From assembly GCA_965199825.1 (NCBI GenBank), contig OZ241329.1, positions 1,280,362 through 1,344,361 of the forward strand: a stretch of 64,000 bases of DNA, in the 5' to 3' direction. Shown here one piece after another: positions 1 to 64,000 of this stretch (positions are counted from its first letter, which is position 1; every line of letters starts with the position of its first letter). The position numbers and the translations under genes are program-made. The notes under the pieces are model-generated. The model searched no databases and was not told the origin of the DNA. It saw nothing but the letters and a program-made list of their open reading frames with translations. This DNA is from Bdellovibrionales bacterium (GTDB lineage Bacteria > Bdellovibrionota > Bdellovibrionia > Bdellovibrionales > UBA1609).

Positions 1-130
1 TAGATTCCGTTTTCTGATTGGCCCAAAAGGAGCATTCAGGTGAAAATTGCGTTCATGTTTTTGAGCAATATCATACTGCTTAAAAAGTTCCAGACCTTTT
101 AAAAACTGCATATAGGATTTTTTACTAAAT

Positions 131-1012
131 ATGTTTAGCGATAATTATGGATTAAAAATTTCGATTCCCTATAAAGCCCCTTTTGAATTTGGGGCGTTAC
201 TCAATCATTACCGCAACTACAAAATTGGCGAGCTCGAAGAATTCGATGAGCATAAGATGTATCGCATCGTGAATTTTGAAAATACAGTGGGCAAGGTTGC
301 GATCTCAGACGAACCGCAAAAAAATTCGGTTTTGGTAGAGATTGATTATCCAGAGGCACTTAAAGTTGATGAGATTCTCTCACGCGTGAAAGCGATGTTT
401 GATCTTGAATCCGATCCGGAAATTATCGCCAAGGCCTTGTCGGTGGATGATCATTTTAAAAAAATTGTGGAGAAACATCCGGGCCTTCGAATGCCCTCGG
501 GGTGGGATTCGTTTGAGCTTGCGATCGGGACAATTCTTGGCCAGTTGGTCAGCACCCAAAGAGCGCGCGAACTTGTGAGAGATTTGATTGAGTTGGTCGG
601 AAGTGAAATCGTATTTGAGGGTAAATCGATCAGACTTTTCCCGACTCCAGAACAGCTTGCAAATGCTGATCTTGAAAAACTCAAAACAACTAAGATTCGT
701 AAACGAACCTTAAAAACATTTGCCCAGCATATTGTGGACAAAACCTTGTCTTTCGATCCTGATCAGGATGCGGATCAATTTATCAAAAACGCCTTAAGCA
801 TTTCGGGTATAGGTCCCTGGACCGCAAACTATATGGCGCTAAAATGTTTGCGCCATGCCGATGCCTTTCCTGGATCAGATTTAATTTTGGCGCGTGCGCT
901 TCAGATTCATTCAAGATCCACCATCGAAAAGATGAGCCCTTGGCAAGGATATGCCGCAATCTTATTGTGGCGCGAATACGCAGGACTTTTAAAAAAGGAG
1001 AAATCAAAATGA
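131..1012 (+). CDS. alkA: DNA-3-methyladenine glycosylase II (AlkA-like, HhH-GPD superfamily)
   Basis: 293-aa ORF. The helix-hairpin-helix/GPD region 'ISGIGPWTANYMALKCLRHADAFPGSDLIL' parallels the E. coli AlkA HhH plus catalytic-Asp segment. Its stop overlaps the next start as ATGA, pairing it with an ogt-like repair gene. Confidence 0.8.
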   Translation: MFSDNYGLKISIPYKAPFEFGALLNHYRNYKIGELEEFDEHKMYRIVNFENTVGKVAISDEPQKNSVLVEIDYPEALKVDEILSRVKAMFDLESDPEIIAKALSVDDHFKKIVEKHPGLRMPSGWDSFELAIGTILGQLVSTQRARELVRDLIELVGSEIVFEGKSIRLFPTPEQLANADLEKLKTTKIRKRTLKTFAQHIVDKTLSFDPDQDADQFIKNALSISGIGPWTANYMALKCLRHADAFPGSDLILARALQIHSRSTIEKMSPWQGYAAILLWREYAGLLKKEKSK

Positions 1013-1488
1013 AAATTCAATGGGAGATGCGATCAACGATTTGCCCCCTCTTTTTAGTTGCCTCAGACCAAGGGATTCATGGGGTTCATTGGACAAAACA
1101 GCCGATTGAATTTGCCCCTGATTTAAAAGGATCTACTCGTCGCATCGAAATTTTAAAGGAGACCATCTTTCAAATCGAGCAGTATTTTTCGGGTCAAAGA
1201 AAAGTTTTTGATGTTCCACTTGTGGCCCACGGAACCGAATTTCAACTCAAAGTATGGGAAGAGCTCAAAAAAATTCCTTATGGTAAGACCTGCTCTTATT
1301 CTGATATTGCTCAAAGGGTCGAAAATAAAAAAGCGGTGCGCGCGGTGGGTGCAGCCAATGGCAAAAATCCGATCTCAATACTAGTTCCCTGTCACCGAGT
1401 GATCGGTGCAAACGGAAAGCTTACCGGATTTGCAGGTGGACTAGATATCAAATTAAAACTATTGAGAGTCGAGAAGTCTCTTCTCTAA
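1009..1488 (+). CDS. ogt: methylated-DNA--protein-cysteine S-methyltransferase
   Basis: Carries the active-site motif 'LVPCHRVIG' and the preceding 'AVGAANGKNPISILVP'. I set the start at ATG 1009 (MKIQWEM...), which overlaps the alkA stop as ATGA. The ORF-track start at 844 lies inside alkA. Confidence 0.85.
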   Translation: MKIQWEMRSTICPLFLVASDQGIHGVHWTKQPIEFAPDLKGSTRRIEILKETIFQIEQYFSGQRKVFDVPLVAHGTEFQLKVWEELKKIPYGKTCSYSDIAQRVENKKAVRAVGAANGKNPISILVPCHRVIGANGKLTGFAGGLDIKLKLLRVEKSLL

Positions 1489-1564
1489 AATTATTTAGAA
1501 AAAAAGAGAACTTGCCGCCAAAATCTTGAGTTGACCTCCGAACCAAAATTATTAAAATTTTTGA

Positions 1565-2968
1565 GTGATAAACTTATTACTTTTTATGGTGGGACTGCAG
1601 GTCACACGCAGTGCCCATGCTAATTTTTTGGGCAATGGCACCCAAAATTTTAATCCTATTGCCGGATCGAGCACTTATACCATGGTTCACGACCGTGACG
1701 CACAGTCTCTCAACACCCTAAGCACCTCTTTTTTTTTAAGTGAAGCCTGGAATAGCCTTCCAGATACTTTTTTAAATGGAAGTCCCGTCCATTCTAAAGA
1801 CACCACGCTATCTGGTGATTTGGGTTTACGTTACGGCATTTTGAACCACGTTGATTTTGATCTCAATGTGAGTAGCCTATTTAGTCAGCAAACCAACCGT
1901 GAGTTGAGTGGGGCTCAGTTTTCTTCTAGCGGATTAAACAATCTTCGTGTTGGTGCAAAATACAATTTTTTGGATAAGGCGGAGTGGGGATTGAGTTCGG
2001 TCATTTCGCTTGATCTGAATCAAGCACGCCAAAATCCATTTGTCGGAAACAAGGCTGGCCCCATTTATAATATTGAAGGAATTGTTGATCGAAAATTAAG
2101 ATCAACCGCTATTGCGTTAAATGTGGGTTACCGCGTTCGACGAGGCGAGAACATTCCAAACTCTGTCTACTCGGCTTTGTCGGATCAATATATTGCATCG
2201 CTCGGTGTACGCCAATTTTTAAGTCAACGGTGGTCTGTCTCAACCGAAATTGCAGCATCAAAATTTTCACATTCGGTTTATTCAACAAATTCGAATGAGA
2301 TTCCAGCCGAACTGCTTGTGACCACACGATTCAATCAAAACCAATGGATGTGGAATATGGGTGGGGGTGCCCGAATCAGTAATGGTTTATTCACACCAGA
2401 TTGGCGTTTATTTGTTGGTGTCTCATTGGATATTGGCTCTAAAAAACCAGAGCGTCACGCCCAACTCAATGCCGAAGATGTGATCCAAAACTTCGAAGTG
2501 CCCTTTGACCACATGATGAAATCACATGAATTTCGTTTGGTTAAAACCGTCGATCATGAGGGTTTTACGAGTGATAAGCCGCCTTTTGAATTAATAAGGC
2601 TTTATAAATTTGATTTTGATTTTGGTTCGACCAAACTTCGGCCGGAGTACATTGCCTTGATCGATCAGATCGGCAGTTATTTGGACTCTCCTCCACCGGT
2701 ATTAAAAGTGAGGGTTGAGGGGCACACAGATTCACTCGGACTCAGAGAAAGAAACCGAATTGTGGGGCAGGGCCGAGCCGACAATTTGGTCGGATATCTC
2801 AAAGAGCGAGGTTTTTTAAAAAGCATTCCGGTTGAGGCCGTGGGATATGGTCCTGACCGGCCCATCGCCGATAATGCCACCATCAGCGGCCGCCAGCAAA
2901 ATCGCAGAGTTGAAATTCGAATTTTGCGAAGTCCACAATCACAAAAAAATCTAAAGGATGATTTATGA
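1565..2968 (+). CDS. OmpA-family outer-membrane protein (beta-rich N-domain plus C-terminal OmpA/MotB peptidoglycan-binding domain)
   Basis: Signal-like N-terminus ending 'SAHA'. C-terminal OmpA signature 'VRVEGHTDSLG...GRADNLVGYL...NRRVEIRIL'. The stop overlaps the next start (ATGA at 2965-2968). The start codon is uncertain (non-ATG at 1565). Confidence 0.75.
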   Translation: MINLLLFMVGLQVTRSAHANFLGNGTQNFNPIAGSSTYTMVHDRDAQSLNTLSTSFFLSEAWNSLPDTFLNGSPVHSKDTTLSGDLGLRYGILNHVDFDLNVSSLFSQQTNRELSGAQFSSSGLNNLRVGAKYNFLDKAEWGLSSVISLDLNQARQNPFVGNKAGPIYNIEGIVDRKLRSTAIALNVGYRVRRGENIPNSVYSALSDQYIASLGVRQFLSQRWSVSTEIAASKFSHSVYSTNSNEIPAELLVTTRFNQNQWMWNMGGGARISNGLFTPDWRLFVGVSLDIGSKKPERHAQLNAEDVIQNFEVPFDHMMKSHEFRLVKTVDHEGFTSDKPPFELIRLYKFDFDFGSTKLRPEYIALIDQIGSYLDSPPPVLKVRVEGHTDSLGLRERNRIVGQGRADNLVGYLKERGFLKSIPVEAVGYGPDRPIADNATISGRQQNRRVEIRILRSPQSQKNLKDDL

Positions 2969-3531
2969 AAAGCCTGAGCTCGCTTTTTTGGGTTTTATTT
3001 TTGATCTCGTGCTCGCCAGCCGCTTTTGATACGGTGAAACCGACCACAGACACCACTCTCTCCCCGCGAGCGCCATCACTGGTCTATAGCACGATCACTG
3101 TCACAGGACCCTCGATTGCCGATGGTATTACGCCAACTCTGGTTACGGTTAAGCTTATGGACCAAAACAACACCCCCATCGTTGGTGCACTTTTGCAAAT
3201 GACCGTTTCAGGTATGCAAAATGTGGTGGTCAACTTCACCCCATCAAATCAAAATGGTCTTGCCTACGGAAAAATTTATTCCTCTTTTGCCGAAATCAAA
3301 ACTGTAACGGCAATTGGACAAATTACTCTAAATAAACAATTAATATTTAATCGAGTTTCTTATACCCGCAGTGTGATTGGCATTACAAGCTCCGGAAATG
3401 TCCAACGTGCGGTCACAGGCCAAAAATTTATTACCATTATCGGAAACGCGTTTGCACCCGCACCTATCAAGGACTCAACAGGAACAAAAAGAACATTGCC
3501 GTCTATCTTAGGCGGGATCGTCGATAACTAA
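2965..3531 (+). CDS. lipoprotein with bacterial Ig-like (invasin/Big_1-type) domain
   Basis: Lipobox 'FLISC'. Ig-like segment 'ITVTGPSIADGITPTLVTVKLMDQNNTPIVGALLQMTVSG'. An AAGGAG RBS for the fibre gene follows its stop directly. A similar ~185-aa lipoprotein sits at 61082-61627. Confidence 0.6.
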   Translation: MKSLSSLFWVLFLISCSPAAFDTVKPTTDTTLSPRAPSLVYSTITVTGPSIADGITPTLVTVKLMDQNNTPIVGALLQMTVSGMQNVVVNFTPSNQNGLAYGKIYSSFAEIKTVTAIGQITLNKQLIFNRVSYTRSVIGITSSGNVQRAVTGQKFITIIGNAFAPAPIKDSTGTKRTLPSILGGIVDN

Positions 3532-3545
3532 AAGGAGAACATCAA

Positions 3546-6500
3546 GTGACAACAGCAATTTTTGGTTTTGTATTTTTGATTTCAAATGCGGCTTTTGCCG
3601 CAGATCCTCCGTTGATGTTCAATTTTAGTGGAAAGCTGTTTCAATCAAACGGAGTTGATCCTGTTGAAAACGCTTCGGTCACTTTCAAAACCCAAATCTT
3701 ATCGCCCGATGGGACATGTTTGCTTTTTGAACAAACCGATTTTCGCGATATGACGAGTACGGGCGGTGTGTTTTCGTTGATGGTTGGGACCGGCACGGTA
3801 TCAAACGCAAGTGCTCTAAGTATTCCCCAAGTATTCGATAATTTAAGTCCAAAAACGGGCGCTGCAAACTGCAACTACACTCCCGCAAGTGGTGATTCAA
3901 GACGGATACGTTTTAGTTATAATGATGGCTCATCAACCATTTTGTTGCCCACCGATCAGTGGGTAGCGAGTGTGCCCTATGCTCTTACCGCACAATCACT
4001 TGGAGGCCTGGGCAAAGATGGCTTTATCCAAGTGTCTTCGAACATTACCCAAACAAATCTTGAATCTCTCACCCAAAATGTTTCAGCCATATTAAATGTG
4101 GCTTCGGGCACATCGACCACCTACGCAAAAAGTTCTGACTTACCGGTGACCAATGGGGTTTTAGATCTCTCTTCAAGAGGGGTTGAGGTTCCAAACGTAC
4201 CGCCAGCCGCGATTTTTGCTGTAAACAAAAATTATTCAGACGCCAATATTGCCGGTAGAGCAGTCGATGTGAGCACTCTTGCAAACGGGCAAGCACTGGT
4301 TTGGAATTCGACTCTGAACAAATGGCAAGCCAACACCCTGGCGATGGGAACTGTGACCTCAATCACCGCAGGTTCTGGATTAACCGGTGGAACCATTAAT
4401 GGGAGCGGCACAATCGCTTTAAATAGTGTGGGCACCGCCGGCACCTATTCAAAAGTCACTACGGACTCATCGGGACGAGTGGTGAGTGGAAGTAGCTTAC
4501 AGCAAAGCGATATGACGACAGCACTTGGTTACACCCCTCTAAACAAAGCAGGAGACACTTTGTCTGGTGACTTAAATCTTGCGGGTCATAATCTTATAAA
4601 CACAGGTTATTTAACTCTCGGAAGCGGAAAATATTTAAGTTTGGGAAGTTTTGATACCACCACAGAAGGAGCCTTGATCACCTCAACTCTTTCACCCGGT
4701 GGAATGACCTATGCCGGCGTGGAATGGTTTAACACTGCCACAAAAACAATAAAATATTGGGACGGGACACAGCCTCAGATTTTGACTTCAAGTGTGAGCG
4801 GAGGGGCACTTCAAAGTTTTAATGGTCAAACCGCCGCGACACAAACAATCGGATTTGGGTCGACGGGTCTTTTGCCGAATGTGACATCACTCAATGGTGT
4901 GCATACTTTTAATTTTCCGATGGCTTCGGGTGCAGGAATTACCGCCGGGCTAATTTCAAATTCGGATTACGCCATCTTCTCATCAAAGCAAGCAAGCCTC
5001 GGATACACACCGATTGACCGCAGCGGTAGCAACTCGATGGCGGCCAATCTAAATATGTCGCCCGATAATGGAACAACCACATTTAAGATCACCAATCTTA
5101 GGGATCCCACTGCAGCTCAAGATGCCGCAACAAAAAATTATGCCGATCAAACTGTCGCCGGAAATAAATCGTCCATCGGTATTTTAAATAATTCAACGGA
5201 CATAAACAAAATCGCTCAGTGGACAGGTACGACCACAGGTTGGATGATGACCATTCCAACAAATGGAACCGTCACCAATGTGACAGCGTCAGCTCCCTTA
5301 TCTGTCAATACGTCATCAACGACCCCACAGCTCTTTTTGCAGGCGGCCGCTATGTCAGGACAATCGTTAAGTTGGAATGGATCGGCATGGGTCAGTGGTT
5401 TTGCAAATACCAGTCAGTTGCGATCGGCTACCGGAACAAATCAATTTCCGACCAACTGTACCGCCTCCCAAACCCTTGTGTACTCCTCGGTGTCGGACAC
5501 ATTTCAGTGCACAAATATCACGGTGGCTGCAGCCACCGGAATTGCAACTCCTGGCACCTATCGCTCGGTGGTTGTGGATACAACCGGCCGCGTGACCAGT
5601 GGAACAAATCCGACAACACTTGCTGGCTACGGCATTACCGATGTGGTTCCGGTATTAACAGGTGTAGATTCCGCAAAACCCACAGCGTCGATCAACGGCC
5701 GAATATATGTAGCAGCTGATAGTAAAATTATTTATTTAGACAATGGCAGTCTATGGATCCCGGTGGCCTCTAACGGGAGTGTTGGCTCATCATTCTCGAG
5801 TCTTACAGGCGACGTTTCAGCCAGCGGGACGGGTGCAGCGAGTGCCGTGGTCAACAGCGTCGGAGGATCCACCGCACTCAACGTTCATTCCGCAGAAGTT
5901 TTGGCCAATGCCTCTACAAACTCAAACACCGCAAGCACTATTGTGAAGAGAGATGGCAGCGGCAACTTTGCGGCGAACAGTTTAAATTTAAGTTCGGTGG
6001 TTTTAAAAGACAGCTCCACAAATTCACTAACTCTGCAATCGCCTACGACTTATTCCACCTACGCACTTACGTTTCCAGCCGCAGCCCCAAGCAGCAACAA
6101 TCAGATTTTGAGTTCAACAACAGCTGGCGTTTTATCGTGGACTTCGCCTTACGCGGACACCAATGCTCGCGCGGCGATTTCGGCGAGTTCCCCTTTGAGT
6201 TACAATTCAACAACCGGTGCACTTTCGATTTCGACTCTTTCAAGTTTGACCGGAGATGTAACCGCAAGCGGGACGGGTGCAGTAAGTTCAGTCGTCAATA
6301 GTGTTGGAGGCTCCACCGCATCGAATCTTCATGCGGCAGAGGTGTTGGCCAATGCCTCCACCAATACAAACACCGCAAGCACCATTGTGAAGAGAGACGG
6401 CAGCGGAAATTTTGCGGCGAACAATATAAATTTAAGTTCGGTGGTTTTGAAAGACAGCTCAACAAATTCGCTAACTTTGCAATCGCCTACGACTTATTCT

Positions 6501-8300
6501 AGTTATGCACTTACGTTTCCAGCGGCGGCACCGAGTAGCAACAATCAGATTTTAAGTTCCACAACGGCTGGAGTTTTATCTTGGACTTCGCCTTACGCGG
6601 ACAGCAATGCTCGCGCGGCGATCTCAGCCAGTGCGCCATTGAGTTACAATTCGACAACCGGTGCAGTTTCGATTTCAAATTTACCTGTTGCAAACGGCGG
6701 AACCAACTCAACCGCAGCACTAAATAATAATAGTTTAATGATCTCAAGTGGAGGTGCTATCGTCGAGGCTTCGGCTTTAACTCACGGACAAATATTAATT
6801 GGATCTACAGGTGCTGCACCCACCGCTGCGACTCTGACTGCAGGAAGTGGAATTGCGATCACAAATGCGGCAGGTTCGATCACTATTGCTGCGAATGCGG
6901 CATTGGGCTCGGCGAGCGGGGATCTCTCAGGAACATTTCCCTCGCCGACGGTTGCAAAAATCCAAGGGGTGGCAGTGAGTTCAACCAGTCCAACCAGTGG
7001 GCGATTTATGGAATACAACGGAACAAATTGGATCGACAAATCGGTGAACATTACCGATCTTAAGAGCTCGATTGCAGGAAATTTGTTTAGCTCGCCCAAT
7101 TGCTCGGCTGCACAAACTTTATCGTGGAGTGCGATCAGTGATCAATTTAGTTGCGTCACGATTGCGATCACCGACAGCAATGTGACCTTTGGAACAAAAG
7201 CGGCAAATACAATTTTGGCTGCACCCAGTGGCAGCAGCGGAACGCCCACCTTTCGCGCACTCGCGGCCACAGATTTACCGAGCGGGGTTGTGACTGCCGG
7301 GACCTACAATACGGTCAGCGTGGATACTTACGGCCGTGTGACAGCGGGCACCAATCCGACCACTCTCTCAGGACATGGAATTACGGATGCGGTACAAAAT
7401 GCGGGAGGCATACCATCGCTCACATCTGGACTGGATGCCGCAAAAGGAAGTGCCACAACAGCTGGTCGCCTTTACGTTGCCACCGACACATTAAAAATAT
7501 ATCGCGACACCGGTTCCAGTTGGACGGTGGTGTCTTCGGCAAATGGGAGTGGTGGAACCTTAACCTCGCTCACTGCAGGCGCAGGCTTGACTGGTGGAAC
7601 TGTCACCGCAACTGGCACACTCGCGGTTGACTCCGGAACAACGGCCAACAAAATTGTTGTCCTTGATGCCAATGCCAAACTTCCCGCGGTGGATGGCAGT
7701 CAACTTACCAATCTTCCTCAACCCACTATGGCCACCTACACTAATGTCTATTCCACCGATGCAACCTCAACTTGGACAGTCCCCGCAGGGGTCACACGCG
7801 TTTATGTTCAAGTTTGGGGAGCAGGCGGCGGCGGGGGCGGCGGAAACGCCCTTGGTATGGGCGGCAGCGGCGGTGGAGGCGGCGGATATGGCGCAGCTTT
7901 TCTCACTGTTACACCCGGAGCCGCAATGGCCGCGACTGTGGGTACCGCCGGAACCGGAGCTGCCGCGGCAGCGGCAGGTGGGGCTGGGGGCAGCTCGATT
8001 TTCTCAACAATCACTGCGACGGGAGGCGCCGGAGAGATCGGCTCTGGTCAGGCCCCAATCGCGGGCGGAACTTCAAGCGCAACCATAAATGTGGCGGGTG
8101 GACGTGGATCTTCGGGGGCATCGGGTTCTTCTGGTGGCACGGGCGGAGCTGCGGGTGGTGGTGGCGGCTCCGGCGGTGGTGGATCTTCTTCGAACACGAT
8201 TGCCGGCGGTGCGGGTTCGACACCTGGTGGTGGCGGCGGCGGGGGCGGAGGAGCTGCCAGCGGCGCTGGCGGATCGGGACGGGTCACAATCTGGTATTAA
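3546..8300 (+). CDS. giant tail-fibre-like surface protein (signal peptide, fibre-family N-module, phage tail-fibre repeats, glycine-rich C-terminal domain)
   Basis: 1584-aa ORF with a GTG start 8 nt after AAGGAG and a signal peptide ending 'AAFA'. The N-terminal ~190 aa align with the N-modules of the five fibres at 41739-61072 ('FSGKLFQSNG...VASVPYALTAQSL' vs 'FQGQLLKDG...VIQSVPYAIEAERL'). It carries phage tail-fibre repeats 'GTYRSVVVDTTGRVTSGTNPTTLAGYGITD' and 'GTYNTVSVDTYGRVTAGTNPTTLSGHGITD'. Confidence 0.85.
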   Translation: MTTAIFGFVFLISNAAFAADPPLMFNFSGKLFQSNGVDPVENASVTFKTQILSPDGTCLLFEQTDFRDMTSTGGVFSLMVGTGTVSNASALSIPQVFDNLSPKTGAANCNYTPASGDSRRIRFSYNDGSSTILLPTDQWVASVPYALTAQSLGGLGKDGFIQVSSNITQTNLESLTQNVSAILNVASGTSTTYAKSSDLPVTNGVLDLSSRGVEVPNVPPAAIFAVNKNYSDANIAGRAVDVSTLANGQALVWNSTLNKWQANTLAMGTVTSITAGSGLTGGTINGSGTIALNSVGTAGTYSKVTTDSSGRVVSGSSLQQSDMTTALGYTPLNKAGDTLSGDLNLAGHNLINTGYLTLGSGKYLSLGSFDTTTEGALITSTLSPGGMTYAGVEWFNTATKTIKYWDGTQPQILTSSVSGGALQSFNGQTAATQTIGFGSTGLLPNVTSLNGVHTFNFPMASGAGITAGLISNSDYAIFSSKQASLGYTPIDRSGSNSMAANLNMSPDNGTTTFKITNLRDPTAAQDAATKNYADQTVAGNKSSIGILNNSTDINKIAQWTGTTTGWMMTIPTNGTVTNVTASAPLSVNTSSTTPQLFLQAAAMSGQSLSWNGSAWVSGFANTSQLRSATGTNQFPTNCTASQTLVYSSVSDTFQCTNITVAAATGIATPGTYRSVVVDTTGRVTSGTNPTTLAGYGITDVVPVLTGVDSAKPTASINGRIYVAADSKIIYLDNGSLWIPVASNGSVGSSFSSLTGDVSASGTGAASAVVNSVGGSTALNVHSAEVLANASTNSNTASTIVKRDGSGNFAANSLNLSSVVLKDSSTNSLTLQSPTTYSTYALTFPAAAPSSNNQILSSTTAGVLSWTSPYADTNARAAISASSPLSYNSTTGALSISTLSSLTGDVTASGTGAVSSVVNSVGGSTASNLHAAEVLANASTNTNTASTIVKRDGSGNFAANNINLSSVVLKDSSTNSLTLQSPTTYSSYALTFPAAAPSSNNQILSSTTAGVLSWTSPYADSNARAAISASAPLSYNSTTGAVSISNLPVANGGTNSTAALNNNSLMISSGGAIVEASALTHGQILIGSTGAAPTAATLTAGSGIAITNAAGSITIAANAALGSASGDLSGTFPSPTVAKIQGVAVSSTSPTSGRFMEYNGTNWIDKSVNITDLKSSIAGNLFSSPNCSAAQTLSWSAISDQFSCVTIAITDSNVTFGTKAANTILAAPSGSSGTPTFRALAATDLPSGVVTAGTYNTVSVDTYGRVTAGTNPTTLSGHGITDAVQNAGGIPSLTSGLDAAKGSATTAGRLYVATDTLKIYRDTGSSWTVVSSANGSGGTLTSLTAGAGLTGGTVTATGTLAVDSGTTANKIVVLDANAKLPAVDGSQLTNLPQPTMATYTNVYSTDATSTWTVPAGVTRVYVQVWGAGGGGGGGNALGMGGSGGGGGGYGAAFLTVTPGAAMAATVGTAGTGAAAAAAGGAGGSSIFSTITATGGAGEIGSGQAPIAGGTSSATINVAGGRGSSGASGSSGGTGGAAGGGGGSGGGGSSSNTIAGGAGSTPGGGGGGGGGAASGAGGSGRVTIWY
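5797..6678 (+). repeat. in-frame tandem duplication, 2 x 441 nt (2 x 147 aa) inside the fibre gene
   Basis: 'SSLTGDVSASGTGAASAVVNSVGGSTALNVHSAEVLANASTN...SPLSYNSTTGALSISTL' is followed immediately by 'SSLTGDVTASGTGAVSSVVNSVGGSTASNLHAAEVLANASTN...APLSYNSTTGAVSISNL'. By eye the two copies differ at about 14 of 147 residues. Confidence 0.85.
7731..8297 (+). other. glycine-rich C-terminal domain of the fibre; local GC-rich patch
   Basis: 'TWTVPAGVTRVYVQVWGAGGGGGGG...GGYGAAFLTVTPGAAMAATVGTAGTG...' followed by long G/S/A runs. The pattern resembles the bacterial/ALK-type glycine-rich domain family (recalled as Pfam Gly_rich, unverified). The GGN codon runs create many spurious P/A/R-rich shadow ORFs on the other frames. 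Confidence 0.6.
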
Positions 8301-8986
8301 TCCTCGATCGAAAAGCAATAGCCCTTTTTGATTACCGCCTTTAGATACTGAGCGGATGGCCCAATTTTTTTACGTAACGTAGAAATATGGGCATCCACTG
8401 TGTGATCCGATACATGAACCGCACTGCCCCAAACTTGACCGACAAGGTCTTGTCGACTCAGAGTCACCCCTTGGTTTTGGAGAAAGTGCATCATCAATTT
8501 AAATTCGGTGGGTGTCAGATTCAAATCTTCGCGATCACCCGAAGAAGGACTTCTAAATATTTTTTGCAATTTCAGATCAATTCCAAAATTCGCCTTTTCA
8601 AAAAAAGTCTCCATCGCGGGCGACGATCGCTTCAGTTTTGATGCCACACGCGCCTTAAACTCTCGCGGCTCAAGAGGCTTTGTGATGTAGTCATCAGCAC
8701 CCAGCGCAAAACCTTGCACCCGCTGCTCCACCTCGGACAATGCGGTCAAAAAGATGATCGGAGTGTTGGCCCAACGCGAACTCTCGCGCAGCTTTTGGCA
8801 AAACTCAAAACCATTTCCATCGGGCAATTCAACATCCAAAATAAATAGATCAACATTCAAGGTCTCAAGTTTAGCCATGGCCTCTTTGATGGTACCCGCG
8901 ATGGTGAGTTCGCAAAGAGATGAGATTGTGGACTGGACTAATTTTGCGGTGAGAGCATTGTCTTCGACACAGAGGACAGTGGGCAT
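8297..8986 (-). CDS. OmpR/PhoB-family response regulator (receiver plus winged-helix)
   Basis: Receiver 'VLCVEDN...DLFILDVELPDGNGFE...ITKP'. Winged-helix 'LTPTEFKLMMHF...VDAHISTLRKKI...GYCF'. I set the start at ATG 8986 (MPTVLCVEDN). There is a 4-nt convergent overlap with the fibre gene stop. Confidence 0.85.
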   Translation of the reverse strand: MPTVLCVEDNALTAKLVQSTISSLCELTIAGTIKEAMAKLETLNVDLFILDVELPDGNGFEFCQKLRESSRWANTPIIFLTALSEVEQRVQGFALGADDYITKPLEPREFKARVASKLKRSSPAMETFFEKANFGIDLKLQKIFRSPSSGDREDLNLTPTEFKLMMHFLQNQGVTLSRQDLVGQVWGSAVHVSDHTVDAHISTLRKKIGPSAQYLKAVIKKGYCFSIED

Positions 8987-9077
8987 GGGGGCTCCTTTGT
9001 TAATATATTTGTCTAAAGCAGACGGAGCAGCAACTGTTTTTGGGGAGGGCGAAACCAAGACGAGACTAATAGTCTAC

Positions 9078-10111
9078 AAACTGGCCCCTTTGACTGTGTT
9101 TATAAACATAGAAATTTTTTATTACAAAATCTTAAACAGAGTGACCGATCAGTTTACGAAATTTTCGATGACACTTGTGAGGCTGAATCAGAAATTCATT
9201 ATGGTAGAGCACATAAATTGCCAGATGATTACGCAGCTCTTCGATCTTTTTAGTCGTGCACCACGTTCGTCTCGACATTCGTTTGAGATTATCACGAATC
9301 ATTGCACAGGTATGGTTGAGCGTATGGAGTGGATCAAAGCCGCCGCGCTTAAGTTCGCCTTGTCCAACGATACAGCCCCTTCGTCCTTTGAATTGCTGAT
9401 ATTTATGGTCTTTAAAATATTTTTTGATGTCGGGTGGGTAATGAGGGTTTTGGTCGGACATAAAAGTGCAGTCATCGGACACTATCGACTTTAATTTTGT
9501 AAACAAAACCTTTCGTCCATCAGGTCGCTCATCTTTGCGCCGTCCGTATTTGAACCGCGCTTTTTTAGCGAGAAGTCCGCGGGCCGGCATCGGACTGCAT
9601 TCGAAAGAAAGGATGCGTCGACTACGGTTTTCTACGGCTAAAGTAATCGAAACAGGTTTGAACTTAGTATGTTCAAATGTTTCCATATCATCAAATTGGA
9701 CATCACGAACTTTTGGGAGAACCAAATTTTGTTTATTTGTTATTTCAAACGCAAGGCCTGCCAGAAATCGAAATTTCCGGATCACGGTTTTTCGGTTGGT
9801 TTCGAGTACGATTGCGGTTCGCCTTTTTGAAAAGCCGCCACAAAGTTTATGATAAATCTGAATATTGAGATGACGTTTTTTTTGACGATAACAAATGTCT
9901 TGAGTTGCATGCGAAAAACTTTTTTTGCAAACCAGACAACGGTAACGCTGAATCTTTTTTTGATCACATTTGCGGATAAAGAAGCCGGATTTGCGAATGG
10001 CCATCCGGTCTTTTCCGAACTCTTTGTTGCAAGCGCAAACTGGAATTGATCTCTTCATCGTGAGGGATCAAGAGAGCAATTCGCTGGCCAGCACAATCAA
10101 GTGGGCCAGTT
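9078..10111 (-). mobile_element. candidate IS1-family insertion sequence (~1.03 kb) with imperfect terminal inverted repeats
   Basis: 9078-9100 'aactggcccctttgactgtgttt' matches the reverse complement of 10089-10111 ('aactggcccacttgattgtgctg') at 18 of 23 positions by eye. The two repeats bracket the transposase ORF. I found no clear target-site duplication. Confidence 0.5.
9132..10058 (-). CDS. IS1-family transposase (single fused InsA/InsB-like ORF)
   Basis: The N-terminal zinc finger 'CACNKE...QRYRCLVCKKSF' resembles IS1 InsA 'CPSC...QRYLCSHCRKTW'. It is followed by HTH-like 'SKRRTAIVLETNRKTVIRKF'. DDE-region motifs 'FDDMETFEH', 'FMSDQNPHYP' and 'LNHTCAMIRDNLKRMSRRTWCTTKKIEELRNHLAIYVLYHN' parallel InsB '[34 protein letters not shown]'. 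Confidence 0.8.
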   Translation of the reverse strand: MKRSIPVCACNKEFGKDRMAIRKSGFFIRKCDQKKIQRYRCLVCKKSFSHATQDICYRQKKRHLNIQIYHKLCGGFSKRRTAIVLETNRKTVIRKFRFLAGLAFEITNKQNLVLPKVRDVQFDDMETFEHTKFKPVSITLAVENRSRRILSFECSPMPARGLLAKKARFKYGRRKDERPDGRKVLFTKLKSIVSDDCTFMSDQNPHYPPDIKKYFKDHKYQQFKGRRGCIVGQGELKRGGFDPLHTLNHTCAMIRDNLKRMSRRTWCTTKKIEELRNHLAIYVLYHNEFLIQPHKCHRKFRKLIGHSV

Positions 10112-10655
10112 AGGAGAGGACCCCCGCGCTTTTTTTGGTTTTGTGTTTTTGGGTCTTCGCCCGCAAACTCACAAACTTCTTCAGCATCCCATGATTCTTT
10201 TCACCACTTGCCGCCTTGCGAATCAATGGCAACAGATCGCGTTCTTCTTCTTTTAAATGATGCTCAACAATTTCTGAAAGCACATTCGCGCTCGCCGACC
10301 ATTTGAGAGCGTTTTTTTGTTTTTCGATTCGTCCCATCAGATCCTCGGCCAAGCTGTGTTCGACATACCCTTCGCTCACTTTGATATGCATTTCTTTGCC
10401 AACAAGTTTCATTGAGGGAGTGTAAACCGCTTGCTCTTCGGCAATGGTGTGGGACTTCAAAAGATCCGAAAAGCTTTTATAAGCAGCGCGACGCTTTGCC
10501 ATCGGCTGATCTGTGTCTTTTAAAGTATCCAAGTAGTTTCGCAGGGCTTGGTGGTCCATCTTGATTGCATCGACAATATCCTTTGGGGTCGACGAAAAAA
10601 GGGAGACGAGTTGGTGAGAGAATTCCTCTATGTATTTTCCGACCGATGATTTCAT
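10110..10655 (-). CDS. hemerythrin-like (HHE cation-binding) domain protein
   Basis: Spaced His/Glu motifs 'DAIKMDHQALRNYL', 'HTIAEEQAVY', 'YVEHSLAEDL' and 'VEHHLKEEERDLLP' are typical of hemerythrin four-helix bundles. Confidence 0.75.
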   Translation of the reverse strand: MKSSVGKYIEEFSHQLVSLFSSTPKDIVDAIKMDHQALRNYLDTLKDTDQPMAKRRAAYKSFSDLLKSHTIAEEQAVYTPSMKLVGKEMHIKVSEGYVEHSLAEDLMGRIEKQKNALKWSASANVLSEIVEHHLKEEERDLLPLIRKAASGEKNHGMLKKFVSLRAKTQKHKTKKSAGVLS

Positions 10656-10759
10656 TTTAGAACTCCAAATTGTGATAAATCGTTCGCATAAAAGGAAAAT
10701 ATAGTCGTTAAATCCGAATAAAGGTAGTTATTGTGCTTAACCTTTTTGATAGGAGCTAT

Positions 10760-11665
10760 ATGAAAAACCAAAATTATCCAAAAACAGAGCACGTGACGTC
10801 AGATTCCCATCGTCATTTGCTATGCTGGAAGTCGACCTTAGCTGGTCTACTGATTACGATCATGGGATTTATGATGTTAACCGCATTGGGCGGAGTGGTT
10901 GCGGGTTTCACCGCTGAAGGCTTAATCACCAACGAAAGCGGCGGCGGCTCGGCTCTCGCAAGTGGTGCAGGCCTCTGGCTTGGACTTTCGGCAGTGATCG
11001 CTTTATTTTGCGGCAGTTACTTTGCTTTGCGCATCTCGCGATTTGTGACCGCAAAAGTTGGAGCGGCTCATGGATTTGTGATTGCCTCACTCTTTTTTAT
11101 TTTGATGTTTGTCAAAATTGGCTCGTTTATGGGCGGAGCAATGAGCAACTTTGCAAAAGTGGCTCAAGGTGCGGGCGACCAGGCTTCGAGTCTTTCTTCA
11201 AGCCCAATGGTCCAAGACACTTTTAATAAAGTGATTGGCAATGCGAATCTAAAATCGGATCCAAAAGAAGTGGCGCAAGGCCTGACCAATCGTCTTCTTC
11301 AAGGCGATGTTGAGTCGGCAAAAAATTACTTGGCTTATCAAACCGGAATGAATGCTTCAGAAGTGGATGCAAAGATTGCTCAACTGAAGAGTGATTTTGA
11401 AGCTGCGGCAAAACGTGTTGGTGAAAAAACCGCTCGTGGGGTTGCTGATGCTTCGCTCAGTCTTTTTGTTGTATTTTTGGCAGGCTTAATCGGCGCAGTT
11501 GTTGGTGGTCGCGTAGGCGCTCATTCCAATAACGACCGTCCTTTTGCCACTTTCAGTCCAATGAGCAACGCTCGTGGCAGCATGATGCCTTATGTTTTGG
11601 GTTGGTTCTTAGGCGTTCCAGCATCGATTCTTATGTTGATTGCGGTGTTACGTAGTATTTTTTAA
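10760..11665 (+). CDS. multi-pass membrane protein, function unknown
   Basis: Several hydrophobic helices ('LAGLLITIMGFMMLTALGGVVAGF', 'LWLGLSAVIALFCGSYFAL', 'FVIASLFFILMFVKIGSF', 'LSLFVVFLAGLIGAVVGG'). ATG 10760 is preceded by AGGAG. A terminator hairpin follows. Confidence 0.5.
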   Translation: MKNQNYPKTEHVTSDSHRHLLCWKSTLAGLLITIMGFMMLTALGGVVAGFTAEGLITNESGGGSALASGAGLWLGLSAVIALFCGSYFALRISRFVTAKVGAAHGFVIASLFFILMFVKIGSFMGGAMSNFAKVAQGAGDQASSLSSSPMVQDTFNKVIGNANLKSDPKEVAQGLTNRLLQGDVESAKNYLAYQTGMNASEVDAKIAQLKSDFEAAAKRVGEKTARGVADASLSLFVVFLAGLIGAVVGGRVGAHSNNDRPFATFSPMSNARGSMMPYVLGWFLGVPASILMLIAVLRSIF

Positions 11666-11673
11666 ATATCTTT

Positions 11674-11704
11674 AAGCCAGAGCTTTACCGCTCTGGCTTT
11701 TTTT
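11674..11704 (+). terminator. rho-independent terminator
   Basis: Stem 'aagccagagc' / 'gctctggctt' with a 6-nt loop, followed by a T-run, 9 nt after the stop at 11665. Confidence 0.65.
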
Positions 11705-11717
11705 AGGGAGAATCAAG

Positions 11718-12053
11718 ATGACTTATCAAGGTGGATGTCATTGCGGAAATGTTCGATTCGAAGTTGAGATGGATCTCAAAAATGCGGTCTCTTGCAATTG
11801 TTCGATTTGTCTTAAGCGCGGAAGCCTATTTGATTTTGTTCCTGAATCTCAATTTAAATTGATGAGTGGAAATCTCAAAGAATATCTCTTTAATAAAAAT
11901 AAAATTCATCACCAGTTTTGCAGCAACTGTGGGATTTTGCCATTTGCCAAAACCTCTGCACCAGAAACGATGGTTGCGGTGAACGTGCGCTGTCTTGATA
12001 ATATCGATCTCTCAAAGCTTTCAATCCAAGAGCATGATGGAAAGAGCAGCTAG
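11718..12053 (+). CDS. GFA/CENP-V family zinc-binding protein
   Basis: 'GGCHCGNVRFEV', 'CNCSIC' and 'CSNCG' show the cysteine spacing of the glutathione-dependent formaldehyde-activating (GFA) fold. An RBS 'gggag' lies upstream. Confidence 0.8.
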   Translation: MTYQGGCHCGNVRFEVEMDLKNAVSCNCSICLKRGSLFDFVPESQFKLMSGNLKEYLFNKNKIHHQFCSNCGILPFAKTSAPETMVAVNVRCLDNIDLSKLSIQEHDGKSS

Positions 12054-12760
12054 AGTCTAAACCAGGTGCTCAAAAGATCTTGGTAGTAGTTTTGTGAATC
12101 CTCCGAATCAAATGAATTATCTAAGCGCCGAATCCTTTCGATGACGCTTTTGTAAAAATCCTGATCCACATGAATATGATTGGTAAATGAAGATTGAATG
12201 GCTTGAGCCACCATTGGGTTTGAGGGTTCGATCTCGCGAAAATAAGTTTTAAGTCTTGCGGCTGCGTCGGCCACTTGATCGGCGGCGTATTCGGGGTCGT
12301 TGGACTGCATCGCTCGGTGGGCCTCATAAAAATTTTGGCGGGCCAGAATCAAAAATTGGTTGATCACGTTGCGGCTCATCTGGGCATTGAGGCTATAATT
12401 TTCCTGAGTCTTGACCCATACCGATTCAAATGAAGCATCAAAATCTTCCTGTTGAAAGGTTGGCGAGGTTTTCATTCCGAAAGCTTTTTTGCGAAACCAA
12501 GAAGAGATCGGCTCCCAGATCGGCGCACCAAAAACAAAAACTCCGAGGGTTGCAAATTGCGACACAAAGGTCGATAAGAATTTATATTTTTGGGGGAGGG
12601 CCGCTGTCAGATAAGTTGTTCCAACCGCACTTAAAACCATGGTGCCCACAAGAATGGAGTAGCCGTAAATTTCTTGAGTGCTGGTTTTTTTTTGTGGCGG
12701 TGGTAATGAAAAAGACGAACCACAAAAACAAAACAAGATGATAAATAAAAATGCTCGCAC
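12050..12760 (-). CDS. hypothetical secreted/membrane protein
   Basis: 236-aa ORF with a signal-like N-terminus 'MRAFLFIILFCFCGSSFS' and two further hydrophobic segments. I recognised no family. Confidence 0.4.
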   Translation of the reverse strand: MRAFLFIILFCFCGSSFSLPPPQKKTSTQEIYGYSILVGTMVLSAVGTTYLTAALPQKYKFLSTFVSQFATLGVFVFGAPIWEPISSWFRKKAFGMKTSPTFQQEDFDASFESVWVKTQENYSLNAQMSRNVINQFLILARQNFYEAHRAMQSNDPEYAADQVADAAARLKTYFREIEPSNPMVAQAIQSSFTNHIHVDQDFYKSVIERIRRLDNSFDSEDSQNYYQDLLSTWFRL

Positions 12761-12794
12761 ACAACCTCCTGCTCGCTACGTAGCAGAGATTGAT

Positions 12795-15173
12795 TTATGC
12801 GGCTAGCGATTCGAGCGTGACAAGAGTGATTACCTGTTCGGCCACACGGTGAACTGGAAATCCTTGGGCAAAAAAGACCGGATCGGTAAAGGCGACCGAG
12901 GTCACAAGGTCTTCGATCTGTTGGACCACATACCCAACCAAGACGCCGGCGTTTCGAACAACAATCACATCAAGGGTTGAGGAACTCCAGGGAACCAAGG
13001 GGGACTTCATTGCTTGAGCCATATCGATCAATGGCAAAGAGCTATTATTATAAAGAATAAAGGCTTGATCCTTCCAATACTGAACGCGGGTGATATCGAT
13101 TTTTTCGATCCTAAAAATCGCGTCTTGTGAAAGGGCGCACAATGTTTTGTTTGATAAGGTAAACAACAAATAATGCGAGACGGGCATTGCAACTTTTTGG
13201 TCTGTGTCGATCAACGGCTTTTTATTGATCTGAAATTCTTGCGAGATTTTTTCGCAATCCAAAATCAATCCCACGCGCCTGTCGCCCAAAAAAGTGCAGC
13301 CTTTGTAGATATTGAGATTTTTAAACCAGCCTGAGACCGATTTTACCACAATATCTTCGGCACCCAAAATATCGTCCACACAGATGCAGAACACACCTTT
13401 TTGGGTGCGGATACGGATCAGATAACCTTGGAGCTTTGATCTCAGTGGTTTGTGAAAGATATCTTCAACCTGAATGATCGAGTCGATTTGGTCTTCGCAA
13501 ACAAAAAAAGTTTTTCTGCTGATTTCGGTCAACGTCGCTTTTTCGACCGAGATAATGCGGTCCACATGCTCTTGGGGGATCGCATAGGTCTCTTCCCCAA
13601 ATTTGACTAAAAGTGAGCTAATGATCTGCACCGATTTTGGAATGGGAAGTTTAATTGTGAACTCGGTCCCTTTGTTGACTTCGGATTGGATCGAGATCGA
13701 GCCGCCAGTTTCGATAATGGTTTTTTTGACCATATCTGTTCCGACTCCACGGCCAGAAACATCGGTGACAACTTCGGCGGTACTAAATCCGGGTTCAAAA
13801 ATTAAAAGTTGAAGTTCACCATCGGTTTTTTTGGCGGCGTCGAGTTCGGTGAGCAATCCTTTTTCAATTGCTTTATTTTTTACTCGCTGGGCATCGATCC
13901 CGCGGCCATCATCTTTGACGAGCACGATGATTTCGGTTTCGAATTCCAAAAATTCAATTTTGATTTTTCCGGATTGGGCAATCCCATGGTCGGCGGAGTT
14001 TCGAACCAAATGAATCAAGCATTTATTGAGAGCTTCAAATAATCTTTGATCAATGCGTAAATCGTCGCCAACAAATTCGAGCCGGATTTGTTTTTTTAAG
14101 TTTGTGCACAAATCTTTCACCACACGCTGAAGAGGGCGGGTCAACTGACGAACCGGAATTTTTTTGAGCTCTTCGATTTGATTCTGCATCGACTCAATCG
14201 AATTTTGAAGTTCACTCATCAATTCATTGAGCATTTGGACATTGGGATCATTGGCGTAAGTATTTTCGATAACATTCAAAGTCTTATTGACCATGTTTCG
14301 AAGTACGGTGATCTCACCGTTTTTTTCCATAAAGCGGTTTAGGACCGAGAGTGAGATTTTCAAAGAATCTTCTTTTTTTTCTTTACGGTCATTGCTAACC
14401 AAAGTTGGTTTTACAAAAAGACTTAATAAATCCTCAAAGGATCCCAAAAATGGTTTTTGGGTTTTTAATAACTCCACCAAATTTTTGAGTTGATCCAGCC
14501 CACTTAGTAGCACCTGACTTGATTTTGAGTCGAGGATCATCTCGCCTTTTTTGATCAACGACAAATAATCTTCGTAGCGATGCATAAAGCGGTGAATGGT
14601 GTCGGGCTTAAAAAATCCGCTGGCCCCTTTGATGGTGTGGGCACATGCAAAGACTCGATTGAGATTATCCGCATTTTGGGGTTCATCTTCGAGCTTAAAA
14701 ATCAGATCTTCCATCTCTTCAATCAGCTGAGTCGCATCGGCAACAAAACCCTCACGCAATTCATCGTCTTCGAGGATCGCTGCGATTCGGTCCTTGCTGT
14801 GCACTTCAATACTTTGAGTGAGCTCTTCGTTTGAAAAGGGCTTAGGCAAAAATCCGGCAATCTTAAGATTGATCGCTTCAAGAGCGGTATCGCGCGAGAT
14901 ATTTCCAGAGATCAAAACAAACGGAATATCTTTGTATTCGCCGAGCATTTCGCGACGCAGATCAAACCCGGTACCCGAGGGCATCGTAAAATCAGAAATG
15001 ACCAAAGCAATGCGTTGACCCTCAGACCGAATGATTTCGAGAGCGGCGGGCGGGGAGTCGGCAGTCAGAATTTCAAAACGAGTTTTAGATAATAGCTTTT
15101 TTAAAAGATCTAAGAGATCTGGTTCATCATCAACAAGTAAAAGTTTTAGAATTGGCCCGTTATTGCTCGTCAT
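12795..15173 (-). CDS. CheA-like hybrid histidine kinase with N-terminal receiver (REC-Hpt-dimerisation-HATPase-CheW-CheW)
   Basis: REC 'LLLVDDEPD...LVISDFTMPSGTG...LPKPF'. Hpt 'FACAHTIKGASGFF'. N-box 'HLVRNSADHGI', G1 'DDGRGID', G2 'GFSTAE..VSGRGVGTDMV'. Two CheW-like segments ('YAIPQEHVDRIISV', 'HYLLFTLSNKTLCALSQDAIFRIEKI'). Confidence 0.85.
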   Translation of the reverse strand: MTSNNGPILKLLLVDDEPDLLDLLKKLLSKTRFEILTADSPPAALEIIRSEGQRIALVISDFTMPSGTGFDLRREMLGEYKDIPFVLISGNISRDTALEAINLKIAGFLPKPFSNEELTQSIEVHSKDRIAAILEDDELREGFVADATQLIEEMEDLIFKLEDEPQNADNLNRVFACAHTIKGASGFFKPDTIHRFMHRYEDYLSLIKKGEMILDSKSSQVLLSGLDQLKNLVELLKTQKPFLGSFEDLLSLFVKPTLVSNDRKEKKEDSLKISLSVLNRFMEKNGEITVLRNMVNKTLNVIENTYANDPNVQMLNELMSELQNSIESMQNQIEELKKIPVRQLTRPLQRVVKDLCTNLKKQIRLEFVGDDLRIDQRLFEALNKCLIHLVRNSADHGIAQSGKIKIEFLEFETEIIVLVKDDGRGIDAQRVKNKAIEKGLLTELDAAKKTDGELQLLIFEPGFSTAEVVTDVSGRGVGTDMVKKTIIETGGSISIQSEVNKGTEFTIKLPIPKSVQIISSLLVKFGEETYAIPQEHVDRIISVEKATLTEISRKTFFVCEDQIDSIIQVEDIFHKPLRSKLQGYLIRIRTQKGVFCICVDDILGAEDIVVKSVSGWFKNLNIYKGCTFLGDRRVGLILDCEKISQEFQINKKPLIDTDQKVAMPVSHYLLFTLSNKTLCALSQDAIFRIEKIDITRVQYWKDQAFILYNNSSLPLIDMAQAMKSPLVPWSSSTLDVIVVRNAGVLVGYVVQQIEDLVTSVAFTDPVFFAQGFPVHRVAEQVITLVTLESLAA

Positions 15174-16140
15174 GTTGAGTGTGTCGATTTCTTATAGAAC
15201 GGCGCTGGCCGAGGAGACTTGAGATCTCGTCAGATATTACTTTTTTAATATCCTCTTTGCCTTGCGACTGAAGGAACTCGCTTAAGTCTGAAAATTGATA
15301 CATCAACAAATTAATCGAACTATTTAGCATTTTACTTAACTTAAATTTTTCAAGTGCGTTCAAGGCAACTTCAATTACCCGAATCAGATCAAATGGCTTT
15401 TCGATCACGCCGAAAACTCCAAGATGGATGGCCTTTAGTAGAGAATCTTTGTTTACATAGCCACTGATGAGCACCACCGGGATATCGGGATGGTGTTTGC
15501 GAACAATTTTAAGAAGATCAAGACCACTCACATTCGGCATCGAAATATCAGAGAAGATCACATTGGGTTTATGTTTTTCGATATCGGCCAAAATATTTTC
15601 TGCAGATAAGACGCCGCAAACTTCGATATTTTCGGAATTTAAAATTTTAGCCAGGATTTTTACGATGTCTTCTTCATCGTCGACCACAAGAATGCGCCCT
15701 GCAGATTCTTTTTCGACCATCACAGGCGGGAGTGTGGCAGCTGGAGCAGCGGCGTCTGCAACCACAGTGTAGTCAAAGGTAATACTTTTACCTTCGATCA
15801 GTGAGCGACTGCCATCAAAACCGCGTAGAAAAAAATCGACATAATTTTTTTCGAGATATTCTTTTGATTTTTGTTCGACAAAAATTGTTTCAAGTTGATG
15901 CATATGGGTTTGAAGCTCGGTCAAATCCATCATGCCTGCCGCACCTTTAATGCTATGAAGGGCGCGAAAAATTGAGTCGTACTGGTTTTGGAGTTGATCG
16001 CCTTTATCTAGTTTTAATAAACTCTTTTCGGCGCTATCTAATAGTTCTTCGGCTTCAACCTTGAACGCTTTTATTTCATCATCAGTAAACGACATCATAC
16101 ACCCCGCAAATAGTTTATCGGAGTATAAACGCTGATTCAA
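15160..16140 (-). CDS. Hpt-receiver phosphotransfer protein
   Basis: CheA-P1-like Hpt 'FRALHSIKGAAGMMDL', then REC 'ILVVDDEEDI...VIFSDISMPNVSGL...VIEKPF'. It overlaps the downstream CheA-like gene by 14 nt. An alternative start at ATG 16098 (MMSFTDDE) is possible. Confidence 0.8.
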   Translation of the reverse strand: MNQRLYSDKLFAGCMMSFTDDEIKAFKVEAEELLDSAEKSLLKLDKGDQLQNQYDSIFRALHSIKGAAGMMDLTELQTHMHQLETIFVEQKSKEYLEKNYVDFFLRGFDGSRSLIEGKSITFDYTVVADAAAPAATLPPVMVEKESAGRILVVDDEEDIVKILAKILNSENIEVCGVLSAENILADIEKHKPNVIFSDISMPNVSGLDLLKIVRKHHPDIPVVLISGYVNKDSLLKAIHLGVFGVIEKPFDLIRVIEVALNALEKFKLSKMLNSSINLLMYQFSDLSEFLQSQGKEDIKKVISDEISSLLGQRRSIRNRHTQHDEQ

Positions 16141-16157
16141 AATGTTAACAAAAGAAT

Positions 16158-16841
16158 TTAATATTTAAACCGGTAACCCACGTGAGGAATACATTCTACA
16201 GCAGCAGCATGTGTGCCAAGTTTACGTCGTAAACCAAAAATATGAGAGTCAACTGTGCGTTGTTGGATATGAACGTCTGGACCCCAAATATGTTCAACCA
16301 ACTCTTGGCGAGAAAAAACCTGATTTTCATTTTGAGCCAACAGCGCAAGAATTTTAAATTCTTTTGCGGTCAAAGGCAGTGCATTTGAATTGGAACCCTC
16401 TTGAATATTGGCTCGCAACAGCGCGAGATCAAGGGTAAGCGCGCCTTTCACCAGTTTGGTTGCCATTGTTTTTTGTTTTTGGTTTTTCTTGAGTCTCATT
16501 TCAACTCGCGCACGAAGCTCGGCGCCGGTAATTGGTTTGATAAGATAATCTTCTGCACCAAGATGAAATGCGGTAATTTTCGCGTCGAGATTCATATTGC
16601 TGGTTAAAAAAAACACCGGGACTGTGTCGCCAAAGCGATGATGAATTTGCTCGAGAATATATAAACCTTCGCCATCGGGAAGACTCGAATCGAGAATAAT
16701 CAAATCAAACGGCGGCTCATCTTTTAAGGTGATCAAGGCTTCACGACAAGTTCCGACAATATGAACTTCGAAATTGTTTAACGCTCGTTTAACCAGAATT
16801 TGATACTCTTGAAGATCTTCGACTAATAAAATACGCGACAT
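16158..16841 (-). CDS. OmpR/PhoB-family response regulator (DNA-binding output)
   Basis: REC 'ILLVEDLQE...LIILDSSLPDGEG...LIKP' plus winged-helix 'LTAKEFKILALLA...VDSHIFGLRRKL...GYRF'. It is the first gene of the minus-strand che-like operon. Confidence 0.85.
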   Translation of the reverse strand: MSRILLVEDLQEYQILVKRALNNFEVHIVGTCREALITLKDEPPFDLIILDSSLPDGEGLYILEQIHHRFGDTVPVFFLTSNMNLDAKITAFHLGAEDYLIKPITGAELRARVEMRLKKNQKQKTMATKLVKGALTLDLALLRANIQEGSNSNALPLTAKEFKILALLAQNENQVFSRQELVEHIWGPDVHIQQRTVDSHIFGLRRKLGTHAAAVECIPHVGYRFKY

Positions 16842-16964
16842 AGATCCATCCTACCACGCCTTACGTGATGTCTCATAAAGAGATTGAGATTTCTAAACCA
16901 AAACCCAACAGGAACACCATCGGATCTCACTCATCATAAATTGATCAAGTACGATAAATTATTT
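16842..16964. promoter_or_regulatory. divergent intergenic region expected to hold promoters of both chemosensory operons
   Basis: Inferred only from geometry: 123 nt lie between divergently oriented first genes. I could not assign convincing -35/-10 hexamers by eye. Confidence 0.35.
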
Positions 16965-19502
16965 ATGAATCATGATGAAAATATGGAAGCTGCGTTGTTT
17001 GAGTATCTCGCGGAATGTGATGAACTCAACCTTCGTATAGGTGAAAGCTTGCGTTCGTTTGAAAAAGGCCCACAGACCCCTGAGGCCATCGATTCGCTCT
17101 ATCGCGATATCCATACTCTTAAAGGGTCATCCCAACTTTTTGGTTTTAAGCAGCTGGCAGAAATCACTCATAACATCGAAACTAGCCTAGACCCTATTCG
17201 CCGCAATCAGATTCAACTCCAAACTCCACAAATTGATTTGCTTCTCAAAGGTCTAGATTTGGTTGATCGAATTCTCCAAACCGTAAAGACCAATAAAAAA
17301 GAAAAAGATTTTTCGGTCGAGGTTGCTTATTTGATTCAAGAGATCTCGGCAACACAACCCTCAACGACTGTGGCACCCAAGGTTCAAATCGTGGCTGCAC
17401 AACCCACGGCGCATGCTCCTGAGGGTGCAGATCCAAGCTCGAGCATTCGAGTGCCGGTCACATTGTTAGACAAACTGATGAATTTGATGGGCGAAATGGT
17501 TTTGGTCCGTAATCAGGTTTTGCAATATGCCAATCAAAGTGAGTCTTTGGATTTTTTAAATTTAAGCCAGAGATTAGATATCGTCACAAGCGAAATTCAA
17601 GGCGAAGTGATGAAAACACGAATGCAACCGATTGGAACGATCCTTTCGAAATTTAACCGGGTGACTCGCGATCTTGCCAAGGAACTCAATAAAAAAATTG
17701 ATCTCAAACTTGTAGGTGTAGAAACAGAGCTCGATAAAACATTGCTCGAGGCTGTTAAAGATCCTGTGATGCATATTGTTCGTAACTCTTGTGATCACGG
17801 TTTAGAAACTCCTCAAGAGCGCCTTGCGGCTCACAAGCCAGAAACCGGAACCGTTACTGTTCGCTCGTTTCATGAAGGTGGGCAAGTGATCATCGAAATC
17901 AGCGATGATGGCCGTGGACTAAACAAAGATAAGTTAATTGCTAAAGCCATCGAAAAAGGACTTTTAACAGCAGAAAAAGCGAGCACTCTTCCGGAGCGTG
18001 ATGCTTTTGCTTTAATTTTTGCTCCAGGATTTTCTACCGCTACTACCGTTACGAATGTTTCTGGTCGTGGTGTGGGTATGGATGTGGTCAAAAATAATAT
18101 TGAAGGCATTGGTGGCCTTGTAGAAATTCAAAGTCAATTGGGTAAGGGCACAGTCACACGACTTAAAATTCCTCTAACGCTTGCAATTGTTCCAGCAATG
18201 ATTGTGCGTATTGGTGCTGAGCGCTTTGCCATTCCTCAAGTGAAATTGGTCCAATTGGTACGAGTTGAAAATTCGAATAATTCAATTGAAATGCTACAAG
18301 GTAAACCCGTATTTCGCTTACGCGGAAATATTCTTCCTTTGATCACGCTGCGCGAAGTTCTTAAAATGAAAGAGCCAGAAACTCCAAGCGAAGTCACAAA
18401 TATTGTGGTGGTCAACGCCGAAGGCACACTCGTGGGCCTGATTGTCGACGAGGTTCAAGACACCGCAGAAGTTGTGGTAAAGCCCCTAAGCCATTTTTTA
18501 AAAAATCTCTTTTTGTATTCGGGCGCAACCGTTTTGGGTGATGGATCGGTGGCTCTAATTTTAGATATTGTTGGGATTGCACAAAAAAATAATCTCAGCC
18601 GTGAAAATCAATCCAATAGACGCAATGAAGAAGAAGAAGCCGCACGCCTCGTGGACGAACAAGAATTTTTATTGTTTAAACTGAATTCTCCCACACGCCA
18701 TGCGATTCCGCTCAATCTCGTTCATCGACTCGAAGAATTTAAATCATCTGACGTGGAATACTCGGGAGAGCAGCGGTTTGTGCGCTATCGAGATTCGGCT
18801 TTGCCAATATTATCGTTGAATAAGATCTTGGGCTTTCCTGAAAAAGAATCCACCGGATCTTTGTCGGTGATCGTTACCCAACGCTCCTCACGGCTTTTTG
18901 GGATTGAGGTCGAGGAGATCTTTGACGTCCTGAACACCAGCGCGCCAATGGACGATGGATTTTCGGATCGTCGTGGAATTTTTGGTAACCTCGTGACCGA
19001 TAACGAATTGATCGTGGTGGTCGACACATTAAGAATCCTTGATGATGTTAATAACGCGCTCTCCAATTCCGATCCGAATAAGGTGGAAGAAAAAACTCAA
19101 CATCACGGTCAGGGTCGACGCATTTTATTTGTCGAAGACACCGCATTTTTTAGACGACATGTTTCGGCCGTATTAGAACGAGCCGGATATTCCTTAAAGA
19201 CCTGTGAAAACGGACTTGAAGCCCTTAATTTATTAGAAAAAACTCCAGCCAATCAGTTTGATCTGATTTTATCAGATATCGAAATGCCCAAGATGAACGG
19301 AATGCAACTCGCAACTGCTGTTCGACAGCTTGATGCTTGGAAGAACGTTCCGATGATTGCGCTCACCACAAAATTCAATCCTGTATTTGTGGACGAAGGT
19401 AAAAAGGCTGGATTCAATAGTTATCTTGAAAAGTTGAAACCAGAAATTTTACTGGCCGAACTTGAACTTTATCTCAGCCACGTTGAACGGAGAAGCGCTT
19501 GA
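16965..19502 (+). CDS. cheA: chemotaxis histidine kinase CheA fused to C-terminal receiver (Hpt-dim-HATPase-CheW-CheW-REC)
   Basis: Hpt 'IHTLKGSSQLFG'. N-box 'HIVRNSCDHGLE', G1 'DDGRGLN', G2 'GFSTA..VSGRGVGMDVV'. CheW-like 'FAIPQVKLVQLVRV' and 'EFLLFKLNSPTRHAIPLNLVHRLEEF'. REC 'ILFVEDTAFF...LILSDIEMPKMNG...EKL'. I set the start at ATG 16965; the ORF-track TTG at 16884 adds 27 unsupported residues. Confidence 0.9.
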   Translation: MNHDENMEAALFEYLAECDELNLRIGESLRSFEKGPQTPEAIDSLYRDIHTLKGSSQLFGFKQLAEITHNIETSLDPIRRNQIQLQTPQIDLLLKGLDLVDRILQTVKTNKKEKDFSVEVAYLIQEISATQPSTTVAPKVQIVAAQPTAHAPEGADPSSSIRVPVTLLDKLMNLMGEMVLVRNQVLQYANQSESLDFLNLSQRLDIVTSEIQGEVMKTRMQPIGTILSKFNRVTRDLAKELNKKIDLKLVGVETELDKTLLEAVKDPVMHIVRNSCDHGLETPQERLAAHKPETGTVTVRSFHEGGQVIIEISDDGRGLNKDKLIAKAIEKGLLTAEKASTLPERDAFALIFAPGFSTATTVTNVSGRGVGMDVVKNNIEGIGGLVEIQSQLGKGTVTRLKIPLTLAIVPAMIVRIGAERFAIPQVKLVQLVRVENSNNSIEMLQGKPVFRLRGNILPLITLREVLKMKEPETPSEVTNIVVVNAEGTLVGLIVDEVQDTAEVVVKPLSHFLKNLFLYSGATVLGDGSVALILDIVGIAQKNNLSRENQSNRRNEEEEAARLVDEQEFLLFKLNSPTRHAIPLNLVHRLEEFKSSDVEYSGEQRFVRYRDSALPILSLNKILGFPEKESTGSLSVIVTQRSSRLFGIEVEEIFDVLNTSAPMDDGFSDRRGIFGNLVTDNELIVVVDTLRILDDVNNALSNSDPNKVEEKTQHHGQGRRILFVEDTAFFRRHVSAVLERAGYSLKTCENGLEALNLLEKTPANQFDLILSDIEMPKMNGMQLATAVRQLDAWKNVPMIALTTKFNPVFVDEGKKAGFNSYLEKLKPEILLAELELYLSHVERRSA

Positions 19503-19924
19503 TCAAGCAATTTTCGACATTCTATATTTCTGATCGTATTTACGCGATTGATGTGACCGAGGTGCAAGAAATTGCAAAACCTCTTCCGATCACACCAATC
19601 CATCTGGCGCCAAATTTTGTTTTGGGTTTGATTAATCTACGTGGTCAGATTGCAACCGCGATCGGACTCAAAGAACTTTTCGAACTGCCTGAAGACACTC
19701 ATCTGGATAAGATGTCGGTGGTCTGTAAATGCGAGGGAGCCTTACTCTCGCTCTTGGTTGATCAAATTGGCGATGTGGTCGAAGTGTCGGACGACGACTT
19801 TGAACAGACTCCCGCAACTATTGATGAAACCACCAAAAGATTTTTAAAAGGCGTTTATAAAACTCCGACCGCAATTTTATCAGTCATTGAAATTAACAAA
19901 ATAAATAACTTCCTATCAAAGTGA
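19499..19924 (+). CDS. cheW: chemotaxis coupling protein CheW
   Basis: 141-aa single CheW domain '[21 protein letters not shown]...[14 protein letters not shown]'. A TTG start overlaps the cheA stop. Confidence 0.85.
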
Positions 19925-19931
19925 GGCCACT

Positions 19932-21908
19932 ATGAAAGACAAAAAAACAAGCGACATCGAGCTTATCGACTCCCCTGAAGACCAAAATCCTCGCGAACTG
20001 GAAGCGATTTCGGAAGCATTGAATCGTTCACAAGCAGTGATTGAGTTTACTCCTACTGGTGAGATTATCACTTGTAACGAGAACTTCTTAAGCACAGTGG
20101 GCTATTCATTAAACGAAGTTAAAGGAATGCATCATTCGATGTTTTGTACTCCTGACTACGTTAAAACAGCTGAGTACCCCATGTTTTGGAAAAAACTGGC
20201 TCGCGGCGAATTTCAATCTGGCGAATTTTTACGTTCGGCAAAAGGTGGCCGCGAAATTTGGCTGCAAGCAACTTACAATCCTATTCTCGATAAAAATGGC
20301 AAAGCAACCAAGGTCATTAAATTTGCGTCTGATATCACAGAGCAAAAAAATCACGCCGCTGATTCCGATGGAAAATTAAAAGCGATCGACAAGTCACAAG
20401 CTGTGATCGAATTTAACACCGACGGTGTGGTATTGACCGCCAATGAAAATTTCTTAAAAACTTTGGGATATGAACTTCGTGAAATCCAAGGCAAACATCA
20501 CCGCATGTTTTGCGAACCAAAGTATGTCGATTCAACCGCATATCGTCAGTTTTGGGATAAATTAGGTCGTGGCGAGTTTGAATCTGGAGAATACAAACGC
20601 GTTGGACGTGGCGGAAAAGAAGTTTGGATTCAAGCTTCGTACAATCCTATTTTTGATGCCACCGGACGAGTTGCAAAGGTTGTTAAATTTGCTTCTGACA
20701 TCACAGAAGAAAAAAACAAAAACGCAATTTTCGAAGGCAAGGTCAATGCGATTGGTAAAGCTCAGGCAATTATTGAATTCCAACTTGATGGAACAATCAT
20801 CACCGCCAACGAGAATTTCTTAAAAACTTTAGGTTATGACCTCCGAGAAATTCAAGGCAAACATCACCGTATTTTTGTTGAACCTTCCTACTTAAATTCA
20901 GCCGACTATCGCAACTTTTGGGAACGCCTTGGTCGCGGTGATATGGATGCGGGACAGTACAAACGGATTTCAAAAAATGGTTCTGAAGTTTGGATTCAGG
21001 CTTCGTACAACCCTATTTTTGATTCTGAGGGCCGTGTGATTCGTATCGTTAAGTTCGCCACCGACATCACTTCTGAAAAGAAAAAACTTGTTGAATTCGA
21101 AGGTCATGTTTCTTTACTTGAAGAAACGGCTAATGATCTTGCTGCAGCATCTTCACAGTTAACTGCAACAGCGTCACAAATGAGTTCTACTGCAAAGCGC
21201 ACGAACGAAGAATCTATGGCTGCTACCAAATCTTCTGAAGATGTGGCGGGCGGATTTGAAACCGTTGCGACAAACACCGAAGAGATGGTTGCTTCGATCA
21301 AAGAAATTTCGCGCTCAGCCAATGAGTCTGCAGAAATGGCAAAACTCACTTCGCGTAAAGCCCAAGAAACCAACTCAACGGTCACTCAGCTTGGAGCAAG
21401 CAGCCAAGAAATTGGCGAAGTGATCAAAGTGATTAGCTCGATTGCTCAGCAAACAAATTTACTAGCACTGAATGCGACGATCGAAGCCGCTCGTGCGGGT
21501 GATGCTGGAAAAGGTTTTGCGGTTGTTGCTAATGAAGTCAAAGAACTTGCAAAGCAAACTGCAAAAGCCACCCAAGATATCACCAACAAAATTGGCGCTA
21601 TCCAAAAGGATTCACAACGTGCGGTTGATGCGATTGGTGGAATCAATCAAGCGGTTGACCGTTTGAATGGAATCTCTGGAACTATTGCTGCAGCTGTTGA
21701 AGAACAAACTGCAACCACAAACGAAGTTTCACGAGTGGTTCAGCAAGCAAGTCGAAGTGTTCAAGGTATTTCTGGCAACATTCGATTGGTTTCGGTTGCG
21801 GCTGAAGAGGGTACCGCTTCGGCGAATCAAACTCTTGAAGCTTCACATAGTTTAACCGCTTTGGCGCAGAAATTAAAAGAAGTCGTCAAAAAGGTGAAGG
21901 CTGCTTAA
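19932..21908 (+). CDS. soluble methyl-accepting chemotaxis protein with three tandem PAS domains
   Basis: No TM or HAMP segments. Three ~122-aa PAS repeats precede the MCP signalling hairpin '[34 protein letters not shown]'. Confidence 0.9.
20001..21098 (+). repeat. 3 x 366-nt (122-aa) tandem PAS-domain repeats within the MCP gene
   Basis: 'SQAVIEF' occurs at residues 33 and 155 and 'AQAIIEF' at about 277. Each copy has 'NENFL.T.GY.L.E..G.HH..F' and 'W.QA.YNPI.D..G....V.KFA.DIT..K'. Confidence 0.85.
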
Positions 21909-22991
21909 TTGAGCTCTGAAAAAGTTAAAGTTTTTATTGTCGATGACTCAACGCTGTTTCGATCACAAATTCGAGCAGCGCTTGAGAGTGTCAATGACGT
22001 AGAAGTGGTCGGTTTTGCTCCTAATGGGCAATTGGCCATTGATGCGTTAAAGCACAAGCAAGCCGACGTGGTTACACTCGATCTTGAAATGCCCGTATTG
22101 AACGGCATCGAAACTTTGATCGAACTTAAGAAAATGAATTTCGCAGGACGAGTTTTGGTCTTTTCGTCACACTCAAAACGTGGGGCTGATCTGACTCTTA
22201 AAGCACTCGAAGCGGGTGCGAGCGATTTTTTACTTAAGCCCCAACTTCAAGACACTCCGGATCTGACTCCGATGGAAGCAATCAAAAAAGTTCTCGAACC
22301 AAAGATTGCCCAATTTCGATTTGTGAAACCTCAAGTCGTTGAAGTCAGGCCTCAACCAAAAAAGATTTATCCAATTTTAAATTTGAATTCATTTAATCCT
22401 CAAATGGTTGTGATTGCATCATCAACTGGCGGGCCCACCGCACTTGAAAAATTATTTTCGTTAATCACCGGCCCCTTGTCTTGCCCAATATTGATTGTGC
22501 AACATATGCCTCCTGTGTTTACCCAAGCCCTTGCCGAAAGATTGCAGCGCATCTCTGGCTTAGATGTCAAAGAGGCCACCAATCTGATGCCCATAAAAAA
22601 GGGAAGTGTGTATATTGCGCCGGGCGATTTTCATATGTCGGTTGCGATGATCAACGGAGCTCCAACTCTGATCACAGATCAGCGTCCGATGAGAAACTCG
22701 GTAAGACCTGCCGCAGATTTTCTTTTTGAATCGGCAACAGCGGTTTACAAAAATGCAACTCTTGGATTGGTTTTAACCGGAATGGGTGCAGACGGTAAAG
22801 ACGGAGCACTCGCAATCAAAAACGATGGCGGCGGAATTTTTATTCAAGATCAAAAATCCTGTGTGGTGTTTGGAATGCCAGGTGCGGTGCATGCCGATGG
22901 CGCTTACGATTATATGTCGGACATTGATGGGCTAGCAAAAAAATTAAGTGATCTCTCGATTTGTGGAATCAAAAAGGAAATTATAAAATGA
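21909..22991 (+). CDS. cheB: protein-glutamate methylesterase CheB (REC plus methylesterase)
   Basis: REC 'VFIVDDSTLFR...VVTLDLEMPVLNG'. Esterase 'VVIASSTGGPTAL', 'ILIVQHMP', 'GMGADG' and 'IQDQKSCVVFGMP'. The TTG start at 21909 lies directly after the MCP stop, and there is no in-frame ATG upstream of the REC. Confidence 0.9.
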   Translation: MSSEKVKVFIVDDSTLFRSQIRAALESVNDVEVVGFAPNGQLAIDALKHKQADVVTLDLEMPVLNGIETLIELKKMNFAGRVLVFSSHSKRGADLTLKALEAGASDFLLKPQLQDTPDLTPMEAIKKVLEPKIAQFRFVKPQVVEVRPQPKKIYPILNLNSFNPQMVVIASSTGGPTALEKLFSLITGPLSCPILIVQHMPPVFTQALAERLQRISGLDVKEATNLMPIKKGSVYIAPGDFHMSVAMINGAPTLITDQRPMRNSVRPAADFLFESATAVYKNATLGLVLTGMGADGKDGALAIKNDGGGIFIQDQKSCVVFGMPGAVHADGAYDYMSDIDGLAKKLSDLSICGIKKEIIK

Positions 22992-23365
22992 AAAAGATTT
23001 TGATTATTGATGACTCAAAAGCTGTGCATGCATTTGTTAAAGACTGCTTAAAAAGTTGTAACTATCAAATTCGTGACGTGTTCAATGGTCGAGAGGCTCT
23101 TGATCTGATCAACACCGGCGAAGCTTTTGATTTAATTTTACTCGATTGGGAAATGCCAATCTTGGACGGTCCCTCAACCATGGACCGCATGCCCAAATCA
23201 CAAAAAGCACCCGTCTTAATGATGACAACAAAAAACAAACCCGAAGAGATCTCGATGATGCTCGAAAAGGGTGTGAGCGAATATATCTTAAAACCGTTTA
23301 CCGCCGATATCATTGTCGAAAAAATTCAAAACGCCATGAGCGAAGGTATGAAACATGCAGCTTGA
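22988..23365 (+). CDS. cheY: CheY-like single-domain response regulator
   Basis: 'KILIIDDSKAV...LILLDWEMPILDG...ILKPF'. ATG 22988 overlaps the cheB stop as ATGA. Confidence 0.85.
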   Translation: MKKILIIDDSKAVHAFVKDCLKSCNYQIRDVFNGREALDLINTGEAFDLILLDWEMPILDGPSTMDRMPKSQKAPVLMMTTKNKPEEISMMLEKGVSEYILKPFTADIIVEKIQNAMSEGMKHAA

Positions 23366-24188
23366 AGCCATCACTTATTTTGCAAGCCTGATCGAAAAAG
23401 AATTGGGAATCGTTTATTCGGAATCCAATTATTTTCAGCTCCAAAACCGTCTAGAAGAAATTGCCAAAATGCGTGGCTTTCGCGATATTCAAGAGCTGCT
23501 CCAAGAGGCAAAACTTGGGATGTCGAGTGTGCTCAAGCAACTCGTTTTGGATGTAGCCACCAATAACGAAACTTCGTTTTTTCGTGATGCCAAATTGTTT
23601 CAAGGTATCAAACAGGTTTTGATTCCAAAACTGATCGAGGAATCAAAGGGAACCATTCGGATTTGGTCTGCGGCTTGTAGCTCGGGCCAAGAGGCATACT
23701 CGGTCGCAATGTTGATTCAAGAGCAACTTGAGCAATCTCAAAAGCAAGTGGATTTTAAAATTATCGCCACCGATATTTCCTCGCGTATTTTGCAAAAGGC
23801 CCAAGAGGCCCGCTACTCGCAGCTTGAAGTTCAACGCGGACTTCCAGCAAATTTGATGATTAAGTATTTTCAAAAAGATGAGCAAGACTATTGGTCGCTC
23901 AAACCCCAAATCCGCAATAAAGTTGAATTTCATAAATTAAATCTGCTCGATCCTTTTGATCGTATGGACAATTTTGATGTGATTTTGTGTCGCAATGTTT
24001 TGATCTATCAAGATGTTGAAAACAAAAAGAAGTGCATCCAAAAAATCACCGCAAAATTAACCCAAAAATCTGTTCTGATTCTTGGCGCGGGTGAAAGCAT
24101 GATTGGTCTTAATGATAATTTTGATTCAGTTAAAATCGCTGATGCGATTGTTTACCAATTGAAGCCATCCATTTCAAAAGTGGCTTAG
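23355..24188 (+). CDS. cheR: chemotaxis protein methyltransferase CheR
   Basis: 'TNNETSFFRD', the SAM-binding 'IRIWSAACSSGQEAYSVAM' and 'FDVILCRNVLIY' are canonical CheR motifs. Confidence 0.9.
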   Translation: MQLEAITYFASLIEKELGIVYSESNYFQLQNRLEEIAKMRGFRDIQELLQEAKLGMSSVLKQLVLDVATNNETSFFRDAKLFQGIKQVLIPKLIEESKGTIRIWSAACSSGQEAYSVAMLIQEQLEQSQKQVDFKIIATDISSRILQKAQEARYSQLEVQRGLPANLMIKYFQKDEQDYWSLKPQIRNKVEFHKLNLLDPFDRMDNFDVILCRNVLIYQDVENKKKCIQKITAKLTQKSVLILGAGESMIGLNDNFDSVKIADAIVYQLKPSISKVA

Positions 24189-24197
24189 AGGTTTTTT

Positions 24198-25823
24198 ATG
24201 AGCTCAGAAGAAGGTAAAAATCGTCTTAAGGAACTTGCTGATTACAAGATTCTAGACACCGAGCCCGAAGAGCAATTTAATAAATTGGTCGCAATGGCCG
24301 CTGCCATCTGCGAAGTTCCAATCGGAAAAATTTCATTCGGCGATGGCAACCGGAGATGGGTCAAAGCTTGTGTGGGAAGCGATCCGTTAGAAACTCCCTT
24401 AGACTTTTCTTTTTGCGAAGCCGTAACTGAATCGCGTAAGCAAATGATTATCTCAGATCTCTCAAAAGATCCACGCTTTGCAAATAACCCTATGGTTGTT
24501 GATTCCTCTCATTTTCGTTTTTATGCCGGTTTTCCACTGATCAGCAATGGACATGTTCTTGGCACGTTATGCGTGATTGACACAAAGCCTCGCACCTTAA
24601 AACCAGTCCAAATTGAATTCCTACAAATTTTGGCGAGCGAAGTTTTGAGTCATCTGAAATTGCGCAGAACATTGCTTGAGCTCAACGGCGCACAGGCCGC
24701 GATTGCCGAAGAAAACAACAGATTTAATAATCTGGTGAATCATCTTAAAGAAGCTGTATTTCAAACAGATTATGAAGGGCATTGGACTTATCTTAGTCCT
24801 GCATGGACTGAAATTTTAGGATATTCTATAGAAGAAAGTTTAAAAAAATCTTTTATAGACTACCTCCATCCTGATGATCAATTGTTGACTGGATTTGAAC
24901 CCTTGCTCAATGGTGATGTGACTTTCGTTCGCCGCCAAGTTCGGTATCTCAAAAAAAGTGGCGACTACTGTCCGATGGAAGTTTCTATTAGCGTCACCTA
25001 TGGCAAAAAAGGTGAGATTCTTGGACTTACCGGAACTTTGACCGACATCACCCAAAAATTGATCAATGAAAAAATAATGGAAGATCAAAGACTCAAGATG
25101 ATCCACTCAGGAAGACTGTATTCTCTTGGTGAAATGGCTGCAGGCATCGCTCACGAGATCAATAATCCCTTAGCGATTATTCGTGGTGCGGCTCAGGTCT
25201 TACAGCTCTCGGTGAAAGACAACAGCGTTGATGTGCTCAGCGTGAAAGAGACCGCGGCAAAAATTGATTCGACTGTTAGTCGCATTTCTAAGATTATTTC
25301 TGGCCTTCGATCCTTTGCGCGTGATGGTGGAACAGATCCTTTTGTTTCAACCTCGATCAAGGCGGTGATCACAGAGGCTTTGGAATTGTGTCAGTCACGA
25401 TTTCGCAATCATGGCATTGGCCTTATTGTTGAAAATACTGAAACCGATTTGCATATTCAATGTCGTCCCGTTCAAATTTCTCAAGCCATTTTGAATTTGC
25501 TCAATAATGCTTTTGACGCGATCGAAAAATTAGAACGCAAACAAATTCGAATTCAACTGATCGAAGCAACAGAGGTCATCAAGATCAATGTTTATGATTC
25601 GGGCAAGGGAATTCCTGAAGAGTTGTTAGCCAAAGTCATGCAACCCTTCTTTTCGACCAAAGGTCCCAATCGTGGGATGGGTTTGGGTTTGAGTTTGTCT
25701 AAGGGACTTATCGAGAGTCATGGGGGCTCGCTGGAGCTCAGCACGGTCTATGGCTGGACATGTTTTACGATCACCTTACCAAAAAAACAGGCGAGCCCAT
25801 CGGCTGTGCGAATCGCGAGTTAA
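24198..25823 (+). CDS. GAF-PAS sensor histidine kinase
   Basis: GAF 'YKILDTEPEEQFNKLVAMAAAICEVPIGKISF...RFYAGFPL'. PAS segment 'AVFQTDYEGHWTYLSPAWTEILGY'. H-box 'AGIAHEINNPL', N-box 'LLNNAFDA', G-boxes 'DSGKGIP' and 'GMGLGLSLS'. Confidence 0.85.
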   Translation: MSSEEGKNRLKELADYKILDTEPEEQFNKLVAMAAAICEVPIGKISFGDGNRRWVKACVGSDPLETPLDFSFCEAVTESRKQMIISDLSKDPRFANNPMVVDSSHFRFYAGFPLISNGHVLGTLCVIDTKPRTLKPVQIEFLQILASEVLSHLKLRRTLLELNGAQAAIAEENNRFNNLVNHLKEAVFQTDYEGHWTYLSPAWTEILGYSIEESLKKSFIDYLHPDDQLLTGFEPLLNGDVTFVRRQVRYLKKSGDYCPMEVSISVTYGKKGEILGLTGTLTDITQKLINEKIMEDQRLKMIHSGRLYSLGEMAAGIAHEINNPLAIIRGAAQVLQLSVKDNSVDVLSVKETAAKIDSTVSRISKIISGLRSFARDGGTDPFVSTSIKAVITEALELCQSRFRNHGIGLIVENTETDLHIQCRPVQISQAILNLLNNAFDAIEKLERKQIRIQLIEATEVIKINVYDSGKGIPEELLAKVMQPFFSTKGPNRGMGLGLSLSKGLIESHGGSLELSTVYGWTCFTITLPKKQASPSAVRIAS

Positions 25824-25855
25824 ACCGTCTCAATATCAAACAAGTGTGAGACGGC

Positions 25856-27763
25856 TTGTGTGAACCATGGTATCCTAAAACAACATTGAAAAAACTCGGC
25901 GTTTTAGCCTTACTCATTTTGCCGCTCGTATTATTTCAAAATTGTTCAAAATTGAGCAGCACTCTCTTTGTGACCTCGTTGTCTTCAAATGCAGGATTCG
26001 CATTAGATCAAAAATTTACATCGACAAAAATGATTTCGAATCAAAACCAAATTATTTTTACAGGCGTGTGTGCTGCGGGCTCTGAGATCACCATTCAAGA
26101 TCAAACAGAAACTTTGACCACGAACTGTCAAAATGGATCTTGGAGTTGGACCTCTGTGAGTTCGACCGGTGGATTAAGAACCTATTCATTTACCCAAAAT
26201 AATGTGAGCCTGTCGATGCGGGTATTGCGAAACTTTTCGCTCAACGGATCCTTTGCCGAAGGGGCAACCGACAGCGATGATATTTTTGTATTTACTATGG
26301 GCTCTCAATTGATGCTGGTTCAAAATCCATTTCATGCCACAGACTTTACTGGCACATCCATTTTTAGCGAGTCCAATCCGATTCAAGCGGTTGCTCTGAA
26401 TCCTTCGGGGCGACAGGCCTACTACGTGATGGGTGGAAATCTTTATTGTTATGCATTTTCAAATCTTGATGAAAATGACAACTGTCGCAACCGACGAGCC
26501 GATGCCCATACTCTGCAAGCAACCAATATTCAGATGCATGGCGTGCTCGCACAAATATCAGGAACTGCTGATAAAGCCGAGTGGATCGCACCTTCAACAA
26601 TCAATGTGCAGTCTCAAGGGATCGTAATTTCATCGTATCAAATCCCAAAGCCCACACTGATCACCCAAAATTTAAAGGTGGGTGTAAATATAAAAATGAA
26701 TGGCGATGCTTACCAAATGGGAGCCGACGCCATTTTTAAAAAACTTTCTGATAATGGATTTAAAAGTGCTCGTTTGTTCTTAGGAATTCCACCCCTCACC
26801 GCAACCCAAACATTTAATGATACTGTGGGATACTTAAGAACCTACGTCACCGCCGCCCAAAAATACGGAATACAAATTTATTTAAATTATCAGGTGGAGT
26901 GGATTGTTTGCCCCTCGGATAGCTTCACATTTCAAACTCAAGATCAAAATGCAATTTATCAAAGTGCCTACCAAACCACTCAAGCGTTTGTTGATCATTT
27001 TAAAAATGATATTGTCGAGTGGGAACTTGGCAATGAGCTCGATCTGAAAAGTGGAACATCAAATTCACCCGGCGGTTGGCCCTATGGATTTCAAGCAGCC
27101 GATTGGGATCAAGTTTCGGCTCACGGAAGCTCCGATTATTACGGAAATTTTGCCGCCGCTCTTAAAGGGGCTTCTGATGCGATCAACGCTGTGAATACCG
27201 CCTCGGGCACTCATATGAAACGGATCGTAAATTCTACGGGCACCCATCTTGGATTATGGAAATTTTTAATTTCTAAAAATGTTCAGTTCGACGAGATTTC
27301 GTATCACTATTACCAAACATCGGGCACTTCGGCTTATGCCTATGCGACCACCGATCCTAATTACCCGGGCTCTCAAGCATGGAACGTGGTGGGAAGTCTT
27401 GCCCAGTTTAATAAGCCTGTCCAGATTACCGAATTCAATTGCGGCGAAATCTATAATGACAGTTTTCAAAATACATCGAGTGATCCACTTTACGCCCAAT
27501 GTTTAAAGAGCTTAAAAGTTCAACTGAATTATTGGACCAAACAAACTGTGTTTGATCTCTCGGCAATTTATGCCTACGAGCTTTTTGATGAGCCCTCGCA
27601 ACCCGATATCCACGAAAAACATTTTGGTTTATTTTATGCCCTAAATGATGGCTCGACCTCACCCAAATCGACCCTGTCGATTTGGCAATCTTTGGCCGGC
27701 ATCACGCTCACCCAAGCCCAAATCGATGATCTTAAAGGTTATAACGTCTGGCCGCTGTTTTAA
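25856..27763 (+). CDS. secreted lipoprotein, putative clan GH-A (TIM-barrel) glycoside hydrolase
   Basis: Lipobox-like 'LFQNC'. Candidate acid/base 'EWELGNELD' and nucleophile 'VQITEFNCGE' sit at the spacing expected for (beta/alpha)8 clan-A hydrolases. The family is not identified and the start codon is uncertain (TTG). Confidence 0.5.
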   Translation: MCEPWYPKTTLKKLGVLALLILPLVLFQNCSKLSSTLFVTSLSSNAGFALDQKFTSTKMISNQNQIIFTGVCAAGSEITIQDQTETLTTNCQNGSWSWTSVSSTGGLRTYSFTQNNVSLSMRVLRNFSLNGSFAEGATDSDDIFVFTMGSQLMLVQNPFHATDFTGTSIFSESNPIQAVALNPSGRQAYYVMGGNLYCYAFSNLDENDNCRNRRADAHTLQATNIQMHGVLAQISGTADKAEWIAPSTINVQSQGIVISSYQIPKPTLITQNLKVGVNIKMNGDAYQMGADAIFKKLSDNGFKSARLFLGIPPLTATQTFNDTVGYLRTYVTAAQKYGIQIYLNYQVEWIVCPSDSFTFQTQDQNAIYQSAYQTTQAFVDHFKNDIVEWELGNELDLKSGTSNSPGGWPYGFQAADWDQVSAHGSSDYYGNFAAALKGASDAINAVNTASGTHMKRIVNSTGTHLGLWKFLISKNVQFDEISYHYYQTSGTSAYAYATTDPNYPGSQAWNVVGSLAQFNKPVQITEFNCGEIYNDSFQNTSSDPLYAQCLKSLKVQLNYWTKQTVFDLSAIYAYELFDEPSQPDIHEKHFGLFYALNDGSTSPKSTLSIWQSLAGITLTQAQIDDLKGYNVWPLF

Positions 27764-28608
27764 GGAGTTGAAGAGCTCGAGGGTGGATTATTTTCGACCA
27801 TTGCATTGCCGTGAAATCTTTTGTTCATCGAATTTTGCAGAGCAACCTTAAAAGCTTCGGGATCAAATGGATTCGAGGTGCATTGAGCAACCAACTGCGC
27901 TCCCGATTTTTCGATCTCTAAAGACATACTGCCCTTGGAGTGAGCTTCGTCCATACAACTGCTTTTGAATTTAACCGTACCATCGTTCATCAATTTGCCT
28001 TCAGCAATTTTATGATCACTGGTCTCAACTCGTAATCCGTTTTTGTCACAGGTTGCCGATAAAATTTTAAGCTCTCCCTGCTCTCGGGGTGCACACGGCA
28101 CAAGAGTTGACCCCAATGCCACACCCACGGCATGGGTGGTTGTGTTTTTAACATTGAGCCAAAAAGAGGGGGCTGTGGGAGCTGAGGTCGCCCAGCCCAA
28201 AATCACAGTTTGTATGGCAGCTTCGCCCAAAGGGGCTGCGATAGCCTGAGGGATAAAAAATGAAAAGTGAGATTGTCCGGGTCGCATGCGCTGGTACGCA
28301 TCCTCAACAGCCACATCAAATGATTTTGAAGAATCGGTTTTGTAATTCACACCGTTGTAGGTAAATGTTTTGTTGTCCGAGCTAAATTTTATTTCGCGTC
28401 CGGAGAGCCAAACCGTTTTGTGTTTGACTGTGACCGGAACCAGTTGATCGAGATTTATTTTTTTTGCGTCAACAAATCGGGTGATGCCGTCGGCTTCAGA
28501 TTTGGATTTTTCGGAAAGCAAAACGGTTAAGAGACTTCTTAAGTTGGGTTTAGCCAACTCGGCGGCATGAGCATTGATAATAAAAAAAGATAAGATTAGA
28601 GTTTTCAA
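27760..28608 (-). CDS. hypothetical secreted protein
   Basis: 282-aa ORF with signal peptide 'MKTLILSFFIINAHA'. I recognised no family. It has a 4-nt convergent overlap with the previous gene. Confidence 0.4.
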   Translation of the reverse strand: MKTLILSFFIINAHAAELAKPNLRSLLTVLLSEKSKSEADGITRFVDAKKINLDQLVPVTVKHKTVWLSGREIKFSSDNKTFTYNGVNYKTDSSKSFDVAVEDAYQRMRPGQSHFSFFIPQAIAAPLGEAAIQTVILGWATSAPTAPSFWLNVKNTTTHAVGVALGSTLVPCAPREQGELKILSATCDKNGLRVETSDHKIAEGKLMNDGTVKFKSSCMDEAHSKGSMSLEIEKSGAQLVAQCTSNPFDPEAFKVALQNSMNKRFHGNAMVENNPPSSSSTP

Positions 28609-28664
28609 AATTCACCTCGCTTCGAGATAAATTTAAAACTAAAAAATCATGATTACAAATTACT

Positions 28665-29408
28665 TTATTTAAAACAAGACGTGTAAGGTTTTATTTGTGT
28701 CTGCATCAGTCCCGCAAAAAGTGTACTGAGTTCTAATGAGTTTCGCACATTGTAGCACTGTACCGATGCCGAGCCAGATGAAACAAATCCATCCACCTGA
28801 GCGCCTGATTTTGGCGAAAAGTTTTTAACACCGGTGTAACAAAACGTTTGATCAGGCAGAGTGGTTTGGGCTGCAGAGTCGAGTGTTAAAACACAAAACG
28901 GCAAAGCCAATTTTGAAACAGTGCTTGCGAAATCAAAAGCGCTGCCGCTTCGCACGCCTAAGTGTTCATATTTTTTTTGCTTCTTTTCGATCTCAGCCTG
29001 ATGCTGAAGTTGTTGTAAAATCCAATCATTGATGGGCGCGGCCTCAGGAATCTGAGGTGCGATCAAGTAGCTTTGATCATGGACAAATCGAAACGATGTG
29101 GTCACCGCAAGTAAATTAGGAATACTTAAAGTGGGTAATAAATTTTTATTTGAGTTGCCGATCACAAACTTTTTGAGATTGAGTTTAAGTTCTTGCGATT
29201 TTTCAAGCAGCAAAAGATTCCAATCATTTTTTAAGCTGTTTGAAAGATAAATCAGATCTTCGGGTGTTTCATATTTAAATGGTCCACACACATCCGCAGG
29301 GCAAGCTTCGGTCTGAGCTGCCGGAGTTGGAGTTTGGCGAGTTGAAGTTTTATCTCCAGCACTGCAGCCCAAAAGCATAAAACAAATAAAAATCGCTGAC
29401 GACTTCAT
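28665..29408 (-). CDS. hypothetical lipoprotein
   Basis: ATG 29408 gives 'MKSSAIFICFMLLGCSAGD' (lipobox LLGC), preceded by 'aaagga'. The 27 extra residues in the ORF track are unsupported. Confidence 0.45.
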   Translation of the reverse strand: MKSSAIFICFMLLGCSAGDKTSTRQTPTPAAQTEACPADVCGPFKYETPEDLIYLSNSLKNDWNLLLLEKSQELKLNLKKFVIGNSNKNLLPTLSIPNLLAVTTSFRFVHDQSYLIAPQIPEAAPINDWILQQLQHQAEIEKKQKKYEHLGVRSGSAFDFASTVSKLALPFCVLTLDSAAQTTLPDQTFCYTGVKNFSPKSGAQVDGFVSSGSASVQCYNVRNSLELSTLFAGLMQTQIKPYTSCFK

Positions 29409-29532
29409 TTCGGTTCCTTTTACAAGGGAGTGACAATTTTTGTCGTCCAGGTCGGATTCAATTGGTGTTTGAACGGTCCACTTGGGCAACTCTTAAGATG
29501 AGAGCAAACGGTGAACCATGGTACCGCCAGTA

Positions 29533-30813
29533 TTAAAGGCGGACCATCAAGGCAAAATTGATTCTGTCTTCGACTTTGACCAAGTCGGGGGTAAATGAAG
29601 GCACGTCGGAGCCCGGCAGACCCATGTTTCCACCCACAGGTGTGATTCCGTTAGGCCCAGAAAAATAGGGGACATCGGCCTGGCGGTGAACGAATTCGAC
29701 GCGGTAAGTGATATATTGTTTTGGCATATAATCAAAACTTGTTGAGGCATCCCAAGCATGAAAGGGATCGCCAGCATTGGTGGTAAAACTACTTGTTCCC
29801 GATGCGGCTGTTGCTCCGTTCACTGCGGGCATAAGGACCAAATATCGCCCGGGATTTGAAACATAGCCTCCGCCAAATGTGACAGCATAATGATCGTGCT
29901 CAAACCAAAGTCGGTTGTAAAACATCAGGCCCAAAAAATTTTGATTCCCACAAGAAACCCCGTCTCCAGTTTCGCAACCCACATCCGCCGTAAATGAAAG
30001 TGCTGCCTTACTTAAATTTGCCGCTGGTCGGTCGAGATATTTGTATTGCAGACTATTGTCACTATGAAATCTATGGCGTTCGGGTGTGGTGAGCCAATCT
30101 TCTCCGTAATATTCATTTGTGACAAAGGACCAATTGCCTGTTGGGCGCCACAGCACTTGAAATCCAATTCCTGGGGCCTCGTTAAACATCCCATAAGATT
30201 GCCAACCATTTACCAGCCATATTTCGTATTTTAATTTGTCTGTGGGAAAAATCTGGAGCCTGAGTCCGTTAAAATACCAAGGCGTATTGGCCGAGACATA
30301 GGACATTTGATAGATCCAATTTTCAAAATTATAATAGCTGCACAGACCGATGTAGGACATAAAAATGCCGGCATCGAGATTGATGCCTTCTAAAACATCA
30401 AAGTGATATCCACCATAAGCCTCAGACAAATAGCGATAAGCATTGTCCATGTTCCATTGACCGCGAGTGGGGCTTGGATCATTTCGCGGAATCATTGTGG
30501 AATAAAGACCAAACTGTGTCATCACTCGCCCGCGCACATTTTCAAAATTAAAATCACCTCCAATACCAAGGTGCTGAACCTGAAACTCGCTGGTGCGACC
30601 GGTGTTTGTCGAACCGACCAAGGTGTGATCTTTTGGATTATTAAAGTCGTGAACATAATTTGTATCGAGGGTAAACTGTCCAACAAAATTTTTAGTTGTG
30701 AGTGGAAAAGTGGTTTGTCGGCTATTGCCATTGAGCCAGGAGAAGTCGGCAAACGAAAAAGGTTCGGCGTAACTTTTAATTAAAAACAGAAACGTGAAGA
30801 TGATGATATTCAT
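29533..30813 (-). CDS. putative outer-membrane beta-barrel (porin-like) protein
   Basis: Signal peptide 'MNIIIFTFLFLIKSYA'. The sequence is aromatic-rich with alternating beta-strand patterns throughout ('GIGGDFNFENVRGRVMTQFGLY', 'YKYEIWLVNGWQSYGMF'). The family assignment is tentative. Confidence 0.5.
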   Translation of the reverse strand: MNIIIFTFLFLIKSYAEPFSFADFSWLNGNSRQTTFPLTTKNFVGQFTLDTNYVHDFNNPKDHTLVGSTNTGRTSEFQVQHLGIGGDFNFENVRGRVMTQFGLYSTMIPRNDPSPTRGQWNMDNAYRYLSEAYGGYHFDVLEGINLDAGIFMSYIGLCSYYNFENWIYQMSYVSANTPWYFNGLRLQIFPTDKLKYEIWLVNGWQSYGMFNEAPGIGFQVLWRPTGNWSFVTNEYYGEDWLTTPERHRFHSDNSLQYKYLDRPAANLSKAALSFTADVGCETGDGVSCGNQNFLGLMFYNRLWFEHDHYAVTFGGGYVSNPGRYLVLMPAVNGATAASGTSSFTTNAGDPFHAWDASTSFDYMPKQYITYRVEFVHRQADVPYFSGPNGITPVGGNMGLPGSDVPSFTPDLVKVEDRINFALMVRL

Positions 30814-30883
30814 TAAGACCTTTCGACCAGCTAAGGAACAGTTTAATAACTGTTGGCCAATTCAAACAAAAGGACAAGCGGTA

Positions 30884-31246
30884 ATGAACAATAAAACTCC
30901 TCCACCAAAGAATTGCGAAAGCTGCGGCCGGCCGATGGAGTACCGCAAAAAATGGGCGCGCAATTGGGATGAGGTCAAATATTGCAGTGAGGAATGTCGC
31001 CGCAATAAAAACCAGTTTGACTATCGCGATCAGATTTTAAGTTTGCTTGAAAACCGGGGTTTGCAAAAAACAATCTGCCCAAGTGAAGTTTTGTCTCCAA
31101 ATGACAAACAAAACTCAGGTATGATGGAACACGTTCGTAGAAGTGCAAGACGTCTTGCAAATGAAGGAAAAATTGATATTACCCAAAATGGAAAGCGTGT
31201 AGACCCCGAAAATTTTAAAGGGCCTATCCGGTTGAGATTAAAATGA
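30884..31246 (+). CDS. zinc-ribbon protein (DUF2256-like fused to DUF3253-like)
   Basis: 'CESCGRPMEYRKKWARNWDEVKYCSEECRR' is the DUF2256 CxxC...CxxxC ribbon as I recall it. The tail 'ICPSEV...RRLANEGKIDITQNGKRVDP' resembles DUF3253. The ATGA overlap is with the downstream MHYT kinase at 31243-31246. Confidence 0.6.
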   Translation: MNNKTPPPKNCESCGRPMEYRKKWARNWDEVKYCSEECRRNKNQFDYRDQILSLLENRGLQKTICPSEVLSPNDKQNSGMMEHVRRSARRLANEGKIDITQNGKRVDPENFKGPIRLRLK

Positions 31247-33147
31247 TGGAAATTACAACTCAATATTTATCAGGCTTAGTGTTGCTCTCTTTTTTGGTAG
31301 CAATCGCGGCATCGTTTGTCGCACTTGATATGGTACAAAGTCTTTCGCATGCAAAGGGTTCAAGTAAACTCTTTTGGTTGACCGGAGGCTCACTCGCAAT
31401 GGGCTGCGGAATTTGGAGTATGCATTTTATCGGCATGCTCGCCTTTGATATGCCCGGTATGACCATGGGTTATGATATTCAGCTCTTAATTTTATCGATC
31501 GTTGTGGCGGTGGCCGGCTCGGCCTTTGCCCTCCTGATCATGAGTAAAAATCCGATTTCACACACGATGTTGTCAATGAGCGCGTGTGCGATGGCTTGCG
31601 CAATTGCGGGCATGCATTACATCGGAATGTTTTCGATGCGAATGCACGCCGAAATTAAATGGGATCTCAATCTGATCGCATTTTCTTTTGTGATTGCTCT
31701 TGCCGCATCCTTTTGGGCGTTTTTGGTCGCGCGCGAACTGACCACAATCAAAAATCCATTGCGCATTCAAATTGGTGCAAGTGTGTTGCTCGGTATTGGG
31801 ATCGCCGGAATGCACTATATCGGAATGAAAGCTGCTCATTTTTATGCGGCCGAAACTTCTTCCTTTAGTGATGGCGGGTATGTGCTCGCAAATTCTCAAC
31901 TCACCGTGATTGTGGTGGGTGTGACCTTTATGATTTTGACCCTTGCGCTGAGCGGCTCGACCATCGATCGCATTTTAACAAGGCGATCGATTAGCGAAAA
32001 AGTGAATTTGCAAAAAGCCAAGGAGGCCGAAATCGCCAGCGAACTCAAAACCCGCTTTTTAGCCAATATGTCTCACGAGATCAGAACTCCTCTTGGAGCA
32101 ATCATTGGTTTTACCCAAGTTTTAATTGATGAGCCTTTAAGTGAACAACAACGACAGGCCCATCTTAAAACAGTTCTTCGCAGTGCAAGAGCTTTACTCG
32201 CATTACTTGATGATATTTTGGATCTTTCAAAAATTGAGCTCAACAAACTTGAGATCGAAAATCGCGATTTTGAATTGAAAACCTTTTTGGATGAGCTGAT
32301 GAGCATGTTCAAAGTCAAAACAGATGCGAAAGGTTTAACCCTTGATCTTCAAGTTGATTCGCTTTTACCAAAACGAATCTTTAGTGATTCGAATCGGCTC
32401 AGACAAATTTTGATGAATCTGATCGGCAACGCGGTGAAGTTTACCGAATACGGTGGGATCAAGGTGAGAGTAAAAAGAGACGGCAGCGATTACCTTTCTT
32501 TCGAAATCGAAGATAGTGGCATCGGGCTCACCGCTGAACAGACTTCGCGTTTATTTCAACCCTTTACTCAGGCCGATAATTCGACAAGCCGAGTGCATGG
32601 GGGCACGGGGCTTGGGCTTGATATCGCAAAAAGAATGGCCGAGATGCTCGGGGGAACAGTGGTAATTTTAAAAAGCGAAAAAGGTAAAGGCACCACCTTT
32701 ATTGCAACTATCCAATTGGTTAAAGCAAGAGTCGAAGAGGTGGCAAAGACATCATTAATTTCAACGTTCTCATCTGGAGAACTTAAAACTCTGAATATTC
32801 TCGTGGTTGATGACAATGAAGATAATCAGGCCTTGATCAGTCTTATCCTCAAGTCCAAAGGGGCAACCGTTGCCTTGGCGAGTGATGGAAGCCAAGGTGT
32901 AGAAAAAGCCGAGAAAACGGGCTTTGATGTGATCTTGATGGATATCCAAATGCCAGTGATGAATGGTTACCGAGCCATCGAGCTCTTAAGAGCTAAAATG
33001 ATCACCAGCCCCATTATTGCTCTTACGGCTAACGCCTACAAAGACGAGCGGGACAGGTGCTTTAAGAGTGGCTGTGATGCTTACATCACGAAGCCAATTG
33101 ATGTAGCAGAACTTGTGGCCACAATCCAACAGCTGGTCCGAGTTTAA
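31243..33147 (+). CDS. MHYT-domain hybrid sensor histidine kinase/response regulator
   Basis: Three membrane MHYT motifs ('MHFIGMLAF', 'MHYIGMFSM', 'MHYIGMKAA'). H-box 'SHEIRTPL', N-box 'LIGNAVKFT', G-boxes 'DSGIGL' and 'GTGLGLDIA'. C-terminal REC 'ILVVDDNEDN...VILMDIQMPVMNG...ITKP'. Confidence 0.85.
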   Translation: MMEITTQYLSGLVLLSFLVAIAASFVALDMVQSLSHAKGSSKLFWLTGGSLAMGCGIWSMHFIGMLAFDMPGMTMGYDIQLLILSIVVAVAGSAFALLIMSKNPISHTMLSMSACAMACAIAGMHYIGMFSMRMHAEIKWDLNLIAFSFVIALAASFWAFLVARELTTIKNPLRIQIGASVLLGIGIAGMHYIGMKAAHFYAAETSSFSDGGYVLANSQLTVIVVGVTFMILTLALSGSTIDRILTRRSISEKVNLQKAKEAEIASELKTRFLANMSHEIRTPLGAIIGFTQVLIDEPLSEQQRQAHLKTVLRSARALLALLDDILDLSKIELNKLEIENRDFELKTFLDELMSMFKVKTDAKGLTLDLQVDSLLPKRIFSDSNRLRQILMNLIGNAVKFTEYGGIKVRVKRDGSDYLSFEIEDSGIGLTAEQTSRLFQPFTQADNSTSRVHGGTGLGLDIAKRMAEMLGGTVVILKSEKGKGTTFIATIQLVKARVEEVAKTSLISTFSSGELKTLNILVVDDNEDNQALISLILKSKGATVALASDGSQGVEKAEKTGFDVILMDIQMPVMNGYRAIELLRAKMITSPIIALTANAYKDERDRCFKSGCDAYITKPIDVAELVATIQQLVRV

Positions 33148-33177
33148 TACCTTCGTTCATATTTACCTTTGTACAAT
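33127..33177 (+). repeat. direct repeat copy 1 (3' end of the kinase gene plus upstream region of paralog 1)
   Basis: 'caacagctggtccgagtttaataccttcgttcatattt(accttt)gtacaat' recurs at 35060-35104. Confidence 0.8.
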
Positions 33178-33226
33178 ATAAAGCTGGGCTGTTTCGAATT
33201 TTGGGCGGCTCAGTTATAACACTCTG

Positions 33227-35056
33227 ATGGGCATTGTGTTTGTTTTGTTTAGTTTTTTGGCGCTGGCCCAGCCCGGTGATCCTTGTATTCAACATCTCAC
33301 CGAGTATTTTCCACGCACGTGGCGTATTGACCAAAAAAAAATAGATCAATATTTAGATCAAAATCCTGAAGAATTAAAAACATTTTTGCAATATTCAAAG
33401 CTTGCCGAATTCATCGAGGACGCTCGTCACGAAGCATTTTTTGATTGGTTAGGAACACAATATTATTTAAGCACAGATCAAAAAAATGAAATGGATCTCG
33501 ATGCCGAAATAAAAAAGTATGTGATTAAAAATAACCCATCTTTTTCGCTAAACGAATCAGATCCAGCAAAACTAAATGAAGTGTTTGATAAGACGGTCAA
33601 CACTCTTTTTAAATTTTTAGAGCAAAACGGACTTGGAAATTTTAGGCTGATAACGAAAGGTCCTTTTTTAGAAATTTTTAAAAAGTACGATTTGGATATT
33701 TATAATTTTGTTTTAGATAAAAAAATACCTCCGTCGTCACTTCGAACTTTTCTGACCCTGACCCAACTTTTGTATGCCGAAGATCCTGAAATTCATTCTT
33801 CAACTGAAGAGTTGGAAGGCCTCTATGAACCTTTTTTTTCACTGCTGGGTGAATCGAAATTTGAATCCAAACAGCCATTGCCAAAAATTGATTTTGGTTA
33901 CAACAAAGAAACGCTAGATAAAATTTGGCTCTTTCTTAAATCCTCGAATTACCCTCTTCCGGAATATTCAACATTACTCAAACACTCTGAGGTCGTGCAG
34001 GTACAGGCTGTGGCAAAGATCACTCACCACTCCAAGCAGAAGTTGACTGAGAATGAAGAATCGGAAGTTTTGGAGATTTACAGAAATCAGATTTTAGGGA
34101 CTGAGCCTGTTATTCCTTTTAAATTTAAGAACCTCATCGCTGATCTTGAAGATGATGATATTGTGCTCAAGATCAGTGATTCAAAAAAATCAATAGCAGC
34201 TTCAAAAAATATGAGCGAAAAAATTCGCCTCGGGGCAATTCAAGCCACCTACCTCGCCCGTGCATCTTATGGACTTATGACCGATAAAAGTATCAACTCG
34301 GAGGTGGCTCCCAATGAATCGGTCACATCTTATCGGCTTTTTTCGAATTTCGTACTTGCATCCTTTCGTGAGATTTCAATTGATCAAGGGCTTGAACCGA
34401 TGATTCGCAAAGCTTTTGTAAAAGTATTCTTGGACAAATCGATTCTCTCAAGCGCGAGTTACCGGGCGATGATGCGGACACGTCTAAAACAAGTCATCGC
34501 ATTAAAAATAAACACAAGTGCTCAACATGTCCACGCTGAGAGCAAGCCAACGACACCGCAACCTCAGCCGAGGGTTGGTCCTACGCGCGAAGAGCGCATC
34601 GCAAATTATGTGAAAATCGAAAAAGAGCCTGCAGAAGAACCGGCAGTCGAGCCACGAAACCAAACCGATGAGACTGAATCAAAATCGGATTTTCTTTCGC
34701 AGCTGTTGGATGAGCCCCAAGATTTGGCAACCGATCGCCGACGTTTATTAGAGCTCATCAAGCCCGACAAGATTATCCCGATTACGTTGAAACGGTTTGG
34801 GTTTGTCTATCAGGTTGTGTTCTCAAAACGGGCGCTTGAGGAATTGGCGTCACCACGTGCTCAATTTCCACAAGATTTTCGGCCCTGGCTCAAAGCCATG
34901 AGTATGGGTCCTGCTCGCGGTCAAGGTCAAAACGGATGGAAAAGGATCAGTGGACATGAATGGAAAATTAAAATTTTGACTTCACCCTATCGGCTCTACA
35001 GCTATCGAGACAAAAAGCGAATATGGCACTTTACTCAATTTCAGTTGGATCACTAA
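33227..35056 (+). CDS. secreted protein, paralog 1 of a 3-gene family, with RelE/ParE-like C-terminal module
   Basis: Signal peptide 'MGIVFVLFSFLALAQP'. Family N-motif 'C.Q.LT.YFPRTWRIDQK'. C-terminus 'FVYQVVFSKRALEEL...GWKRISGHEWKIKILTSPYRLYSYRDKKRIWHFTQF'. Confidence 0.75.
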   Translation: MGIVFVLFSFLALAQPGDPCIQHLTEYFPRTWRIDQKKIDQYLDQNPEELKTFLQYSKLAEFIEDARHEAFFDWLGTQYYLSTDQKNEMDLDAEIKKYVIKNNPSFSLNESDPAKLNEVFDKTVNTLFKFLEQNGLGNFRLITKGPFLEIFKKYDLDIYNFVLDKKIPPSSLRTFLTLTQLLYAEDPEIHSSTEELEGLYEPFFSLLGESKFESKQPLPKIDFGYNKETLDKIWLFLKSSNYPLPEYSTLLKHSEVVQVQAVAKITHHSKQKLTENEESEVLEIYRNQILGTEPVIPFKFKNLIADLEDDDIVLKISDSKKSIAASKNMSEKIRLGAIQATYLARASYGLMTDKSINSEVAPNESVTSYRLFSNFVLASFREISIDQGLEPMIRKAFVKVFLDKSILSSASYRAMMRTRLKQVIALKINTSAQHVHAESKPTTPQPQPRVGPTREERIANYVKIEKEPAEEPAVEPRNQTDETESKSDFLSQLLDEPQDLATDRRRLLELIKPDKIIPITLKRFGFVYQVVFSKRALEELASPRAQFPQDFRPWLKAMSMGPARGQGQNGWKRISGHEWKIKILTSPYRLYSYRDKKRIWHFTQFQLDH

Positions 35057-35059
35057 CTT

Positions 35060-35104
35060 CAACAGCTGGTCCGAGTTTAGTACCTTCGTTCATATTTGTA
35101 CAAT
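35060..35104 (+). repeat. direct repeat copy 2 (relic of the kinase 3' end upstream of paralog 2)
   Basis: 'caacagctggtccgagtttagtaccttcgttcatatttgtacaat' is nearly identical to 33127-33177, with one substitution and a 6-nt gap. Confidence 0.8.
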
Positions 35105-35151
35105 TGAGAGCCTCAACTGTTTTGAAAACAATCCGGCTCGGTTATAGCTTC

Positions 35152-36987
35152 ATGATGAGCTTCATTTTTATTTTGTTTAGTTTCTTTGCTTTTGCCCAGC
35201 CGATCGACTCTTGTACCCAAGATCTTACCGATCATTTTCCAAGAACCTGGCGTATTGATCAAAAACAAGTCGATCTCTTTTTGGCTGAGCGTCCTGAAGA
35301 AACGAATTCATTCTTACAATATTCTCAACTGGCCCAATTTGTTGAGGACGAAAAACATGAGGCGTTTTTTGAATGGCTCGGCGTCCAACATTTTTTGAGT
35401 GCGGCTCAAACAGAAGAAATTAATCTGGATCAAAAGATCAAAACATTTCTTAGCCAAAGAAATATTCCGATCTCAGAGGATCCATCAGTTTTACGACAAT
35501 CGGTCATGAATGCGGTGAATGAGGACATAGAAGGCTTTAGGCAAGTTGGCCTTGAAAATTTTAAGCACTTATTTGATGGACCGTTCGAAAGAGTCTTAAA
35601 AAATTACGATCTAGATGTTTATAATTTTGTTTTTGGTAAGCCCGTTCCCCAGTCTTCACTGCGAGCCTTTCTTACAGTTCTTAGTTTATTAAAAGCGAAT
35701 GATCCCGAGATTCATGCTTCAACAGAGGATCTTGATGGCAATTATGAACTGTTCTTTTCGTTGCTCGACGAGGCTAAATTTGAAAAGCCACGGCCTTTTC
35801 CGGCCCTTGATTTTAAATATGATCAGGCAATGCTCAATAAACTGCGTCTTTTTTTAAAGACTCAGGGGTATGAGCTTCCCGAATATTCGACACTCATGAA
35901 ACATTCTCGCTACGTTCAAGTGGATGCAATCACAAAAATCACATCTCAATCTCATGAATTTTTTAATGAGAGGGAATACGATCAAATCACCGAGATTTAC
36001 AAAAATATTGTTTTAAGAAATCCAACTTTTGTTCCTCAAAAGTTTAAATATCTCATCAACGAATTGATTGATGAAAAAAATCAGTTTGTTGTTAAGTATG
36101 GTCTTCCAAAAAAATCGCTCTCGAATCCAAAAAAAATTAGAGAACTGAGCGAAAATTTTCGGCTCTCTACACTTCGCTCGATCTATCTCGCTCGGCTTTT
36201 CGAAGGTTTTTTTACCGATGAAAATGGCTCCGAAATTCCCCATGATAAACTGATCACAACCGAGCGACTGTTTGGGATTCTTTTGGCATCGGCTCCTGAG
36301 GAGATTTCGGTAGATCAAGGGCTTGATCCGCTTGTTCGTAAAGCCTTTGTAAAAGTATTTTTAGAAAAGCCAATTCTTTCGAGCAATGATTACCGAACGA
36401 TGCTGCGTACCCGGTTGAAACAAATCATCGCTTCAAAATTAGCTACGGTTACAAAATCCTTTAAGCTTGATAAAGACCAGAAGGTTGCGCCATCGCAACA
36501 GAATCTGGGGCCGACCCGCGAAGAGCGCAAAGCGAACTATGTGAAGATCGAAAAGACACCTTTGCAAATAGCAGAAGTCGCTGCAGCTCGAAAAATAGTG
36601 GAGATGGAATCAAATTCAGATTTTCTTTCTGAGCTTTTAGATCATCCTCAAGATTTGGCAACTGATCGCGAACGTTTGCTTAAAATGATTCGGCCAGGTG
36701 AGATTATCCCCATTACCCTTAAACGATTTGGGTTTGTTTACAATGTCACATTTTCAAAGCGGGCGCTCGAAGAGTTGACCTCTCCCAGTGCACAGCTGCC
36801 ACAGGATTTTAGACCTTGGCTCAAAGCGATGAGCATGGGGCCTGCGCGCGGTCGGGGTCAAAATGGCTGGAAGAGGGTCAGAGGACATGAGTGGAAAATC
36901 AAGATACTGACTTCACCATATCGTTTGCATAACTATCGTGATAACAAACGGGTCTGGCATTTTACTCAGTTTCAACTCAACCATTAA
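35152..36987 (+). CDS. secreted protein, paralog 2 of the family
   Basis: ATG 35152 gives 'MMSFIFILFSFFAFAQP', co-linear with paralog 1. The ORF-track start at 35023 overlaps paralog 1 and reads through the repeat relic. It has the same N-motif and the same 'RFGFVYNVTFSKRALEEL...HEWKIKILTSPYRLHNYRD' C-terminus. Confidence 0.75.
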   Translation: MMSFIFILFSFFAFAQPIDSCTQDLTDHFPRTWRIDQKQVDLFLAERPEETNSFLQYSQLAQFVEDEKHEAFFEWLGVQHFLSAAQTEEINLDQKIKTFLSQRNIPISEDPSVLRQSVMNAVNEDIEGFRQVGLENFKHLFDGPFERVLKNYDLDVYNFVFGKPVPQSSLRAFLTVLSLLKANDPEIHASTEDLDGNYELFFSLLDEAKFEKPRPFPALDFKYDQAMLNKLRLFLKTQGYELPEYSTLMKHSRYVQVDAITKITSQSHEFFNEREYDQITEIYKNIVLRNPTFVPQKFKYLINELIDEKNQFVVKYGLPKKSLSNPKKIRELSENFRLSTLRSIYLARLFEGFFTDENGSEIPHDKLITTERLFGILLASAPEEISVDQGLDPLVRKAFVKVFLEKPILSSNDYRTMLRTRLKQIIASKLATVTKSFKLDKDQKVAPSQQNLGPTREERKANYVKIEKTPLQIAEVAAARKIVEMESNSDFLSELLDHPQDLATDRERLLKMIRPGEIIPITLKRFGFVYNVTFSKRALEELTSPSAQLPQDFRPWLKAMSMGPARGRGQNGWKRVRGHEWKIKILTSPYRLHNYRDNKRVWHFTQFQLNH

Positions 36988-36992
36988 AAAAG

Positions 36993-38705
36993 ATGATCAC
37001 ACCAATACTCTTCTTTTTATTTAGTTTCTTTGCTTCCGCTCAACCTGTTGATTCTTGTCTTCAGAGTCTGACCGATTATTTTCCACGCACCTGGCGCATC
37101 GATCAAAAACAAGTGGAGCAATACTTAATTCGGCATCCCGATCAGGCGGCGCTGTTTCAAAAGTATTCTTGGTTTGCATCGTTTATTGAGGCTAAAGAGA
37201 ATCAATCTTTATTTGATTGGCTTGGAACCCAATATTATTTAAGCGCTGCGGATCGAATTCAAACTGACAGTAAACAGACTACAGAAAAATATGTGGCGGC
37301 AGCAGCGGAGCAGTTAAAGCTCAACTCCGATGAAATCGAAAAGATGAAGTTGGTCACTCATTCGCAAATCAATTTCGATGTGGATGCAATGGAAGCCCAA
37401 GGCCTTCATGGAGTCAGATTCTTTTTTGAAGGCGCTGGAGTCGAGGTTCTCAAAGCCTATGATTTAGGACCTGAAAATTTTAAACTCCAAACCCGTGTCC
37501 CAAAATCTTCGCTGCGGGTTTACCTCACCGTGCAACAACTTCTTTATTCGCGAGATCCTTCGGTGCACGCCGCAATGGAAAAATTGACCGAGAATTTTGA
37601 TTTGTTTTTTTCGCTTCTGGGGCCAGCCGATTTTGAAGAGGCAAAGCCATTTCCTATTCTCTCAACCGATTATGATCCAAAAAAAGTAAAGCAGATCGAA
37701 GTTTTTTTGAAGTCGCGAGGATATATCTTACCGAGCTTTGTTGACTACACCATACACTCTTCGGCTGCTCGAAACTACGTGGTGAATTTGATCTTAAGAT
37801 CTTTTAAGCAAAACCTGAGTCGTGAAGAGCTCGACGAGTTTTTGCTTATTTATAAGAAAAGTGTTTTGGGCGAAGCCCCACCGGTTCCGCCAAAATATCA
37901 AGAGATCAATCGGCTGTTGATTGCCGAATACACTCATGCGGGAACGTTGATCCGCCAACTGATGCCCACAGTAACAAGTCCAAAAAAAGTCAAAGAGCTC
38001 TATCAAGATTATTTGATCGATATGATCAATTTTATTCATTCGGTACGGATCAACAGTCTTGTTAGAGTTGAAAATGCAACGGTGAGCTCATCAATTTTAT
38101 TTTATCTTATCGCTCTATCGAACTTTGCCGACTTAACCCAGGATCGGGGGCTTGAGCCTTTGATTTACAAATCATTTGTGCACTTGGTTTTAAAAAAGCC
38201 TTTATTATCTGCCGATGATTATCGCGCGATGCTCAGGCGAGGCCTCAAGGAAAAAATCTCTGCGATCCTCAAACAGGATGTTGAGCCCAAAAAAGATTTA
38301 TTGGTTGCGAGCGTTCAACCTCTTGAGCTCCCAAAGTTGATGGTGAATGAAAAACGTCAAGCTCCTCCAGCAAAAAAAAATAAACCTGCCGAGACTCAAG
38401 AGATCGAAATTCCTGTGGGAATTGTTCCAGAGAAAATTGAGCCCAATATTCCCATCCAGATCGTGATCAAACCTTTTGGATTTGTGTACCGAGCCTCTTT
38501 TTCTGAAGCTGTTGTTTCTGAGCTTTCGACGCCCTGGCGTGAGGCTCTTGCACGAGGACCGGCGCGGGATCAGAGTCGAGACGGGTGGAAGCAGGTGCGG
38601 GATTACGAGTGGCAAATCACTTTGCCCAACTCGCATCAGCGCTTAGTGGGATACCGAGATCCATCAGGGCTTTGGTATTTTACCCATTTTGTTTTTGATC
38701 ACTGA
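36993..38705 (+). CDS. secreted protein, paralog 3 (more divergent)
   Basis: 'MITPILFFLFSFFASAQPVDSCLQSLTDYFPRTWRIDQKQ'. C-terminus 'FGFVYRASFSEAVVSEL...GWKQVRDYEWQITLPNSHQRLVGYRDPSGLWYFTHF'. It starts 5 nt after paralog 2. Confidence 0.75.
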   Translation: MITPILFFLFSFFASAQPVDSCLQSLTDYFPRTWRIDQKQVEQYLIRHPDQAALFQKYSWFASFIEAKENQSLFDWLGTQYYLSAADRIQTDSKQTTEKYVAAAAEQLKLNSDEIEKMKLVTHSQINFDVDAMEAQGLHGVRFFFEGAGVEVLKAYDLGPENFKLQTRVPKSSLRVYLTVQQLLYSRDPSVHAAMEKLTENFDLFFSLLGPADFEEAKPFPILSTDYDPKKVKQIEVFLKSRGYILPSFVDYTIHSSAARNYVVNLILRSFKQNLSREELDEFLLIYKKSVLGEAPPVPPKYQEINRLLIAEYTHAGTLIRQLMPTVTSPKKVKELYQDYLIDMINFIHSVRINSLVRVENATVSSSILFYLIALSNFADLTQDRGLEPLIYKSFVHLVLKKPLLSADDYRAMLRRGLKEKISAILKQDVEPKKDLLVASVQPLELPKLMVNEKRQAPPAKKNKPAETQEIEIPVGIVPEKIEPNIPIQIVIKPFGFVYRASFSEAVVSELSTPWREALARGPARDQSRDGWKQVRDYEWQITLPNSHQRLVGYRDPSGLWYFTHFVFDH

Positions 38706-39381
38706 TTTTGTAACGCAACCACAACACACCACCTTCGAGTCGTTTCACCGAAGCCAATTTCATTTTTGTGATCGGCCTTTTGGTATAGCCCTTTTCAACA
38801 TCAAACAGGGTTGGTGTTTCGGTTGAGCCATCGGCATAGGGCATAACGAGTTGGCTCAGCTCATCAATCAATTTTGATTTTAAAAAGCTTCCGTTAATGA
38901 TGCCGCCGCCTTCAAGCAAAAGTCGTTTGATTCCAAAAAGCGATTTTAATTTTTTCAGTGCGACCGAAAGGTCGATCTCTTTTTTACCCGCAAAAATATA
39001 GGACACTTTTTTTTGCTGGAGATGTTCAAGATACGAGTTCGAAACATTTTCGCTCAAGATCTCGATCACGTGATCTCCTGTAATCGAATTCGAATCCCAG
39101 AGGCATTTGCCAGCTCGATCAATCACAATTGCAAAGGACTGCGCCTGAAGATCGCCAACGAAATCTCGTTTTATAATTGTGCCCTTGGTCTTGGGCAGTT
39201 TTATTTTTGAGCTCGAAAAACCTTGCATTGATGTTCGACCAATAATCCAGCCGTCGCCTTTTAATTTTTTATGGCAACTTTCATAAAGGCGATGAATGTT
39301 TGTATCTTTTGGCCAAAGGGTCGGCTTAATTTTTCCATCAACGGTTGTTGTCATATGACAAATAACATAAGGGCGTTTCAT
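38680..39381 (-). CDS. RibD C-terminal domain / dihydrofolate-reductase-like family protein
   Basis: 'MKRPYVICHMTTTVDGKI' and 'LLLEGGGIINGSFLKSKLIDELSQLVMP' match the bifunctional deaminase-reductase C-domain pattern. It has a 26-nt convergent overlap with paralog 3. Confidence 0.7.
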   Translation of the reverse strand: MKRPYVICHMTTTVDGKIKPTLWPKDTNIHRLYESCHKKLKGDGWIIGRTSMQGFSSSKIKLPKTKGTIIKRDFVGDLQAQSFAIVIDRAGKCLWDSNSITGDHVIEILSENVSNSYLEHLQQKKVSYIFAGKKEIDLSVALKKLKSLFGIKRLLLEGGGIINGSFLKSKLIDELSQLVMPYADGSTETPTLFDVEKGYTKRPITKMKLASVKRLEGGVLWLRYKISDQKQNG

Positions 39382-39390
39382 AAAATTCCT

Positions 39391-40884
39391 TTAATGTGAA
39401 TACTTCTGCAATACCTGATACTGCGGCGCCGTTGGGGATTCAATCGAGTAAGCATAATTTCCCCACCAGGGGCCAGCGGCCCAGTAGGTCACTTCAATGC
39501 CATGATTCTGCATAAATAAAAGTGCTTTATCAAGACTGACATTCCAGTTGAGGTTGTCATTCCCAACTCCGGTTTCACCAAGATGACAAGCAACCCGGTG
39601 GGCTTCGCACCATAATGCGAAAGGTCGAATGCGATCAACAAGCGTATCAGTGTTCACACCCAATTGAGCTTCATCATTCCAGTTGTAGTGTGTTCCGGAG
39701 GAGTCATGATCGGCGTAGGCATGGGCCGAGTAGACAATATGATCTGATGGATCTTGCAGAGGAAATGTTGGATTTTGATTATTCCAGTCGGCAGCGTTAG
39801 AATAGAAATTTCCCTCAACGTAAATTAGCACCGAGCTGTCAATCGAGCGAATCGCATTGACCGCATCTTGTGCGGACTCAGCCCAGACAGTTTCTGAAGG
39901 CATGGCGTTGGGCTCATTCATTAAATCGTATCCACCAACGCCCGCTTGATTTTTGAATTCAGAAGCCAATCTTTTCCAGAGATCGGCAAGATCAGCCGCG
40001 GTCACTTGACCTCCGCCGATCACATTGCCCCGATACCTCGCGTAGTTATGGATATCGAGCAAAACACGCATTGATTTTGAGCTCGCATAATTTAAAATAT
40101 GACGAATCTGATTTAAATAGATTGTATTTAACTCAGCCTGAAGCGTGGGTTGAAGTCGTTCCCAACTTAAGGGCAAACGAATTAGGTTAAGATGTGAGCT
40201 CTGGTAGGAATCGATTTCGCTGTCGGTGATAAGAGCGTAGTCAGTGCCTGCTGCTCCCGGGAATTGCGAACCGTATTCCATCCCGCTTGCATTAACACCT
40301 AGTTGAAATTGACCCTTGATAAAACCATCAGAAGGGTAGGGAGTGGGTACGGCACTCGTTGCAGCAACTGCACTCAGCCCGAACTGATTCCAAAAATGCA
40401 GGGTGGAAAAGTCGGAGCTAAATGCTGCAAAAATAAAATAGTATGTGCCCAAGGCTGCGGATGTTGGAAAAGTGTAGCTCATCGTAAACTGTTGTGTTTC
40501 GCCAGTGGTAAAAATTTGGGGTTCAGAGGTTTGACTCAAAGTGTTTCCATTAGCGTCGCGGACCTCGATTCGGATGACATAATCGCCAGCTTTGATTGCT
40601 GTTATTTTTCCGGTAGCTGTCACACTCGAGCCCACACGCACTTTTGTGGCTGAGAGCATGTGAGAGGTGAGATTGATATTTGGAGTTGTTGGAGCGTCTT
40701 CGGTCCATAAGGAGTAATCATTGGATTGTCTGAGTGTGCCGGCTTGCGGTGCCGACGAGGACAATCCACTTGTTGCATTTTGAAGCGCATGAAATTGCCC
40801 GGAGCTACAGTTATTAAATAAAAAAAGATTTGCGAGGGCGATCAAAACTAAGGAGATCTTTTTGAATATTTGGAGTCGTTTCAT
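39391..40884 (-). CDS. secreted glycoside hydrolase family 5 (cellulase-type) with N-terminal Ig-like domain
   Basis: Lipobox-like 'LFNNCSS'. GH5 motifs 'NLIRLPLSWERLQP', 'DIHNYARY', acid/base 'YDLMNEPN', 'HAYAD' and nucleophile 'HLGETGVG'. Confidence 0.8.
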   Translation of the reverse strand: MKRLQIFKKISLVLIALANLFLFNNCSSGQFHALQNATSGLSSSAPQAGTLRQSNDYSLWTEDAPTTPNINLTSHMLSATKVRVGSSVTATGKITAIKAGDYVIRIEVRDANGNTLSQTSEPQIFTTGETQQFTMSYTFPTSAALGTYYFIFAAFSSDFSTLHFWNQFGLSAVAATSAVPTPYPSDGFIKGQFQLGVNASGMEYGSQFPGAAGTDYALITDSEIDSYQSSHLNLIRLPLSWERLQPTLQAELNTIYLNQIRHILNYASSKSMRVLLDIHNYARYRGNVIGGGQVTAADLADLWKRLASEFKNQAGVGGYDLMNEPNAMPSETVWAESAQDAVNAIRSIDSSVLIYVEGNFYSNAADWNNQNPTFPLQDPSDHIVYSAHAYADHDSSGTHYNWNDEAQLGVNTDTLVDRIRPFALWCEAHRVACHLGETGVGNDNLNWNVSLDKALLFMQNHGIEVTYWAAGPWWGNYAYSIESPTAPQYQVLQKYSH

Positions 40885-40953
40885 TTTAAAACCTTTAGTC
40901 TTTATCGACCATTGGCCGGGATTTCTTAAACGGTGTTTTAAATTGAGACAGAG

Positions 40954-41742
40954 TTAATTCAATCCGCAAGATTGTTGATCGTATATTGTTTTAATTTCTT
41001 TTGCCAAAAGTGCTGTGTTCCACACTGCAGCTTCGGCAATCGTTCCTGATGTCCAATACGCATAACCAGTGTGACCACCAATTTGTAATGTGTAGGTCGA
41101 AGAACTTGTCCACGTGGTACTCGCTGTCCCGTCAGCACGTCCATTGACATAATAGGTGATCGAAGACCCATTGATTACAGCAGCAATAAAATACCATTTT
41201 GCTAATTGCAGCGTAGTTTGCCCAGACGCGCCCGAACCAAAAACAATCTGACCAGGAGGATGTCCATAAGATCCAACTACTCCAAAAATGACATTGTTTG
41301 GACCTGATCTTTGATCGATCACGTAGTTGACGAGACTGGTGTTGTAAGCCGCAAGTTTGATCCATGCACTAAAAGTTAAACCACTTCCGCCTGCAGAACT
41401 GCCAAAGTTCAAAGTGCTTGATGCGGGCACTCCAATGTATCCTGTCGATCCATCGAACAAAGCAGCAGTCGTTCCCACTCGGCCTGGTACTCCTAATGTT
41501 GTTCCACTTTGCGGCACTCCAGTATTTGTAGCGATCGAGGAAGAGTCTGTGACACTTGTTGCTCCATAACTCTCTGCTAAGGTCCAATACCCTACGAGAT
41601 GTGACCACTGCGGTGTCCAACCTGACTTTAATTTATAGCAAGCTCCGCCTGCACCAATCATTGCTGTGAGCGAACTTGTTGGTTGAGCCAGAACAGCAGA
41701 GGGCAGACATAGAATAAAAACTTGAACTAAATAATTTCTCAT
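40954..41742 (-). CDS. LamG (concanavalin-A-like lectin, Laminin_G_3-type) domain protein
   Basis: 'LVGYWTLAES...DSS...ALFDGSTGYIGVP...LTFSAWIKL...WYFIAAVINGSSITYYVNG...LQIGG...GTIAEAAVWNTALLAKEIKTIY'. ATG 41742 overlaps the stop of the 1638-aa fibre gene as ATGA. Signal peptide 'VFILCLPSAVLAQP'. Confidence 0.7.
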   Translation of the reverse strand: MRNYLVQVFILCLPSAVLAQPTSSLTAMIGAGGACYKLKSGWTPQWSHLVGYWTLAESYGATSVTDSSSIATNTGVPQSGTTLGVPGRVGTTAALFDGSTGYIGVPASSTLNFGSSAGGSGLTFSAWIKLAAYNTSLVNYVIDQRSGPNNVIFGVVGSYGHPPGQIVFGSGASGQTTLQLAKWYFIAAVINGSSITYYVNGRADGTASTTWTSSSTYTLQIGGHTGYAYWTSGTIAEAAVWNTALLAKEIKTIYDQQSCGLN

Positions 41743-44700
41743 TGATACCCACTCGCCCAAGTGACATAGCAGTCATAAGTTGAACCATTATATATTGTTG
41801 TCATAGTGATCAGCGTTCCACCAGAACCAGTTGTTACAATGGTATTGGCCGCCGACGACAAGGGTTTGTATTTGATTGATCCACAACTGGCCGCTGAGAA
41901 AACAATATTGATTGAGGCGGTGTCTTTAAAAGAGATCAAATAATTTGCTCCATTTGCAGGAGTTCCGGTAAAGGTGAGTGCCACAGTATCATTTGCAACC
42001 GCAAAGGTCGGACTAATCGAAAATGCATTGGTTGCTGAAAAAGCTAAATTTGCTGCCCAACTTGGACTTGATCCCGTGACGCTTGGACTACTCTGAAGAC
42101 TGACGATGGCTCCATTCACAGTCAGCGCAGTGGTGGGCGAAGATGTGCCGATCCCCACATTGCCGCTCACGATCATTCCATTTGTGGGTGCTGCAAGCAC
42201 ACCACCGTAGGTGCCGAAGGAAGCACTGCCTGCGACGTCGAGGGTTGAAGTGTTGCTGGATGTATTGACCCCGAGACGTGAGCCTGCGCTGTTAGTAATA
42301 TTATAATTGAGAGTACTTCCAGAATTGCCCGAAATCCCTCCGGCATTGGAATAGAATCGAACGCCACCGCCGTAATAAATCAGACTTCCACCACTGGTGA
42401 TATCTAGATTTCCATAAACAGTAAGTGTTGGGTCACTTGCCGAAGTTTCGGCCTTGGCGGTCCCACCGATCGCCATCCAGCCTTGCACATCGGCCGAGCC
42501 GGAGACATCTAAGTTGTTTTGAGGATTACTTGTACCAATCCCCACATTGCCTGATGAATCCACGCGCATTCTCTCAGGCGCATAAGAGTTGTTTATATTT
42601 GTGGTATGAAAAGCAATGTGTCCGTCACCGGCTGCAGCGGTGAGGAGAAGTTGTGCTTGTGCCTTTGAAGCGTCTGTAACTACCCCGTCTGAGATGCGGC
42701 GATTTGAAGAGAGCCCAAAATTATCGCCGTAGGTTCCCAAATAAATTTTGTTGCTGGTGTTTGATGCAACGGCAAGATCTGTATTTGCTGATGCACCGAC
42801 CTGAAGTTGGGCCCCTGGCGATGTTGTTCCAATACCCACATTACCACTCACAATCAAACCATTCGCAGGTGCTGCTGTTACGCCTGCATAACTTCCAACC
42901 GACATTCCACCCGTTACATCCAATGAAGATTTGGGAGCAGCAGTTGCTCCGACGTTGATGGGGCTTGAGATATAATTGTTTGCGCCTCCGTTTGCTTCAC
43001 CTAAACGAAATCCATTTCCTGTCACATAGCCATGACTGTAGGCCGTGCCCATGCAGAGATCACTAATGCAAAGACCATCGGCATTGATTCCACCCACAAC
43101 TGAAAGAGTATTTGTGGGCGAGGTCGTTCCTATTCCAACTTTTCCATTTTTTAAAATTTGAAACGCGGTCGAAGGAGTCGACGCGCTTTGCCCATTCCCA
43201 ATCACGAATAAGGGATCGGTGGCCACCCATGCGTTGGCGGTCTCGCCGCCGTAAGTGTTGTACGTCCCCATAACGGTTTCGTTGTATGCGGGCGCCTTAA
43301 CAGCTGATCCGATGGCGACTGCGCTTTGCCCATTTGCTTGACTTGAAGAACCCAATGCAAGGCTTGCATAGCCTGAAGCATTATTCGCAGTTCCAAGTGC
43401 AACCGAATTTGATCCCGAAGTCTGACTCCCATATCCTAATGCAATCGAAGCAAGTCCGCGCGATGTGCTCGTGTTCGATTGAACCGAACCATCGTTCATC
43501 ACTGTGAAAGCCGAAGTCCCATTCGAAAGAATATTTAGATTGGATGAGCGCACAAGGCATCCATTGTGAGGCACGGCGGATGTTCCTAATTGACCACGCG
43601 AAACTCCGGTAAATGAATTTGATGTGAGTCCCGTGTAGGAGACCGCTTCGGAGTCGAGCCATAAAATTCCAGAAGAGCCGAATCCAGTGGTTGAACTTAC
43701 GGGAATGACAGTGACCGTATTATCGATCGAACCTGCAAAGGTGCCAGCAACAAGGCTTGATGCCGAATTCACTCTGAGACTTCCAGTCACCTCTAGTGTT
43801 TCATTCGGAGTGACCGTTCCAATACCGACCCGACCACCACCCTGAATAGTCATCAACGGGGTTGCGGTGCCCGTATTTGAATAATCGTAGAATCGAAAAC
43901 CACCAACCGTTCCGTATCCACGATTAGCTATGAAGTCGCTTTCACCGTCGCCACCCGAATAATTAGATCCAATCAAATTTTTCCCCTGGAATTCAAGTTT
44001 GGTGAGATCAATAGATGGAGAAAGATTTGGATCCAAATTTCCATTTGGTCCCCCTAAACTGACGACGCCAGAAATATCTAAATTATAACGGGGTGATGTG
44101 GTTCCGATTCCAACACTCCCACCGGTCGCCAAAAGATTTCCGTTGGTGATCGCAACATCACCCCCGCCAAACGCAGAGGGTCCAAAGGATTTGATTGAAA
44201 CTGTATTAAACCCATTGCCTTGACTGATATTAAGAACGCCATTGCCGTAATTATTAAACGCGTTGATCACCGAGTTTGGCCCGTTCGGTACGGTCAATTG
44301 GCCAACATTTGCGGTCCCTGCCACATCGAGTTTGCCACCCATACTAGAATTGTTTGTAACCGTGAGGCCAGTGCCTGTGCCGCTGGCGGTGACTGGTCCA
44401 GAAAAAGTTTCTGTTCCTGCAATTGTCTGGTTGCCCGAAGTGTTGAGCAGTGACCCGTAGGCTCCTCCGTTTTGTGACAACATTAATTGGTTGGAGGTGG
44501 AATCGAAATACATGCGGGCTTGGGCGCTGGGTGCGACCGAAGGCGCAATCGTTCCTCGAAGCGAAATCGCACCGTTAACATCGAAAGTTGAGGCGGGTGA
44601 TGTGGTGCCGATGCCGACATTTCCGCTTGAAGTAATTCTCATCGCTTCGCTTAAAGCTGTAGCATTCGGCCCAACATCAAATGCGATGATTCCATTTGTT

Positions 44701-46655
44701 GTATTCTCGAGACGCAAGTTTGACGAATTTGATTTTAAGACAATGTCACCGTCATTGGTTGTATTTGTCCATGCACCATTGCCAACGGCCACACCGAGGA
44801 CACCCTTTGAAGCCCCATTGGAATCTAAATTTATACCGACAGAATTTGTGCCATCAACTACAAGGCCGTCGTATTGACTGGTAGAAAAAACATGTAGCCG
44901 CTTAGCCGGCGAAGTTGTTCCAATACCAACATTGCCATTAGCAAGAAGTGTCATGACTGTCGTTTCAGCGTTTGGAGGGTCGCCGATTGCGGCTTTGAGA
45001 TTGATATCTAATCGAGTGTTTGGACCATACCCATTAGCAATACTATTCGCCGCGTAGGTTCCAAGTTTAAATGCTGCGGCTTGGGAATAAGAAATGCCAC
45101 CATTGGTCGGTCTTGAAATTTGAAATTCATTTTCGGTTCCTACACCAGCAGCGGCAAGAGACCCGCTAACGTCGAGCGCGGAGTTTGGTGAAGCTGTAGC
45201 AATACCAACTCTTCCACCACGAGGATTTAGGAGTAGAGGTTGGTAGCTTCCTATCTTTGATGAAGAAATATATGCGGCATCGACTGATCCATCATATCCC
45301 ATATATAAACTCTGACCGCTTGTACCGGTATTGATTGCAAAACCGTGAGCGCTTACTTCATACCCACTCGAGCTTGTATCTGCAGTGACTACCAGTTTGG
45401 AAATCGGAGCGTTGTCACCAATTCCTACGTTGCCGTTTGCGGTTACTGTCATGACGTCGCCGATGCCGCTGCGTAAATTTAGAATTCTATTGGTCGCACC
45501 GATGGAAGCTACATTCACAGCTAAACCGTTCGCGTGACTATCTGAAAATTCGTTATTCAAAATCCCCGCGGCATAGCCACCTCCAGAAGTTGCCCACGAG
45601 ATTCCGTTTGAATTTTCATATGAGGTGCTCGCATCGCCAATACCATACGGTGTATTTGCTAATTGGGTAGACGGTGCTGTCGTCCCAATCCCAACAGATC
45701 CATTTCCTAAAATTGTCATTTTCGTTGAAGGGGAGTTACTTGTAGTCCCGCTTGAGGTTGGCGTTGCAGTTTGAAATTGGATTGTCGAACCGCCAGCACC
45801 TGTAGATACCCCAGAAGACAAATTTAAAAATCCTCCACCTTTGTCACTTGAAGATAAGGTTGCGCCACCAGCCGTAACGCTCAAATTGTTGCCCGCACTA
45901 TTCGAAGTGGTCGAGCGCTCCATCGCAATATTGCGCGCGACATTGCCACCAAAACTCAAATCAGAACTAGGATTTGTCGTGCCCACACCAATTTTGCCTG
46001 AGCCTAAACTTAAATTTCCACCTGCAAGTCCAGCAAACGAAGTCGATGTTCCGTTGATCAAAGCGAGCAATTCCGCATAAGGCGTGCTCGCAAAGATCGC
46101 ATCCACTTTAGATTGGGTGGTGTCGCTGCTCGTTTGTATAAAACCCGATGAGGCTGCACTTGAAAGTCTCTCGGCTTCAAAGGCATACGGCACAGACTCA
46201 ATGACGTAAGGCGCAGAAAATGCCACCGTGTCGGGTCCATCAACAAAGCTCACATAAATGTTGCGTGAATCGGTCGGTTGCGGAGTGTAGGCGGTAGCAG
46301 TGGGTGCTCCCACGCAATTTAAACTCGAAAGTGTTCCGGCATTTTGAAAAGCACTGGAGACCGAAAGACCAAGATCATTCGATGTTCTTACACCTGTACC
46401 GAGCGTGACCGCAAAAATGCCGTTCGAGTTTGTCATGTTAAGAGGAAAAGTTTCTTCAAACAAAACACATTCGGGCCGTGAGTTCGCAATCGCCATGCTT
46501 GTGACACGGATAGTGAGATCCACCGTTGAGGACTCAACCACCACGCTGTCTTTTAAAAGTTGTCCTTGAAAGGTGATGCCTTGGGGGGCAGCAAAAGCAC
46601 CGCGGCTGATAATAAAGAGTGCGAGCCCAATCCTGAGCCCTTGTTTTAAATTCAT
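41739..46655 (-). CDS. giant fibre protein E (type-1 N-module, about 12 'GNVGIGTTSP' junctions, Hep_Hag-like repeats, no S74 domain)
   Basis: 1638 aa with signal peptide ending 'GAFA|APQG'. It has the family N-module and ends in a unique ~130-aa domain ('...YDCYVTWASGYQ'). Confidence 0.85.
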   Translation of the reverse strand: MNLKQGLRIGLALFIISRGAFAAPQGITFQGQLLKDSVVVESSTVDLTIRVTSMAIANSRPECVLFEETFPLNMTNSNGIFAVTLGTGVRTSNDLGLSVSSAFQNAGTLSSLNCVGAPTATAYTPQPTDSRNIYVSFVDGPDTVAFSAPYVIESVPYAFEAERLSSAASSGFIQTSSDTTQSKVDAIFASTPYAELLALINGTSTSFAGLAGGNLSLGSGKIGVGTTNPSSDLSFGGNVARNIAMERSTTSNSAGNNLSVTAGGATLSSSDKGGGFLNLSSGVSTGAGGSTIQFQTATPTSSGTTSNSPSTKMTILGNGSVGIGTTAPSTQLANTPYGIGDASTSYENSNGISWATSGGGYAAGILNNEFSDSHANGLAVNVASIGATNRILNLRSGIGDVMTVTANGNVGIGDNAPISKLVVTADTSSSGYEVSAHGFAINTGTSGQSLYMGYDGSVDAAYISSSKIGSYQPLLLNPRGGRVGIATASPNSALDVSGSLAAAGVGTENEFQISRPTNGGISYSQAAAFKLGTYAANSIANGYGPNTRLDINLKAAIGDPPNAETTVMTLLANGNVGIGTTSPAKRLHVFSTSQYDGLVVDGTNSVGINLDSNGASKGVLGVAVGNGAWTNTTNDGDIVLKSNSSNLRLENTTNGIIAFDVGPNATALSEAMRITSSGNVGIGTTSPASTFDVNGAISLRGTIAPSVAPSAQARMYFDSTSNQLMLSQNGGAYGSLLNTSGNQTIAGTETFSGPVTASGTGTGLTVTNNSSMGGKLDVAGTANVGQLTVPNGPNSVINAFNNYGNGVLNISQGNGFNTVSIKSFGPSAFGGGDVAITNGNLLATGGSVGIGTTSPRYNLDISGVVSLGGPNGNLDPNLSPSIDLTKLEFQGKNLIGSNYSGGDGESDFIANRGYGTVGGFRFYDYSNTGTATPLMTIQGGGRVGIGTVTPNETLEVTGSLRVNSASSLVAGTFAGSIDNTVTVIPVSSTTGFGSSGILWLDSEAVSYTGLTSNSFTGVSRGQLGTSAVPHNGCLVRSSNLNILSNGTSAFTVMNDGSVQSNTSTSRGLASIALGYGSQTSGSNSVALGTANNASGYASLALGSSSQANGQSAVAIGSAVKAPAYNETVMGTYNTYGGETANAWVATDPLFVIGNGQSASTPSTAFQILKNGKVGIGTTSPTNTLSVVGGINADGLCISDLCMGTAYSHGYVTGNGFRLGEANGGANNYISSPINVGATAAPKSSLDVTGGMSVGSYAGVTAAPANGLIVSGNVGIGTTSPGAQLQVGASANTDLAVASNTSNKIYLGTYGDNFGLSSNRRISDGVVTDASKAQAQLLLTAAAGDGHIAFHTTNINNSYAPERMRVDSSGNVGIGTSNPQNNLDVSGSADVQGWMAIGGTAKAETSASDPTLTVYGNLDITSGGSLIYYGGGVRFYSNAGGISGNSGSTLNYNITNSAGSRLGVNTSSNTSTLDVAGSASFGTYGGVLAAPTNGMIVSGNVGIGTSSPTTALTVNGAIVSLQSSPSVTGSSPSWAANLAFSATNAFSISPTFAVANDTVALTFTGTPANGANYLISFKDTASINIVFSAASCGSIKYKPLSSAANTIVTTGSGGTLITMTTIYNGSTYDCYVTWASGYQ

Positions 46656-46679
46656 AATCTCTCCATAAATTATTTTTAT

Positions 46680-47057
46680 TTAACGAGCTTGAACCAATCT
46701 TTCCAATTGCTCGATCCGAGCTTTGAGCTCGGCTGATTCTTGTTTTGATTTTTGTTCTGCTTGTTCGAGATCTACGATTCGCTGTTTTAATTGCGTATTT
46801 TGACTATAAATCGTTTTTATTGACTCAATCACAGGAGCGATAAGGTGATCGTAGACAACCGATTTCAATCCTGACTCAGGATCGGTTTTTATCGATTGAG
46901 GATAAACCTTTTCGACATCTTGTGCGATCAATCCAATCTGCTCTTGATTTCCAAAATGCTCCTGGTCTTTCCAGTCGTAACTAACACCCTGAAGTTTTAA
47001 GATATTCTCGAGCGAATTTTGAAGTGGATCGATATTATTTTTTAGGCGCACGTCCGA
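46680..47057 (-). other. Peptidase_S74-type intramolecular chaperone/autoprotease domain plus coiled-coil tail (fibre D)
   Basis: 'SDVRLKNNIDPLQNSLENILKLQGVSYDWKD...IGLIAQDVEKVYPQSI...VVYDHLIAPVIESIK' has the Ser...Lys (S-D-x-R-x-K) dyad spacing known from endosialidase and tail-spike C-terminal chaperone domains. Confidence 0.8.
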
Positions 47058-50000
47058 GGGTGATGAACACCCAGTCGACGTGCAAACTTGAGTTCCGCCT
47101 ACGCGCAAAACATTTGTTGATGCGATATTGATGTCGCCGTTGACGTCAAGTTTGTAGGCGGGTGACGTGGTTCCGATACCGACGTTTCCGCTGACGATAA
47201 GCCCATTGGCTGGCGCAGCCGTTCCTGCATATGCTCCGATTGCGGCTTCGCCCGCAACATCAAGATGGTTCACTGGATAAATACTGATTCCGATATTATT
47301 ACTTTTTAAATAACTTGTTCCGCCGTAAGTGTTTCTAATTGTAACAGTCCCATCATATCCAAAAGCCAGTCCTGCACTCACAACTCCAGCGACATCAAGA
47401 GAATCATTAGGAGCGGTCGTCCCAATACCGACACGACCCGCCGAATAAGACAGATTCGAACCATTCTGATTCCAATAACTCGAAGTTGAAGTTCCAACAG
47501 GCACTCCATTGACGGTGAGCGATGTTGCGTTCACGGTGCCTGCGACATCAAGCTTTGTTGCCGGATTTGTTGTTCCAATTCCCACATTGCCGGTGCCATT
47601 CGGTTTGATAATAATATTGTGATTGGTTGCGCCACCGCCGCCATCGCTCGTTATAAACAAAGCTGAATTATACGTTGTGAGAGAAGCTGTATTTACACTT
47701 GAATCATAATTTGAAAACATAATTCCAGAATTCATTCTCAGGCTTCCATATTGATCAAATAGGGAGGTGCCCGCAGAACTCGTAAAGCTTGCCACATCTG
47801 TTCCGGTGGGGCTTGAGACTGAGAGTCTCGCCCCTGGATTTGATGTGCCTATGCCGACGTTGCCGGAAAAATAAGAAGGTGCTGTCGGATCGCTCGTGTA
47901 GATAGACCACTTGTTGGTTCCTTGGACTAAACCTGTGTACACACCATAGGCGGTTGAGATGACCGAACCTAGATTTTGGGTGACGGCAAAAGATCCACCA
48001 CTGGCAGTGGTAATACCACCAGTGCCTGACGTGTAGACTCCACCGTTGATTGCAGTCGCACTCCCAATTGTGGTGTTGTAGGCATTTTGCGCTTGTGCTT
48101 CGAAGCCACGAATAATTCCACTTGGAGAATTTGCTCCATTAAAACTGACTGTCGAATATCCTCCGCGGACAGTAGCAGTGGATGCACTGGATGGATAAAA
48201 ATTCTGATTCATAATAAACGCGTTGGAGCTTCCGGATGAAAGACTGACATTACCTCCCTCAACATCCAGCAAAGCAGAAGGGGCTGTTGTGCCTATGCCG
48301 ACGTTGCCGTTCGGCAGCATAGTCACGATATTTGAACCGTTGGTATTGAAATCGTATCCAGCATAGCTGGATTGAGATCCATTAAAGGTCAGTCTGCCCG
48401 TTGTTCCATTCCGGTTTAGAGAATATCCGTAGCCGGTTCCGTTATACAGACCGAGGCCAGCCCCAGCGACGATACTGCCGGTAAAACTAAAGTTTTGAAA
48501 GCCATCGGTGGAAATTGAGCTTGCTAAAGTGCCGTCTGAACGTTGTGTCTGGATAAGCGGTGAATTTGAATCAGCTATTTTAAAGACGGAGCCCGTAACC
48601 TTAACGCTTCCAGTGACATCCAGTGCTTGAGACGGGTTCGTAATACCGATCCCAACATTCCCACCAACAATCAACGACCCACCTATACTAGAATTATTTA
48701 CTACCGATAATCCAGTGCCTGTGCCACTTACTGTGACTGCGCCGGAAAAAGTTTCGGCTCCCGCTACAGTTTGACCACCTGAAGTACTAAGCAGAGAGCC
48801 GTAAGCTCCACCGTTCTGTGAAAGCATCAGTTGATTCGATGTCGAATCAAAATACATTCTGGCCTGTGCGGTTGGCGAAAGTGCTGGCGCCGACATCGCA
48901 TGCAGCGAAACCGCGCCATTAAGATCAAGAGTCGATGCGGGTGAGATTGTGCCGATGCCGACGTTGCCTCCGTTTGGATTTAATAAAATCGGGTAACTCA
49001 CACCAAAATTTCCACGATCGTGCCCTTGAAACCAAATACCATTTGGTGGCGATGCATAAGCTCCAATGTCTAATAGATTTCCATAGGCATAGCTGCCGCC
49101 GACTCGTAAAATTCCTACCGGGGCAGCTGCATTTCCATTGTAGTCGCTGGTCGTGCCAGCGATTTCAAGAGGGAGCGATGGGTGAGTTGTGCCGATTCCG
49201 ACATTCCCATCATTTCCGCTACCGGTCGTCTTGCTCCCAGGTTTTAGGAGTATGTGTCCGCCATTGCCGCCACCATTACCCCCACCATTTCCTGCAGTGA
49301 CAACAACACTTCCTCCGCTGCCGCTCAGTGATCCGTCTGCTGCGGTGATATTTATATTTGATGAAGCGTCTGAGGCTGAATTGCCGAAGAAGAGGGTCCC
49401 ACTTCTGATGTTAACTGCGCCTCCACCATAATTTCCGCCTCCAGCAGTTATGTTTACCGCACCACCACCGCCCGATCCGTTGCCAGCAGAAAGATTAAGA
49501 ACACCGCCAAGACCATTTGCTGATGAAGCACTGCTTGCCGCTCCTGCAGAGATGTTCACAGTACCAGCATTGCCATGGCCGGCTGCAGGATCTGTATTCG
49601 AACCTGCGGTGAGAGTTATATTTCCAGCAGTCGGTCCAGCATAAATATCGTTATTGCTCGAGCCTGCGACTAAAAAAATTGAAGCCGGGCTTGTACTTGT
49701 CGGAGCTCTCACATCTAGGATGCCTGCAGGATTTGTTGTGCCAATTCCCACATTCCCATTATACCCGATTCGCATTCTTTCTTGATTTAAACCAAAACTA
49801 TTTAAGACACCACTTGTTCTAAAAACAATATTGGTATTGTCGTCATCAAAATTGGATTGTCGAAGAACTCCAATCGACGCGAATGGTGAATTAGTGCTTT
49901 GGTTTGAGCCAAAAATAATATTTCCCATCGATGATCCGTCGTCAGGATTCCCATGCGTGTCATGTAAAAAGACTTGAGGGGAAGATGCGGTAACATCCAG

Positions 50001-51011
50001 AATACCAGTCGGATTTGTCGTGCCCACGCCCACATTGCCATTGCCCATTACTGTCATCTTAGTCGAAGGGGAGTGACTCGAAGTCCCCGAGCTCGCAGGC
50101 GAAGAAGTTTGAAATTGAATTGCAGAACTTCCGCCACCGGTTGCAATTCCAGATGAGAGATTGAGTGTTCCACCATTTTGATCGGTGCTTGATATGGTTG
50201 CTCCACCCGCAGACACAGTTAAATTATTTCCTTGTGAAGCGGTTGAGCGCTCCATTGCAATATTGCGCGCGACATTGCCGCCAAAACTTAAATCTGAACT
50301 TGGATTTGTCGTGCCCACACCAACGCGACCTGAAGTACCATTCACAAAAAAGTTGCCTGAACCAATATTGAGATTGCCGCTTGCGAGGCCCATAAATGAA
50401 TTTGATGTTCCATTGATCAGTGCCAGCAACTCGGTGTAAGCGCTTGAAGCCATGATGGCATCGACTTTAGATTGCGTTGTGTCGGTATTCGTTTGCAAAA
50501 AACCAGAAGAAGCCGCGCTCGAAAGTCTTTCAGCCTCAATCGCATAAGGCACAGACTGAATCACATAAGGTTGAGCAAAGGCCACGGTGTCGGGCCCGTC
50601 GACAAAGCTCACATAAATATTTCGTGAGTCGGTGGGGAGCGGAGAATATGCGGTGGCAGTTGGTGCGCCCACACAGTTTAAGCTCGACAATGTTCCGGTG
50701 TTTGCAAAAACATTTGGGATTGAAAGTCCAAGATCATTTGCGGTTCTCGTGCCCGTACCTAAGGTGACCAAAAATATTCCGTTGGATGCGGTCATATTTA
50801 AAGAATAGCTTTCTTCAAACACCGTACATTCGGGCCTCGTGCCCGCAATCGACATGCTGGTAATTCTAAAAGTGACATCGACGTTTGAGTCTTCGACCAC
50901 AACGCCGTCTTTTAGAAGTTGCCCTTGAAAAGTAATTCCTTGTGGGCCTGCTTTGGCGACTTTCCCTAAACAAAATAAGAGTAAACCAAAAATAAATTTA
51001 TTTTTTAACAT
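46680..51011 (-). CDS. giant fibre protein D (type-2 N-module, Gly-rich beta-helix-like segment, C-terminal S74 chaperone domain)
   Basis: 1443 aa with signal 'GKVAKA|GPQG'. It has the family N-module, 'GGGNGGGNGGHILLKPG' and the C-terminal 'SPSDVRLKNNIDPL...'. Confidence 0.85.
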   Translation of the reverse strand: MLKNKFIFGLLLFCLGKVAKAGPQGITFQGQLLKDGVVVEDSNVDVTFRITSMSIAGTRPECTVFEESYSLNMTASNGIFLVTLGTGTRTANDLGLSIPNVFANTGTLSSLNCVGAPTATAYSPLPTDSRNIYVSFVDGPDTVAFAQPYVIQSVPYAIEAERLSSAASSGFLQTNTDTTQSKVDAIMASSAYTELLALINGTSNSFMGLASGNLNIGSGNFFVNGTSGRVGVGTTNPSSDLSFGGNVARNIAMERSTASQGNNLTVSAGGATISSTDQNGGTLNLSSGIATGGGSSAIQFQTSSPASSGTSSHSPSTKMTVMGNGNVGVGTTNPTGILDVTASSPQVFLHDTHGNPDDGSSMGNIIFGSNQSTNSPFASIGVLRQSNFDDDNTNIVFRTSGVLNSFGLNQERMRIGYNGNVGIGTTNPAGILDVRAPTSTSPASIFLVAGSSNNDIYAGPTAGNITLTAGSNTDPAAGHGNAGTVNISAGAASSASSANGLGGVLNLSAGNGSGGGGAVNITAGGGNYGGGAVNIRSGTLFFGNSASDASSNINITAADGSLSGSGGSVVVTAGNGGGNGGGNGGHILLKPGSKTTGSGNDGNVGIGTTHPSLPLEIAGTTSDYNGNAAAPVGILRVGGSYAYGNLLDIGAYASPPNGIWFQGHDRGNFGVSYPILLNPNGGNVGIGTISPASTLDLNGAVSLHAMSAPALSPTAQARMYFDSTSNQLMLSQNGGAYGSLLSTSGGQTVAGAETFSGAVTVSGTGTGLSVVNNSSIGGSLIVGGNVGIGITNPSQALDVTGSVKVTGSVFKIADSNSPLIQTQRSDGTLASSISTDGFQNFSFTGSIVAGAGLGLYNGTGYGYSLNRNGTTGRLTFNGSQSSYAGYDFNTNGSNIVTMLPNGNVGIGTTAPSALLDVEGGNVSLSSGSSNAFIMNQNFYPSSASTATVRGGYSTVSFNGANSPSGIIRGFEAQAQNAYNTTIGSATAINGGVYTSGTGGITTASGGSFAVTQNLGSVISTAYGVYTGLVQGTNKWSIYTSDPTAPSYFSGNVGIGTSNPGARLSVSSPTGTDVASFTSSAGTSLFDQYGSLRMNSGIMFSNYDSSVNTASLTTYNSALFITSDGGGGATNHNIIIKPNGTGNVGIGTTNPATKLDVAGTVNATSLTVNGVPVGTSTSSYWNQNGSNLSYSAGRVGIGTTAPNDSLDVAGVVSAGLAFGYDGTVTIRNTYGGTSYLKSNNIGISIYPVNHLDVAGEAAIGAYAGTAAPANGLIVSGNVGIGTTSPAYKLDVNGDINIASTNVLRVGGTQVCTSTGCSSPSDVRLKNNIDPLQNSLENILKLQGVSYDWKDQEHFGNQEQIGLIAQDVEKVYPQSIKTDPESGLKSVVYDHLIAPVIESIKTIYSQNTQLKQRIVDLEQAEQKSKQESAELKARIEQLERLVQAR

Positions 51012-51020
51012 CTGTCATCC

Positions 51021-51395
51021 TTAACGCTTTTGATTGAGCTTTTCGAGTTGATCCATGCGTGACATCATCGCCGCAGTTTGTTCTTCGAGTTGGACTACGC
51101 GTTCCTTGAGGGCTTTGTTTTCTGTATCTAACGAAGTGATTCTTTCATAAATAGTTTTTATTGATTCAATCACAGGAGCGATAAGATGGTCATAAGCAAT
51201 AGACTTGTAACTTGAACGTAAATCGGTCTTAACCGCTTGGGGATATATTTTTTCGACATCTTGTGCGATCAAACCGATCTGTTCTTCTGCTCCGAATGAT
51301 TCTTGATTCCAGTGATAGCTTACACCTTGCAGCTGCAAGATTTTTGCAAGTGAATCTTCAAGTGGCTCAACATGGTTTTTGAGTCTGAGGTCTGA
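51021..51395 (-). other. S74-type intramolecular chaperone domain (fibre C)
   Basis: 'SDLRLKNHVEPLEDSLAKILQLQGVSYHWNQ...IGLIAQDVEKIYPQAV...IAYDHLIAPVIESIK' plus a heptad-like tail. Confidence 0.8.
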
Positions 51396-54300
51396 AGGTG
51401 AGGTGCAGCCACTTGATGAACAAACCGAATTTCCACCAAAGCGTAACACATTGGCCGAGGCGATATTGACATCACCGCTAACATCCAGTGTGTAGGCGGG
51501 CGAAAGGGTTGCGATTCCAACATTTCCATTGCCCGCAGGTTTTATAATAATATTTTTAGAAGGGGATTGCTGATAGCCCGAAGTGATATACAGATCGTTA
51601 AAAGCCGAATAAGCAAAACTACTTATATTTGCATCGTAGCCAGCAACTAAATTCGCGTTAAATATGGACACACCGTATTGATTTACTCGAAATGCATCGC
51701 CGTATTGAGATGCTATAAATAGCGCGTCAGTTCCAGCGTCGGACACAATATTTAATTTTGCAGATGGAGTCAGCGTACCGATCCCGACATTCCCACCTTT
51801 TGGATTCAACAGTATTGGATAGGTGGCCCCAAAATTTCCGCGGTCGTGGGCTTGAAACCAAATTCCGTTGGGGTAAGCGGCATACGCACCAATGTCTAAA
51901 AGATTTCCGTATCCATTACTGCTTTCTATTCGGAGCATTCCTGCAGGACTAATCTCACTGCCATTCGAATCTAAAGTGCTGCCTGCAATATCGAGAGGAA
52001 GTTTTGGGTTGATTTTACCGATGCCGACGTTGCCCGCCGGTGCCGCGAGCGTTCCGTTCATTCCGGTTGCGAAAATCACGTTGCCGATATTTAAATAATT
52101 GCTTGTTGCTGCAAGTGGAGTATCGACCGAGTTTCCAATCAAAATATTTGATGATCCCGATTGAAGAGTTGCTGAGCCAACTCCGTTTCCAACTAAAATA
52201 TTGTCACTTCCGCTAACGTTCGTGCTTCCGGATGATGCGCCAAGAGCAGTATTTCGTGATCCTGTTGTATTGATGAGAGAGTTCCATCCAACAGCAGTGT
52301 TATAATTGGTGGTTGTCACATTTTGAAGTGCGGAGGCACCGAGTGCGGTATTTTGCGAACCTGTGGTCACTCTGTATGCTGTGTTTAACCCTAAGGCTGT
52401 GGTGTTATTTGCTGTACTCAATACCGTGCACGAACCATTACCCACACACGCATTATTTCCACCAGAATTGACATTGGTGAGTGATTTAAATCCAATCGCT
52501 AAATTATTTGATCCGGTCAGTGGACTGCCCGAACCCATGGCGTAAGTGCCGATGGCAATGTTATACGAGCCTGTTCCGCAGGTGCCAGTAGTCTGGTTTT
52601 TAAGTGCGTTGTTTCCGATTGCGATACTCGAACCTGCTGGCGTGCAGCTGTCTGGAGGTAAACTAAAAGCATTTAATCCATTGACTGAGATCGTGCCATT
52701 GACGTCAAGTGAGCTTGCGGGTGATGTTGTGCCGATTCCGACATTACCATTTGATAAAACTCGAATTCGCTCGGTGGCATTCGACGAGATCGCTGCGCCA
52801 TTTGCATCGTAATAAAATCCATTGCCGTAATTTCCAAAATTCACCGCATTGGGTGCGCCGTAGCCCGAGGTGAATCTCCAGGCTGTGATTCCGCCATTAA
52901 TTTGAAAATCATCTACTGGACTTGTTGTTCCGACCCCAACTTTCCCGGATTGAGTTATTGTCACTATTTTTGTTCCGTCATTCAGTTGAAAACTGAGCGC
53001 ATCGTTATTGATCGTATCGTCGGCGATAAGAAAATATTTGCTTGCACCGGTTCTTTTCAAACCGATGCTTGGCCCCACAAGCGATGTTGGAGCGCCAGAA
53101 TATTCAAGTAGGACAGTAGAGTTGCCAGCATATGCAGAGAGTGTGTGGAGTGACGATCCGTCGGTCATTGAGTTGGTACCGATACCTAGGCCTGCCATTC
53201 GCCCAATTCCGTAGACGTCTAACAAAGCGGAGGGCGAGGTTGTCCCAATTCCCACGCTTCCATTTTCCACTACACGCAATACTGAAGTGCCTCCAGAGGA
53301 TAGATCAATCTGGCCGACTAAAGGTGTGGAGCCATTTAAAAATTTTAAAGCTGCGGTTTGAGTCGAGCCCACGTACTGCAACATTCCTCCTGTTACAGTA
53401 TACGGAGTTCCGATCCCACTCCCACTTTCATAGTAGTGTACTGATCCTCCATCTGAGCTATTGTTGACAAAAGAAGCCAACCCACTCCGTCCACCATACC
53501 CATCAGTAGATAAAAATTGTTTAGCGCTGGTTGTTCCCATCACTTGAAGAGTGGAAACAGGGGTGGTTGTCCCTATCCCTACATTTCCATTGGACAACAA
53601 CGTCATGACATTGTAATCACCAGTGGCTGAAATGTTGGCCGTTGATTTTAAGTTAATATCTAACTCAGTTGTTGGCCCATATCCGTTGGTATAACTACCG
53701 AGTTTAAATGTCGCAACATTGGGCCATGCGACCCCGGAATTTAGCGGACGAATCAATTGGAGAATATTACTTGTGCTCGCTAGATTCGAGGCTGTTGAAC
53801 CTTGAATTTCCAAATTAGCTTGCGGTGTCGTCGTCCCAATCCCCACATTCCCATTCCCCAAAACAGTCATCTTAGTCGAAGGGGAGTTACTCAAAGTCCC
53901 CGATGAAGCAGGCGAGGATGTTTGAAATTGAATCGCCGATGAACCTGCGCCCGTCGAAATTCCAGATGAGAGATTCAGTGTTCCACCATTTTGATCGGTA
54001 CTTGATGTGGTCGCACCACCCGCAGACACAGTTAAATTATTTCCCTGCGATGAAGTCGCGCGCTCCATCGCAATCGTTCGCGCAACATTGCCACCAAAAC
54101 TAAGATCTGAACTGGGATTCGTCGTGCCCACACCAATTCTGCCTGAGCCCAAATTTAGATTTCCACCCGCAAGGCCTGCAAACGAAGTCGATGTTCCATT
54201 GATCAACGCGAGCAACTCCGCATAAGGCGTGCTCGCAAAGATCGCATCCACTTTAGATTGAGTGGTGTCGCTGCTGGTTTGCAAAAATCCTGATGAAGCT

Positions 54301-54791
54301 GCACTCGACAGTCTTTCGGCCTCGATGGCATAAGGCACCGACTGAATCACATAAGGTTGAGCAAAGGCCACGGTGTCTGGTCCATCAACAAATGAGACAT
54401 AAATGTTCCGTGAGTCGGTGGCTAAAGGTGTGTACGCAGTTGCGGTTGGTGCCCCCACACAGTTCAAGCTCGACAATGTTCCGGTGTTGGCAAAAACATT
54501 TGAGATCGAAAGACCAAGATCATTTGATGTTCTCGTGCCCGTGCCTAAAGTGACCAAAAATATGCCGTTCGAGGCGGTCATATTAAGAGAATAGCTTTCT
54601 TCAAACAAGGTGCATTCAGGGCGCGTGCCACTCACAGGCATGCTGGTGATTTTGATTGTGACATCCACGTTTGAGTCTTCGACAATCACACCGTCTTTTA
54701 AAAGTTGGCCTTGGAAGGTGAGGCCTTGGGGGCCAGCAAAAACGGATCGACAAAAAAGAGCGAAAACAAAAAACCATAAATTCAATTTCAC
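51021..54791 (-). CDS. giant fibre protein C (type-2 N-module, 'NTALG' beta-roll repeats, C-terminal S74 domain)
   Basis: 1256 aa with a GTG start after 'aaggaag' and signal 'RSVFA|GPQG'. It has the family N-module, repeats at about 52075-52640, and the C-terminal 'SPSDLRLKNHVEPL...'. Confidence 0.85.
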   Translation of the reverse strand: MKLNLWFFVFALFCRSVFAGPQGLTFQGQLLKDGVIVEDSNVDVTIKITSMPVSGTRPECTLFEESYSLNMTASNGIFLVTLGTGTRTSNDLGLSISNVFANTGTLSSLNCVGAPTATAYTPLATDSRNIYVSFVDGPDTVAFAQPYVIQSVPYAIEAERLSSAASSGFLQTSSDTTQSKVDAIFASTPYAELLALINGTSTSFAGLAGGNLNLGSGRIGVGTTNPSSDLSFGGNVARTIAMERATSSQGNNLTVSAGGATTSSTDQNGGTLNLSSGISTGAGSSAIQFQTSSPASSGTLSNSPSTKMTVLGNGNVGIGTTTPQANLEIQGSTASNLASTSNILQLIRPLNSGVAWPNVATFKLGSYTNGYGPTTELDINLKSTANISATGDYNVMTLLSNGNVGIGTTTPVSTLQVMGTTSAKQFLSTDGYGGRSGLASFVNNSSDGGSVHYYESGSGIGTPYTVTGGMLQYVGSTQTAALKFLNGSTPLVGQIDLSSGGTSVLRVVENGSVGIGTTSPSALLDVYGIGRMAGLGIGTNSMTDGSSLHTLSAYAGNSTVLLEYSGAPTSLVGPSIGLKRTGASKYFLIADDTINNDALSFQLNDGTKIVTITQSGKVGVGTTSPVDDFQINGGITAWRFTSGYGAPNAVNFGNYGNGFYYDANGAAISSNATERIRVLSNGNVGIGTTSPASSLDVNGTISVNGLNAFSLPPDSCTPAGSSIAIGNNALKNQTTGTCGTGSYNIAIGTYAMGSGSPLTGSNNLAIGFKSLTNVNSGGNNACVGNGSCTVLSTANNTTALGLNTAYRVTTGSQNTALGASALQNVTTTNYNTAVGWNSLINTTGSRNTALGASSGSTNVSGSDNILVGNGVGSATLQSGSSNILIGNSVDTPLAATSNYLNIGNVIFATGMNGTLAAPAGNVGIGKINPKLPLDIAGSTLDSNGSEISPAGMLRIESSNGYGNLLDIGAYAAYPNGIWFQAHDRGNFGATYPILLNPKGGNVGIGTLTPSAKLNIVSDAGTDALFIASQYGDAFRVNQYGVSIFNANLVAGYDANISSFAYSAFNDLYITSGYQQSPSKNIIIKPAGNGNVGIATLSPAYTLDVSGDVNIASANVLRFGGNSVCSSSGCTSPSDLRLKNHVEPLEDSLAKILQLQGVSYHWNQESFGAEEQIGLIAQDVEKIYPQAVKTDLRSSYKSIAYDHLIAPVIESIKTIYERITSLDTENKALKERVVQLEEQTAAMMSRMDQLEKLNQKR

Positions 54792-54812
54792 GAAACTTCC
54801 TTTAATAAAACT

Positions 54813-55226
54813 TTACTGCATTAACATTTCGAGCCGAGCCATACGCTTGAGCATTTGTGCATTTTCTTTTTCAAGACGATCCATTCGAATCGTCATCTGG
54901 GCTTTTTCTGATTCAAGTTGTTCGGATTTTAATTTCAACGCTGCAAGCTCCGAATCGGTTGAGATCAATTTTGAGTAAATAGATTTAATTGACTCAATAA
55001 TTGGCGCAACCAAATGATCATAGGCCACCGATTTGATGCCGGATTGAGAATCTGTTGAGATCGCTTCGGGATAAATTTTTTCGACTTCTTGAGCGATCAA
55101 GCCAATTTGTTTATTTTTGTTAAATCGCTCTTTGTCTTGCCAGTCATAACTGACGCCACGAAGATCTAAAATATTTTCTAAAGCATTCTCAAGAGGCTGA
55201 ATATTTTCTTTGAGTCGCAAGTCAGA
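54813..55226 (-). other. S74-type intramolecular chaperone domain (fibre B)
   Basis: 'SDLRLKENIQPLENALENILDLRGVSYDWQD...IGLIAQEVEKIYPEAI...VAYDHLVAPIIESIK' plus a long coiled-coil-like tail. Confidence 0.8.
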
Positions 55227-58200
55227 AGGTGAAGTGCATCCGGTCGAAGAGCAAACTTGGTTGCCGCCAAAGCGAAGTAGATTTGCCGAAGCAATATTCA
55301 AATCTCCACCCACATCGAGTTTGTAGCCAGGTGTTAAAACTCCAACACCCACATTTCCATTTGAGAGGATGTCCATGTAGTGGCTGTAGGCAGCACTGTT
55401 GTAGTTTTGAAATGTGATGCGCCCATTGTTGCCAGCAATAAAATCCAACTGCCCAACTCTTCCAGAGTAATTCGGACCATAAAGCGTCATTGCTGCGCCG
55501 TCGTTTGATCCTGTGTTGGCAGCAAAATCGATTCTTCCTGAGCTGTCGTCTGTTCCGGTTCGGGCGGCATAAATAGATGGCGAATTTCCAGAAAGTTTTA
55601 TTTTTCCTGCAACTTCGAGCATTTCGGATGGGCTGATCGTGCCGATTCCAAATCCCGAACCGGTTAGACGCATTCGTGGTGTGCCGCCGAGATACCAGTT
55701 CATCGTGTTCATCCCAATAAATCCAAAACTCAACTCGTTGTACGATTCAACGGTTACAAGATTCTGATTATTTCCGGCGGTGTCTTTTCCGTAGAGCGCA
55801 TTTCCATTTGCGATCACCATACTCCCATTCACATCGAGTGTGGCTGAAGGTGATGTTGTGTTGATTCCAACTTTGCCAGGTGCTGCGCTGTAAAGTCCTA
55901 CGCCCGGTTGTAAAATAATATTTCCGCCTGAGTATCCTGAATTAACACCGGTACCTGCTGTGACATTGACGTTTCCGCCAGAGGCTCCGGGTGAAGTTCC
56001 GCCATTGCCTGCAGTGAGGTTGAGTGCGCCACCGGTAGCGTAGAGAGAATTACCACTAATTATGTTTATAGGGCCTCCTGCGCCATTACCGCCCGCATAC
56101 CCTCCGTTGAGATTAAGCGCTCCGCCTACAATATTGCCTTTTGAAGTTCCACTTGAAAGTGTCAGCGCTCCAGCCGCACCATTTCCGCTGCTTGTATTCG
56201 ATCCCGATTGTAAAGTGACTGCTCCTGCAGTTGTAGACGTGGCGCTATTTCCTGCAACAAGGTTGATCGCCGCGGAATTTGAGCCGCCCTCCACATCTAA
56301 AATTCCAGCAGGACTTGTCGTCCCGATCCCAACATTGCCCGCAGAGTCGATGGCCAAACGCGATGTTGAATTAGTAATCAAAGACAGTTTAGCTGAGGCC
56401 GCGTCTGCACCCATCCCGATTCCGCTGTAATCGCGAAATCCAAACGCGGGCACGGTCATTGTTGAAGTCGAAAGCGCAATGTAAGCCCCCGCAGTGGTAG
56501 CTCTCATGGCCTGCTTCAATTCAATTTCACCGCCATAAGAAAATAAAACGGGCGAGCCGCAGTTTGAAATTCCGATGCTGCAATTGGCATTGCTGTAAAG
56601 ACCACCCACATTCGGAATTGAAAATGCAGGAGAAGTGACGCTACTTGCTCCTGATGAAGCAAACGAACTCGATGTGAGCGATCCACCAACATTTGCATTG
56701 TTGGTGACCGATAAGCCAGTACCCGCGGCACTTGCGGTCACTGCACCAGAAAATGTTTCTGCCCCAGAAATAGTTTGTCCACCTGAGGTGCTTAAGAGTG
56801 ATCCGTATGCGCTTCCATTTTGAGAAATCATCAGCTGATTCGCCGTTGAATCGAAATACATTCGTGCTTGTGCCACAGGCGAAAGTGGGGGAGCCGAACT
56901 TGCTCGCAAAGAAAATGCACCATTCAGATCGAGAGGTGTGGCGGGAGATGTTGTGTTGATTCCAACATTTCCGCTCGAGCTCACTTGCAAACCAGTATAG
57001 TTTATATAGTAATTTAAATTTGGTTTTGTTTGCGAGATCGATACAATCATCGAACTGCTACTGGAGACAGAAAGTATTGTTCCCCCCGCAACACCGTCTG
57101 CAAAAACGAATTGCGAACCAATAAGGTCTGAGGTCCACATCGTTCCTGAACCGGTGATTGTGGTTCCTGACTGCGTTGCCAATCCGGTTTGATATTGAGC
57201 GGGCGATGCAGAAAATGGATTCATCGGAAACAGAGTATTCACCCCAACATAACTCGAGTTCTTCACAATCAATCCCGTTGTGAAGTTCAGGCCTACTCCT
57301 GCAGCTGGCACTGCTGGAGCTGTCCGTAATAAAATATCACCGTGATCAAATCCGATTTGTTGAGCCGGATTGTAGGCTGTTTGACTTGCCCAAAATCCAA
57401 TGTTGGTTGTTCCTGCTGACAAATAGTAATTTCCGAAAAAGGGTTGAAAGTTGAAACTGCTGCCACCAGGGGTGCTATTCATACTGATCGATCCGTAATC
57501 ACCAACCGAGAAATTTATTTTCTGTCCCCGAACGTCGAGCTGACTTCCAGGACTTGTCGTCCCGATCCCAACATTGCCCGCACCATCAAATCGCGCGACC
57601 TCTTTCGTTGTTCCGCTTTGAGCGGTAGAAATCGCTAAGTAGCCGCCCTCACTTCCTTGAGTCGTAGTTTGAATTCCAGATGTAATATTTGAAAAATCAA
57701 ATTTGTTTCCGCTACCATTTAACGCTTCGAACAACATTCTTGGTGAAGCCACATTTGAGATTCTAAAAACATCGGTACTATCACTTGCGACGTAGAGCTT
57801 TGAAAATGCATAAGGACTGGCTTCACCAATCCCGACATTGCCGGATGGAGAAATGGTGAGAGCCGCATAATTCGGCGAGCGATCGGTTGTTCCGTTGCCT
57901 TGAAAACTTTTAACAATATTTAAAGCGATGCCCGAGCCGCCATTGCCGGTTGCCATTCCCGCATTTAAATTGAGTGTTCCACCATTTTGATTGGTGCTCG
58001 ATGAAGTCGCACCACCCGCAGCCACAGTTAAATTATTTCCTTGCGACGAAGTCGCGCGTTCCATCGCAATCGTGCGCGCGACATTGCCACCAAAACTGAG
58101 ATCTGAACTGGGATTCGTCGTGCCCACACCAATTCTGCCTGAGCCCAAATTTAAATTACCGCCTGCAAGTCCTGCAAACGAAGTGGAGGTGCCGTTGATC

Positions 58201-58772
58201 AATGCGAGCAATTCCGCATAAGGCGTGCTCGCAAAAATCGCATCCACTTTAGATTGGGTGGTGTCGCTGCTGGTTTGTAAAAAACCCGACGACGCCGCAG
58301 TCGAAAGTCTTTCGGCTTCAAAGGCATAAGGGACGGATTCAATCACATAAGGAGCAGAAAATGCCACGGTGTCAGGTCCATCAACAAAGCTCACATAAAT
58401 ATTTCGTGAATCAGTGGGCTGCGGAGTGTAGGCGGTAGCAGATGGTGCTCCTATACAATTCAAACTCGAAAGTGTTCCCGCATTTTGAAAAACATTGGAG
58501 ACCGAAAGACCAAGATCATTGGACGTTCTTACACCTGTACCTAAAGTCACCGCAAAGATGCCGTTCGAATTTGTCATGTTGAGTGGAAAGGTTTCTTCGA
58601 ATAAAACACATTCAGGCCTCGTGTTTATCATGGGCATGCTTGTCACTCGAATGGTGAGGTCTACAGTGGGCGACTCAACAACCACGCTGTCTTTTAAAAG
58701 CTGTCCTTGAAAGGTGATGCCTTGAGGGGCAGCATAAATAAAATGTGTTAAAATTAAATTTAATAAAATCAT
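54813..58772 (-). CDS. giant fibre protein B (type-1 N-module, Gly-rich beta-helix-like segment, C-terminal S74 domain)
   Basis: 1319 aa with signal 'HFIYA|APQG'. Its N-module is nearly identical to that of fibre E. C-terminal 'SPSDLRLKENIQPL...'. Confidence 0.85.
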   Translation of the reverse strand: MILLNLILTHFIYAAPQGITFQGQLLKDSVVVESPTVDLTIRVTSMPMINTRPECVLFEETFPLNMTNSNGIFAVTLGTGVRTSNDLGLSVSNVFQNAGTLSSLNCIGAPSATAYTPQPTDSRNIYVSFVDGPDTVAFSAPYVIESVPYAFEAERLSTAASSGFLQTSSDTTQSKVDAIFASTPYAELLALINGTSTSFAGLAGGNLNLGSGRIGVGTTNPSSDLSFGGNVARTIAMERATSSQGNNLTVAAGGATSSSTNQNGGTLNLNAGMATGNGGSGIALNIVKSFQGNGTTDRSPNYAALTISPSGNVGIGEASPYAFSKLYVASDSTDVFRISNVASPRMLFEALNGSGNKFDFSNITSGIQTTTQGSEGGYLAISTAQSGTTKEVARFDGAGNVGIGTTSPGSQLDVRGQKINFSVGDYGSISMNSTPGGSSFNFQPFFGNYYLSAGTTNIGFWASQTAYNPAQQIGFDHGDILLRTAPAVPAAGVGLNFTTGLIVKNSSYVGVNTLFPMNPFSASPAQYQTGLATQSGTTITGSGTMWTSDLIGSQFVFADGVAGGTILSVSSSSSMIVSISQTKPNLNYYINYTGLQVSSSGNVGINTTSPATPLDLNGAFSLRASSAPPLSPVAQARMYFDSTANQLMISQNGSAYGSLLSTSGGQTISGAETFSGAVTASAAGTGLSVTNNANVGGSLTSSSFASSGASSVTSPAFSIPNVGGLYSNANCSIGISNCGSPVLFSYGGEIELKQAMRATTAGAYIALSTSTMTVPAFGFRDYSGIGMGADAASAKLSLITNSTSRLAIDSAGNVGIGTTSPAGILDVEGGSNSAAINLVAGNSATSTTAGAVTLQSGSNTSSGNGAAGALTLSSGTSKGNIVGGALNLNGGYAGGNGAGGPINIISGNSLYATGGALNLTAGNGGTSPGASGGNVNVTAGTGVNSGYSGGNIILQPGVGLYSAAPGKVGINTTSPSATLDVNGSMVIANGNALYGKDTAGNNQNLVTVESYNELSFGFIGMNTMNWYLGGTPRMRLTGSGFGIGTISPSEMLEVAGKIKLSGNSPSIYAARTGTDDSSGRIDFAANTGSNDGAAMTLYGPNYSGRVGQLDFIAGNNGRITFQNYNSAAYSHYMDILSNGNVGVGVLTPGYKLDVGGDLNIASANLLRFGGNQVCSSTGCTSPSDLRLKENIQPLENALENILDLRGVSYDWQDKERFNKNKQIGLIAQEVEKIYPEAISTDSQSGIKSVAYDHLVAPIIESIKSIYSKLISTDSELAALKLKSEQLESEKAQMTIRMDRLEKENAQMLKRMARLEMLMQ
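57973..58266 (-). repeat. near-identical ~294-nt tract shared with 60273-60566 (fibre B vs fibre A)
   Basis: My base-by-base comparison at a constant offset of 2300 nt finds only 3 mismatches. The flanks diverge much more. Confidence 0.8.
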
Positions 58773-58801
58773 TTGGGTCCCTTTTCAATAGATAGCAATC
58801 T

Positions 58802-59179
58802 TCAATGAGGAGAAATTAATTTTTCAAGGCGTTCGAAGCGTGCCGAAGATTGAGCCGCCTCAAACTCAAGCTGACTCACTTTTTCCTTAAGCACTGCATT
58901 TTCGTTTCTTAAAGCTGTGATTTGTTCATAAATTGATTTTATTGATTCAATGACAGGAGCCACAAGATGATCGTAAGCAATCGATTTAAAGCCCGATTCA
59001 GAATCAGTTTTTACAGTTTCTGGATAAATAGCTTCGACTTCTTGTGCAATCAAACCGACTTGATTTTGTTTTCCAAACTGACTTTGATTTTTCCAATGAT
59101 AATTCACACCTTGAAGCTTTAAAATATTCTCAAGAGAGTTTTGCAGCGGCTCAATATCTTCTTTTAACCGCGCATCTGA
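58802..59179 (-). other. S74-type intramolecular chaperone domain (fibre A)
   Basis: 'SDARLKEDIEPLQNSLENILKLQGVNYHWKN...VGLIAQEVEAIYPETV...IAYDHLVAPVIESIK'. Confidence 0.8.
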
Positions 59180-61072
59180 TGGCGAGGTACATCCAGTTGA
59201 GGAACACACTTGGGTTCCACCAAAACGCAAGGCATTTGCTGAAGCGATATTTATGTCGCCATTGACGTCGAGCTTGTAATTGGGCGGATTCGTCCCGATC
59301 CCGACGTTGCCGCCGCCCGAGGGCAGCAATAAAATACTACTCATAGAATTGGAGCCCCAACCCGATGTTAAATAAAGTGAGTTTACAGATCCGTATCCAC
59401 CGGGACCGCCGAGATTTGGATCGTTTCCGACAATTTGTCCGTTTGAACTTGAAAGTCCGCCGTAGCGATCAAAAGTAAAATTCGAGTAGGGTGTGGCGAT
59501 GCGAACAAGATCAACGCCCGTTGCACCTTGCACAACCAGCGGCATTGCGGCAGAAGTTGTTCCAATCCCCACATTGCCGCTAAAAGTTGCGTTTCCCACA
59601 CCATCATCAATCAAATTTCGAAATACGGGATTTCCAAATGCACCACTCATACTGCCAACAGCGCCGTTCGGGTTCATTCCAAAAAATGTTTGGTTGCCAT
59701 TGGCGGGGATAGCACCTTGTAACGCGCCCGAAATGTTGTACATCCCGAGTTGAGCTTTTCCGTAGCTCTGGCCAAAATAGGATCCTAAGGTTCCACTAAA
59801 ATCTCCGGCGTTGCGTATTCTTAAACTTGGATCTGTTATCACTGCTTCGACTACACCAGAGGGAGAATTTGTGCCCAAGCCGACATTTCCAGTGCCTCGA
59901 TCGATGAACAAAGCGGAGATGCCCGCGTAAGAACTCTCATGGCGGAGTATGTTTAATCCGCGGGGAATTATGTCTTCGTTGTTGATTGTGAATCCGTAAT
60001 AATCATCATAAAAACGCAACTTGATTCCATTGGTGTGAATGCTTCCTCCGGCACCGTTGATTCTTAGATAAGCATTCGCGGGTGTGTTGATGAGAGCTGA
60101 AAGTTCGAGCAACTCTGTTGGTGCTGAATTTCCGATCCCTACATTGCCATTTCCAAGCAAGGTCATCCTTGTCGAAGGCGTATTACTCGCAGTCCCTGAA
60201 CTTGCAGACGAAGAAGTCTGAAACTGAATCGCCGATGCACCAGCGCCCGTAGAAATCCCAGATGAAAGATTCAGTGTTCCACCATTTTGATTGGTGCTCG
60301 ATGATGTCGCACCACCCGCAGCCACAGTTAAATTATTTCCTTGCGACGAAGTCGCGCGTTCCATCGCAATCGTGCGTGCGACATTGCCACCAAAACTGAG
60401 ATCTGAACTGGGATTCGTCGTGCCCACACCAATTCTGCCTGAGCCCAAATTTAAATTACCGCCTGCAAGTCCTGCAAACGAAGTGGAGGTGCCGTTGATC
60501 AATGCGAGCAATTCCGCGTAAGGCGTGCTCGCAAAAATCGCATCCACTTTAGATTGGGTGGTGTCGTTGCTGGTTTGCAAAAATCCCGATGACGTCGCAG
60601 TCGAAAGTCTTTCGGCCTCAATTGCATAAGGGACCGACTGAATCACATAAGGTTGAGCAAAGGCGACGGTGTCGGGTCCATCAACAAACGAGACATAAAT
60701 ATTTCGTGAGTCGGTGGGGAGTGGAGTGTAGGCCGTTGCGGTTGGTGCACCCACACAATTCAAACTCGAAAGTGTTCCGGAGTTTGCAAAAACATTTGAG
60801 ATCGCAAGTCCAAGATCATTTGCGGTTCTGGTGCCCGTACCTAAAGTGACTAAAAATATTCCGTTGGATGCGGTCATATTTAAAGAATAACTTTCCTCAA
60901 ACACCGTACATTCTGGCCGTGTACCCGCAACCGGCATGCTGGTGATTTTAAAAGTGACATCGACATTTGAGTTTTCGACCACGACACCGTCTTTTAAAAG
61001 TTGACCTTGAAAAGTCACACCTTGAGGTCCGGCATAAACAAATTGGCTGAAACAAAAAATAAAGAAGAACAT
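58802..61072 (-). CDS. fibre protein A (type-2 N-module, short shaft, C-terminal S74 domain)
   Basis: 756 aa with signal 'SQFVYA|GPQG'. It has the family N-module and the C-terminal 'SPSDARLKEDIEPL...'. It starts 9 nt after the lipoprotein gene. Confidence 0.85.
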   Translation of the reverse strand: MFFFIFCFSQFVYAGPQGVTFQGQLLKDGVVVENSNVDVTFKITSMPVAGTRPECTVFEESYSLNMTASNGIFLVTLGTGTRTANDLGLAISNVFANSGTLSSLNCVGAPTATAYTPLPTDSRNIYVSFVDGPDTVAFAQPYVIQSVPYAIEAERLSTATSSGFLQTSNDTTQSKVDAIFASTPYAELLALINGTSTSFAGLAGGNLNLGSGRIGVGTTNPSSDLSFGGNVARTIAMERATSSQGNNLTVAAGGATSSSTNQNGGTLNLSSGISTGAGASAIQFQTSSSASSGTASNTPSTRMTLLGNGNVGIGNSAPTELLELSALINTPANAYLRINGAGGSIHTNGIKLRFYDDYYGFTINNEDIIPRGLNILRHESSYAGISALFIDRGTGNVGLGTNSPSGVVEAVITDPSLRIRNAGDFSGTLGSYFGQSYGKAQLGMYNISGALQGAIPANGNQTFFGMNPNGAVGSMSGAFGNPVFRNLIDDGVGNATFSGNVGIGTTSAAMPLVVQGATGVDLVRIATPYSNFTFDRYGGLSSSNGQIVGNDPNLGGPGGYGSVNSLYLTSGWGSNSMSSILLLPSGGGNVGIGTNPPNYKLDVNGDINIASANALRFGGTQVCSSTGCTSPSDARLKEDIEPLQNSLENILKLQGVNYHWKNQSQFGKQNQVGLIAQEVEAIYPETVKTDSESGFKSIAYDHLVAPVIESIKSIYEQITALRNENAVLKEKVSQLEFEAAQSSARFERLEKLISPH
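60273..60566 (-). repeat. near-identical ~294-nt tract shared with 57973-58266
   Basis: See the partner feature: 3 mismatches in about 294 nt. Confidence 0.8.
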
Positions 61073-61081
61073 TTATTTTCC

Positions 61082-61627
61082 TTACCTTTGGAAGGTTTGG
61101 GTTTGGACGCCGCCTTTGAGCGTGTAGCGGCCACTTGTTTTTACAGCTCCTGGCTCTTGGTTTCCAAAATTGCCTAGCAGCTCGTAGCGACTATCGGTGG
61201 ATGTGATTTTTTTTGCGCCAGCGATGGCTCCAAAGACCGATCGGCCCATGGGTGTTGTGAACACAACGTCGGATTTTAATACGATTGCCACATTGTTAAC
61301 CAAAATTGTTTTCACCCCCACTTGAGTGCTTCGCAAAATGCAGGTGGATACTCCATTGCTATTCGAAGTTGTGCAGGGCAGAGCGGTGACGCCACCGCCT
61401 GACACAACAGTGTAGGTGGGTCTAAATCCAACAACCGGAGTGCTGTCAGAATTTGTTAATTGGATGACGATCAATAAATCGGATTGCCCATCAGCTGCAG
61501 CAGGACCGTTGGAAATGATTTCTGATTTTTTAAAATCTTGGATCGATGCGTGTTTGAAAGTTCCAGTGATGGTGCCTTTTGAGCAGTTGACCAAAAACAA
61601 AAAAGTGAGAAAAATAAAAAAACGCAT
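61082..61627 (-). CDS. lipoprotein with bacterial Ig-like (Big_1-type) domain, first gene of the fibre array
   Basis: Lipobox 'FLVNC'. 'AADGQSDLLIVIQLTNSDSTPVVGFRPTYTVVSGG...NSNGVSTCILRSTQVGVKTILV'. It has the same size and layout as the lipoprotein at 2965-3531. Confidence 0.6.
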   Translation of the reverse strand: MRFFIFLTFLFLVNCSKGTITGTFKHASIQDFKKSEIISNGPAAADGQSDLLIVIQLTNSDSTPVVGFRPTYTVVSGGGVTALPCTTSNSNGVSTCILRSTQVGVKTILVNNVAIVLKSDVVFTTPMGRSVFGAIAGAKKITSTDSRYELLGNFGNQEPGAVKTSGRYTLKGGVQTQTFQR

Positions 61628-61718
61628 AAGCTTGTCCCCCGACGCATGCCAGGCTACCGAGCTATTTCATAGAATGTGAAACGGTTTTTTATTTTGCAAC
61701 CCACTCCGTCGCAAAAAA

Positions 61719-63245
61719 CTAAAAGTCGAAGCCAAGCCTTATTTCAAAATTTGAAATAAAAAGGGATTGTCTTCCATCGAGTGGAGATTGATTTGTTGGG
61801 GCATAGCTAAAATTATAATCATGCCACTGCGCATACCAATAAGTTCCAAGGCGAAGATGCTCAGTGAGTTGATAAATTCCACCAACAGAGCCATCAAAAG
61901 CGATTTTAGGAGTGATTTTAAAATTTGCACCGTCACTCGCCGAAGAGCTTACAGGTAATTGATAACGCGCCAACCACTCAAATTTCAAGGAAGGTGTAAT
62001 GTTGTAAGTCTGCTCAACCCCAAGGGTTGCCATATTGATAACATTGGATTTGATTTCGACATTTGCAGTGGATGTATTTAAAAACATAAATGGAACAGAG
62101 TGGTGTTGAATCCCTAAACGATAATTGGTGAGCGATTCGCTTGAAGTTTTATAAAGCACCTCACCACCAAGAGTTTTCCAACGATATTTTCCGCCAAGAA
62201 CATTCAGATTGTCTGAAGATTGAACTTGGCCTGGCGCATCCCGGTAAGTCAAATCGACACCCCAGTTTTCGCCCTGAAATCCTGAGCGCATCACAACACT
62301 TGGTCCATTGATATTTTGATATTTCACATTGCCCGCGATCGAAGGAATCGATTGCTCATAACTTTGAAAACTCATTCCACTACCAAGCCAAAACCAAAAT
62401 TGTTTGGCTAATTTCTTGGGCTCTGTGATTTCGACTGCTGTTACGGGTGGTGGAGGAGGCGGTTGTACGACTGGTTCGACAACTTCGACTTGTGCCGGCA
62501 TTCGCTTTGGAGCTTTGTAAATAGGCTCGATTTTGACTTGTTTGATTTCGGGTTGCTCAATTATCGGTGGAGCTTCGACAATTACAGGTTGTTCCACAAC
62601 AGGTGGTGGGGGCGCTGCCGCCATAATTTCGGGTTCGGCAGGTTTTGCTTCGGTGATAATATCTTTGGTTACAACTACCACCTGATTTTCTTTGATCTCG
62701 ACAATCTGACCCTGTTTTTCAACATTGATATGGCCAGTGACCACGGTGATATTAAGCTCACCCGCAGGAGCCTGATGAACTTCGACTTGGGTGTCGGAGT
62801 CTGAGCTTTTGAGATCAAGATCTTTTCCGTCATGCTGAATCTTTAGATGAAACTGTTTTTTGATGCGGCCAAAAAATCCACCGAGTTTTAGATTTAAAAC
62901 CGAATTGGATTGTTCATTGCCAATCACGATCATGCTGTTGGCATTCATTGAGAGCGAAACGCCGCTATCCAAATCAATTTCTGCTTTCGAATTTTCACCA
63001 GTAAAAATATGATCGCGATTAAAAACTTTGTCTTGGTTAGGAATTTGGCTCCACGACAATTCACTATCACTGCGCCGTCTCACATCGTTCACATGACTTG
63101 TCAGTTTACCAACCGCCATCGTTTTTTGAAATGTAGGATTAGCAGAAAATGGATCCATCACCATCACATAAGCCACTGCAGCGATTCCAAAAAGAGCGGT
63201 CGCCAGAATCCATTTTTCGAGATGTTTTTTTAAATGAGTGATCAC
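61719..63245 (-). CDS. membrane-anchored FecR-like domain / proline-rich linker / C-terminal beta-barrel protein
   Basis: N-terminal TM 'WILATALFGIAAVAYVMVM'. FecR-like 'VGKLTSHVNDVRRR...VFNRDHIFTGENSKAEIDLDSGVSLSMNANSMIVI'. Pro-rich segment 'APPPPVVEQPVIVEAPPIIEQPE...VVQPPPPPPV' (about nt 62440-62650). The beta-rich C-domain ends in 'FEIRLGFDF', a terminal Phe typical of OM barrels. Confidence 0.6.
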   Translation of the reverse strand: MITHLKKHLEKWILATALFGIAAVAYVMVMDPFSANPTFQKTMAVGKLTSHVNDVRRRSDSELSWSQIPNQDKVFNRDHIFTGENSKAEIDLDSGVSLSMNANSMIVIGNEQSNSVLNLKLGGFFGRIKKQFHLKIQHDGKDLDLKSSDSDTQVEVHQAPAGELNITVVTGHINVEKQGQIVEIKENQVVVVTKDIITEAKPAEPEIMAAAPPPPVVEQPVIVEAPPIIEQPEIKQVKIEPIYKAPKRMPAQVEVVEPVVQPPPPPPVTAVEITEPKKLAKQFWFWLGSGMSFQSYEQSIPSIAGNVKYQNINGPSVVMRSGFQGENWGVDLTYRDAPGQVQSSDNLNVLGGKYRWKTLGGEVLYKTSSESLTNYRLGIQHHSVPFMFLNTSTANVEIKSNVINMATLGVEQTYNITPSLKFEWLARYQLPVSSSASDGANFKITPKIAFDGSVGGIYQLTEHLRLGTYWYAQWHDYNFSYAPTNQSPLDGRQSLFISNFEIRLGFDF

Positions 63246-63357
63246 ATCTTACTTTTCGGCTAAAGGCCGATGGGCTGAAGCGTTGAGGGCAATTTAAATA
63301 CCTTAGTCCAGGTGGTGCGGCTCGCTTCCTAGACCCTAACATGATAGGATCAAAATT

Positions 63358-63744
63358 ATGAGTTTTTTGATGATCGGTTTCCTAAGCTTAAATGTTTTGG
63401 CCCAACAATTTGCTGATGTTGGATTTCAAGGAAATGACGATTACATCGGAATCGAAATCACCGAAAAAGACTTCTATAAATTTACTTTATGCAGCACTCG
63501 ACTTTCGCGTTGCAGCCTGATGAGCGACTGCGAGTTTGGTGAGCCAGCCCTGCTGGCTTCGCTGGATGCGATTGGTGATTTAGATATCAAAAATTTATTT
63601 TTATCCCACCAAAGCGCTTACGCAAAAAATAAAATTGAGCGAGTTTATCCACAAATCGCTAGGCTTCTGATTCAAACCCGGCCTGAGTGTTCCGTGACCG
63701 AAATCAAACAGGTGCGGGCGTTGTTACATCCCGAGCGGGGCTAG
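63358..63744 (+). CDS. hypothetical small secreted protein
   Basis: 128-aa ORF with signal-like 'MSFLMIGFLSLNVLAQQ'. I recognised no family. Confidence 0.4.
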   Translation: MSFLMIGFLSLNVLAQQFADVGFQGNDDYIGIEITEKDFYKFTLCSTRLSRCSLMSDCEFGEPALLASLDAIGDLDIKNLFLSHQSAYAKNKIERVYPQIARLLIQTRPECSVTEIKQVRALLHPERG

Positions 63745-63984
63745 TGCGAGCAATAAAAGTCGCATCGTCCACAAAGCGGTTCGCACCCAATTGGCAAAAA
63801 CAAGCGAGCGAATCAGATGCGGTTCATTGGTTTGGCTCAGCTGATTGTGGTAAGGAACAAGAATAAAAAAGGTGCTGGCCCAAATCAAAATGATTAGGCC
63901 AAAATTAATCAGATAAACAAAATTAAGTTGGTACGCGAGCGCGCCAGCGGTCAAAAGTTCTACAACCATCACAGGCAAGACCAC
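63724..63984 (-). CDS. small integral membrane protein, possibly DUF1772-like; N-terminus may lie beyond the window
   Basis: Hydrophobic helices plus 'FFILVPYHNQL' and 'ANWVRTALWT', which resemble the DUF1772 pattern as I recall it. The ORF may continue past nt 64000. Confidence 0.35.
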   Translation of the reverse strand: MVLPVMVVELLTAGALAYQLNFVYLINFGLIILIWASTFFILVPYHNQLSQTNEPHLIRSLVFANWVRTALWTMRLLLLALAPLGM

Positions 63985-64000
63985 ATAAGTGATCCGTCGA

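What the first reader, a model, noticed from the sequence alone, without database searches (positions are those of the whole stretch)
1565..63245. The same gene context at both fibre loci, an OM beta-barrel protein then an Ig-like lipoprotein then fibre(s), suggests a dedicated export or anchoring module
Seen in the sequence:
- Locus 1 runs OmpA-family barrel protein (1565-2968), an ATGA overlap, a 188-aa Big_1-like lipoprotein (2965-3531), a 14-nt gap with AAGGAG, then the fibre.
- Locus 2 on the minus strand runs FecR/Pro-rich/barrel protein (63245-61719), a 91-nt gap, a 181-aa Big_1-like lipoprotein (61627-61082), a 9-nt gap, then fibres A-E.
- The two lipoproteins have the same size and layout: a lipobox, one Ig-like domain with 'ADG....L..V.L......P.VG', and a ~70-aa tail.

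Inference:
- The fibres have Sec signal peptides but carry no autotransporter barrel, T9SS CTD, T1SS signal or TPS domain that I can recognise. How they cross or attach to the outer membrane is therefore unexplained.
- The conserved lipoprotein, possibly with the neighbouring barrel protein, is the obvious candidate for a partner that docks the shared N-module.
- The two barrel proteins do not look homologous to each other, so that part of the parallel is weaker.
Basis: inference. Interest (0 to 1): 0.7.

Follow-up and report, generated by a model that had tools for sequence, protein, structure and literature searches.

The report
Lipoprotein partner gene of Bdellovibrio fibres
A small, undescribed outer-membrane lipoprotein gene sits directly in front of the prey-binding fibre genes of Bdellovibrio-like predatory bacteria in many genomes, usually behind an outer-membrane barrel gene, which makes it the best current candidate for the unknown element that holds these fibres on the cell surface.

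Summary
At both loci the order is outer-membrane (OM) protein, then a ~185-aa lipoprotein (LP), then fibre(s), with the stated spacings. The fibres are mosaic adhesive trimer (MAT) proteins: NCBIfam Bdello_MAT_N scores 101-106 bits against a cutoff of 60.

- **The two lipoproteins** are homologous (34% over 74 aa, E 1e-7). They share a lipobox, an intimin/invasin-like Ig domain (AF2 plus Foldseek) and a conserved but low-confidence ~55-aa tail. At least ~70 clusters of this family exist in public data, and no NCBIfam model covers it.
- **Linkage is strong in one direction.** Of 9 loci found through the lipoprotein, 8 have a MAT gene adjacent. Of 13 loci found through the fibre, 7 have the lipoprotein directly upstream and at least 4 have none.
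- **Lipoprotein type tracks N-module type** (Mantel r=0.90).
- **An OM barrel precedes the lipoprotein** in 10 of 15 loci. Three unrelated barrel families are involved, each carrying a peptidoglycan-binding or inner-membrane-tether region.

My best reading, at about 0.45 confidence, is that the lipoprotein docks the constant N-module and the barrel provides a wall-tethered platform. An export role is untested, and B. bacteriovorus HD100 could not be examined. No paper found (to 2026) names the MAT anchor.

The parts
1565..2968 (+). OM protein with an N-terminal beta-barrel-like region (~300 aa) and a C-terminal OmpA peptidoglycan-binding domain. It is the first gene of the type-1 module.
   Evidence: Pfam OmpA scores 55 bits at residues 351-447. 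Its orthologue sits directly upstream of the lipoprotein in L023 (38.7% identity over the full length, E 3e-104). The N-terminal region has many amphipathic strand candidates. A promoter-like site lies at 1531-1558.
2965..3531 (+). Type-1 fibre-associated lipoprotein (LP1, 188 aa): lipobox LISC, an Ig-like domain at about residues 40-130, and a low-confidence tail at 140-188.
   Evidence: ATGA overlap with the upstream gene. Big_1 scores 33.4 bits. In the AF2 model the Ig domain has pLDDT above 90 and the tail 44-60. Relatives occur in L013, L022 and L023, each directly upstream of a MAT gene.
3546..8300 (+). MAT fibre 1 (1584 aa): Sec signal peptide, MAT N-domain, a shaft with a 444-nt tandem duplication, and a Gly_rich_2 C-terminus.
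   Evidence: NCBIfam Bdello_MAT_N scores 104 bits against a cutoff of 60. Pfam Gly_rich_2. Tandem repeat at 5823-6676.
8297..9058 (-). OmpR-type response regulator that is conserved next to type-1 modules.
   Evidence: Pfam Response_reg plus Trans_reg_C. Orthologues of about 46% identity flank the module in L013 and L023.
61719..63245 (-). Envelope protein (508 aa): an N-terminal hydrophobic anchor or signal, a FecR-like domain, a Pro-rich linker, and a ~235-aa C-terminal OM beta-barrel-like domain ending in RLGFDF.
   Evidence: Weak FecR hit. The barrel domain is conserved at 37-46% identity upstream of the lipoprotein in L001/5, L004, L006/20, L007, L008 and L009/21. Its N-terminal region varies between loci: FecR, linker only, or LysM.
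61082..61627 (-). Type-2 fibre-associated lipoprotein (LP2, 181 aa): lipobox LVNC, an Ig-like domain at residues 35-125 with two conserved Cys, and a conserved tail at 126-181.
   Evidence: 14 homologues of 49-56% identity. In the AF2 model the Ig domain has pLDDT 70-89 and the tail below 50. Foldseek matches intimin and invasin Ig domains. Tail conservation is 0.63, against 0.77 for the Ig domain and 0.30 for the signal peptide.
58802..61072 (-). MAT fibre A (756 aa) with an S74 C-terminus.
   Evidence: Bdello_MAT_N scores 106 bits. Peptidase_S74.
54813..58772 (-). MAT fibre B (1319 aa) with an S74 C-terminus.
   Evidence: N-module HMM hit. Peptidase_S74.
51021..54791 (-). MAT fibre C (1256 aa) with an S74 C-terminus.
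   Evidence: N-module HMM hit. Peptidase_S74.
46680..51011 (-). MAT fibre D (1443 aa) with an S74 C-terminus.
   Evidence: N-module HMM hit. Peptidase_S74.
41739..46655 (-). MAT fibre E (1638 aa) without an S74 domain.
   Evidence: Bdello_MAT_N scores 101 bits. No S74 hit; weak YadA_head and BppL_N hits.

Best explanation
**What the genes are.** The fibres are MAT (mosaic adhesive trimer) adhesins of a Bdellovibrio-like predator. The small gene in front of them encodes an OM lipoprotein that is a dedicated accessory of the fibres' constant N-terminal domain.

**Proposed mechanism (inferred, not shown)**
1. The lipoprotein is lipid-anchored in the outer membrane.
2. Its conserved C-terminal tail, which does not fold confidently on its own, folds against the trimeric MAT N-domain, probably by adding beta strands to it. 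This tethers the fibre base to the membrane.
3. One lipoprotein serves all fibres of an operon that share the same N-module.
4. The barrel protein encoded upstream is an OM platform. It is tied to the cell wall (OmpA-C or LysM domain) or to the inner membrane (hydrophobic anchor, FecR-like domain, Pro-rich linker). It holds the lipoprotein or exposes it, so that a fibre pulling on prey is mechanically coupled to the envelope.

**Shown here**
- Family membership of the fibres.
- Homology of the two lipoproteins.
- Lipobox, Ig fold and conserved tail.
- Gene linkage, and co-variation of lipoprotein type with N-module type.
- Recurrence of barrel genes upstream.

**Inferred**
- Physical contact between the proteins.
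- Topology of the lipoprotein in the membrane.
- Anchoring as the role, rather than assembly or export.
For: **The fibres are MATs.** Bdello_MAT_N scores 101-106 bits against a cutoff of 60.

**Lipoprotein followed by fibre.** Of 9 loci found through the lipoprotein, 8 have a MAT N-module gene adjacent, usually with a 4-nt overlap. These are P0011, P0006, P0005, P0145, P0175, P0112, P0074/P0182 and P0061. For P0061 the adjacency rests on consecutive locus tags, EOP05_06015 and EOP05_06020.

**Fibre preceded by lipoprotein.** Of 13 loci found through the fibre, 7 have the lipoprotein directly upstream.

**The partner is the constant part of the fibre.**
- One lipoprotein precedes five fibres whose N-modules are 76-90% identical but whose shafts and tips differ.
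- Lipoprotein and N-module identities co-vary across 13 pairs (r=0.90, Mantel p=2e-4). Both lipoprotein types co-exist in this one genome, so the pairing is not simply species phylogeny.

**The tail.**
- It has low AF2 confidence even with a 79-sequence alignment.
- It is nearly as conserved as the Ig domain.
- In L009/L021 the lipoprotein is reduced to a lipobox plus tail, and still precedes a fibre.

**The barrels.**
- A barrel gene lies upstream in 10 of 15 distinct lipoprotein loci.
- Three unrelated families are involved: an OmpA-type barrel, the FecR/LysM-linker barrel, and a PF13505 barrel.
- Their periplasmic regions vary: OmpA-C, LysM, or hydrophobic anchor plus FecR.

**The question is open.** The paper says the surface element bound by the N-domain awaits identification. 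No solved structure matches the N-domain or either lipoprotein. Neither a September 2025 review nor full-text searches of the held library, PubMed Central to August 2026 and bioRxiv to July 2026, name an anchor.
Against: - There is no direct evidence of binding. All support comes from gene context and sequence.
- MAT genes in L010 and L011 have no lipoprotein within 10 kb, and none is found in the available upstream sequence of L012 or in L015-17. The lipoprotein of L024 has no fibre nearby.
- The MAT type closest to the NCBIfam seed (L018, 215 bits) could not be assessed, and B. bacteriovorus HD100 itself could not be examined.
- The barrel is absent in 5 of 15 loci, and the barrel families are unrelated. 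Its role is therefore the weakest part of the model.
- An inner-leaflet lipoprotein would face the periplasm, whereas the fibres are surface-exposed. Surface exposure of the lipoprotein or its tail is assumed.
- The tail of the window's type-1 lipoprotein is not significantly similar to type-2 tails.
- Co-variation of adjacent genes is also expected from shared descent alone.
Confidence: 0.45

Rival explanations
1. The lipoprotein is a periplasmic assembly or export factor for the fibres. It would act as a chaperone, pilotin or usher-like helper that binds the N-domain transiently, keeps it competent, and hands it to the neighbouring barrel or to a general secretion system. It would not be a permanent anchor.
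For: - The lipoprotein is encoded first and is often translationally coupled to the fibre gene by 4-nt overlaps.
- An Ig-like domain plus a strand-forming tail recalls donor-strand chaperones (general knowledge).
- The tail is predicted to be disordered when alone.
- An OM barrel is encoded next door.
- The fibres have Sec signal peptides and no recognisable OM-translocation domain.
Against: - The barrels are small (about 170-300 aa) and belong to three unrelated families. That fits poorly with a dedicated pore for a folded trimer about 1,000 residues long.
- S74 fibres already carry an intramolecular chaperone.
- Several MAT genes lack the lipoprotein.
- No similarity to known chaperone, usher or pilotin families was found.
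Confidence: 0.25
2. The lipoprotein is an independent small surface protein. It could be a co-adhesin, a spacer, or a shield against self-binding. On this reading it is merely co-expressed with the fibres and does not bind the N-domain.
For: - Its Ig domain is of the type used in intimin and invasin adhesin stalks. The same Ig type is repeated up to about 30 times in giant adhesins that match the lipoprotein profile.
- One orphan lipoprotein exists.
- In L025 the lipoprotein lies between fibre genes rather than ahead of them.
Against: - Lipoprotein type tracks N-module type, not tip type.
- The most distinctive conserved element is the tail, not the Ig domain. The Ig domain can be lost while the position in front of a fibre gene is kept (L009/L021).
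- Linkage in 8 of 9 loci is stronger than would be expected from co-regulation alone.
Confidence: 0.15
3. The barrel and the lipoprotein form a split, inverse-autotransporter-like unit. The ~20-residue linker after the lipidated Cys would thread through the barrel, putting the Ig domain and tail on the cell surface, where the tail captures the fibre. This is a more specific form of the anchoring model.
For: - The best structural matches of the Ig domain are intimin D00-D0 and invasin.
- The barrel orthologue in L007 has a signal peptide, a LysM domain, a linker and a barrel, which is the N-terminal layout of intimin (intimin layout from general knowledge).
- The barrel domain is about 235 aa, the size of a 12-stranded barrel (a crude estimate).
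Against: - No Pfam hit to the inverse-autotransporter barrel or to any other barrel family.
- Type-1 loci use OmpA-type or 8-stranded PF13505 barrels, which have no room for a threaded chain.
- The barrel is missing in 5 of 15 loci.
- No structure prediction of the barrel was possible.
Confidence: 0.1

Closest known systems
MAT (mosaic adhesive trimer) fibres of Bdellovibrio bacteriovorus HD100 (Caulton et al. 2024, PMC10769870; NCBIfam NF053851 Bdello_MAT_N)
   Same: - The window's six fibres carry the curated MAT N-domain immediately after a Sec signal peptide.
- Four end in Peptidase_S74 and two in other tips, matching the S74/NS74 split of the published family (paper text).
   Different: - The paper describes only the fibres. 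It gives no partner, no lipoprotein and no barrel.
- The window's N-modules score about 100 bits, against 215 bits for the type nearest the model seed. They are therefore a divergent branch.
- It is untested whether HD100 fibres have the same partner.
Inverse autotransporters (intimin, invasin, InvD/E, FdeC)
   Same: - The lipoprotein's Ig domain is structurally closest to their Big_1 stalk domains.
- An OM barrel with a periplasmic peptidoglycan-binding domain is part of both systems (LysM in L007, OmpA-C in locus 1).
   Different: - Here the barrel and the Ig domain are separate polypeptides.
- The Ig protein is lipidated.
- The barrels show no sequence relation to the inverse-autotransporter barrel.
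- The adhesive part is a third protein, a phage-like trimeric fibre.
Type V pilus anchor subunits of Bacteroidota (Mfa2/FimB; from general knowledge, not tested here)
   Same: A lipidated OM protein with an Ig-like fold anchors a fibre, and C-terminal strands are thought to insert into the neighbouring subunit.
   Different: - There is no sequence similarity.
- The fibre here is a homotrimer of very long chains, not a polymer of pilins.
- No protease-driven strand exchange is indicated.
TraA/TraB of Myxococcus xanthus (from general knowledge; NCBIfam NF033763 hit on the OmpA domain only)
   Same: A polymorphic cell-surface adhesin is encoded together with an OM protein that combines a beta-barrel with a C-terminal OmpA peptidoglycan-binding domain. 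This is the same architecture as the 467-aa protein.
   Different: - The match covers only the generic OmpA domain (51 bits against a cutoff of 700).
- TraA is not a MAT fibre.
- That system has no Ig-like lipoprotein.
Phage tail-fibre attachment and tail-fibre assembly proteins (from general knowledge)
   Same: - The fibres are phage-like: four have S74 intramolecular chaperone domains, and fibre A matches a phage long-tail-fibre chain in the PDB.
- A small accessory gene lies adjacent to the fibre gene.
   Different: - The accessory gene is upstream and encodes a lipoprotein, and there is no virion.
- Foldseek against viral models gave only generic Ig matches.
- Scans of viral contigs found neither the lipoprotein nor the N-module.

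Membership tests
MAT fibre family (NCBIfam NF053851 Bdello_MAT_N) | Conserved beta-rich N-terminal domain of about 130-160 aa immediately after a Sec signal peptide. | tested here: met
   Fibre 1 scores 104 bits, fibre A 106 and fibre E 101, against a cutoff of 60. Fibres B-D match the N-module HMM at E<1e-76. AxA-type signal peptidase sites are visible in the translations.
MAT fibre family | C-terminus is either a Peptidase_S74 chaperone/protease domain or an alternative (NS74) tip. | tested here: met
   S74 is present in fibres A-D. Fibre E has no S74 domain, and fibre 1 ends in Gly_rich_2.
MAT fibre family | Homotrimeric fibre exposed on the predator surface. | not testable with these tools
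   This needs EM and immunofluorescence, as in PMC10769870.
Bacterial OM lipoprotein | Signal peptide ending in a lipobox with an invariant Cys, and no inner-membrane retention residue at +2. | tested here: met
   LP1 has LFLISC|S. LP2 has LFLVNC|S, with an atypical Asn at -1. Most family members have [STAL][GA]C. The Cys column is at least 90% conserved. Lipidation itself was not tested.
Pfam Big_1 (PF02369) Ig-like domain | Score at or above the gathering cutoff of 34.9 bits. | tested here: inconclusive
   LP1 scores 33.4 bits and LP2 21.2 bits, both below the cutoff. The AF2 model plus Foldseek to intimin D00-D0, invasin and InvD (E 8e-5 to 9e-4, query TM-score about 0.45) supports the same fold class.
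Inverse autotransporter (intimin/invasin) system | A 12-stranded inverse-autotransporter barrel and Big_1 passenger domains in a single polypeptide. | tested here: not met
   The barrel and the Ig protein are separate genes. The barrel regions gave no Pfam barrel-family hit and no relative in the PDB by sequence.
OmpA family (PF00691) | C-terminal OmpA-like peptidoglycan-binding domain. | tested here: met
   The 467-aa protein scores 55.4 bits against a cutoff of 27.2, at residues 351-447. The N-terminal barrel region has no family hit.
FecR (PF04773) | FecR domain at or above the gathering cutoff of 24 bits. | tested here: inconclusive
   The 508-aa protein scores 21.3 bits. Its orthologue in L004 scores 22.5 bits over the same region.
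OM beta-barrel protein (508-aa protein, C-terminal 235 aa) | Even number of amphipathic transmembrane strands and a C-terminal aromatic beta-signal. | tested here: inconclusive
   The protein ends in RLGFDF, and its orthologues in RLGFEF or RLGLEF. A crude scan found many amphipathic strand candidates. There is no structure model and no family hit.
Chaperone-usher, two-partner, T9SS, T1SS or autotransporter export | An usher, TpsB or TPS domain, a T9SS C-terminal domain, RTX repeats, or an autotransporter barrel in the fibres or their neighbours. | tested here: not met
   Pfam and NCBIfam scans of the fibres and flanking genes show none of these. Type II secretion cannot be tested from sequence.

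The most novel reading that the evidence does not exclude
The lipoprotein, together with a wall- or inner-membrane-tethered OM barrel, is the long-sought surface anchor of MAT fibres. This would be a new three-part adhesin display module in which a lipidated Ig protein captures the base of a phage-derived trimeric fibre through a fold-on-binding C-terminal tail. The module would be modular enough for the barrel to have been replaced at least three times by unrelated barrels.
Probability: 0.3. Interest if true: 0.75.

Novelty: new variant of a known kind. Interest (0 to 1): 0.6.

Why it matters
**The open question.** MAT fibres are the best current candidates for how Bdellovibrio recognises a wide range of prey. 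The 2024 paper that defined them left open what holds their invariant N-terminal domain on the predator surface.

**What this adds.**
- A specific, testable candidate: one small gene family plus a neighbouring barrel.
- One lipoprotein appears to serve many fibres. Deleting it might therefore get around the redundancy that made single-fibre deletions uninformative, and give a clean phenotype for the whole family.
- It would show how a bacterium mounts phage-type fibres on its own envelope without a virion baseplate.
- The module could be used to engineer which fibres a predator displays.

Tried and rejected
1. **Pseudo-complex prediction.** A plain-letter fusion aligned badly with unpaired homologues, so I did not submit it. 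No multimer model was possible.
2. **Wide neighbourhood surveys.**
   - The pattern-based genome scan returned only 10 loci and the metagenome scan only 2.
   - Broad lipoprotein alignments were too diverse to search with.
   - Viral-contig scans for the lipoprotein and the N-module found nothing.
3. **Third protein search.** The search with the N-module profile returned only short proteins, so B. bacteriovorus MAT loci could not be reached.
4. **Remote homology between the two barrel families.** Rejected: hhalign probability 0.3% and no hit with the barrel HMM.
5. **L019.** A divergently encoded TIG-domain lipoprotein behind a barrel-like gene looked like an analogue by eye. Its tail does not match the tail HMM (E=24), so I do not count it.
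6. **Tail homology between the two lipoprotein types.** Not significant for the window's LP1.
7. **Viral origin of the L015-17 context.** No PHROG hits.
8. **Sequence search of solved structures** for the N-module, the lipoproteins and the barrels. Nothing found.

Full report
**Observation**

The ORF map matches the finding exactly.
- Locus 1, plus strand: a 467-aa protein (1565-2968), a 188-aa lipoprotein (LP1, 2965-3531) and a 1584-aa fibre (3546-8300). The first two overlap by ATGA, and the 14-nt gap before the fibre contains AAGGAG.
- Locus 2, minus strand: a 508-aa protein (63245-61719), a 91-nt gap, a 181-aa lipoprotein (LP2, 61627-61082), a 9-nt gap, then five fibres down to 41739.
- The sequence between the loci encodes chemotaxis-like and two-component proteins. 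It contains no secretion machinery.

**What the fibres are**

NCBIfam has a curated model, NF053851 Bdello_MAT_N ("mosaic adhesive trimer family chimeric fiber protein").
- Fibre 1, fibre A and fibre E score 104, 106 and 101 bits against a cutoff of 60.
- Fibres B-D match my N-module HMM equally well.
- Fibres A-D end in Peptidase_S74. Fibre E and fibre 1 do not; fibre 1 ends in Gly_rich_2.

This is the architecture described by Caulton et al. 2024: a signal peptide, a conserved ~130-aa beta-rich domain, then S74 or non-S74 tips (PMC10769870). [quoted passage not shown] Neither its text nor its supplement mentions a lipoprotein. A September 2025 review adds nothing on anchoring. Only four papers in the library mention these genes. 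No solved structure matches the N-module or either lipoprotein by sequence.

**The lipoproteins**

- LP1 and LP2 align at 34% identity over 74 residues (E 1e-7). Both hit Pfam Big_1 just below its cutoff.
- AF2 gives a confident Ig sandwich for each: LP2 residues 35-125 at pLDDT 70-89, and LP1 residues 40-130 above 90. The last ~50 residues stay at pLDDT 35-60 even with a 79-sequence alignment.
- Foldseek puts the LP2 model next to intimin D00-D0, invasin, InvD/E and FdeC.
- A profile search of 1.84 billion representative proteins found 717 matches. About 70 of the best 150 are full-length proteins of 150-250 aa. Most have a lipobox and a recurring tail motif of the form G-G-Y-K-V-x-x-S-V-Q-G, often seen twice. 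The remaining top hits are giant adhesins with many copies of the same Ig domain.
- Source names, where given, are Bdellovibrionales, Pseudobdellovibrionaceae or unclassified MAGs.
- The family has no NCBIfam model.
- Among LP2 orthologues the tail is almost as conserved as the Ig domain: 0.63 against 0.77, compared with 0.30 for the signal peptide.
- In a leave-one-type-out test the tail of the window's LP1 is not significantly like type-2 tails, although several other type-1 tails are.

**Neighbourhood survey**

I called ORFs in 26 fetched loci and scanned them with HMMs for the lipoprotein, the N-module and the barrel.

*Loci found through the lipoprotein: 9 distinct.*

| Locus (query protein) | What follows the lipoprotein |
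|---|---|
| L001 (P0011), L002 (P0006), L004 (P0005) | MAT fibre, with a 4-nt overlap |
| L022 (P0145) | MAT fibre start, on an 887-bp contig |
| L023 (P0175) | MAT fibre |
| L025 (P0112) | The lipoprotein lies between MAT genes |
| L026 (P0074) and the P0182 locus | MAT fibre |
| P0061 | Adjacent locus tag to a MAT protein, EOP05_06015 and 06020 |
| L024 (P0086) | No fibre within 10 kb on a 909-kb contig |

So 8 of 9 have a MAT gene adjacent.

*Loci found through the fibre: 13 distinct.*
- The lipoprotein is immediately upstream in 7: L005, L006/20, L007, L008, L009/21, L013 and L014.
- It is absent within 10 kb in L010 and L011. None is found in the available upstream sequence of L012 or in L015-17. 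All of these N-modules pass the NCBIfam cutoff.
- L018 and L019 cannot be decided.

*Further points.*
- L023 reproduces the window's locus 1 gene for gene: an OmpA-family protein (38.7% identity to the 467-aa protein), the lipoprotein, and a MAT fibre with a Gly_rich_2 end.
- An orthologous OmpR-type response regulator flanks the module in the window, in L013 and in L023.
- In L009/L021 the lipoprotein is only 99 aa, a lipobox plus tail with no Ig domain, and it still directly precedes a fibre.

**Which part of the fibre does the lipoprotein go with?**

- In locus 2, one lipoprotein precedes five fibres. Their N-modules are 76-90% identical while their shafts and tips differ.
- Across 13 lipoprotein/fibre pairs, lipoprotein identity and N-module identity correlate (r=0.90, Mantel p=2e-4).
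- Type 1 comprises window locus 1, L013 and L023. Type 2 comprises window locus 2 and L001-L008.
- Both types occur in this one genome, so the pairing is older than the species and has been kept as a unit.
- Shared descent of adjacent genes also produces such a correlation. This is therefore supportive, not decisive.

**The barrels**

- The C-terminal ~235 aa of the 508-aa protein ends in RLGFDF and has many amphipathic strand candidates. It is conserved at 37-46% identity upstream of type-2 lipoproteins in seven distinct loci.
- Its N-terminal part is variable:
  - a hydrophobic anchor plus a FecR-like domain, with or without two extra beta domains;
  - an anchor plus a linker only;
  - in L007, a cleavable signal peptide plus a LysM domain.
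- Type-1 loci use an OmpA-family protein (window and L023) or a small PF13505 barrel (L013).
- The families are not detectably related to one another or to any solved structure.
- In total a barrel gene lies upstream of the lipoprotein in 10 of 15 distinct loci where the upstream sequence is available.
- OM barrels are a small fraction of genes (my rough expectation from general knowledge is a few per cent; not measured here). Three unrelated families in the same position therefore argue for a functional coupling. It is not universal.
- The common theme is an OM barrel joined to something that grips the cell wall or the inner membrane.

**Mechanism**

The evidence fits best with the lipoprotein as a dedicated partner of the MAT N-domain.
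- I propose that the lipid-anchored protein captures the fibre base with its fold-on-binding tail.
- I propose that the barrel protein supplies a wall-tethered OM platform.
- The direct steps are all inferred: contact, topology, and anchoring as opposed to assembly.
- Rivals are a transient assembly or export helper, an independent co-expressed surface protein, and a more specific split inverse-autotransporter-like arrangement.
- Export through the small barrels is unlikely for a folded trimer.
- Type II secretion, which leaves no sequence mark (general knowledge), is an unexcluded ordinary route across the OM.

**Limits**

- B. bacteriovorus HD100 loci could not be fetched.
- The scans of public collections returned few loci.
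- No multimer prediction was possible.
- The MAT type closest to the NCBIfam seed (L018, 215 bits) sits at a contig edge behind what looks like another fibre's tip. Whether the model organism uses this partner is therefore unknown.

**Verdict**

The lipoprotein is a real, undescribed, fibre-linked family and a good candidate anchor.
- It is not obligatorily adjacent to every MAT gene, and the export part of the idea has no support.
- This is a new variant of a known kind: an adhesin with accessory OM proteins. It is of clear interest to the predatory-bacteria field, because it makes an explicitly open question testable.

Noticed in passing
Locus of P0182 (no DNA held). It has the same gene order as L026:10001-11562.: A 236-aa lipoprotein of this family overlaps the start of a 661-aa protein with an Lcl_C (C-type-lectin-like) end. 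Next come a bAvd gene and a reverse transcriptase (RVT_1), which together indicate a diversity-generating retroelement next to a MAT-type fibre. In L026 the matching downstream gene carries the MAT N-module. A serine recombinase, an FtsK-like gene and HTH genes lie upstream, which suggests a mobile element.
   Followed up: partly
L015:8001-8996, L016:2782-3777 and L017:8001-8996: A 331-aa protein with a signal peptide, a MAT N-domain (115 bits) and a phage tail Collar domain. It was seen on 24 contigs of up to 360 kb, whose other genes are mostly small ORFans. No lipoprotein is nearby. Ten neighbouring proteins have no PHROG hit, so the host or virus is unknown.
   Followed up: partly
L009:2069-2368 and L021:5246-5545: The fibre-associated lipoprotein is reduced to 99 aa, a lipobox plus the conserved tail without the Ig domain. 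It still sits between the barrel gene and a 970-aa MAT fibre.
   Followed up: partly
window 8297-9058 (-): An OmpR-type response regulator lies convergent with fibre 1. Orthologues of about 46% identity sit next to the type-1 module in L013 and L023, each near a hybrid histidine kinase. This suggests dedicated regulation of the module.
   Followed up: partly
window 40954-41760 (-) and 39391-40884 (-): A 268-aa secreted LamG_3 (concanavalin-like) protein overlaps the end of fibre E by 22 nt. It is followed by a GH5 cellulase-family protein with a possible lipobox (LFNNC). L004 also has a large LamG_3 protein near its fibre. These may be further members of the operon.
   Followed up: no
window 5823-6676: Fibre 1 contains a 444-nt (148-aa) tandem duplication in its shaft: 1.9 copies with 86% matches.
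   Followed up: yes
window 12795-25823: A chemotaxis-like cluster lies between the two fibre loci. It contains two CheA-like hybrid kinases with CheW and receiver domains, an Hpt-receiver protein, a PAS-rich MCP, CheB, CheR and a GAF-PAS histidine kinase.
   Followed up: no
window 41739-46655 (-): Fibre E, the only fibre of locus 2 without S74, has weak hits to YadA_head repeats and to BppL_N, a phage lower-baseplate N-terminal motif.
   Followed up: no
L019:5374-7721 (-): Divergent from a MAT gene lies a 591-aa protein with a barrel-like C-terminus, followed by a 189-aa TIG-domain lipoprotein whose end (GSGIKLYGGIIG) resembles the tail motif by eye. The match to the tail HMM is not significant (E=24).
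   Followed up: yes

Follow-up and report, generated by a model that had tools for sequence, protein, structure and literature searches.

Three tandem paralogs with putative export signals and a predicted RelE-like C-terminal domain in a member of the Bdellovibrionota

Three tandem genes in the 64-kb window (the whole stretch of 64,000 nucleotides that was analysed) encode proteins of a common layout: a predicted signal peptide, a Cys motif, a body of about 440 aa, a variable linker and a C-terminal domain for which a RelE/ParE-superfamily fold is supported by modelling and profile alignment. The genes are real, old paralogs kept by purifying selection, and belong to a family that is rare and unannotated. 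The reading that we prefer, if tentatively, is that they encode Sec-exported pre-proteins ending in a basic, RNA-cleaving RelE-like (BECR) effector domain, which would act outside the cytoplasm of the producer.

The three co-linear ORFs described in an earlier note on this DNA were confirmed from the reading frames and their alignment (Table 1). Pairwise identity is 56% between paralogs 1 and 2 and 35-37% between either and paralog 3, and HMMER comparisons between paralogs (E 7.6e-212 and 9.1e-94) far exceed chance. That these are genuine genes follows from the substitution pattern between paralogs 1 and 2, with a pN of 0.09 against a saturated pS of 0.84 in the C-terminal domain and a dN/dS of 0.2-0.3 elsewhere. 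The longest ORF of paralog 2 runs from 35023 to 36987 (654 aa from the first ATG; public gene call P0001), and its N-terminal match to paralogs 1 and 3 begins only at M44. The public start is therefore probably 43 codons too early, since from the later ATG both the N-terminus and the upstream DNA align with paralog 1. Within the conserved block upstream of these two genes, a candidate promoter or operator, a 35-nt core differs by one base between the copies, even though synonymous sites of both CDSs are saturated; no RNA structure signal was detected in the block.

Table 1. Positions within the window of the three genes and of the features discussed
Feature	Paralog	Position	Strand	Description
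CDS	1	33227-35056	+	609 aa; basis: ORF, alignment, purifying selection
CDS	2	35152-36987	+	611 aa from ATG 35152; basis: ORF, alignment
CDS	3	36993-38705	+	570 aa; divergent; acidic C-domain (pI 6.3), both WKIK Lys lost, without R-x-E-R linker motif
Conserved non-coding block	5' of 1	33126-33190	+	Candidate promoter or operator
Conserved non-coding block (twin)	5' of 2	35059-35117	+	Candidate promoter or operator
Predicted signal peptide	1	33227-33268	+	MGIVFVLFSFLALA, then QP; 12-residue hydrophobic core, Kyte-Doolittle mean 2.96, A-x-A site
Predicted signal peptide	2	35152-35196	+	MMSFIFILFSFFAFA, then QP
Predicted signal peptide	3	36993-37040	+	MITPILFFLFSFFASA, then QP
Mature N-terminal motif	1	33269-33337	+	QP.D.C.Q.LT.(Y/H)FPRTWRIDQK
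Mature N-terminal motif	2	35197-35265	+	As above
Mature N-terminal motif	3	37041-37109	+	As above
Linker motif	1	34577-34624	+	GPTREERIANYVKIEK; GPTREER.ANYVKIEK
Linker motif	2	36508-36555	+	GPTREER.ANYVKIEK
RelE-like C-terminal domain	1	34757-35053	+	aa 511-609; WKIKILTSPYRL at 34961-34996; 84% identical to modelled paralog 2 domain
RelE-like C-terminal domain	2	36688-36984	+	aa 513-611, modelled sequence; WKIKILTSPYRL at 36892-36927; basis: AF2, Foldseek, hhalign and shuffles
Degenerate RelE-like C-terminal domain	3	38436-38702	+	aa 482-570; WQITLPNSHQRL at 38610-38645

Each protein opens with a short hydrophobic stretch with a final A-x-A, followed by QP.D.C.Q.LT[DE][YH]FPRTWRIDQK; the motif had previously been given with LTD throughout, but paralog 1 reads LTE. 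The sole Cys of each protein lies in QP.D.C.Q and is also present in P0004-P0007 and P0010, which are distant relatives. Across the family the N-termini keep the same character, hydrophobic and ending in A-x-A, and the earlier reading of them as signal peptides fits these features. The same style of signal is found in the window in an outer-membrane porin (MNIIIFTFLFLIKSYA, then EP) and a LamG protein (..SAVLA, then QP). Sec export of the three proteins is what this pattern suggests. None of the three window paralogs has a basic n-region in its predicted signal peptide, such that topology cannot be read from these segments with certainty. This leaves room for a membrane-anchored toxin-antitoxin fusion or defence protein, in which an uncleaved N-terminal anchor would hold the RelE-like domain in the cytoplasm and the body would act as a cis-antitoxin or sensor, freeing its activity in response to phage attack or stress. 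RelE/ParE proteins that are multidomain, antitoxin-toxin fusions or transmembrane (ToxM) are known (PMC11980606), and a cis-inhibitor would account for the missing separate antitoxin gene. Nevertheless, a stable transmembrane helix would need a longer hydrophobic core than the 12-14 residues before A-x-A and Q-P (the Kyte-Doolittle mean over 19 residues is only about 1.65), and the porin and LamG protein share the signal style. Such an arrangement is improbable, as domain-level comparisons also argue against it: profile searches of the proteins identified no DNA-binding or antitoxin domain, the segment preceding the C-terminal domain has no similarity to the toxin-binding region of RelB (its score equals the shuffled mean), and running PADLOC on 10 family members gave a sole, marginal match to a ThsA Macro domain in one of them (E 0.014). 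The multidomain RelE/ParE proteins surveyed by Gerdes (2025), including fusions and ToxM/ToxR, likewise carry a domain of this fold within a larger protein, and some are membrane-associated. However, the order is reversed in ToxM, where a cytoplasmic BECR domain forms the N-terminus, a transmembrane segment lies in the centre and the toxR antitoxin gene is found upstream, and the fusions contain recognisable antitoxin DNA-binding domains not found in the three paralogs. That survey began from Pfam families, which miss the family described here.

Evidence for the fold of the C-terminal domain comes from partly independent lines. AlphaFold2, applied to the last 99 aa of paralog 2 with an alignment of just nine sequences that took in the distant relatives, gave a confident model (pLDDT 85.3, pTM 0.74) with the predicted element order b-b-a-a-b-b-b-b, the RelE-like order of helices and strands. 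Searching the PDB with this model using Foldseek, the best match was E. coli RelE (4fxe_E; E 0.016, probability 0.99, TM 0.50/0.57, 20% identity over 81 columns), followed by 4fxh, 2khe, 6af4 (HigB), 3bpq and 1wmi, with HP0892, ParE (6xrw), HigB2 (5jaa) and BrnT (3u97) further down. RelE/HigB/ParE/BrnT toxins make up about half of the best 50 matches, including the top six (probability 0.97-0.99), with E values of only about 1e-2, TM of about 0.5 and rmsd of 4-6 A. The family C-terminal profile was also aligned by hhalign to an eight-sequence RelE profile, with 200 column-shuffled profiles as the control. The local alignment scored 23.0 over 63 columns (P 0.0017) and the collinear global alignment 23.4 over 82 columns (P 1.9e-4); none of the shuffled profiles reached either score (global mean 2.8, sd 1.7, maximum 9.4). 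The manual alignment to RelE made in the earlier note is thereby reproduced, YNVTFSKRALEEL pairing with YFLDFDERALKEW and WKIKILTSPYRL with YKIKLRSSGYRL, the latter covering K52, K54 and R61, and the RelE/ParE-superfamily module that it proposed is borne out at the level of predicted fold.

It is improbable that this likeness is spurious, arising from AlphaFold2 drawing a small alpha/beta domain towards a common fold from a shallow alignment, with 'KIK...YRL' a chance motif. Consistent with that view, the model was poor (pLDDT 46) when the alignment held the three window paralogs only, the hhalign 'probability' is just 15-22%, Foldseek found no PDB match at E<=0.001, and sequence searches of Pfam, NCBIfam, PADLOC, PHROG and PDB returned nothing for the three proteins even at E<=10. 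With the same Pfam library, genuine RelE, YoeB, YafQ, HigB and ParE are recognised at E 1e-13 to 1e-43; every RelE/ParE model in it misses this family. Against chance resemblance, the element order, the leading structural neighbours and the shuffle-tested, full-length collinear alignment all agree, and conserved residues coincide with functional positions of RelE.

Across the last 99 aa, paralogs 1 and 2 are 84% identical, compared with 45% to paralog 3, and the C-terminal consensus quoted in the earlier note (RFGFVY.V.FSKRALEEL...) is correct. The Arg aligned with RelE R61 is invariant in the family, as is the C-terminal His, which adjoins the R81 position and falls at 'VGH' of T. thermophilus RelE, where a His likewise ends the last strand; the same is true of YoeB, YafQ and HigB. 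Only paralog 3 lacks the Lys aligned with K54, and the K52 position is Lys in paralogs 1 and 2, Gln in paralog 3 and Glu in the distant relatives. R81 and Y87 lack equivalents, since the chain stops at the invariant His. In the study from which the roles of K52, K54, R61 and R81 are taken (PMC2807027), the KIK lysines emphasised in the earlier note were the least important of the residues studied, whereas R81 and Y87 are two of the three most important for cleavage. The loss of the KIK lysines from paralog 3 is real, WQITL replacing WKIKI, and its inter-helix loop is 10 residues shorter; this copy appears catalytically degenerate. Among full-length members, the domain has a pI of 9.8-11.2, paralog 3 (pI 6.3) being the exception.

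The survey of family distribution that had been suggested shows it to be rare: when 1.84 billion proteins were scanned exhaustively with HMMER, only seven distant relatives came to light. In other genomes these are single-copy genes beside housekeeping genes (RNase III/Era, ETF-QO/HIT, RF3). Neither the window locus nor six other loci have an antitoxin or immunity gene next to the family member, as the earlier note had observed for the former; here, intergenic gaps of 79, 95 and 5 nt and a convergent downstream RibD_C gene that overlaps paralog 3 by 26 nt exclude space for a small partner gene. No secretion-system gene or mobile-element context was found near the three genes.

This setting would suit an exapted, non-toxic RelE-fold module, with the proteins being envelope or periplasmic housekeeping components whose C-terminal domain binds nucleotide, nucleic acid or protein. 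The housekeeping neighbours of the single-copy relatives favour it, as does the lack of nearby immunity, secretion-system and mobile-element genes. The C-terminal domain is also the most conserved segment of the family (pairwise identity 0.32-0.43, against 0.03-0.28 elsewhere), evolving slowest and without arms-race diversification; R81 and Y87 are absent, the K52 position varies, and within this superfamily the ParE type lacks nuclease activity (PMC11980606). Exaptation is still rather unlikely, as the invariant Arg and terminal His and near-invariant Lys line up with the active sites of RelE and RNase Sa/T1, and a pI of about 10-11 makes the domain strongly basic. Furthermore, the only paralog without the Lys residues is also the one without the basic charge, a joint loss expected if both serve one RNA-directed function.

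Among known systems, the predicted topology and best structural neighbours place the domain alongside E. coli RelE and the type II RelE/HigB/YoeB mRNA interferases, and it shares the basic surface of RelE. By contrast, RelE is a cytoplasmic protein of about 95 aa, here the domain ends a protein of about 600 aa with a predicted export signal, and neither an antitoxin gene nor the C-terminal helix with R81 and Y87 is present. We would class it with the Tox-RelE-like secreted BECR RNases. Tox-RelE domains are found in polymorphic toxins of the signal-peptide ('T2SS') class (PMC3482391; Zhang et al. 2012), similarly at the extreme C-terminal end of a large protein. Those systems also feature RHS repeats, a HINT releasing peptidase and the Imm54 immunity protein; in the three paralogs, profile searches found neither RHS nor HINT domains, and no immunity gene adjoins them. 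The polymorphic-toxin analogy drawn in the earlier note fails on its defining feature, as such toxins carry variable C-termini on conserved N-termini and the pattern in this family is reversed. For a conflict toxin, this conservation, the single-copy genes among housekeeping neighbours and the lack of a secretion or immunity link are atypical. Colicins lack a signal peptide, are plasmid-borne with adjacent immunity and lysis genes, and cleave tRNA; these features are not seen for the three genes. Colicins D and E5 do resemble them in joining a large N-terminal part to a small BECR RNase domain at the C-terminus, which in the colicins takes effect in another cell (PMC3482391).

The proposed pre-protein would leave through the Sec pathway by means of a short, cleavable signal peptide ending in A-x-A. 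The mature protein would comprise the N-terminal single-Cys motif, the body, a linker in which a consensus P.R.ER...Y is set within otherwise variable sequence (its longer form, GPTREER.ANYVKIEK, is confined to paralogs 1 and 2, as claimed earlier) and a BECR RNase-fold domain of about 85-99 aa. Barnase, RNase Sa and RNase T1 are also Sec-exported, basic, small alpha+beta RNase domains. They are single-domain enzymes, and their usual partner is an intracellular inhibitor, for example barstar; it counts against our proposal that even secreted RNases like barnase as a rule depend on one. The producer might instead be protected because the toxic domain is synthesised last and exported unfolded, possibly also being masked by the N-terminal body, so that no dedicated antitoxin or immunity protein would be required. 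None of the best 50 Foldseek matches, dominated by the RelE group, is a barnase or RNase T1/Sa structure. The family Glu at the K52 position, the Lys/Arg and the terminal His nevertheless mirror the Glu general base, His general acid and Arg of these enzymes, equivalences that have been mapped onto RelE, which itself lacks the Glu/His acid-base pair of RNase T1/Sa (PMC2807027). As most members would recreate this pair, the ribosome may be dispensable for activity; paralogs 1 and 2 depart from the Glu majority, having the RelE-like Lys instead. Catalysis by the C-terminal domain, to which these residues point, would make it a basic RNA-cleaving effector working beyond the producer's cytoplasm. 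For CheB, all six of the best matches are Bdellovibrionota, and tail-fibre-like adhesin genes form a cluster 3 kb away. The substrate of the domain may be RNA, or ribosomes engaged in translation, in another cell; prey is a plausible candidate for that cell, given that the organism falls among the Bdellovibrionota.

The three paralogous ORFs are arranged head to tail, with paralogs 1 and 2 sharing 56% identity and either of them 35-37% with paralog 3. The motifs by which the earlier note had recognised them are all present, with the qualifications that paralog 1 reads LTE rather than LTD, and that GPTREER.ANYVKIEK is limited to paralogs 1 and 2. Alignment of paralog 2 with paralogs 1 and 3 begins only at codon 44 of its ORF. 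The public gene call for this protein, P0001 (654 aa), is probably too long and its start mis-annotated, because the 43 codons that it adds before the aligned ATG (35023-35151) do not align with the other paralogs and lie across the last 34 nt of paralog 1 and a non-coding block that is conserved; the extension also buries the signal peptide. No obvious Shine-Dalgarno sequence is found at any of the three starts.

The paralogs arose by old duplications. Saturation of their synonymous sites (pS 0.56-0.87) is accompanied by restrained non-synonymous change, with pN at 0.09 between the C-terminal domains of paralogs 1 and 2 and dN/dS about 0.2-0.3 over the remainder; hence all three are real genes under selection. 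Contrasting with this saturation is a non-coding block of approximately 50 nt that is almost identical 5' of paralogs 1 and 2. Its 35-nt core, CAGCTGGTCCGAGTTTA[A/G]TACCTTCGTTCATATTT, differs at one base between the two sites, against a chance expectation of 0 matches, and the first 18 nt of the block at paralog 1 constitute the final codons and stop of the histidine kinase gene upstream. The block may be a promoter or operator common to the two genes, or else a tract of recent gene conversion. Its interpretation as an RNA structure is unsupported by the folding z-score (about -0.5), and a sigma-70 scan of the region remained at background level.

Features of the paralog cluster and of the surrounding window (arrows mark predicted cleavage)
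Feature	Position	Strand	Basis or remark
Paralog 1	33227-35056	+	ORF, 609 aa
Paralog 2	ORF 35023-36987; aligned start ATG 35152	+	ORF and alignment, 611 aa
Paralog 3	36993-38705	+	ORF, 570 aa
Predicted signal peptide, first listed N-terminus			MGIVFVLFSFLALA↓QP; hydrophobic core and A-x-A
Predicted signal peptide, second listed N-terminus			MMSFIFILFSFFAFA↓QP; hydrophobic core and A-x-A
Predicted signal peptide, third listed N-terminus			MITPILFFLFSFFASA↓QP; hydrophobic core and A-x-A
Single-Cys N-terminal motif	33269-33337, 35197-35265, 37041-37109	+	Family conservation
Non-coding block 5' of paralogs 1 and 2	33126-33190, 35059-35117		Near-identity
Two GH5 'cellulase'-family genes and LamG gene	25856-27763, 39391-40884, 40954-41760		All with export signals
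Chemotaxis cluster	12795-22991		Two CheA-like kinases, PAS-MCP, CheB
CheB	21909-22991
Five tandem giant genes	41739-61072	-	1638, 1443, 1256, 1319 and 756 aa
ORF with weak IS1-family transposase match	9132-10058	-	E 2.5e-10, below curated cut-off

The earlier note proposed, from a manual alignment, that each protein ends in a RelE/ParE-superfamily module. Sequence-to-profile searches fail to identify it: the full proteins, their C-domains (the last ~85-99 aa) and nine family C-domains have zero matches at E<=10 in Pfam and NCBIfam, the curated RelE/ParE models PF05016, PF06769, PF15738, PF05015, PF09907 and others being among those unmatched, so that in this respect the proposal found no support. 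The same Pfam library detects RelE, YoeB, YafQ, HigB and ParE, run as positive controls, at E values from 1e-13 to 1e-43. For the three proteins, the C-domains and all family members, PADLOC and PHROGs also yielded nothing useful, and phmmer and hmmsearch comparisons of the C-domain, the family profile and the full-length profile with PDB sequences gave chance-level matches only (Csy3, SufE, keratin).

Structural prediction points in another direction. AF2 produces a poor, unusable model from the three paralogs alone (pLDDT 46); when the nine-sequence family alignment A4 is supplied, the C-terminal 99 residues of paralog 2 (aa 513-611) reach a pLDDT of 85.3 and a pTM of 0.74. The predicted elements are E17-22, H24-31, H42-50, E60-65, E68-72, E78-84 and E89-97, preceded by a strand at 7-10. 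The RelE-like group of the BECR fold has been defined as 'pre-beta + pre-alpha + alpha + beta1-4' (preprint 10.64898/2026.08.28.747851), a definition that the predicted topology fits with the addition of this one N-terminal strand. The best Foldseek match in the PDB is E. coli RelE (4fxe_E; E 0.016, probability 0.99, TM 0.50/0.57), and the first six ranks also include 4fxh, the RelE of T. thermophilus (2khe), HigB of S. pneumoniae (6af4) and the archaeal RelEs 3bpq and 1wmi. HP0892, ParE, HigB2 and BrnT are next in the list, and about half of the top 50 belong to this superfamily. As each score is modest alone, with zero matches at E<=0.001, the real signal from the predicted model is the consistency across matches. 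A search of the BFVD viral structures returned nothing informative.

The same relationship was sought at the level of profiles using hhalign. The IMG/VR RelE collection consists mostly of identical E. coli prophage copies, of which 6 diverse sequences were usable; these prophage homologues, E. coli RelE (verified as exact) and T. thermophilus RelE made up an eight-sequence profile. The family C-domain aligns collinearly with it, with a local score of 23.0 (P 0.0017) and a global score of 23.4 (P 1.9e-4), at an HH-suite probability of only 15-22%. None of 200 column-shuffled controls reaches either score, their global values having a mean of 2.8, a standard deviation of 1.7 and a maximum of 9.4. 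The pairing of residues across the whole domain is that of the earlier manual alignment. Together, the AF2 topology, the RelE, HigB and ParE structures leading the Foldseek list and the comparison with shuffles bear out the proposed module as a predicted fold, and we consider it highly probable, on a model built from nine sequences, that the C-domain belongs to the RelE/ParE fold class. The unmatched curated models and modest individual Foldseek scores would accord with a spurious assignment; set against the shuffled controls and the consistency of the structural neighbours, this seems quite unlikely.

The family as a whole is genuine, but rare and unannotated. A word-indexed search of 5.8 billion proteins recovered the three paralogs only, all on one 2.78-Mb contig, and searching with family alignments gave even fewer matches than with the paralogs. 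An exhaustive comparison by HMMER with 1.84 billion cluster representatives, along the lines of the distribution survey that the earlier note had recommended, detected seven distant relatives, P0004-P0010 (470-587 aa; E from 1e-30 to 9e-5), on metagenome contigs of 47-66% G+C. They share a layout of N-terminal hydrophobic segment, conserved Cys, long body, variable linker carrying P.R.ER...Y, and C-terminal domain ending in L-M-H. They are encoded by single-copy genes with unrelated, mostly housekeeping neighbours. No further members are found in GTDB representative genomes, in two scans of JGI metagenomes or in IMG/VR, and megablast against phages gave no match. A neighbouring CheB gene provided no informative taxonomic placement of the distant relatives. 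One relative, P0008 (L166, 7704-9512), was called without a signal peptide; the frame is open upstream and encodes the family Cys and the N-terminal motif 'P..LGF.PGE', but no hydrophobic start, such that this gene appears to be either mis-called, frameshifted or truncated.

The distribution of conservation along these proteins is uneven. Mean pairwise identity across the family is highest in the C-domain, at 0.32-0.43 versus 0.03-0.28 elsewhere. The next-best 30-residue windows, numbered on paralog 2, are aa 391-420, just past 'DQGL.P..R.AFV' (0.28), and aa 61-90 (0.26), with body residues 91-180 the least conserved (0.03-0.09). Similarly, the C-domains of paralogs 1 and 2 are 84% identical, compared with 47-55% for body and linker. 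The body, approximately 440 aa in length, has no match in any library searched. The helix-plus-strand segment immediately preceding the C-domain was considered as a cis-fused RelB-like toxin-binding region and rejected at the sequence level, its hhalign score against RelB residues 47-79 equalling the shuffle mean.

Within the C-domain, WKIKILTSPYRL of paralogs 1 and 2 aligns on RelE YKIKLRSSGYRL, the bearer of K52, K54 and R61. The Arg equivalent to R61 and the terminal His are invariant across the family. The K54 equivalent is Lys throughout except in paralog 3, where it is Thr, and at the position of K52 paralogs 1 and 2 have Lys, paralog 3 has Gln, and the distant relatives carry Glu ('WEIK'). 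The loss of the KIK lysines that had been noted in paralog 3 is thus upheld; its C-domain also lacks 10 loop residues and has a pI of 6.3, an exception among otherwise strongly basic domains (pI 9.8-11.2), and it may be catalytically dead. In the C-terminal columns of the alignment, which are of low confidence, the terminal His pairs with RelE K80, adjoining R81, and with the 'VGH' His of T. thermophilus RelE. The proteins end at this His, leaving R81, Y87 and the helix bearing Y87 with no counterpart.

In RelE itself R61, R81 and Y87 are critical, with K52 and K54 less important; in superposition, K52 coincides with the Glu that serves as general base in RNase Sa/T1, and R81 with the His that serves as general acid (Neubauer et al., PMC2807027). 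Because of this correspondence, the family consensus of Glu...Lys...Arg...His looks, from the aligned residues, more like the site of a classical self-sufficient microbial RNase than that of RelE. Paralogs 1 and 2 deviate from this consensus in having the RelE-like Lys at the first position.

At each N-terminus A-x-A follows a hydrophobic core of 12 residues with a Kyte-Doolittle mean of 2.3-3.0, features retained in kind across the family and in keeping with the signal peptide originally proposed. The three window paralogs are missing a basic n-region, while several distant relatives are Lys/Arg-rich at this point. A porin encoded in the window (MNIIIFTFLFLIKSYA↓EP; PF07642, outer membrane) likewise has no basic n-region, and the signal of the LamG protein ends in the same '..LA↓QP' style. 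Owing to the hydrophobic core and A-x-A, the similarity to the porin and LamG signals and the Lys/Arg n-regions of some relatives, the paralogs are likely to be exported. A different topology, in which a membrane-anchored, cytoplasm-facing protein acts as a fused toxin-antitoxin or in defence, would make use of the same N-terminal segment as an anchor, there being no other hydrophobic segment in the three proteins; with the A-x-A motif following that segment, we regard it as very unlikely. One Cys is present per mature protein, conserved across the family 5-6 residues past the predicted cleavage site and outside any lipobox context, which suggests a possible intermolecular disulfide or other covalent attachment.

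The absence of an adjacent antitoxin or immunity ORF, as first reported, is confirmed by intergenic gaps of 79, 95 and 5 nt and by the flanking genes: a MHYT hybrid histidine kinase upstream and, downstream, RibD_C in convergent orientation, then genes for a GH5 glycosidase and the LamG protein. Nothing around the paralogs bears the signature of an antitoxin, an immunity protein, a secretion system, a phage or a plasmid, and six other family loci have no conserved small neighbour gene. The cluster is flanked by two GH5 genes in all, together with the LamG gene. This arrangement differs from that of a type II toxin-antitoxin module, in which the gene of a small, single-domain toxin is transcribed together with a small neighbouring gene whose antitoxin product has a DNA-binding domain, whereas the paralogs are large multi-part proteins with no such partner.

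Among polymorphic toxins, the Tox-RelE class (PMC3482391) consists of signal-peptide proteins that end in a RelE-fold domain and come with RHS repeats, a HINT peptidase and Imm54 immunity. An N-terminal secretion signal appears to be shared, judging from its sequence features. However, the likeness to polymorphic toxins suggested in the earlier note fails in other respects: the usual variable C-terminus on a conserved N-terminus is reversed, with the C-domain the most conserved region, and the paralogs have neither the RHS, filamentous repeat and HINT domains of Pfam nor a downstream ORF that could supply immunity. In ToxM/ToxR (Gerdes 2025) the BECR domain of ToxM is N-terminal, a transmembrane segment lies in the middle of the protein and toxR is located upstream; relative to ToxM the paralogs have the reverse domain order, a hydrophobic segment at the N-terminus only and no upstream small gene.

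We tentatively propose, at a little below even chances, that the paralogs are Sec-exported pro-proteins whose RelE-fold C-domain is an RNA-cleaving effector acting beyond the producer's cytoplasm. A long pro-protein would be exported through Sec with the toxic domain at its extreme C-terminus, and this domain would cleave RNA outside the cytoplasm of the producer. No antidote gene would be needed on this proposal, because the toxic domain lies at the extreme C-terminus and is possibly masked by the body. A non-catalytic RelE-fold module, exapted in an envelope protein, would better fit the degree of conservation, the housekeeping genes next to family members and the lack of R81 and Y87; with the invariant Arg and terminal His also to be accommodated, this alternative is somewhat unlikely.

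The identity of the host bears upon what such an effector might do. The six best matches to the window CheB in GTDB representatives are all Bdellovibrionota MAGs (44-49% identity), encompassing Bdellovibrionales, Oligoflexia, Halobacteriovorax, Bacteriovoracaceae and Bacteriovorax stolpii, with a clear gap to other phyla. The host genome is absent from the representative set searched, which implies a poorly sampled lineage. The giant genes, 3 kb downstream of the paralogs, are repeat-rich ('GNVGIGTTSP'-type) and fibre-like, one with a YadA-head repeat, and PF13884, the tail-fibre/endosialidase intramolecular chaperone, forms the C-terminal end of four of the five. We take these genes to resemble the chimeric trimeric fibre adhesins of Bdellovibrio. 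On the basis of the CheB matches and these adhesin-like genes, the host is a deep-branching relative of bacteria that live by predation, and we infer that it, too, is a predator.

A more specific version of the export proposal, which we consider unlikely, would make the paralogs predation effectors of this lineage, the RelE-like domain of an exported pro-toxin shutting down prey translation. The domain would be freed, perhaps through a cut in the linker at its conserved R-x-E-R motif, reach the prey cytoplasm, cut mRNA or rRNA and so stop translation; an immunity protein would be unnecessary, as the domain would at no point fold inside the producer's cytoplasm. If true, this would provide a molecular candidate for what rapidly halts protein synthesis in prey early in Bdellovibrio attack, and an instance of a RelE-group domain deployed as a secreted weapon beyond the RHS/HINT/immunity framework of polymorphic toxins.

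Neither Pfam, NCBIfam nor PADLOC detects the domain, so that surveys relying on such models cannot have counted it; one of these is the Pfam-based survey of multidomain RelE/ParE proteins (PMC11980606), which does not cover the family. Annotation thus has a gap at this point. The usual view of RelE-group toxins is of proteins that work chiefly inside the cell, paired with antitoxins (bioRxiv 10.64898/2026.08.28.747851); the range of roles known for the fold would grow with a conserved family in which a RelE-like domain follows an export signal and neither an antitoxin nor an immunity gene is present. The Glu/His chemistry of classical secreted RNases, apparent in most members, may connect RelE with barnase/T1-type enzymes in evolution. 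Should the host be a predator, the paralogs would be candidate effectors against the translation or RNA of its prey.

Follow-up and report, generated by a model that had tools for sequence, protein, structure and literature searches.

Taken as a whole, the window (the full 64-kb stretch of Bdellovibrionales DNA that was analysed) is very probably best explained as carrying, on the chromosome of a Bdellovibrio-like bacterium, an array of mosaic adhesive trimer (MAT) genes, whose trimeric fibres would be exported by Sec, whose copies would have arisen by duplication, module shuffling, and recombination of their bases, and whose upstream lipoprotein would serve as an anchor or export helper. All five fibres scored 100.4-106.4 bits against the NCBIfam model NF053851 (Bdello_MAT_N; cut-off 60 bits), and therefore, as judged by their N-domains, they belong to the MAT family described in 2024 by Caulton et al. 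(Nat Microbiol; PMC10769870). The sequence-only reading had pointed to the chimeric adhesive trimers of Bdellovibrio, and this curated N-domain model bore it out. The fibres and tandem MAT genes as such are already known; what is new is the expansion to five MAT genes downstream of a small, conserved lipoprotein gene.

Layout of the array and parts of the fibres

On the minus strand (61627-40954), a lipoprotein gene is followed by five fibre genes (756, 1319, 1256, 1443, and 1638 aa) and a LamG gene. These genes and their two neighbours are as follows.

61719..63245, minus strand: 508-aa envelope protein, putative outer-membrane beta-barrel (weak FecR match, sequence pattern, and synteny)
61082..61627, minus strand: lipoprotein, 181 aa, lipobox LVNC, first array gene (weak Pfam Big_1 match, model, and synteny)
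58802..61072, minus strand: MAT fibre 1, 756 aa, S74 type (NF053851, 106.4 bits; Peptidase_S74, E 1.8e-19)
54813..58772, minus strand: MAT fibre 2, 1319 aa, S74 type, modules D and E (NF053851, Peptidase_S74)
51021..54791, minus strand: MAT fibre 3, 1256 aa, GTG start, S74 type, modules F and G (NF053851, Peptidase_S74)
46680..51011, minus strand: MAT fibre 4, 1443 aa, S74 type, modules E, G, and D (NF053851, Peptidase_S74)
41739..46655, minus strand: MAT fibre 5, 1638 aa, non-S74 type (NF053851, 101.4 bits)
41742..40954, minus strand: LamG/concanavalin-A-like lectin-fold protein, 262 aa from the ATG at 41742 (Laminin_G_3, E 1.6e-18)
39391..40884, minus strand: GH5-family glycoside hydrolase, 497 aa (Pfam Cellulase (GH5), E 1.2e-44)

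The seven array genes were separated, in order, by 9, 29, 21, 9, and 24 nt and then by a 4-nt ATGA overlap, so that ORF coordinates and gaps confirmed the gene order and tight spacing previously claimed for them, and an AAGG/GGAG-type ribosome-binding site lay ahead of each start. This spacing and the lack of intergenic terminator-like sites are compatible with one long operon, which the array probably forms; promoter and terminator scans of the array were no better than those of shuffled sequence. The LamG gene has two possible starts (41760 and 41742), and its product has a signal-peptide-like N-terminus (MRNYLVQVFILCLPSAVLAQP). The gene for the GH5 hydrolase, which has a lipoprotein-like N-terminus (FNNC), follows 69 nt after the LamG gene on the same strand with its own ribosome-binding site, and may belong to the same transcription unit as the array. 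Both proteins are likely accessory partners of the fibres, binding and cutting glycans, respectively.

Inspection of the fibre sequences revealed the Sec-type signal peptide that had been proposed for every one of them: hydrophobic N-termini of 14-23 aa end in VYA↓G, IYA↓A, VFA↓G, AKA↓G, or AFA↓A, with (A/G)PQG directly after the predicted cleavage site (↓), and a basic n-region is missing from two of the five. The fibres would be exported by Sec. Directly behind the signal peptide, the AF2 model of the N-domain was beta-rich over residues 5-131 (pLDDT 77-92), and a search with this model found no PDB homologue, as published, and no viral structural homologue. An exhaustive HMMER search with the MAT N-domain returned 862 cluster representatives, and the domain stood at the N-terminus in all of the best 150 of these matches. 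The nearest relatives of the locus were all in Bdellovibrio or Bdellovibrionales metagenome-assembled genomes.

The motif GNVGIGTT(S/N)P..L(D/E)V.G, earlier read as punctuating the junctions between modules, is real and corresponds to the MAT capping loop, the consensus of which is about NVGIGTxxPxxxL (Supplementary Fig. 18; PMC10769870). It occurs 4, 7, 7, 10, and 11 times in fibres 1-5, versus 0.00-0.01 copies in composition-matched shuffles. Fibres 1-4 (four of the five) contain a Peptidase_S74 domain (PF13884, E 1e-17 to 1e-19) that starts with the SDxxxK motif, namely SDARLK at 632 in fibre 1, SDLRLK at 1183 in fibre 2, SDLRLK at 1133 in fibre 3, and SDVRLK at 1319 in fibre 4. The PF13884 search found no S74 domain in fibre 5, which carries a C-terminal tip of ~140 aa unique to it, YadA_head-like repeats near residue 1067 (24.3 bits, below the cut-off of 25), and a shaft with weak matches to the MAT crystal structures 8OML and 8OND. 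The S74 domains and the shaft matches to these trimeric structures suggest that the fibres are homotrimeric, and membership in the MAT family points to their display on the surface.

By analogy with the family, each fibre would form a long homotrimeric beta-helical shaft with capping loops, and in four of them the C-terminal S74 intramolecular chaperone would control folding and cleave itself at the Ser of SDxxxK. The N-terminal domain would hold the fibre on the cell surface, and the variable distal modules would bind glycans on the prey surface. The proposal of one socket with different tips agrees with the published MAT logic, in which the conserved end serves retention and the diversified end faces the prey (PMC10769870). 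Single MAT deletions had a slight phenotype (PMC10769870), and functional importance is consequently difficult to prove.

The S74 chaperone domains, a PDB match of fibre 1 to gp37 of phage S16, and the numerous PHROG tail-fibre hits along the shafts and C-terminal regions would also fit tail-fibre genes retained from a degraded prophage, tailocin, or contractile injection system. This origin is extremely improbable. Pfam and PHROG scans detected no capsid, terminase, tape-measure, baseplate, sheath, integrase, or lysis genes in the 64 kb, and a prophage or tailocin fibre module was rejected for want of neighbouring phage genes; the array lies among two-component, chemotaxis, GH5, RibD_C, and porin genes, and the equivalent locus of relatives is likewise surrounded by cellular genes. 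Furthermore, all five fibres begin with a signal peptide and carry a cellular MAT N-domain; PHROG matches were limited to the shaft and S74 parts, and the N-domain had no PHROG match, was not found in IMG/VR contigs, and, as noted above, had no viral structural counterpart. The view that the array is not a simple prophage remnant therefore holds.

Recombining bases and shuffled modules

The conserved N-terminal module noticed earlier is real, but the length given for it (~290 aa) was too short: the five fibres share a base of ~310-330 aa, with 75-93% protein identity over the first ~215 aa and 71-87% DNA identity. In a sliding window, DNA identity between paralogues inside the base swings from 59% to 100%, and the adjacent fibres 1 and 2 share a gene-conversion tract.

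60273..60566, minus strand: gene-conversion tract in fibre 1 (gene nt 507-800), 291/294 nt identical to fibre 2
57973..58266, minus strand: counterpart tract in fibre 2, 291/294 nt identical to fibre 1

This 294-nt tract is 99% identical, whereas its flank (nt 43-480) is 73.7% identical and no alignment was obtained downstream of it. On these comparisons, the base of the five paralogues is a recombination mosaic. The internal modules D, E, F, and G are common to several fibres in varying order, and the order in fibre 4 differs from that in fibre 2. The S74 modules show 59-66% amino acid and 68-72% nucleotide identity among paralogues, far below the 75-93% protein identity of the bases. A patchwork base with a 99%-identical tract, together with the far more diverged S74 modules, points to ongoing homogenisation between copies rather than to a uniform age.

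The array would have originated by tandem duplication at a locus where relatives have only one MAT gene; module shuffling would have diversified the middle parts, and the likeness of the ~310-330-aa base would be maintained via recombination between copies. A simpler account is that redundant MAT genes were recently duplicated in tandem, that the bases are alike through youth, and that the lipoprotein is no anchor but acts in the periplasm as a folding or pilot factor, or is a surface protein co-expressed with the fibres and unrelated to them. This account, taken together, is rather unlikely. The N-domains and the S74 modules of the window are each nearest to one another and not to the copies of other genomes, as young duplicates would be, and recent duplication could partly explain the similarity of the five bases; a uniform young age, however, does not accord with the divergence of the S74 modules or with a 99%-identical tract in a patchwork.

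Lipoprotein and putative barrel protein upstream of MAT genes

The array lipoprotein has two parts: an Ig-like core of the intimin/invasin type (Big_1) and, at the C-terminus, a conserved tail of ~45 aa. Its Pfam Big_1 match is weak, and its homologues bear Invasin_D3 or Big_1. In the AF2 model, residues 35-123 formed a beta-sandwich (pLDDT 72-86), the tail remained below pLDDT 50, and the best Foldseek matches were intimin D00-D0, invasin, and the Ig domains of SbsC. In the 508-aa envelope protein encoded upstream of it, a hydrophobic helix at the N-terminus is combined with a weak FecR-like domain (Pfam FecR 21.3 bits, below cut-off), a linker rich in Pro, and a conserved domain of ~225 aa at the C-terminus. 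This domain had no PDB or Pfam match; its sequence reads as alternating-hydrophobic with a terminal Phe (...FEIRLGFDF), a pattern that suggests an outer-membrane beta-barrel.

In each of the nine related loci found, the gene immediately before the one MAT gene encoded the lipoprotein, Ig-like in most, usually together with a gene for the putative beta-barrel protein. Barrel, lipoprotein, and one MAT gene were found in L001-L004, L006, L010, and L017, and lipoprotein and one MAT gene in L008-L012 and L005; homologues of the 508-aa protein (37-48% identity) preceded the lipoprotein/MAT pair in L001-L006, L010, and L017. Every lipoprotein orthologue (49-57% identity) was immediately upstream of a MAT gene, and the lipoprotein stop lies 4 nt inside the MAT start in related loci and 9 nt before it here. 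With an HMM of the tail alone, short lipoproteins that had lost the Ig domain and kept the tail were also found in L005 and L017. The comparison of relatives that had been proposed as a check came out as predicted, with a constant N-module and varying tips.

A second, independent locus of the same design (1565..8300, plus strand; Pfam OmpA, Big_1, and Gly_rich_2) lies in the window.

1565-2968, plus strand: OmpA-C-domain protein (Pfam OmpA)
2965-3531, plus strand: Big_1/Invasin_D3 lipoprotein (matches the array lipoprotein, E 5.5e-9)
3546-8300, plus strand: sixth MAT fibre, 1584 aa, non-S74, with a glycine-rich tip (MAT_N HMM, E 8.5e-48; NF053851, 104.2 bits)

Among eight more distant MAT loci, including that of this sixth MAT, six had a small lipobox ORF directly upstream; for the upstream ORFs of L007 and L013-L016, sequence homology to the lipoprotein of the window was not demonstrable. 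L018, which has three MAT genes, and L019 had no adjacent small lipoprotein. On this distribution, any lipoprotein partner is either not universal or could be encoded elsewhere.

Gene order across these loci is consistent with the lipoprotein being the anchor or export helper of the fibres. Its tail, perhaps with the barrel protein, would then be a common element fitting all five bases. Caulton et al. (PMC10769870) stated that the surface element bound by the MAT N-domain was unidentified. Tentatively, and with some doubt, the small lipoprotein could be this element, its tail perhaps docked on or threaded through the barrel, either holding the N-domain or piloting the fibre, so that one socket would take five interchangeable fibres with bases matched via gene conversion. 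The MAT genes of L018 and L019 would fit an unrelated lipoprotein, as supposed in the account of recent redundant duplicates. Against this, the close or overlapping lipoprotein-MAT pair is kept in all nine related loci and recurs at the second locus of the window, and the tail persists even where the Ig domain is lost; an anchor or export helper is the preferred reading.

Type V secretion would offer another explanation, in which the fibres are type Vc adhesins or the barrel and Ig-like lipoprotein form a split inverse autotransporter (type Ve, intimin/invasin-like); this is very unlikely. The sub-threshold YadA_head match in fibre 5 hints at type Vc, but no C-terminal YadA-like membrane anchor was matched and the fibres end instead in S74 chaperones or, in fibre 5, in a soluble tip; type Vc was rejected on these grounds. 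The likeness of the lipoprotein core to intimin/invasin Ig domains and a LysM-like N-terminus on one barrel-protein homologue, as in intimin, speak for a split type Ve system. This was rejected as well, because the barrel is C-terminal in its own protein and without a Pfam (including inverse-autotransporter) or PDB match, and the Big_1-like domain belongs to another polypeptide, the lipoprotein.

Comparison with known systems

MAT fibres are the current best candidates for wide-range prey recognition by Bdellovibrio. The locus is a compact natural experiment, with five fibres on a common base, different distal modules, and one conserved lipoprotein and barrel pair, and it makes the question of the MAT anchor directly testable. 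It also indicates how a predator may enlarge its adhesin repertoire, by tandem duplication, module shuffling, and base homogenisation, and fibres with a common base should be easily tip-swapped for prey-range engineering. If the lipoprotein is irrelevant, what remains is an unusually dense cluster of new genes from a known family.

The fibres share with S74 phage fibres (K1F endosialidase, the L-shaped fibre pb1 of T5, and S16 gp37) the S74 domain with its catalytic Ser-Lys pair and, as predicted from the MAT family, a trimeric shaft of beta-helical build and a part in recognising glycans. Phage fibres, however, join the virion baseplate by phage-specific N-termini, whereas those of the array have signal peptides, a cellular N-domain, and a non-phage context. 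Fibre 5 has no intramolecular chaperone, and the translationally coupled gene behind it encodes a small secreted LamG lectin-fold protein. This pairing recalls T4-type gp37 and gp38 by analogy only; the LamG protein has no sequence or fold relationship to gp38.

The novelty earlier attributed to such an array was overstated. Tandem MAT genes are known, from pairs in strain HD100 and from Peredibacter starrii HCB2-198, for which 20 contiguous MAT genes were reported (BMC Microbiol 2026, PMC13147790); the dedicated lipoprotein, for which no description was found, is conserved beyond the locus. The searchable literature contained no description of a base mosaic or of shuffled middles in such an array, or of a lipoprotein/barrel pair upstream of MAT genes. 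Like the array, the Peredibacter genes are many adjoining MAT-annotated genes in a predatory Bdellovibrionota genome (PMC13147790). Annotation terms ("tail fiber domain-containing") or FhaB motifs served to identify them, and that study did not analyse common bases, recombination, or partner genes (PMC13147790).

The closest counterparts are the HD100 MATs Bd3182 (S74 type) and Bd2133 and Bd1334 (non-S74), which likewise have a signal peptide, a conserved beta-rich N-domain of ~130 aa without PDB homologues, a shaft with NVGIGTxxPxxxL capping loops, a C-terminus that is either an S74 chaperone bearing SDxxxK or a non-S74 tip, a size of 750-1640 aa, and a mosaic, tip-swapping design (PMC10769870). 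The 21 MAT genes of HD100 are mainly dispersed, with two adjacent pairs (PMC10769870), whereas the five of the array are contiguous. Beyond the N-domain of ~170 aa, the array paralogues have a common base of ~310-330 aa with gene-conversion tracts, and the lipoprotein/barrel partner upstream, absent from the HD100 MAT paper (PMC10769870), is conserved here.

Gene layout and family membership of the fibres

ORF listing and translation recovered the seven consecutive minus-strand genes described in the sequence-only reading: a lipoprotein gene, five fibre genes (fibres 1 to 5, with 756, 1319, 1256, 1443 and 1638 aa), and a LamG gene. The array opens with the following gene:

61627..61082, minus strand: lipoprotein of 181 aa

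The spacers within the array measured 9, 29, 21, 9, and 24 nt, the ATG of the LamG gene at 41742 overlapped the stop codon of fibre 5 (ATGA), and an AAGG/GGAG-type ribosome-binding site preceded every start, so the claimed close spacing held throughout. The array is likely co-transcribed, as far as gene arrangement can tell. Its transcription unit may also be longer on both sides than first proposed (40954-61627): a gene for a 508-aa putative outer-membrane protein (the barrel protein; 61719..63245, minus strand) was located 91 nt upstream of the lipoprotein gene, and the LamG gene was followed on the same strand by a GH5 hydrolase gene (69 nt) and then a RibD_C gene (9 nt). Pattern scans for promoters and terminators gave counts no higher than those of shuffled sequence and were therefore uninformative on the operon; the top minus-strand promoter-like site (61839..61812) came from such a scan. 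A silent-cassette or phase-variation system was rejected because all five genes were complete, with their own ribosome-binding sites and signal peptides, and no invertase or recombinase was found nearby.

Scores of 100-106 bits, over a cut-off of 60 bits, assigned all five fibres to NCBIfam NF053851 ([quoted passage not shown]). By this profile, they are additions to an already known and curated family, the mosaic adhesive trimers (MATs), and an up-to-date PGAP annotation would name them; the sequence-only reading had rightly pointed to the chimeric trimeric fibres of Bdellovibrio. Caulton et al. 2024 (PMC10769870) defined this family, of which Bdellovibrio bacteriovorus HD100 contains 21 members, 13 with and eight without an S74 chaperone, which are displayed on the surface, with prey-glycan binding shown for one (PMC10769870). 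The shared N-terminal module was present in all five fibres, but its length had been understated at ~290 aa, as the first 310-330 residues (the base) were alignable. The proposed junction motif, found in 4, 7, 7, 10, and 11 copies in fibres 1 to 5 and in none of the shuffles, corresponds to the MAT capping-loop consensus (PMC10769870, Supplementary Fig. 18). Four fibres carried a Peptidase_S74 domain with SDARLK, SDLRLK, SDLRLK, and SDVRLK exactly at the domain start, and fibre 5 (1638 aa) belongs to the non-S74 type and has a unique tip.

For residues 15-215 of fibre 1, the AF2 model was beta-rich at model residues 5-131 (pLDDT 77-92), followed by helices. Foldseek found no significant relative of this model in PDB or among viral models, in agreement with the published lack of a structural homologue for the MAT N-domain (PMC10769870). 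An exhaustive HMMER search with the N-domain retrieved 862 cluster representatives, and in the best 150 of these the domain was always N-terminal, in proteins of 179-3247 aa. A word-indexed protein search with the full N-module returned 16 matches, none of them from the window itself, as low-complexity words crowded the candidate list. With a 28-sequence N-domain profile, it returned seven short matches and reached no named HD100 proteins; family membership was therefore decided by the NCBIfam scan. Among length-matched candidates for HD100 orthologues, P0141 and P0105 had no match to PDB sequences, and P0144 matched shaft segments of five MAT structures only.

Within the fibres, PHROG matches fell solely in the shaft and S74 parts; the LamG domain matched as well, and none was found in the N-domain, the lipoprotein, the barrel protein, or the neighbours. 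When IMG/VR was scanned with an N-domain pattern, nothing was returned, and the remainder of the window encoded DNA repair, two-component, and chemotaxis-like proteins, a porin, GH5 enzymes, and unknowns. A phage remnant was rejected on these three grounds, in agreement with the sequence-only reading. Three consecutive large ORFs (609, 654, and 570 aa; 33227-38705, plus strand) had no Pfam or PHROG match.

Recombination and module shuffling within the array

DNA identity among the fibres was 71-87% in the bases and 68-72% in the S74 modules, with little else alignable. A sliding comparison of the paralogues revealed a patchwork along the bases: fibres 1 and 2 were 59-72% identical in codons 31-105 and 99-100% identical in codons ~181-285, whereas identity peaked at 92-93% in codons 61-105 for fibres 1 and 4, and at 86-91% in codons 61-165 for fibres 2 and 5. 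Fibres 1 and 2 had in common a tract (60566..60273 and 58266..57973) of 294 nt with three mismatches; its upstream flank was 73.7% identical and its downstream flank was not alignable. As an alignment pattern, this is what gene conversion between adjacent copies leaves behind.

Cutting the fibres at the capping loops and clustering the pieces gave a module map in which modules B (N-domain) and A (neck) were common to all five fibres and C (S74) to four. Internal module D occurred in three fibres (59-74% identity), modules E, F, and G were each common to two, and the other pieces were unique. The order was D-E in fibre 2 and E-G-D in fibre 4; shared modules in differing orders show, beyond suggestion, that modules have been shuffled.

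The candidate lipoprotein partner and the locus in relatives

MAT loci of other genomes and metagenomes are numbered L001-L019. Those of relatives were collected by scanning one genome per GTDB species, which yielded five loci, all from Bdellovibrio or Bdellovibrionales MAGs, and by a metagenome scan with a subfamily alignment, which yielded two; look-ups of lipoprotein homologues added further loci. In all nine distinct loci of close relatives (L001, L002=L006, L003, L004, L005, L008=L009, L010, L011=L012, and L017), the lipoprotein (49-57% identical) was directly upstream of a MAT gene, with its stop codon 4 nt inside the MAT start, and exactly one MAT gene followed. These single MATs measured 690, 759, 812, 864, 970, 1059, and 1286 aa, and their distal content differed by species, so the expectation of a constant base with varying tips was borne out. 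Judging from these loci, only the window's genome, among those sampled, has expanded the locus to five copies. L002 (9923-13038) and L006 come from two independent assemblies of one Bdellovibrio MAG species and match without a difference over 4172 nt; in both, the MAT gene that follows the lipoprotein was broken into two overlapping ORFs (268 and 790 aa) by a frameshift, which may be genuine or may stem from an error common to both assemblies.

The lipobox of the array lipoprotein was LVNC. The textbook lipobox is [LVI][ASTVI][GAS]C, against which Asn at -1 is unusual; it occurred in two putative lipoproteins, this one (61583-61594, minus strand) and the GH5 protein (FNNC; 40810-40821, minus strand). 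The core had a weak Big_1 match, and its homologues carried Invasin_D3 or Big_1. An AF2 model placed a beta-sandwich at residues 35-123, and the top Foldseek matches were the intimin D00-D0, invasin, and SbsC Ig domains (E about 1e-3); the core is thus Ig-like as modelled. The C-terminal tail of ~45 aa was strongly conserved, with AF2 pLDDT below 50. A tail-only HMM matched the short lipoproteins upstream of the MATs in L005 and L017 (E 5e-15 and 1e-16), which had lost the Ig domain and kept the tail; from this, the tail seems to be what the lipoprotein cannot do without. Against the upstream ORFs of L013-L016 and the second lipoprotein of the window, the same HMM gave no significant match, so that a motif universal to the tails was not established.

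In a sample of seven more distant loci (L007, L013, L014, L015, L016, L018, and L019), a lipobox ORF was directly upstream of the MAT gene in L007 and L013-L016 (4-nt overlap or 4-78 nt gap), whereas no small lipoprotein adjoined the MAT genes of L018 (three within 18 kb) or L019. The pairing is therefore frequent, not universal. Outside the close subfamily, homology to the lipoprotein could be demonstrated at one place only, a second locus of the window:

1565-2968, plus strand: OmpA-C-domain protein
2965-3531, plus strand: Big_1/Invasin_D3 lipoprotein (E 5.5e-9 to the array lipoprotein)
3546-8300, plus strand: sixth MAT fibre, 1584 aa (NF053851, 104 bits)

By predicted domain content, 1565-8300 repeats the three-gene design of the main locus. 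The sixth MAT had a glycine-rich tip, contained no capping-loop motifs, and was located in a region of higher G+C (48-53%).

The barrel protein ended in a canonical alternating-hydrophobic pattern with a terminal Phe, and a profile of its putative barrel domain found no relative in PDB or Pfam. Its C-terminal ~225 aa were conserved (37-48% identity) in L001-L006, L010, and L017, and the N-terminal part was exchanged: FecR-like in the window, L004, L005, and L010, LysM-like in L003, and short in L001, L002, and L017. No signal-peptidase site was obvious in the N-terminal hydrophobic helix, and the protein might therefore be envelope-spanning.

Proposed mechanism and comparison with known systems

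Beyond the observed family membership, domain make-up, synteny, and recombination, the MAT family suggests that the fibres would be exported by Sec, form a trimeric shaft, fold with S74 assistance and self-cleavage, be displayed on the surface through the N-domain, and recognise glycans through their distal parts. The lipoprotein tail, perhaps with the barrel protein, is a putative common anchor or export helper, and recombination may keep the five bases compatible with this tail. The LamG lectin-fold protein is ATGA-coupled to fibre 5, the sole fibre without an intramolecular chaperone, and the GH5 lipoprotein is next, which suggests accessory glycan binding and cutting. Similar glycan-active neighbours were observed in L018 (3880-18755), which contained a polysaccharide-lyase-like gene, and in L019 (5950-13810), where the MAT gene adjoined genes for a LamG_3 protein and a pectate-lyase-like one. 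In the window, 12795-27763 comprised a large chemotaxis-like signalling cluster with two CheA-type hybrid kinases, Hpt/receiver proteins, a PAS-MCP, CheB, CheR, and a GAF-PAS histidine kinase, followed by a second GH5-like protein (25856-27763).

According to Caulton et al. (PMC10769870), the binding partner of the MAT N-domain awaits identification, and the array yields a specific, testable candidate. The claim that such an array was new stood in part: the literature searched contained no paper tying MAT proteins to a lipoprotein partner, but adjacent MAT genes are known from HD100 (bd0704/0705 and bd3266/3267), and 20 contiguous MAT genes were stated for a Peredibacter genome in a 2026 paper (PMC13147790). 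Whereas HD100 has two adjacent pairs, the array described here comprises five densely packed copies with a recombining common base.
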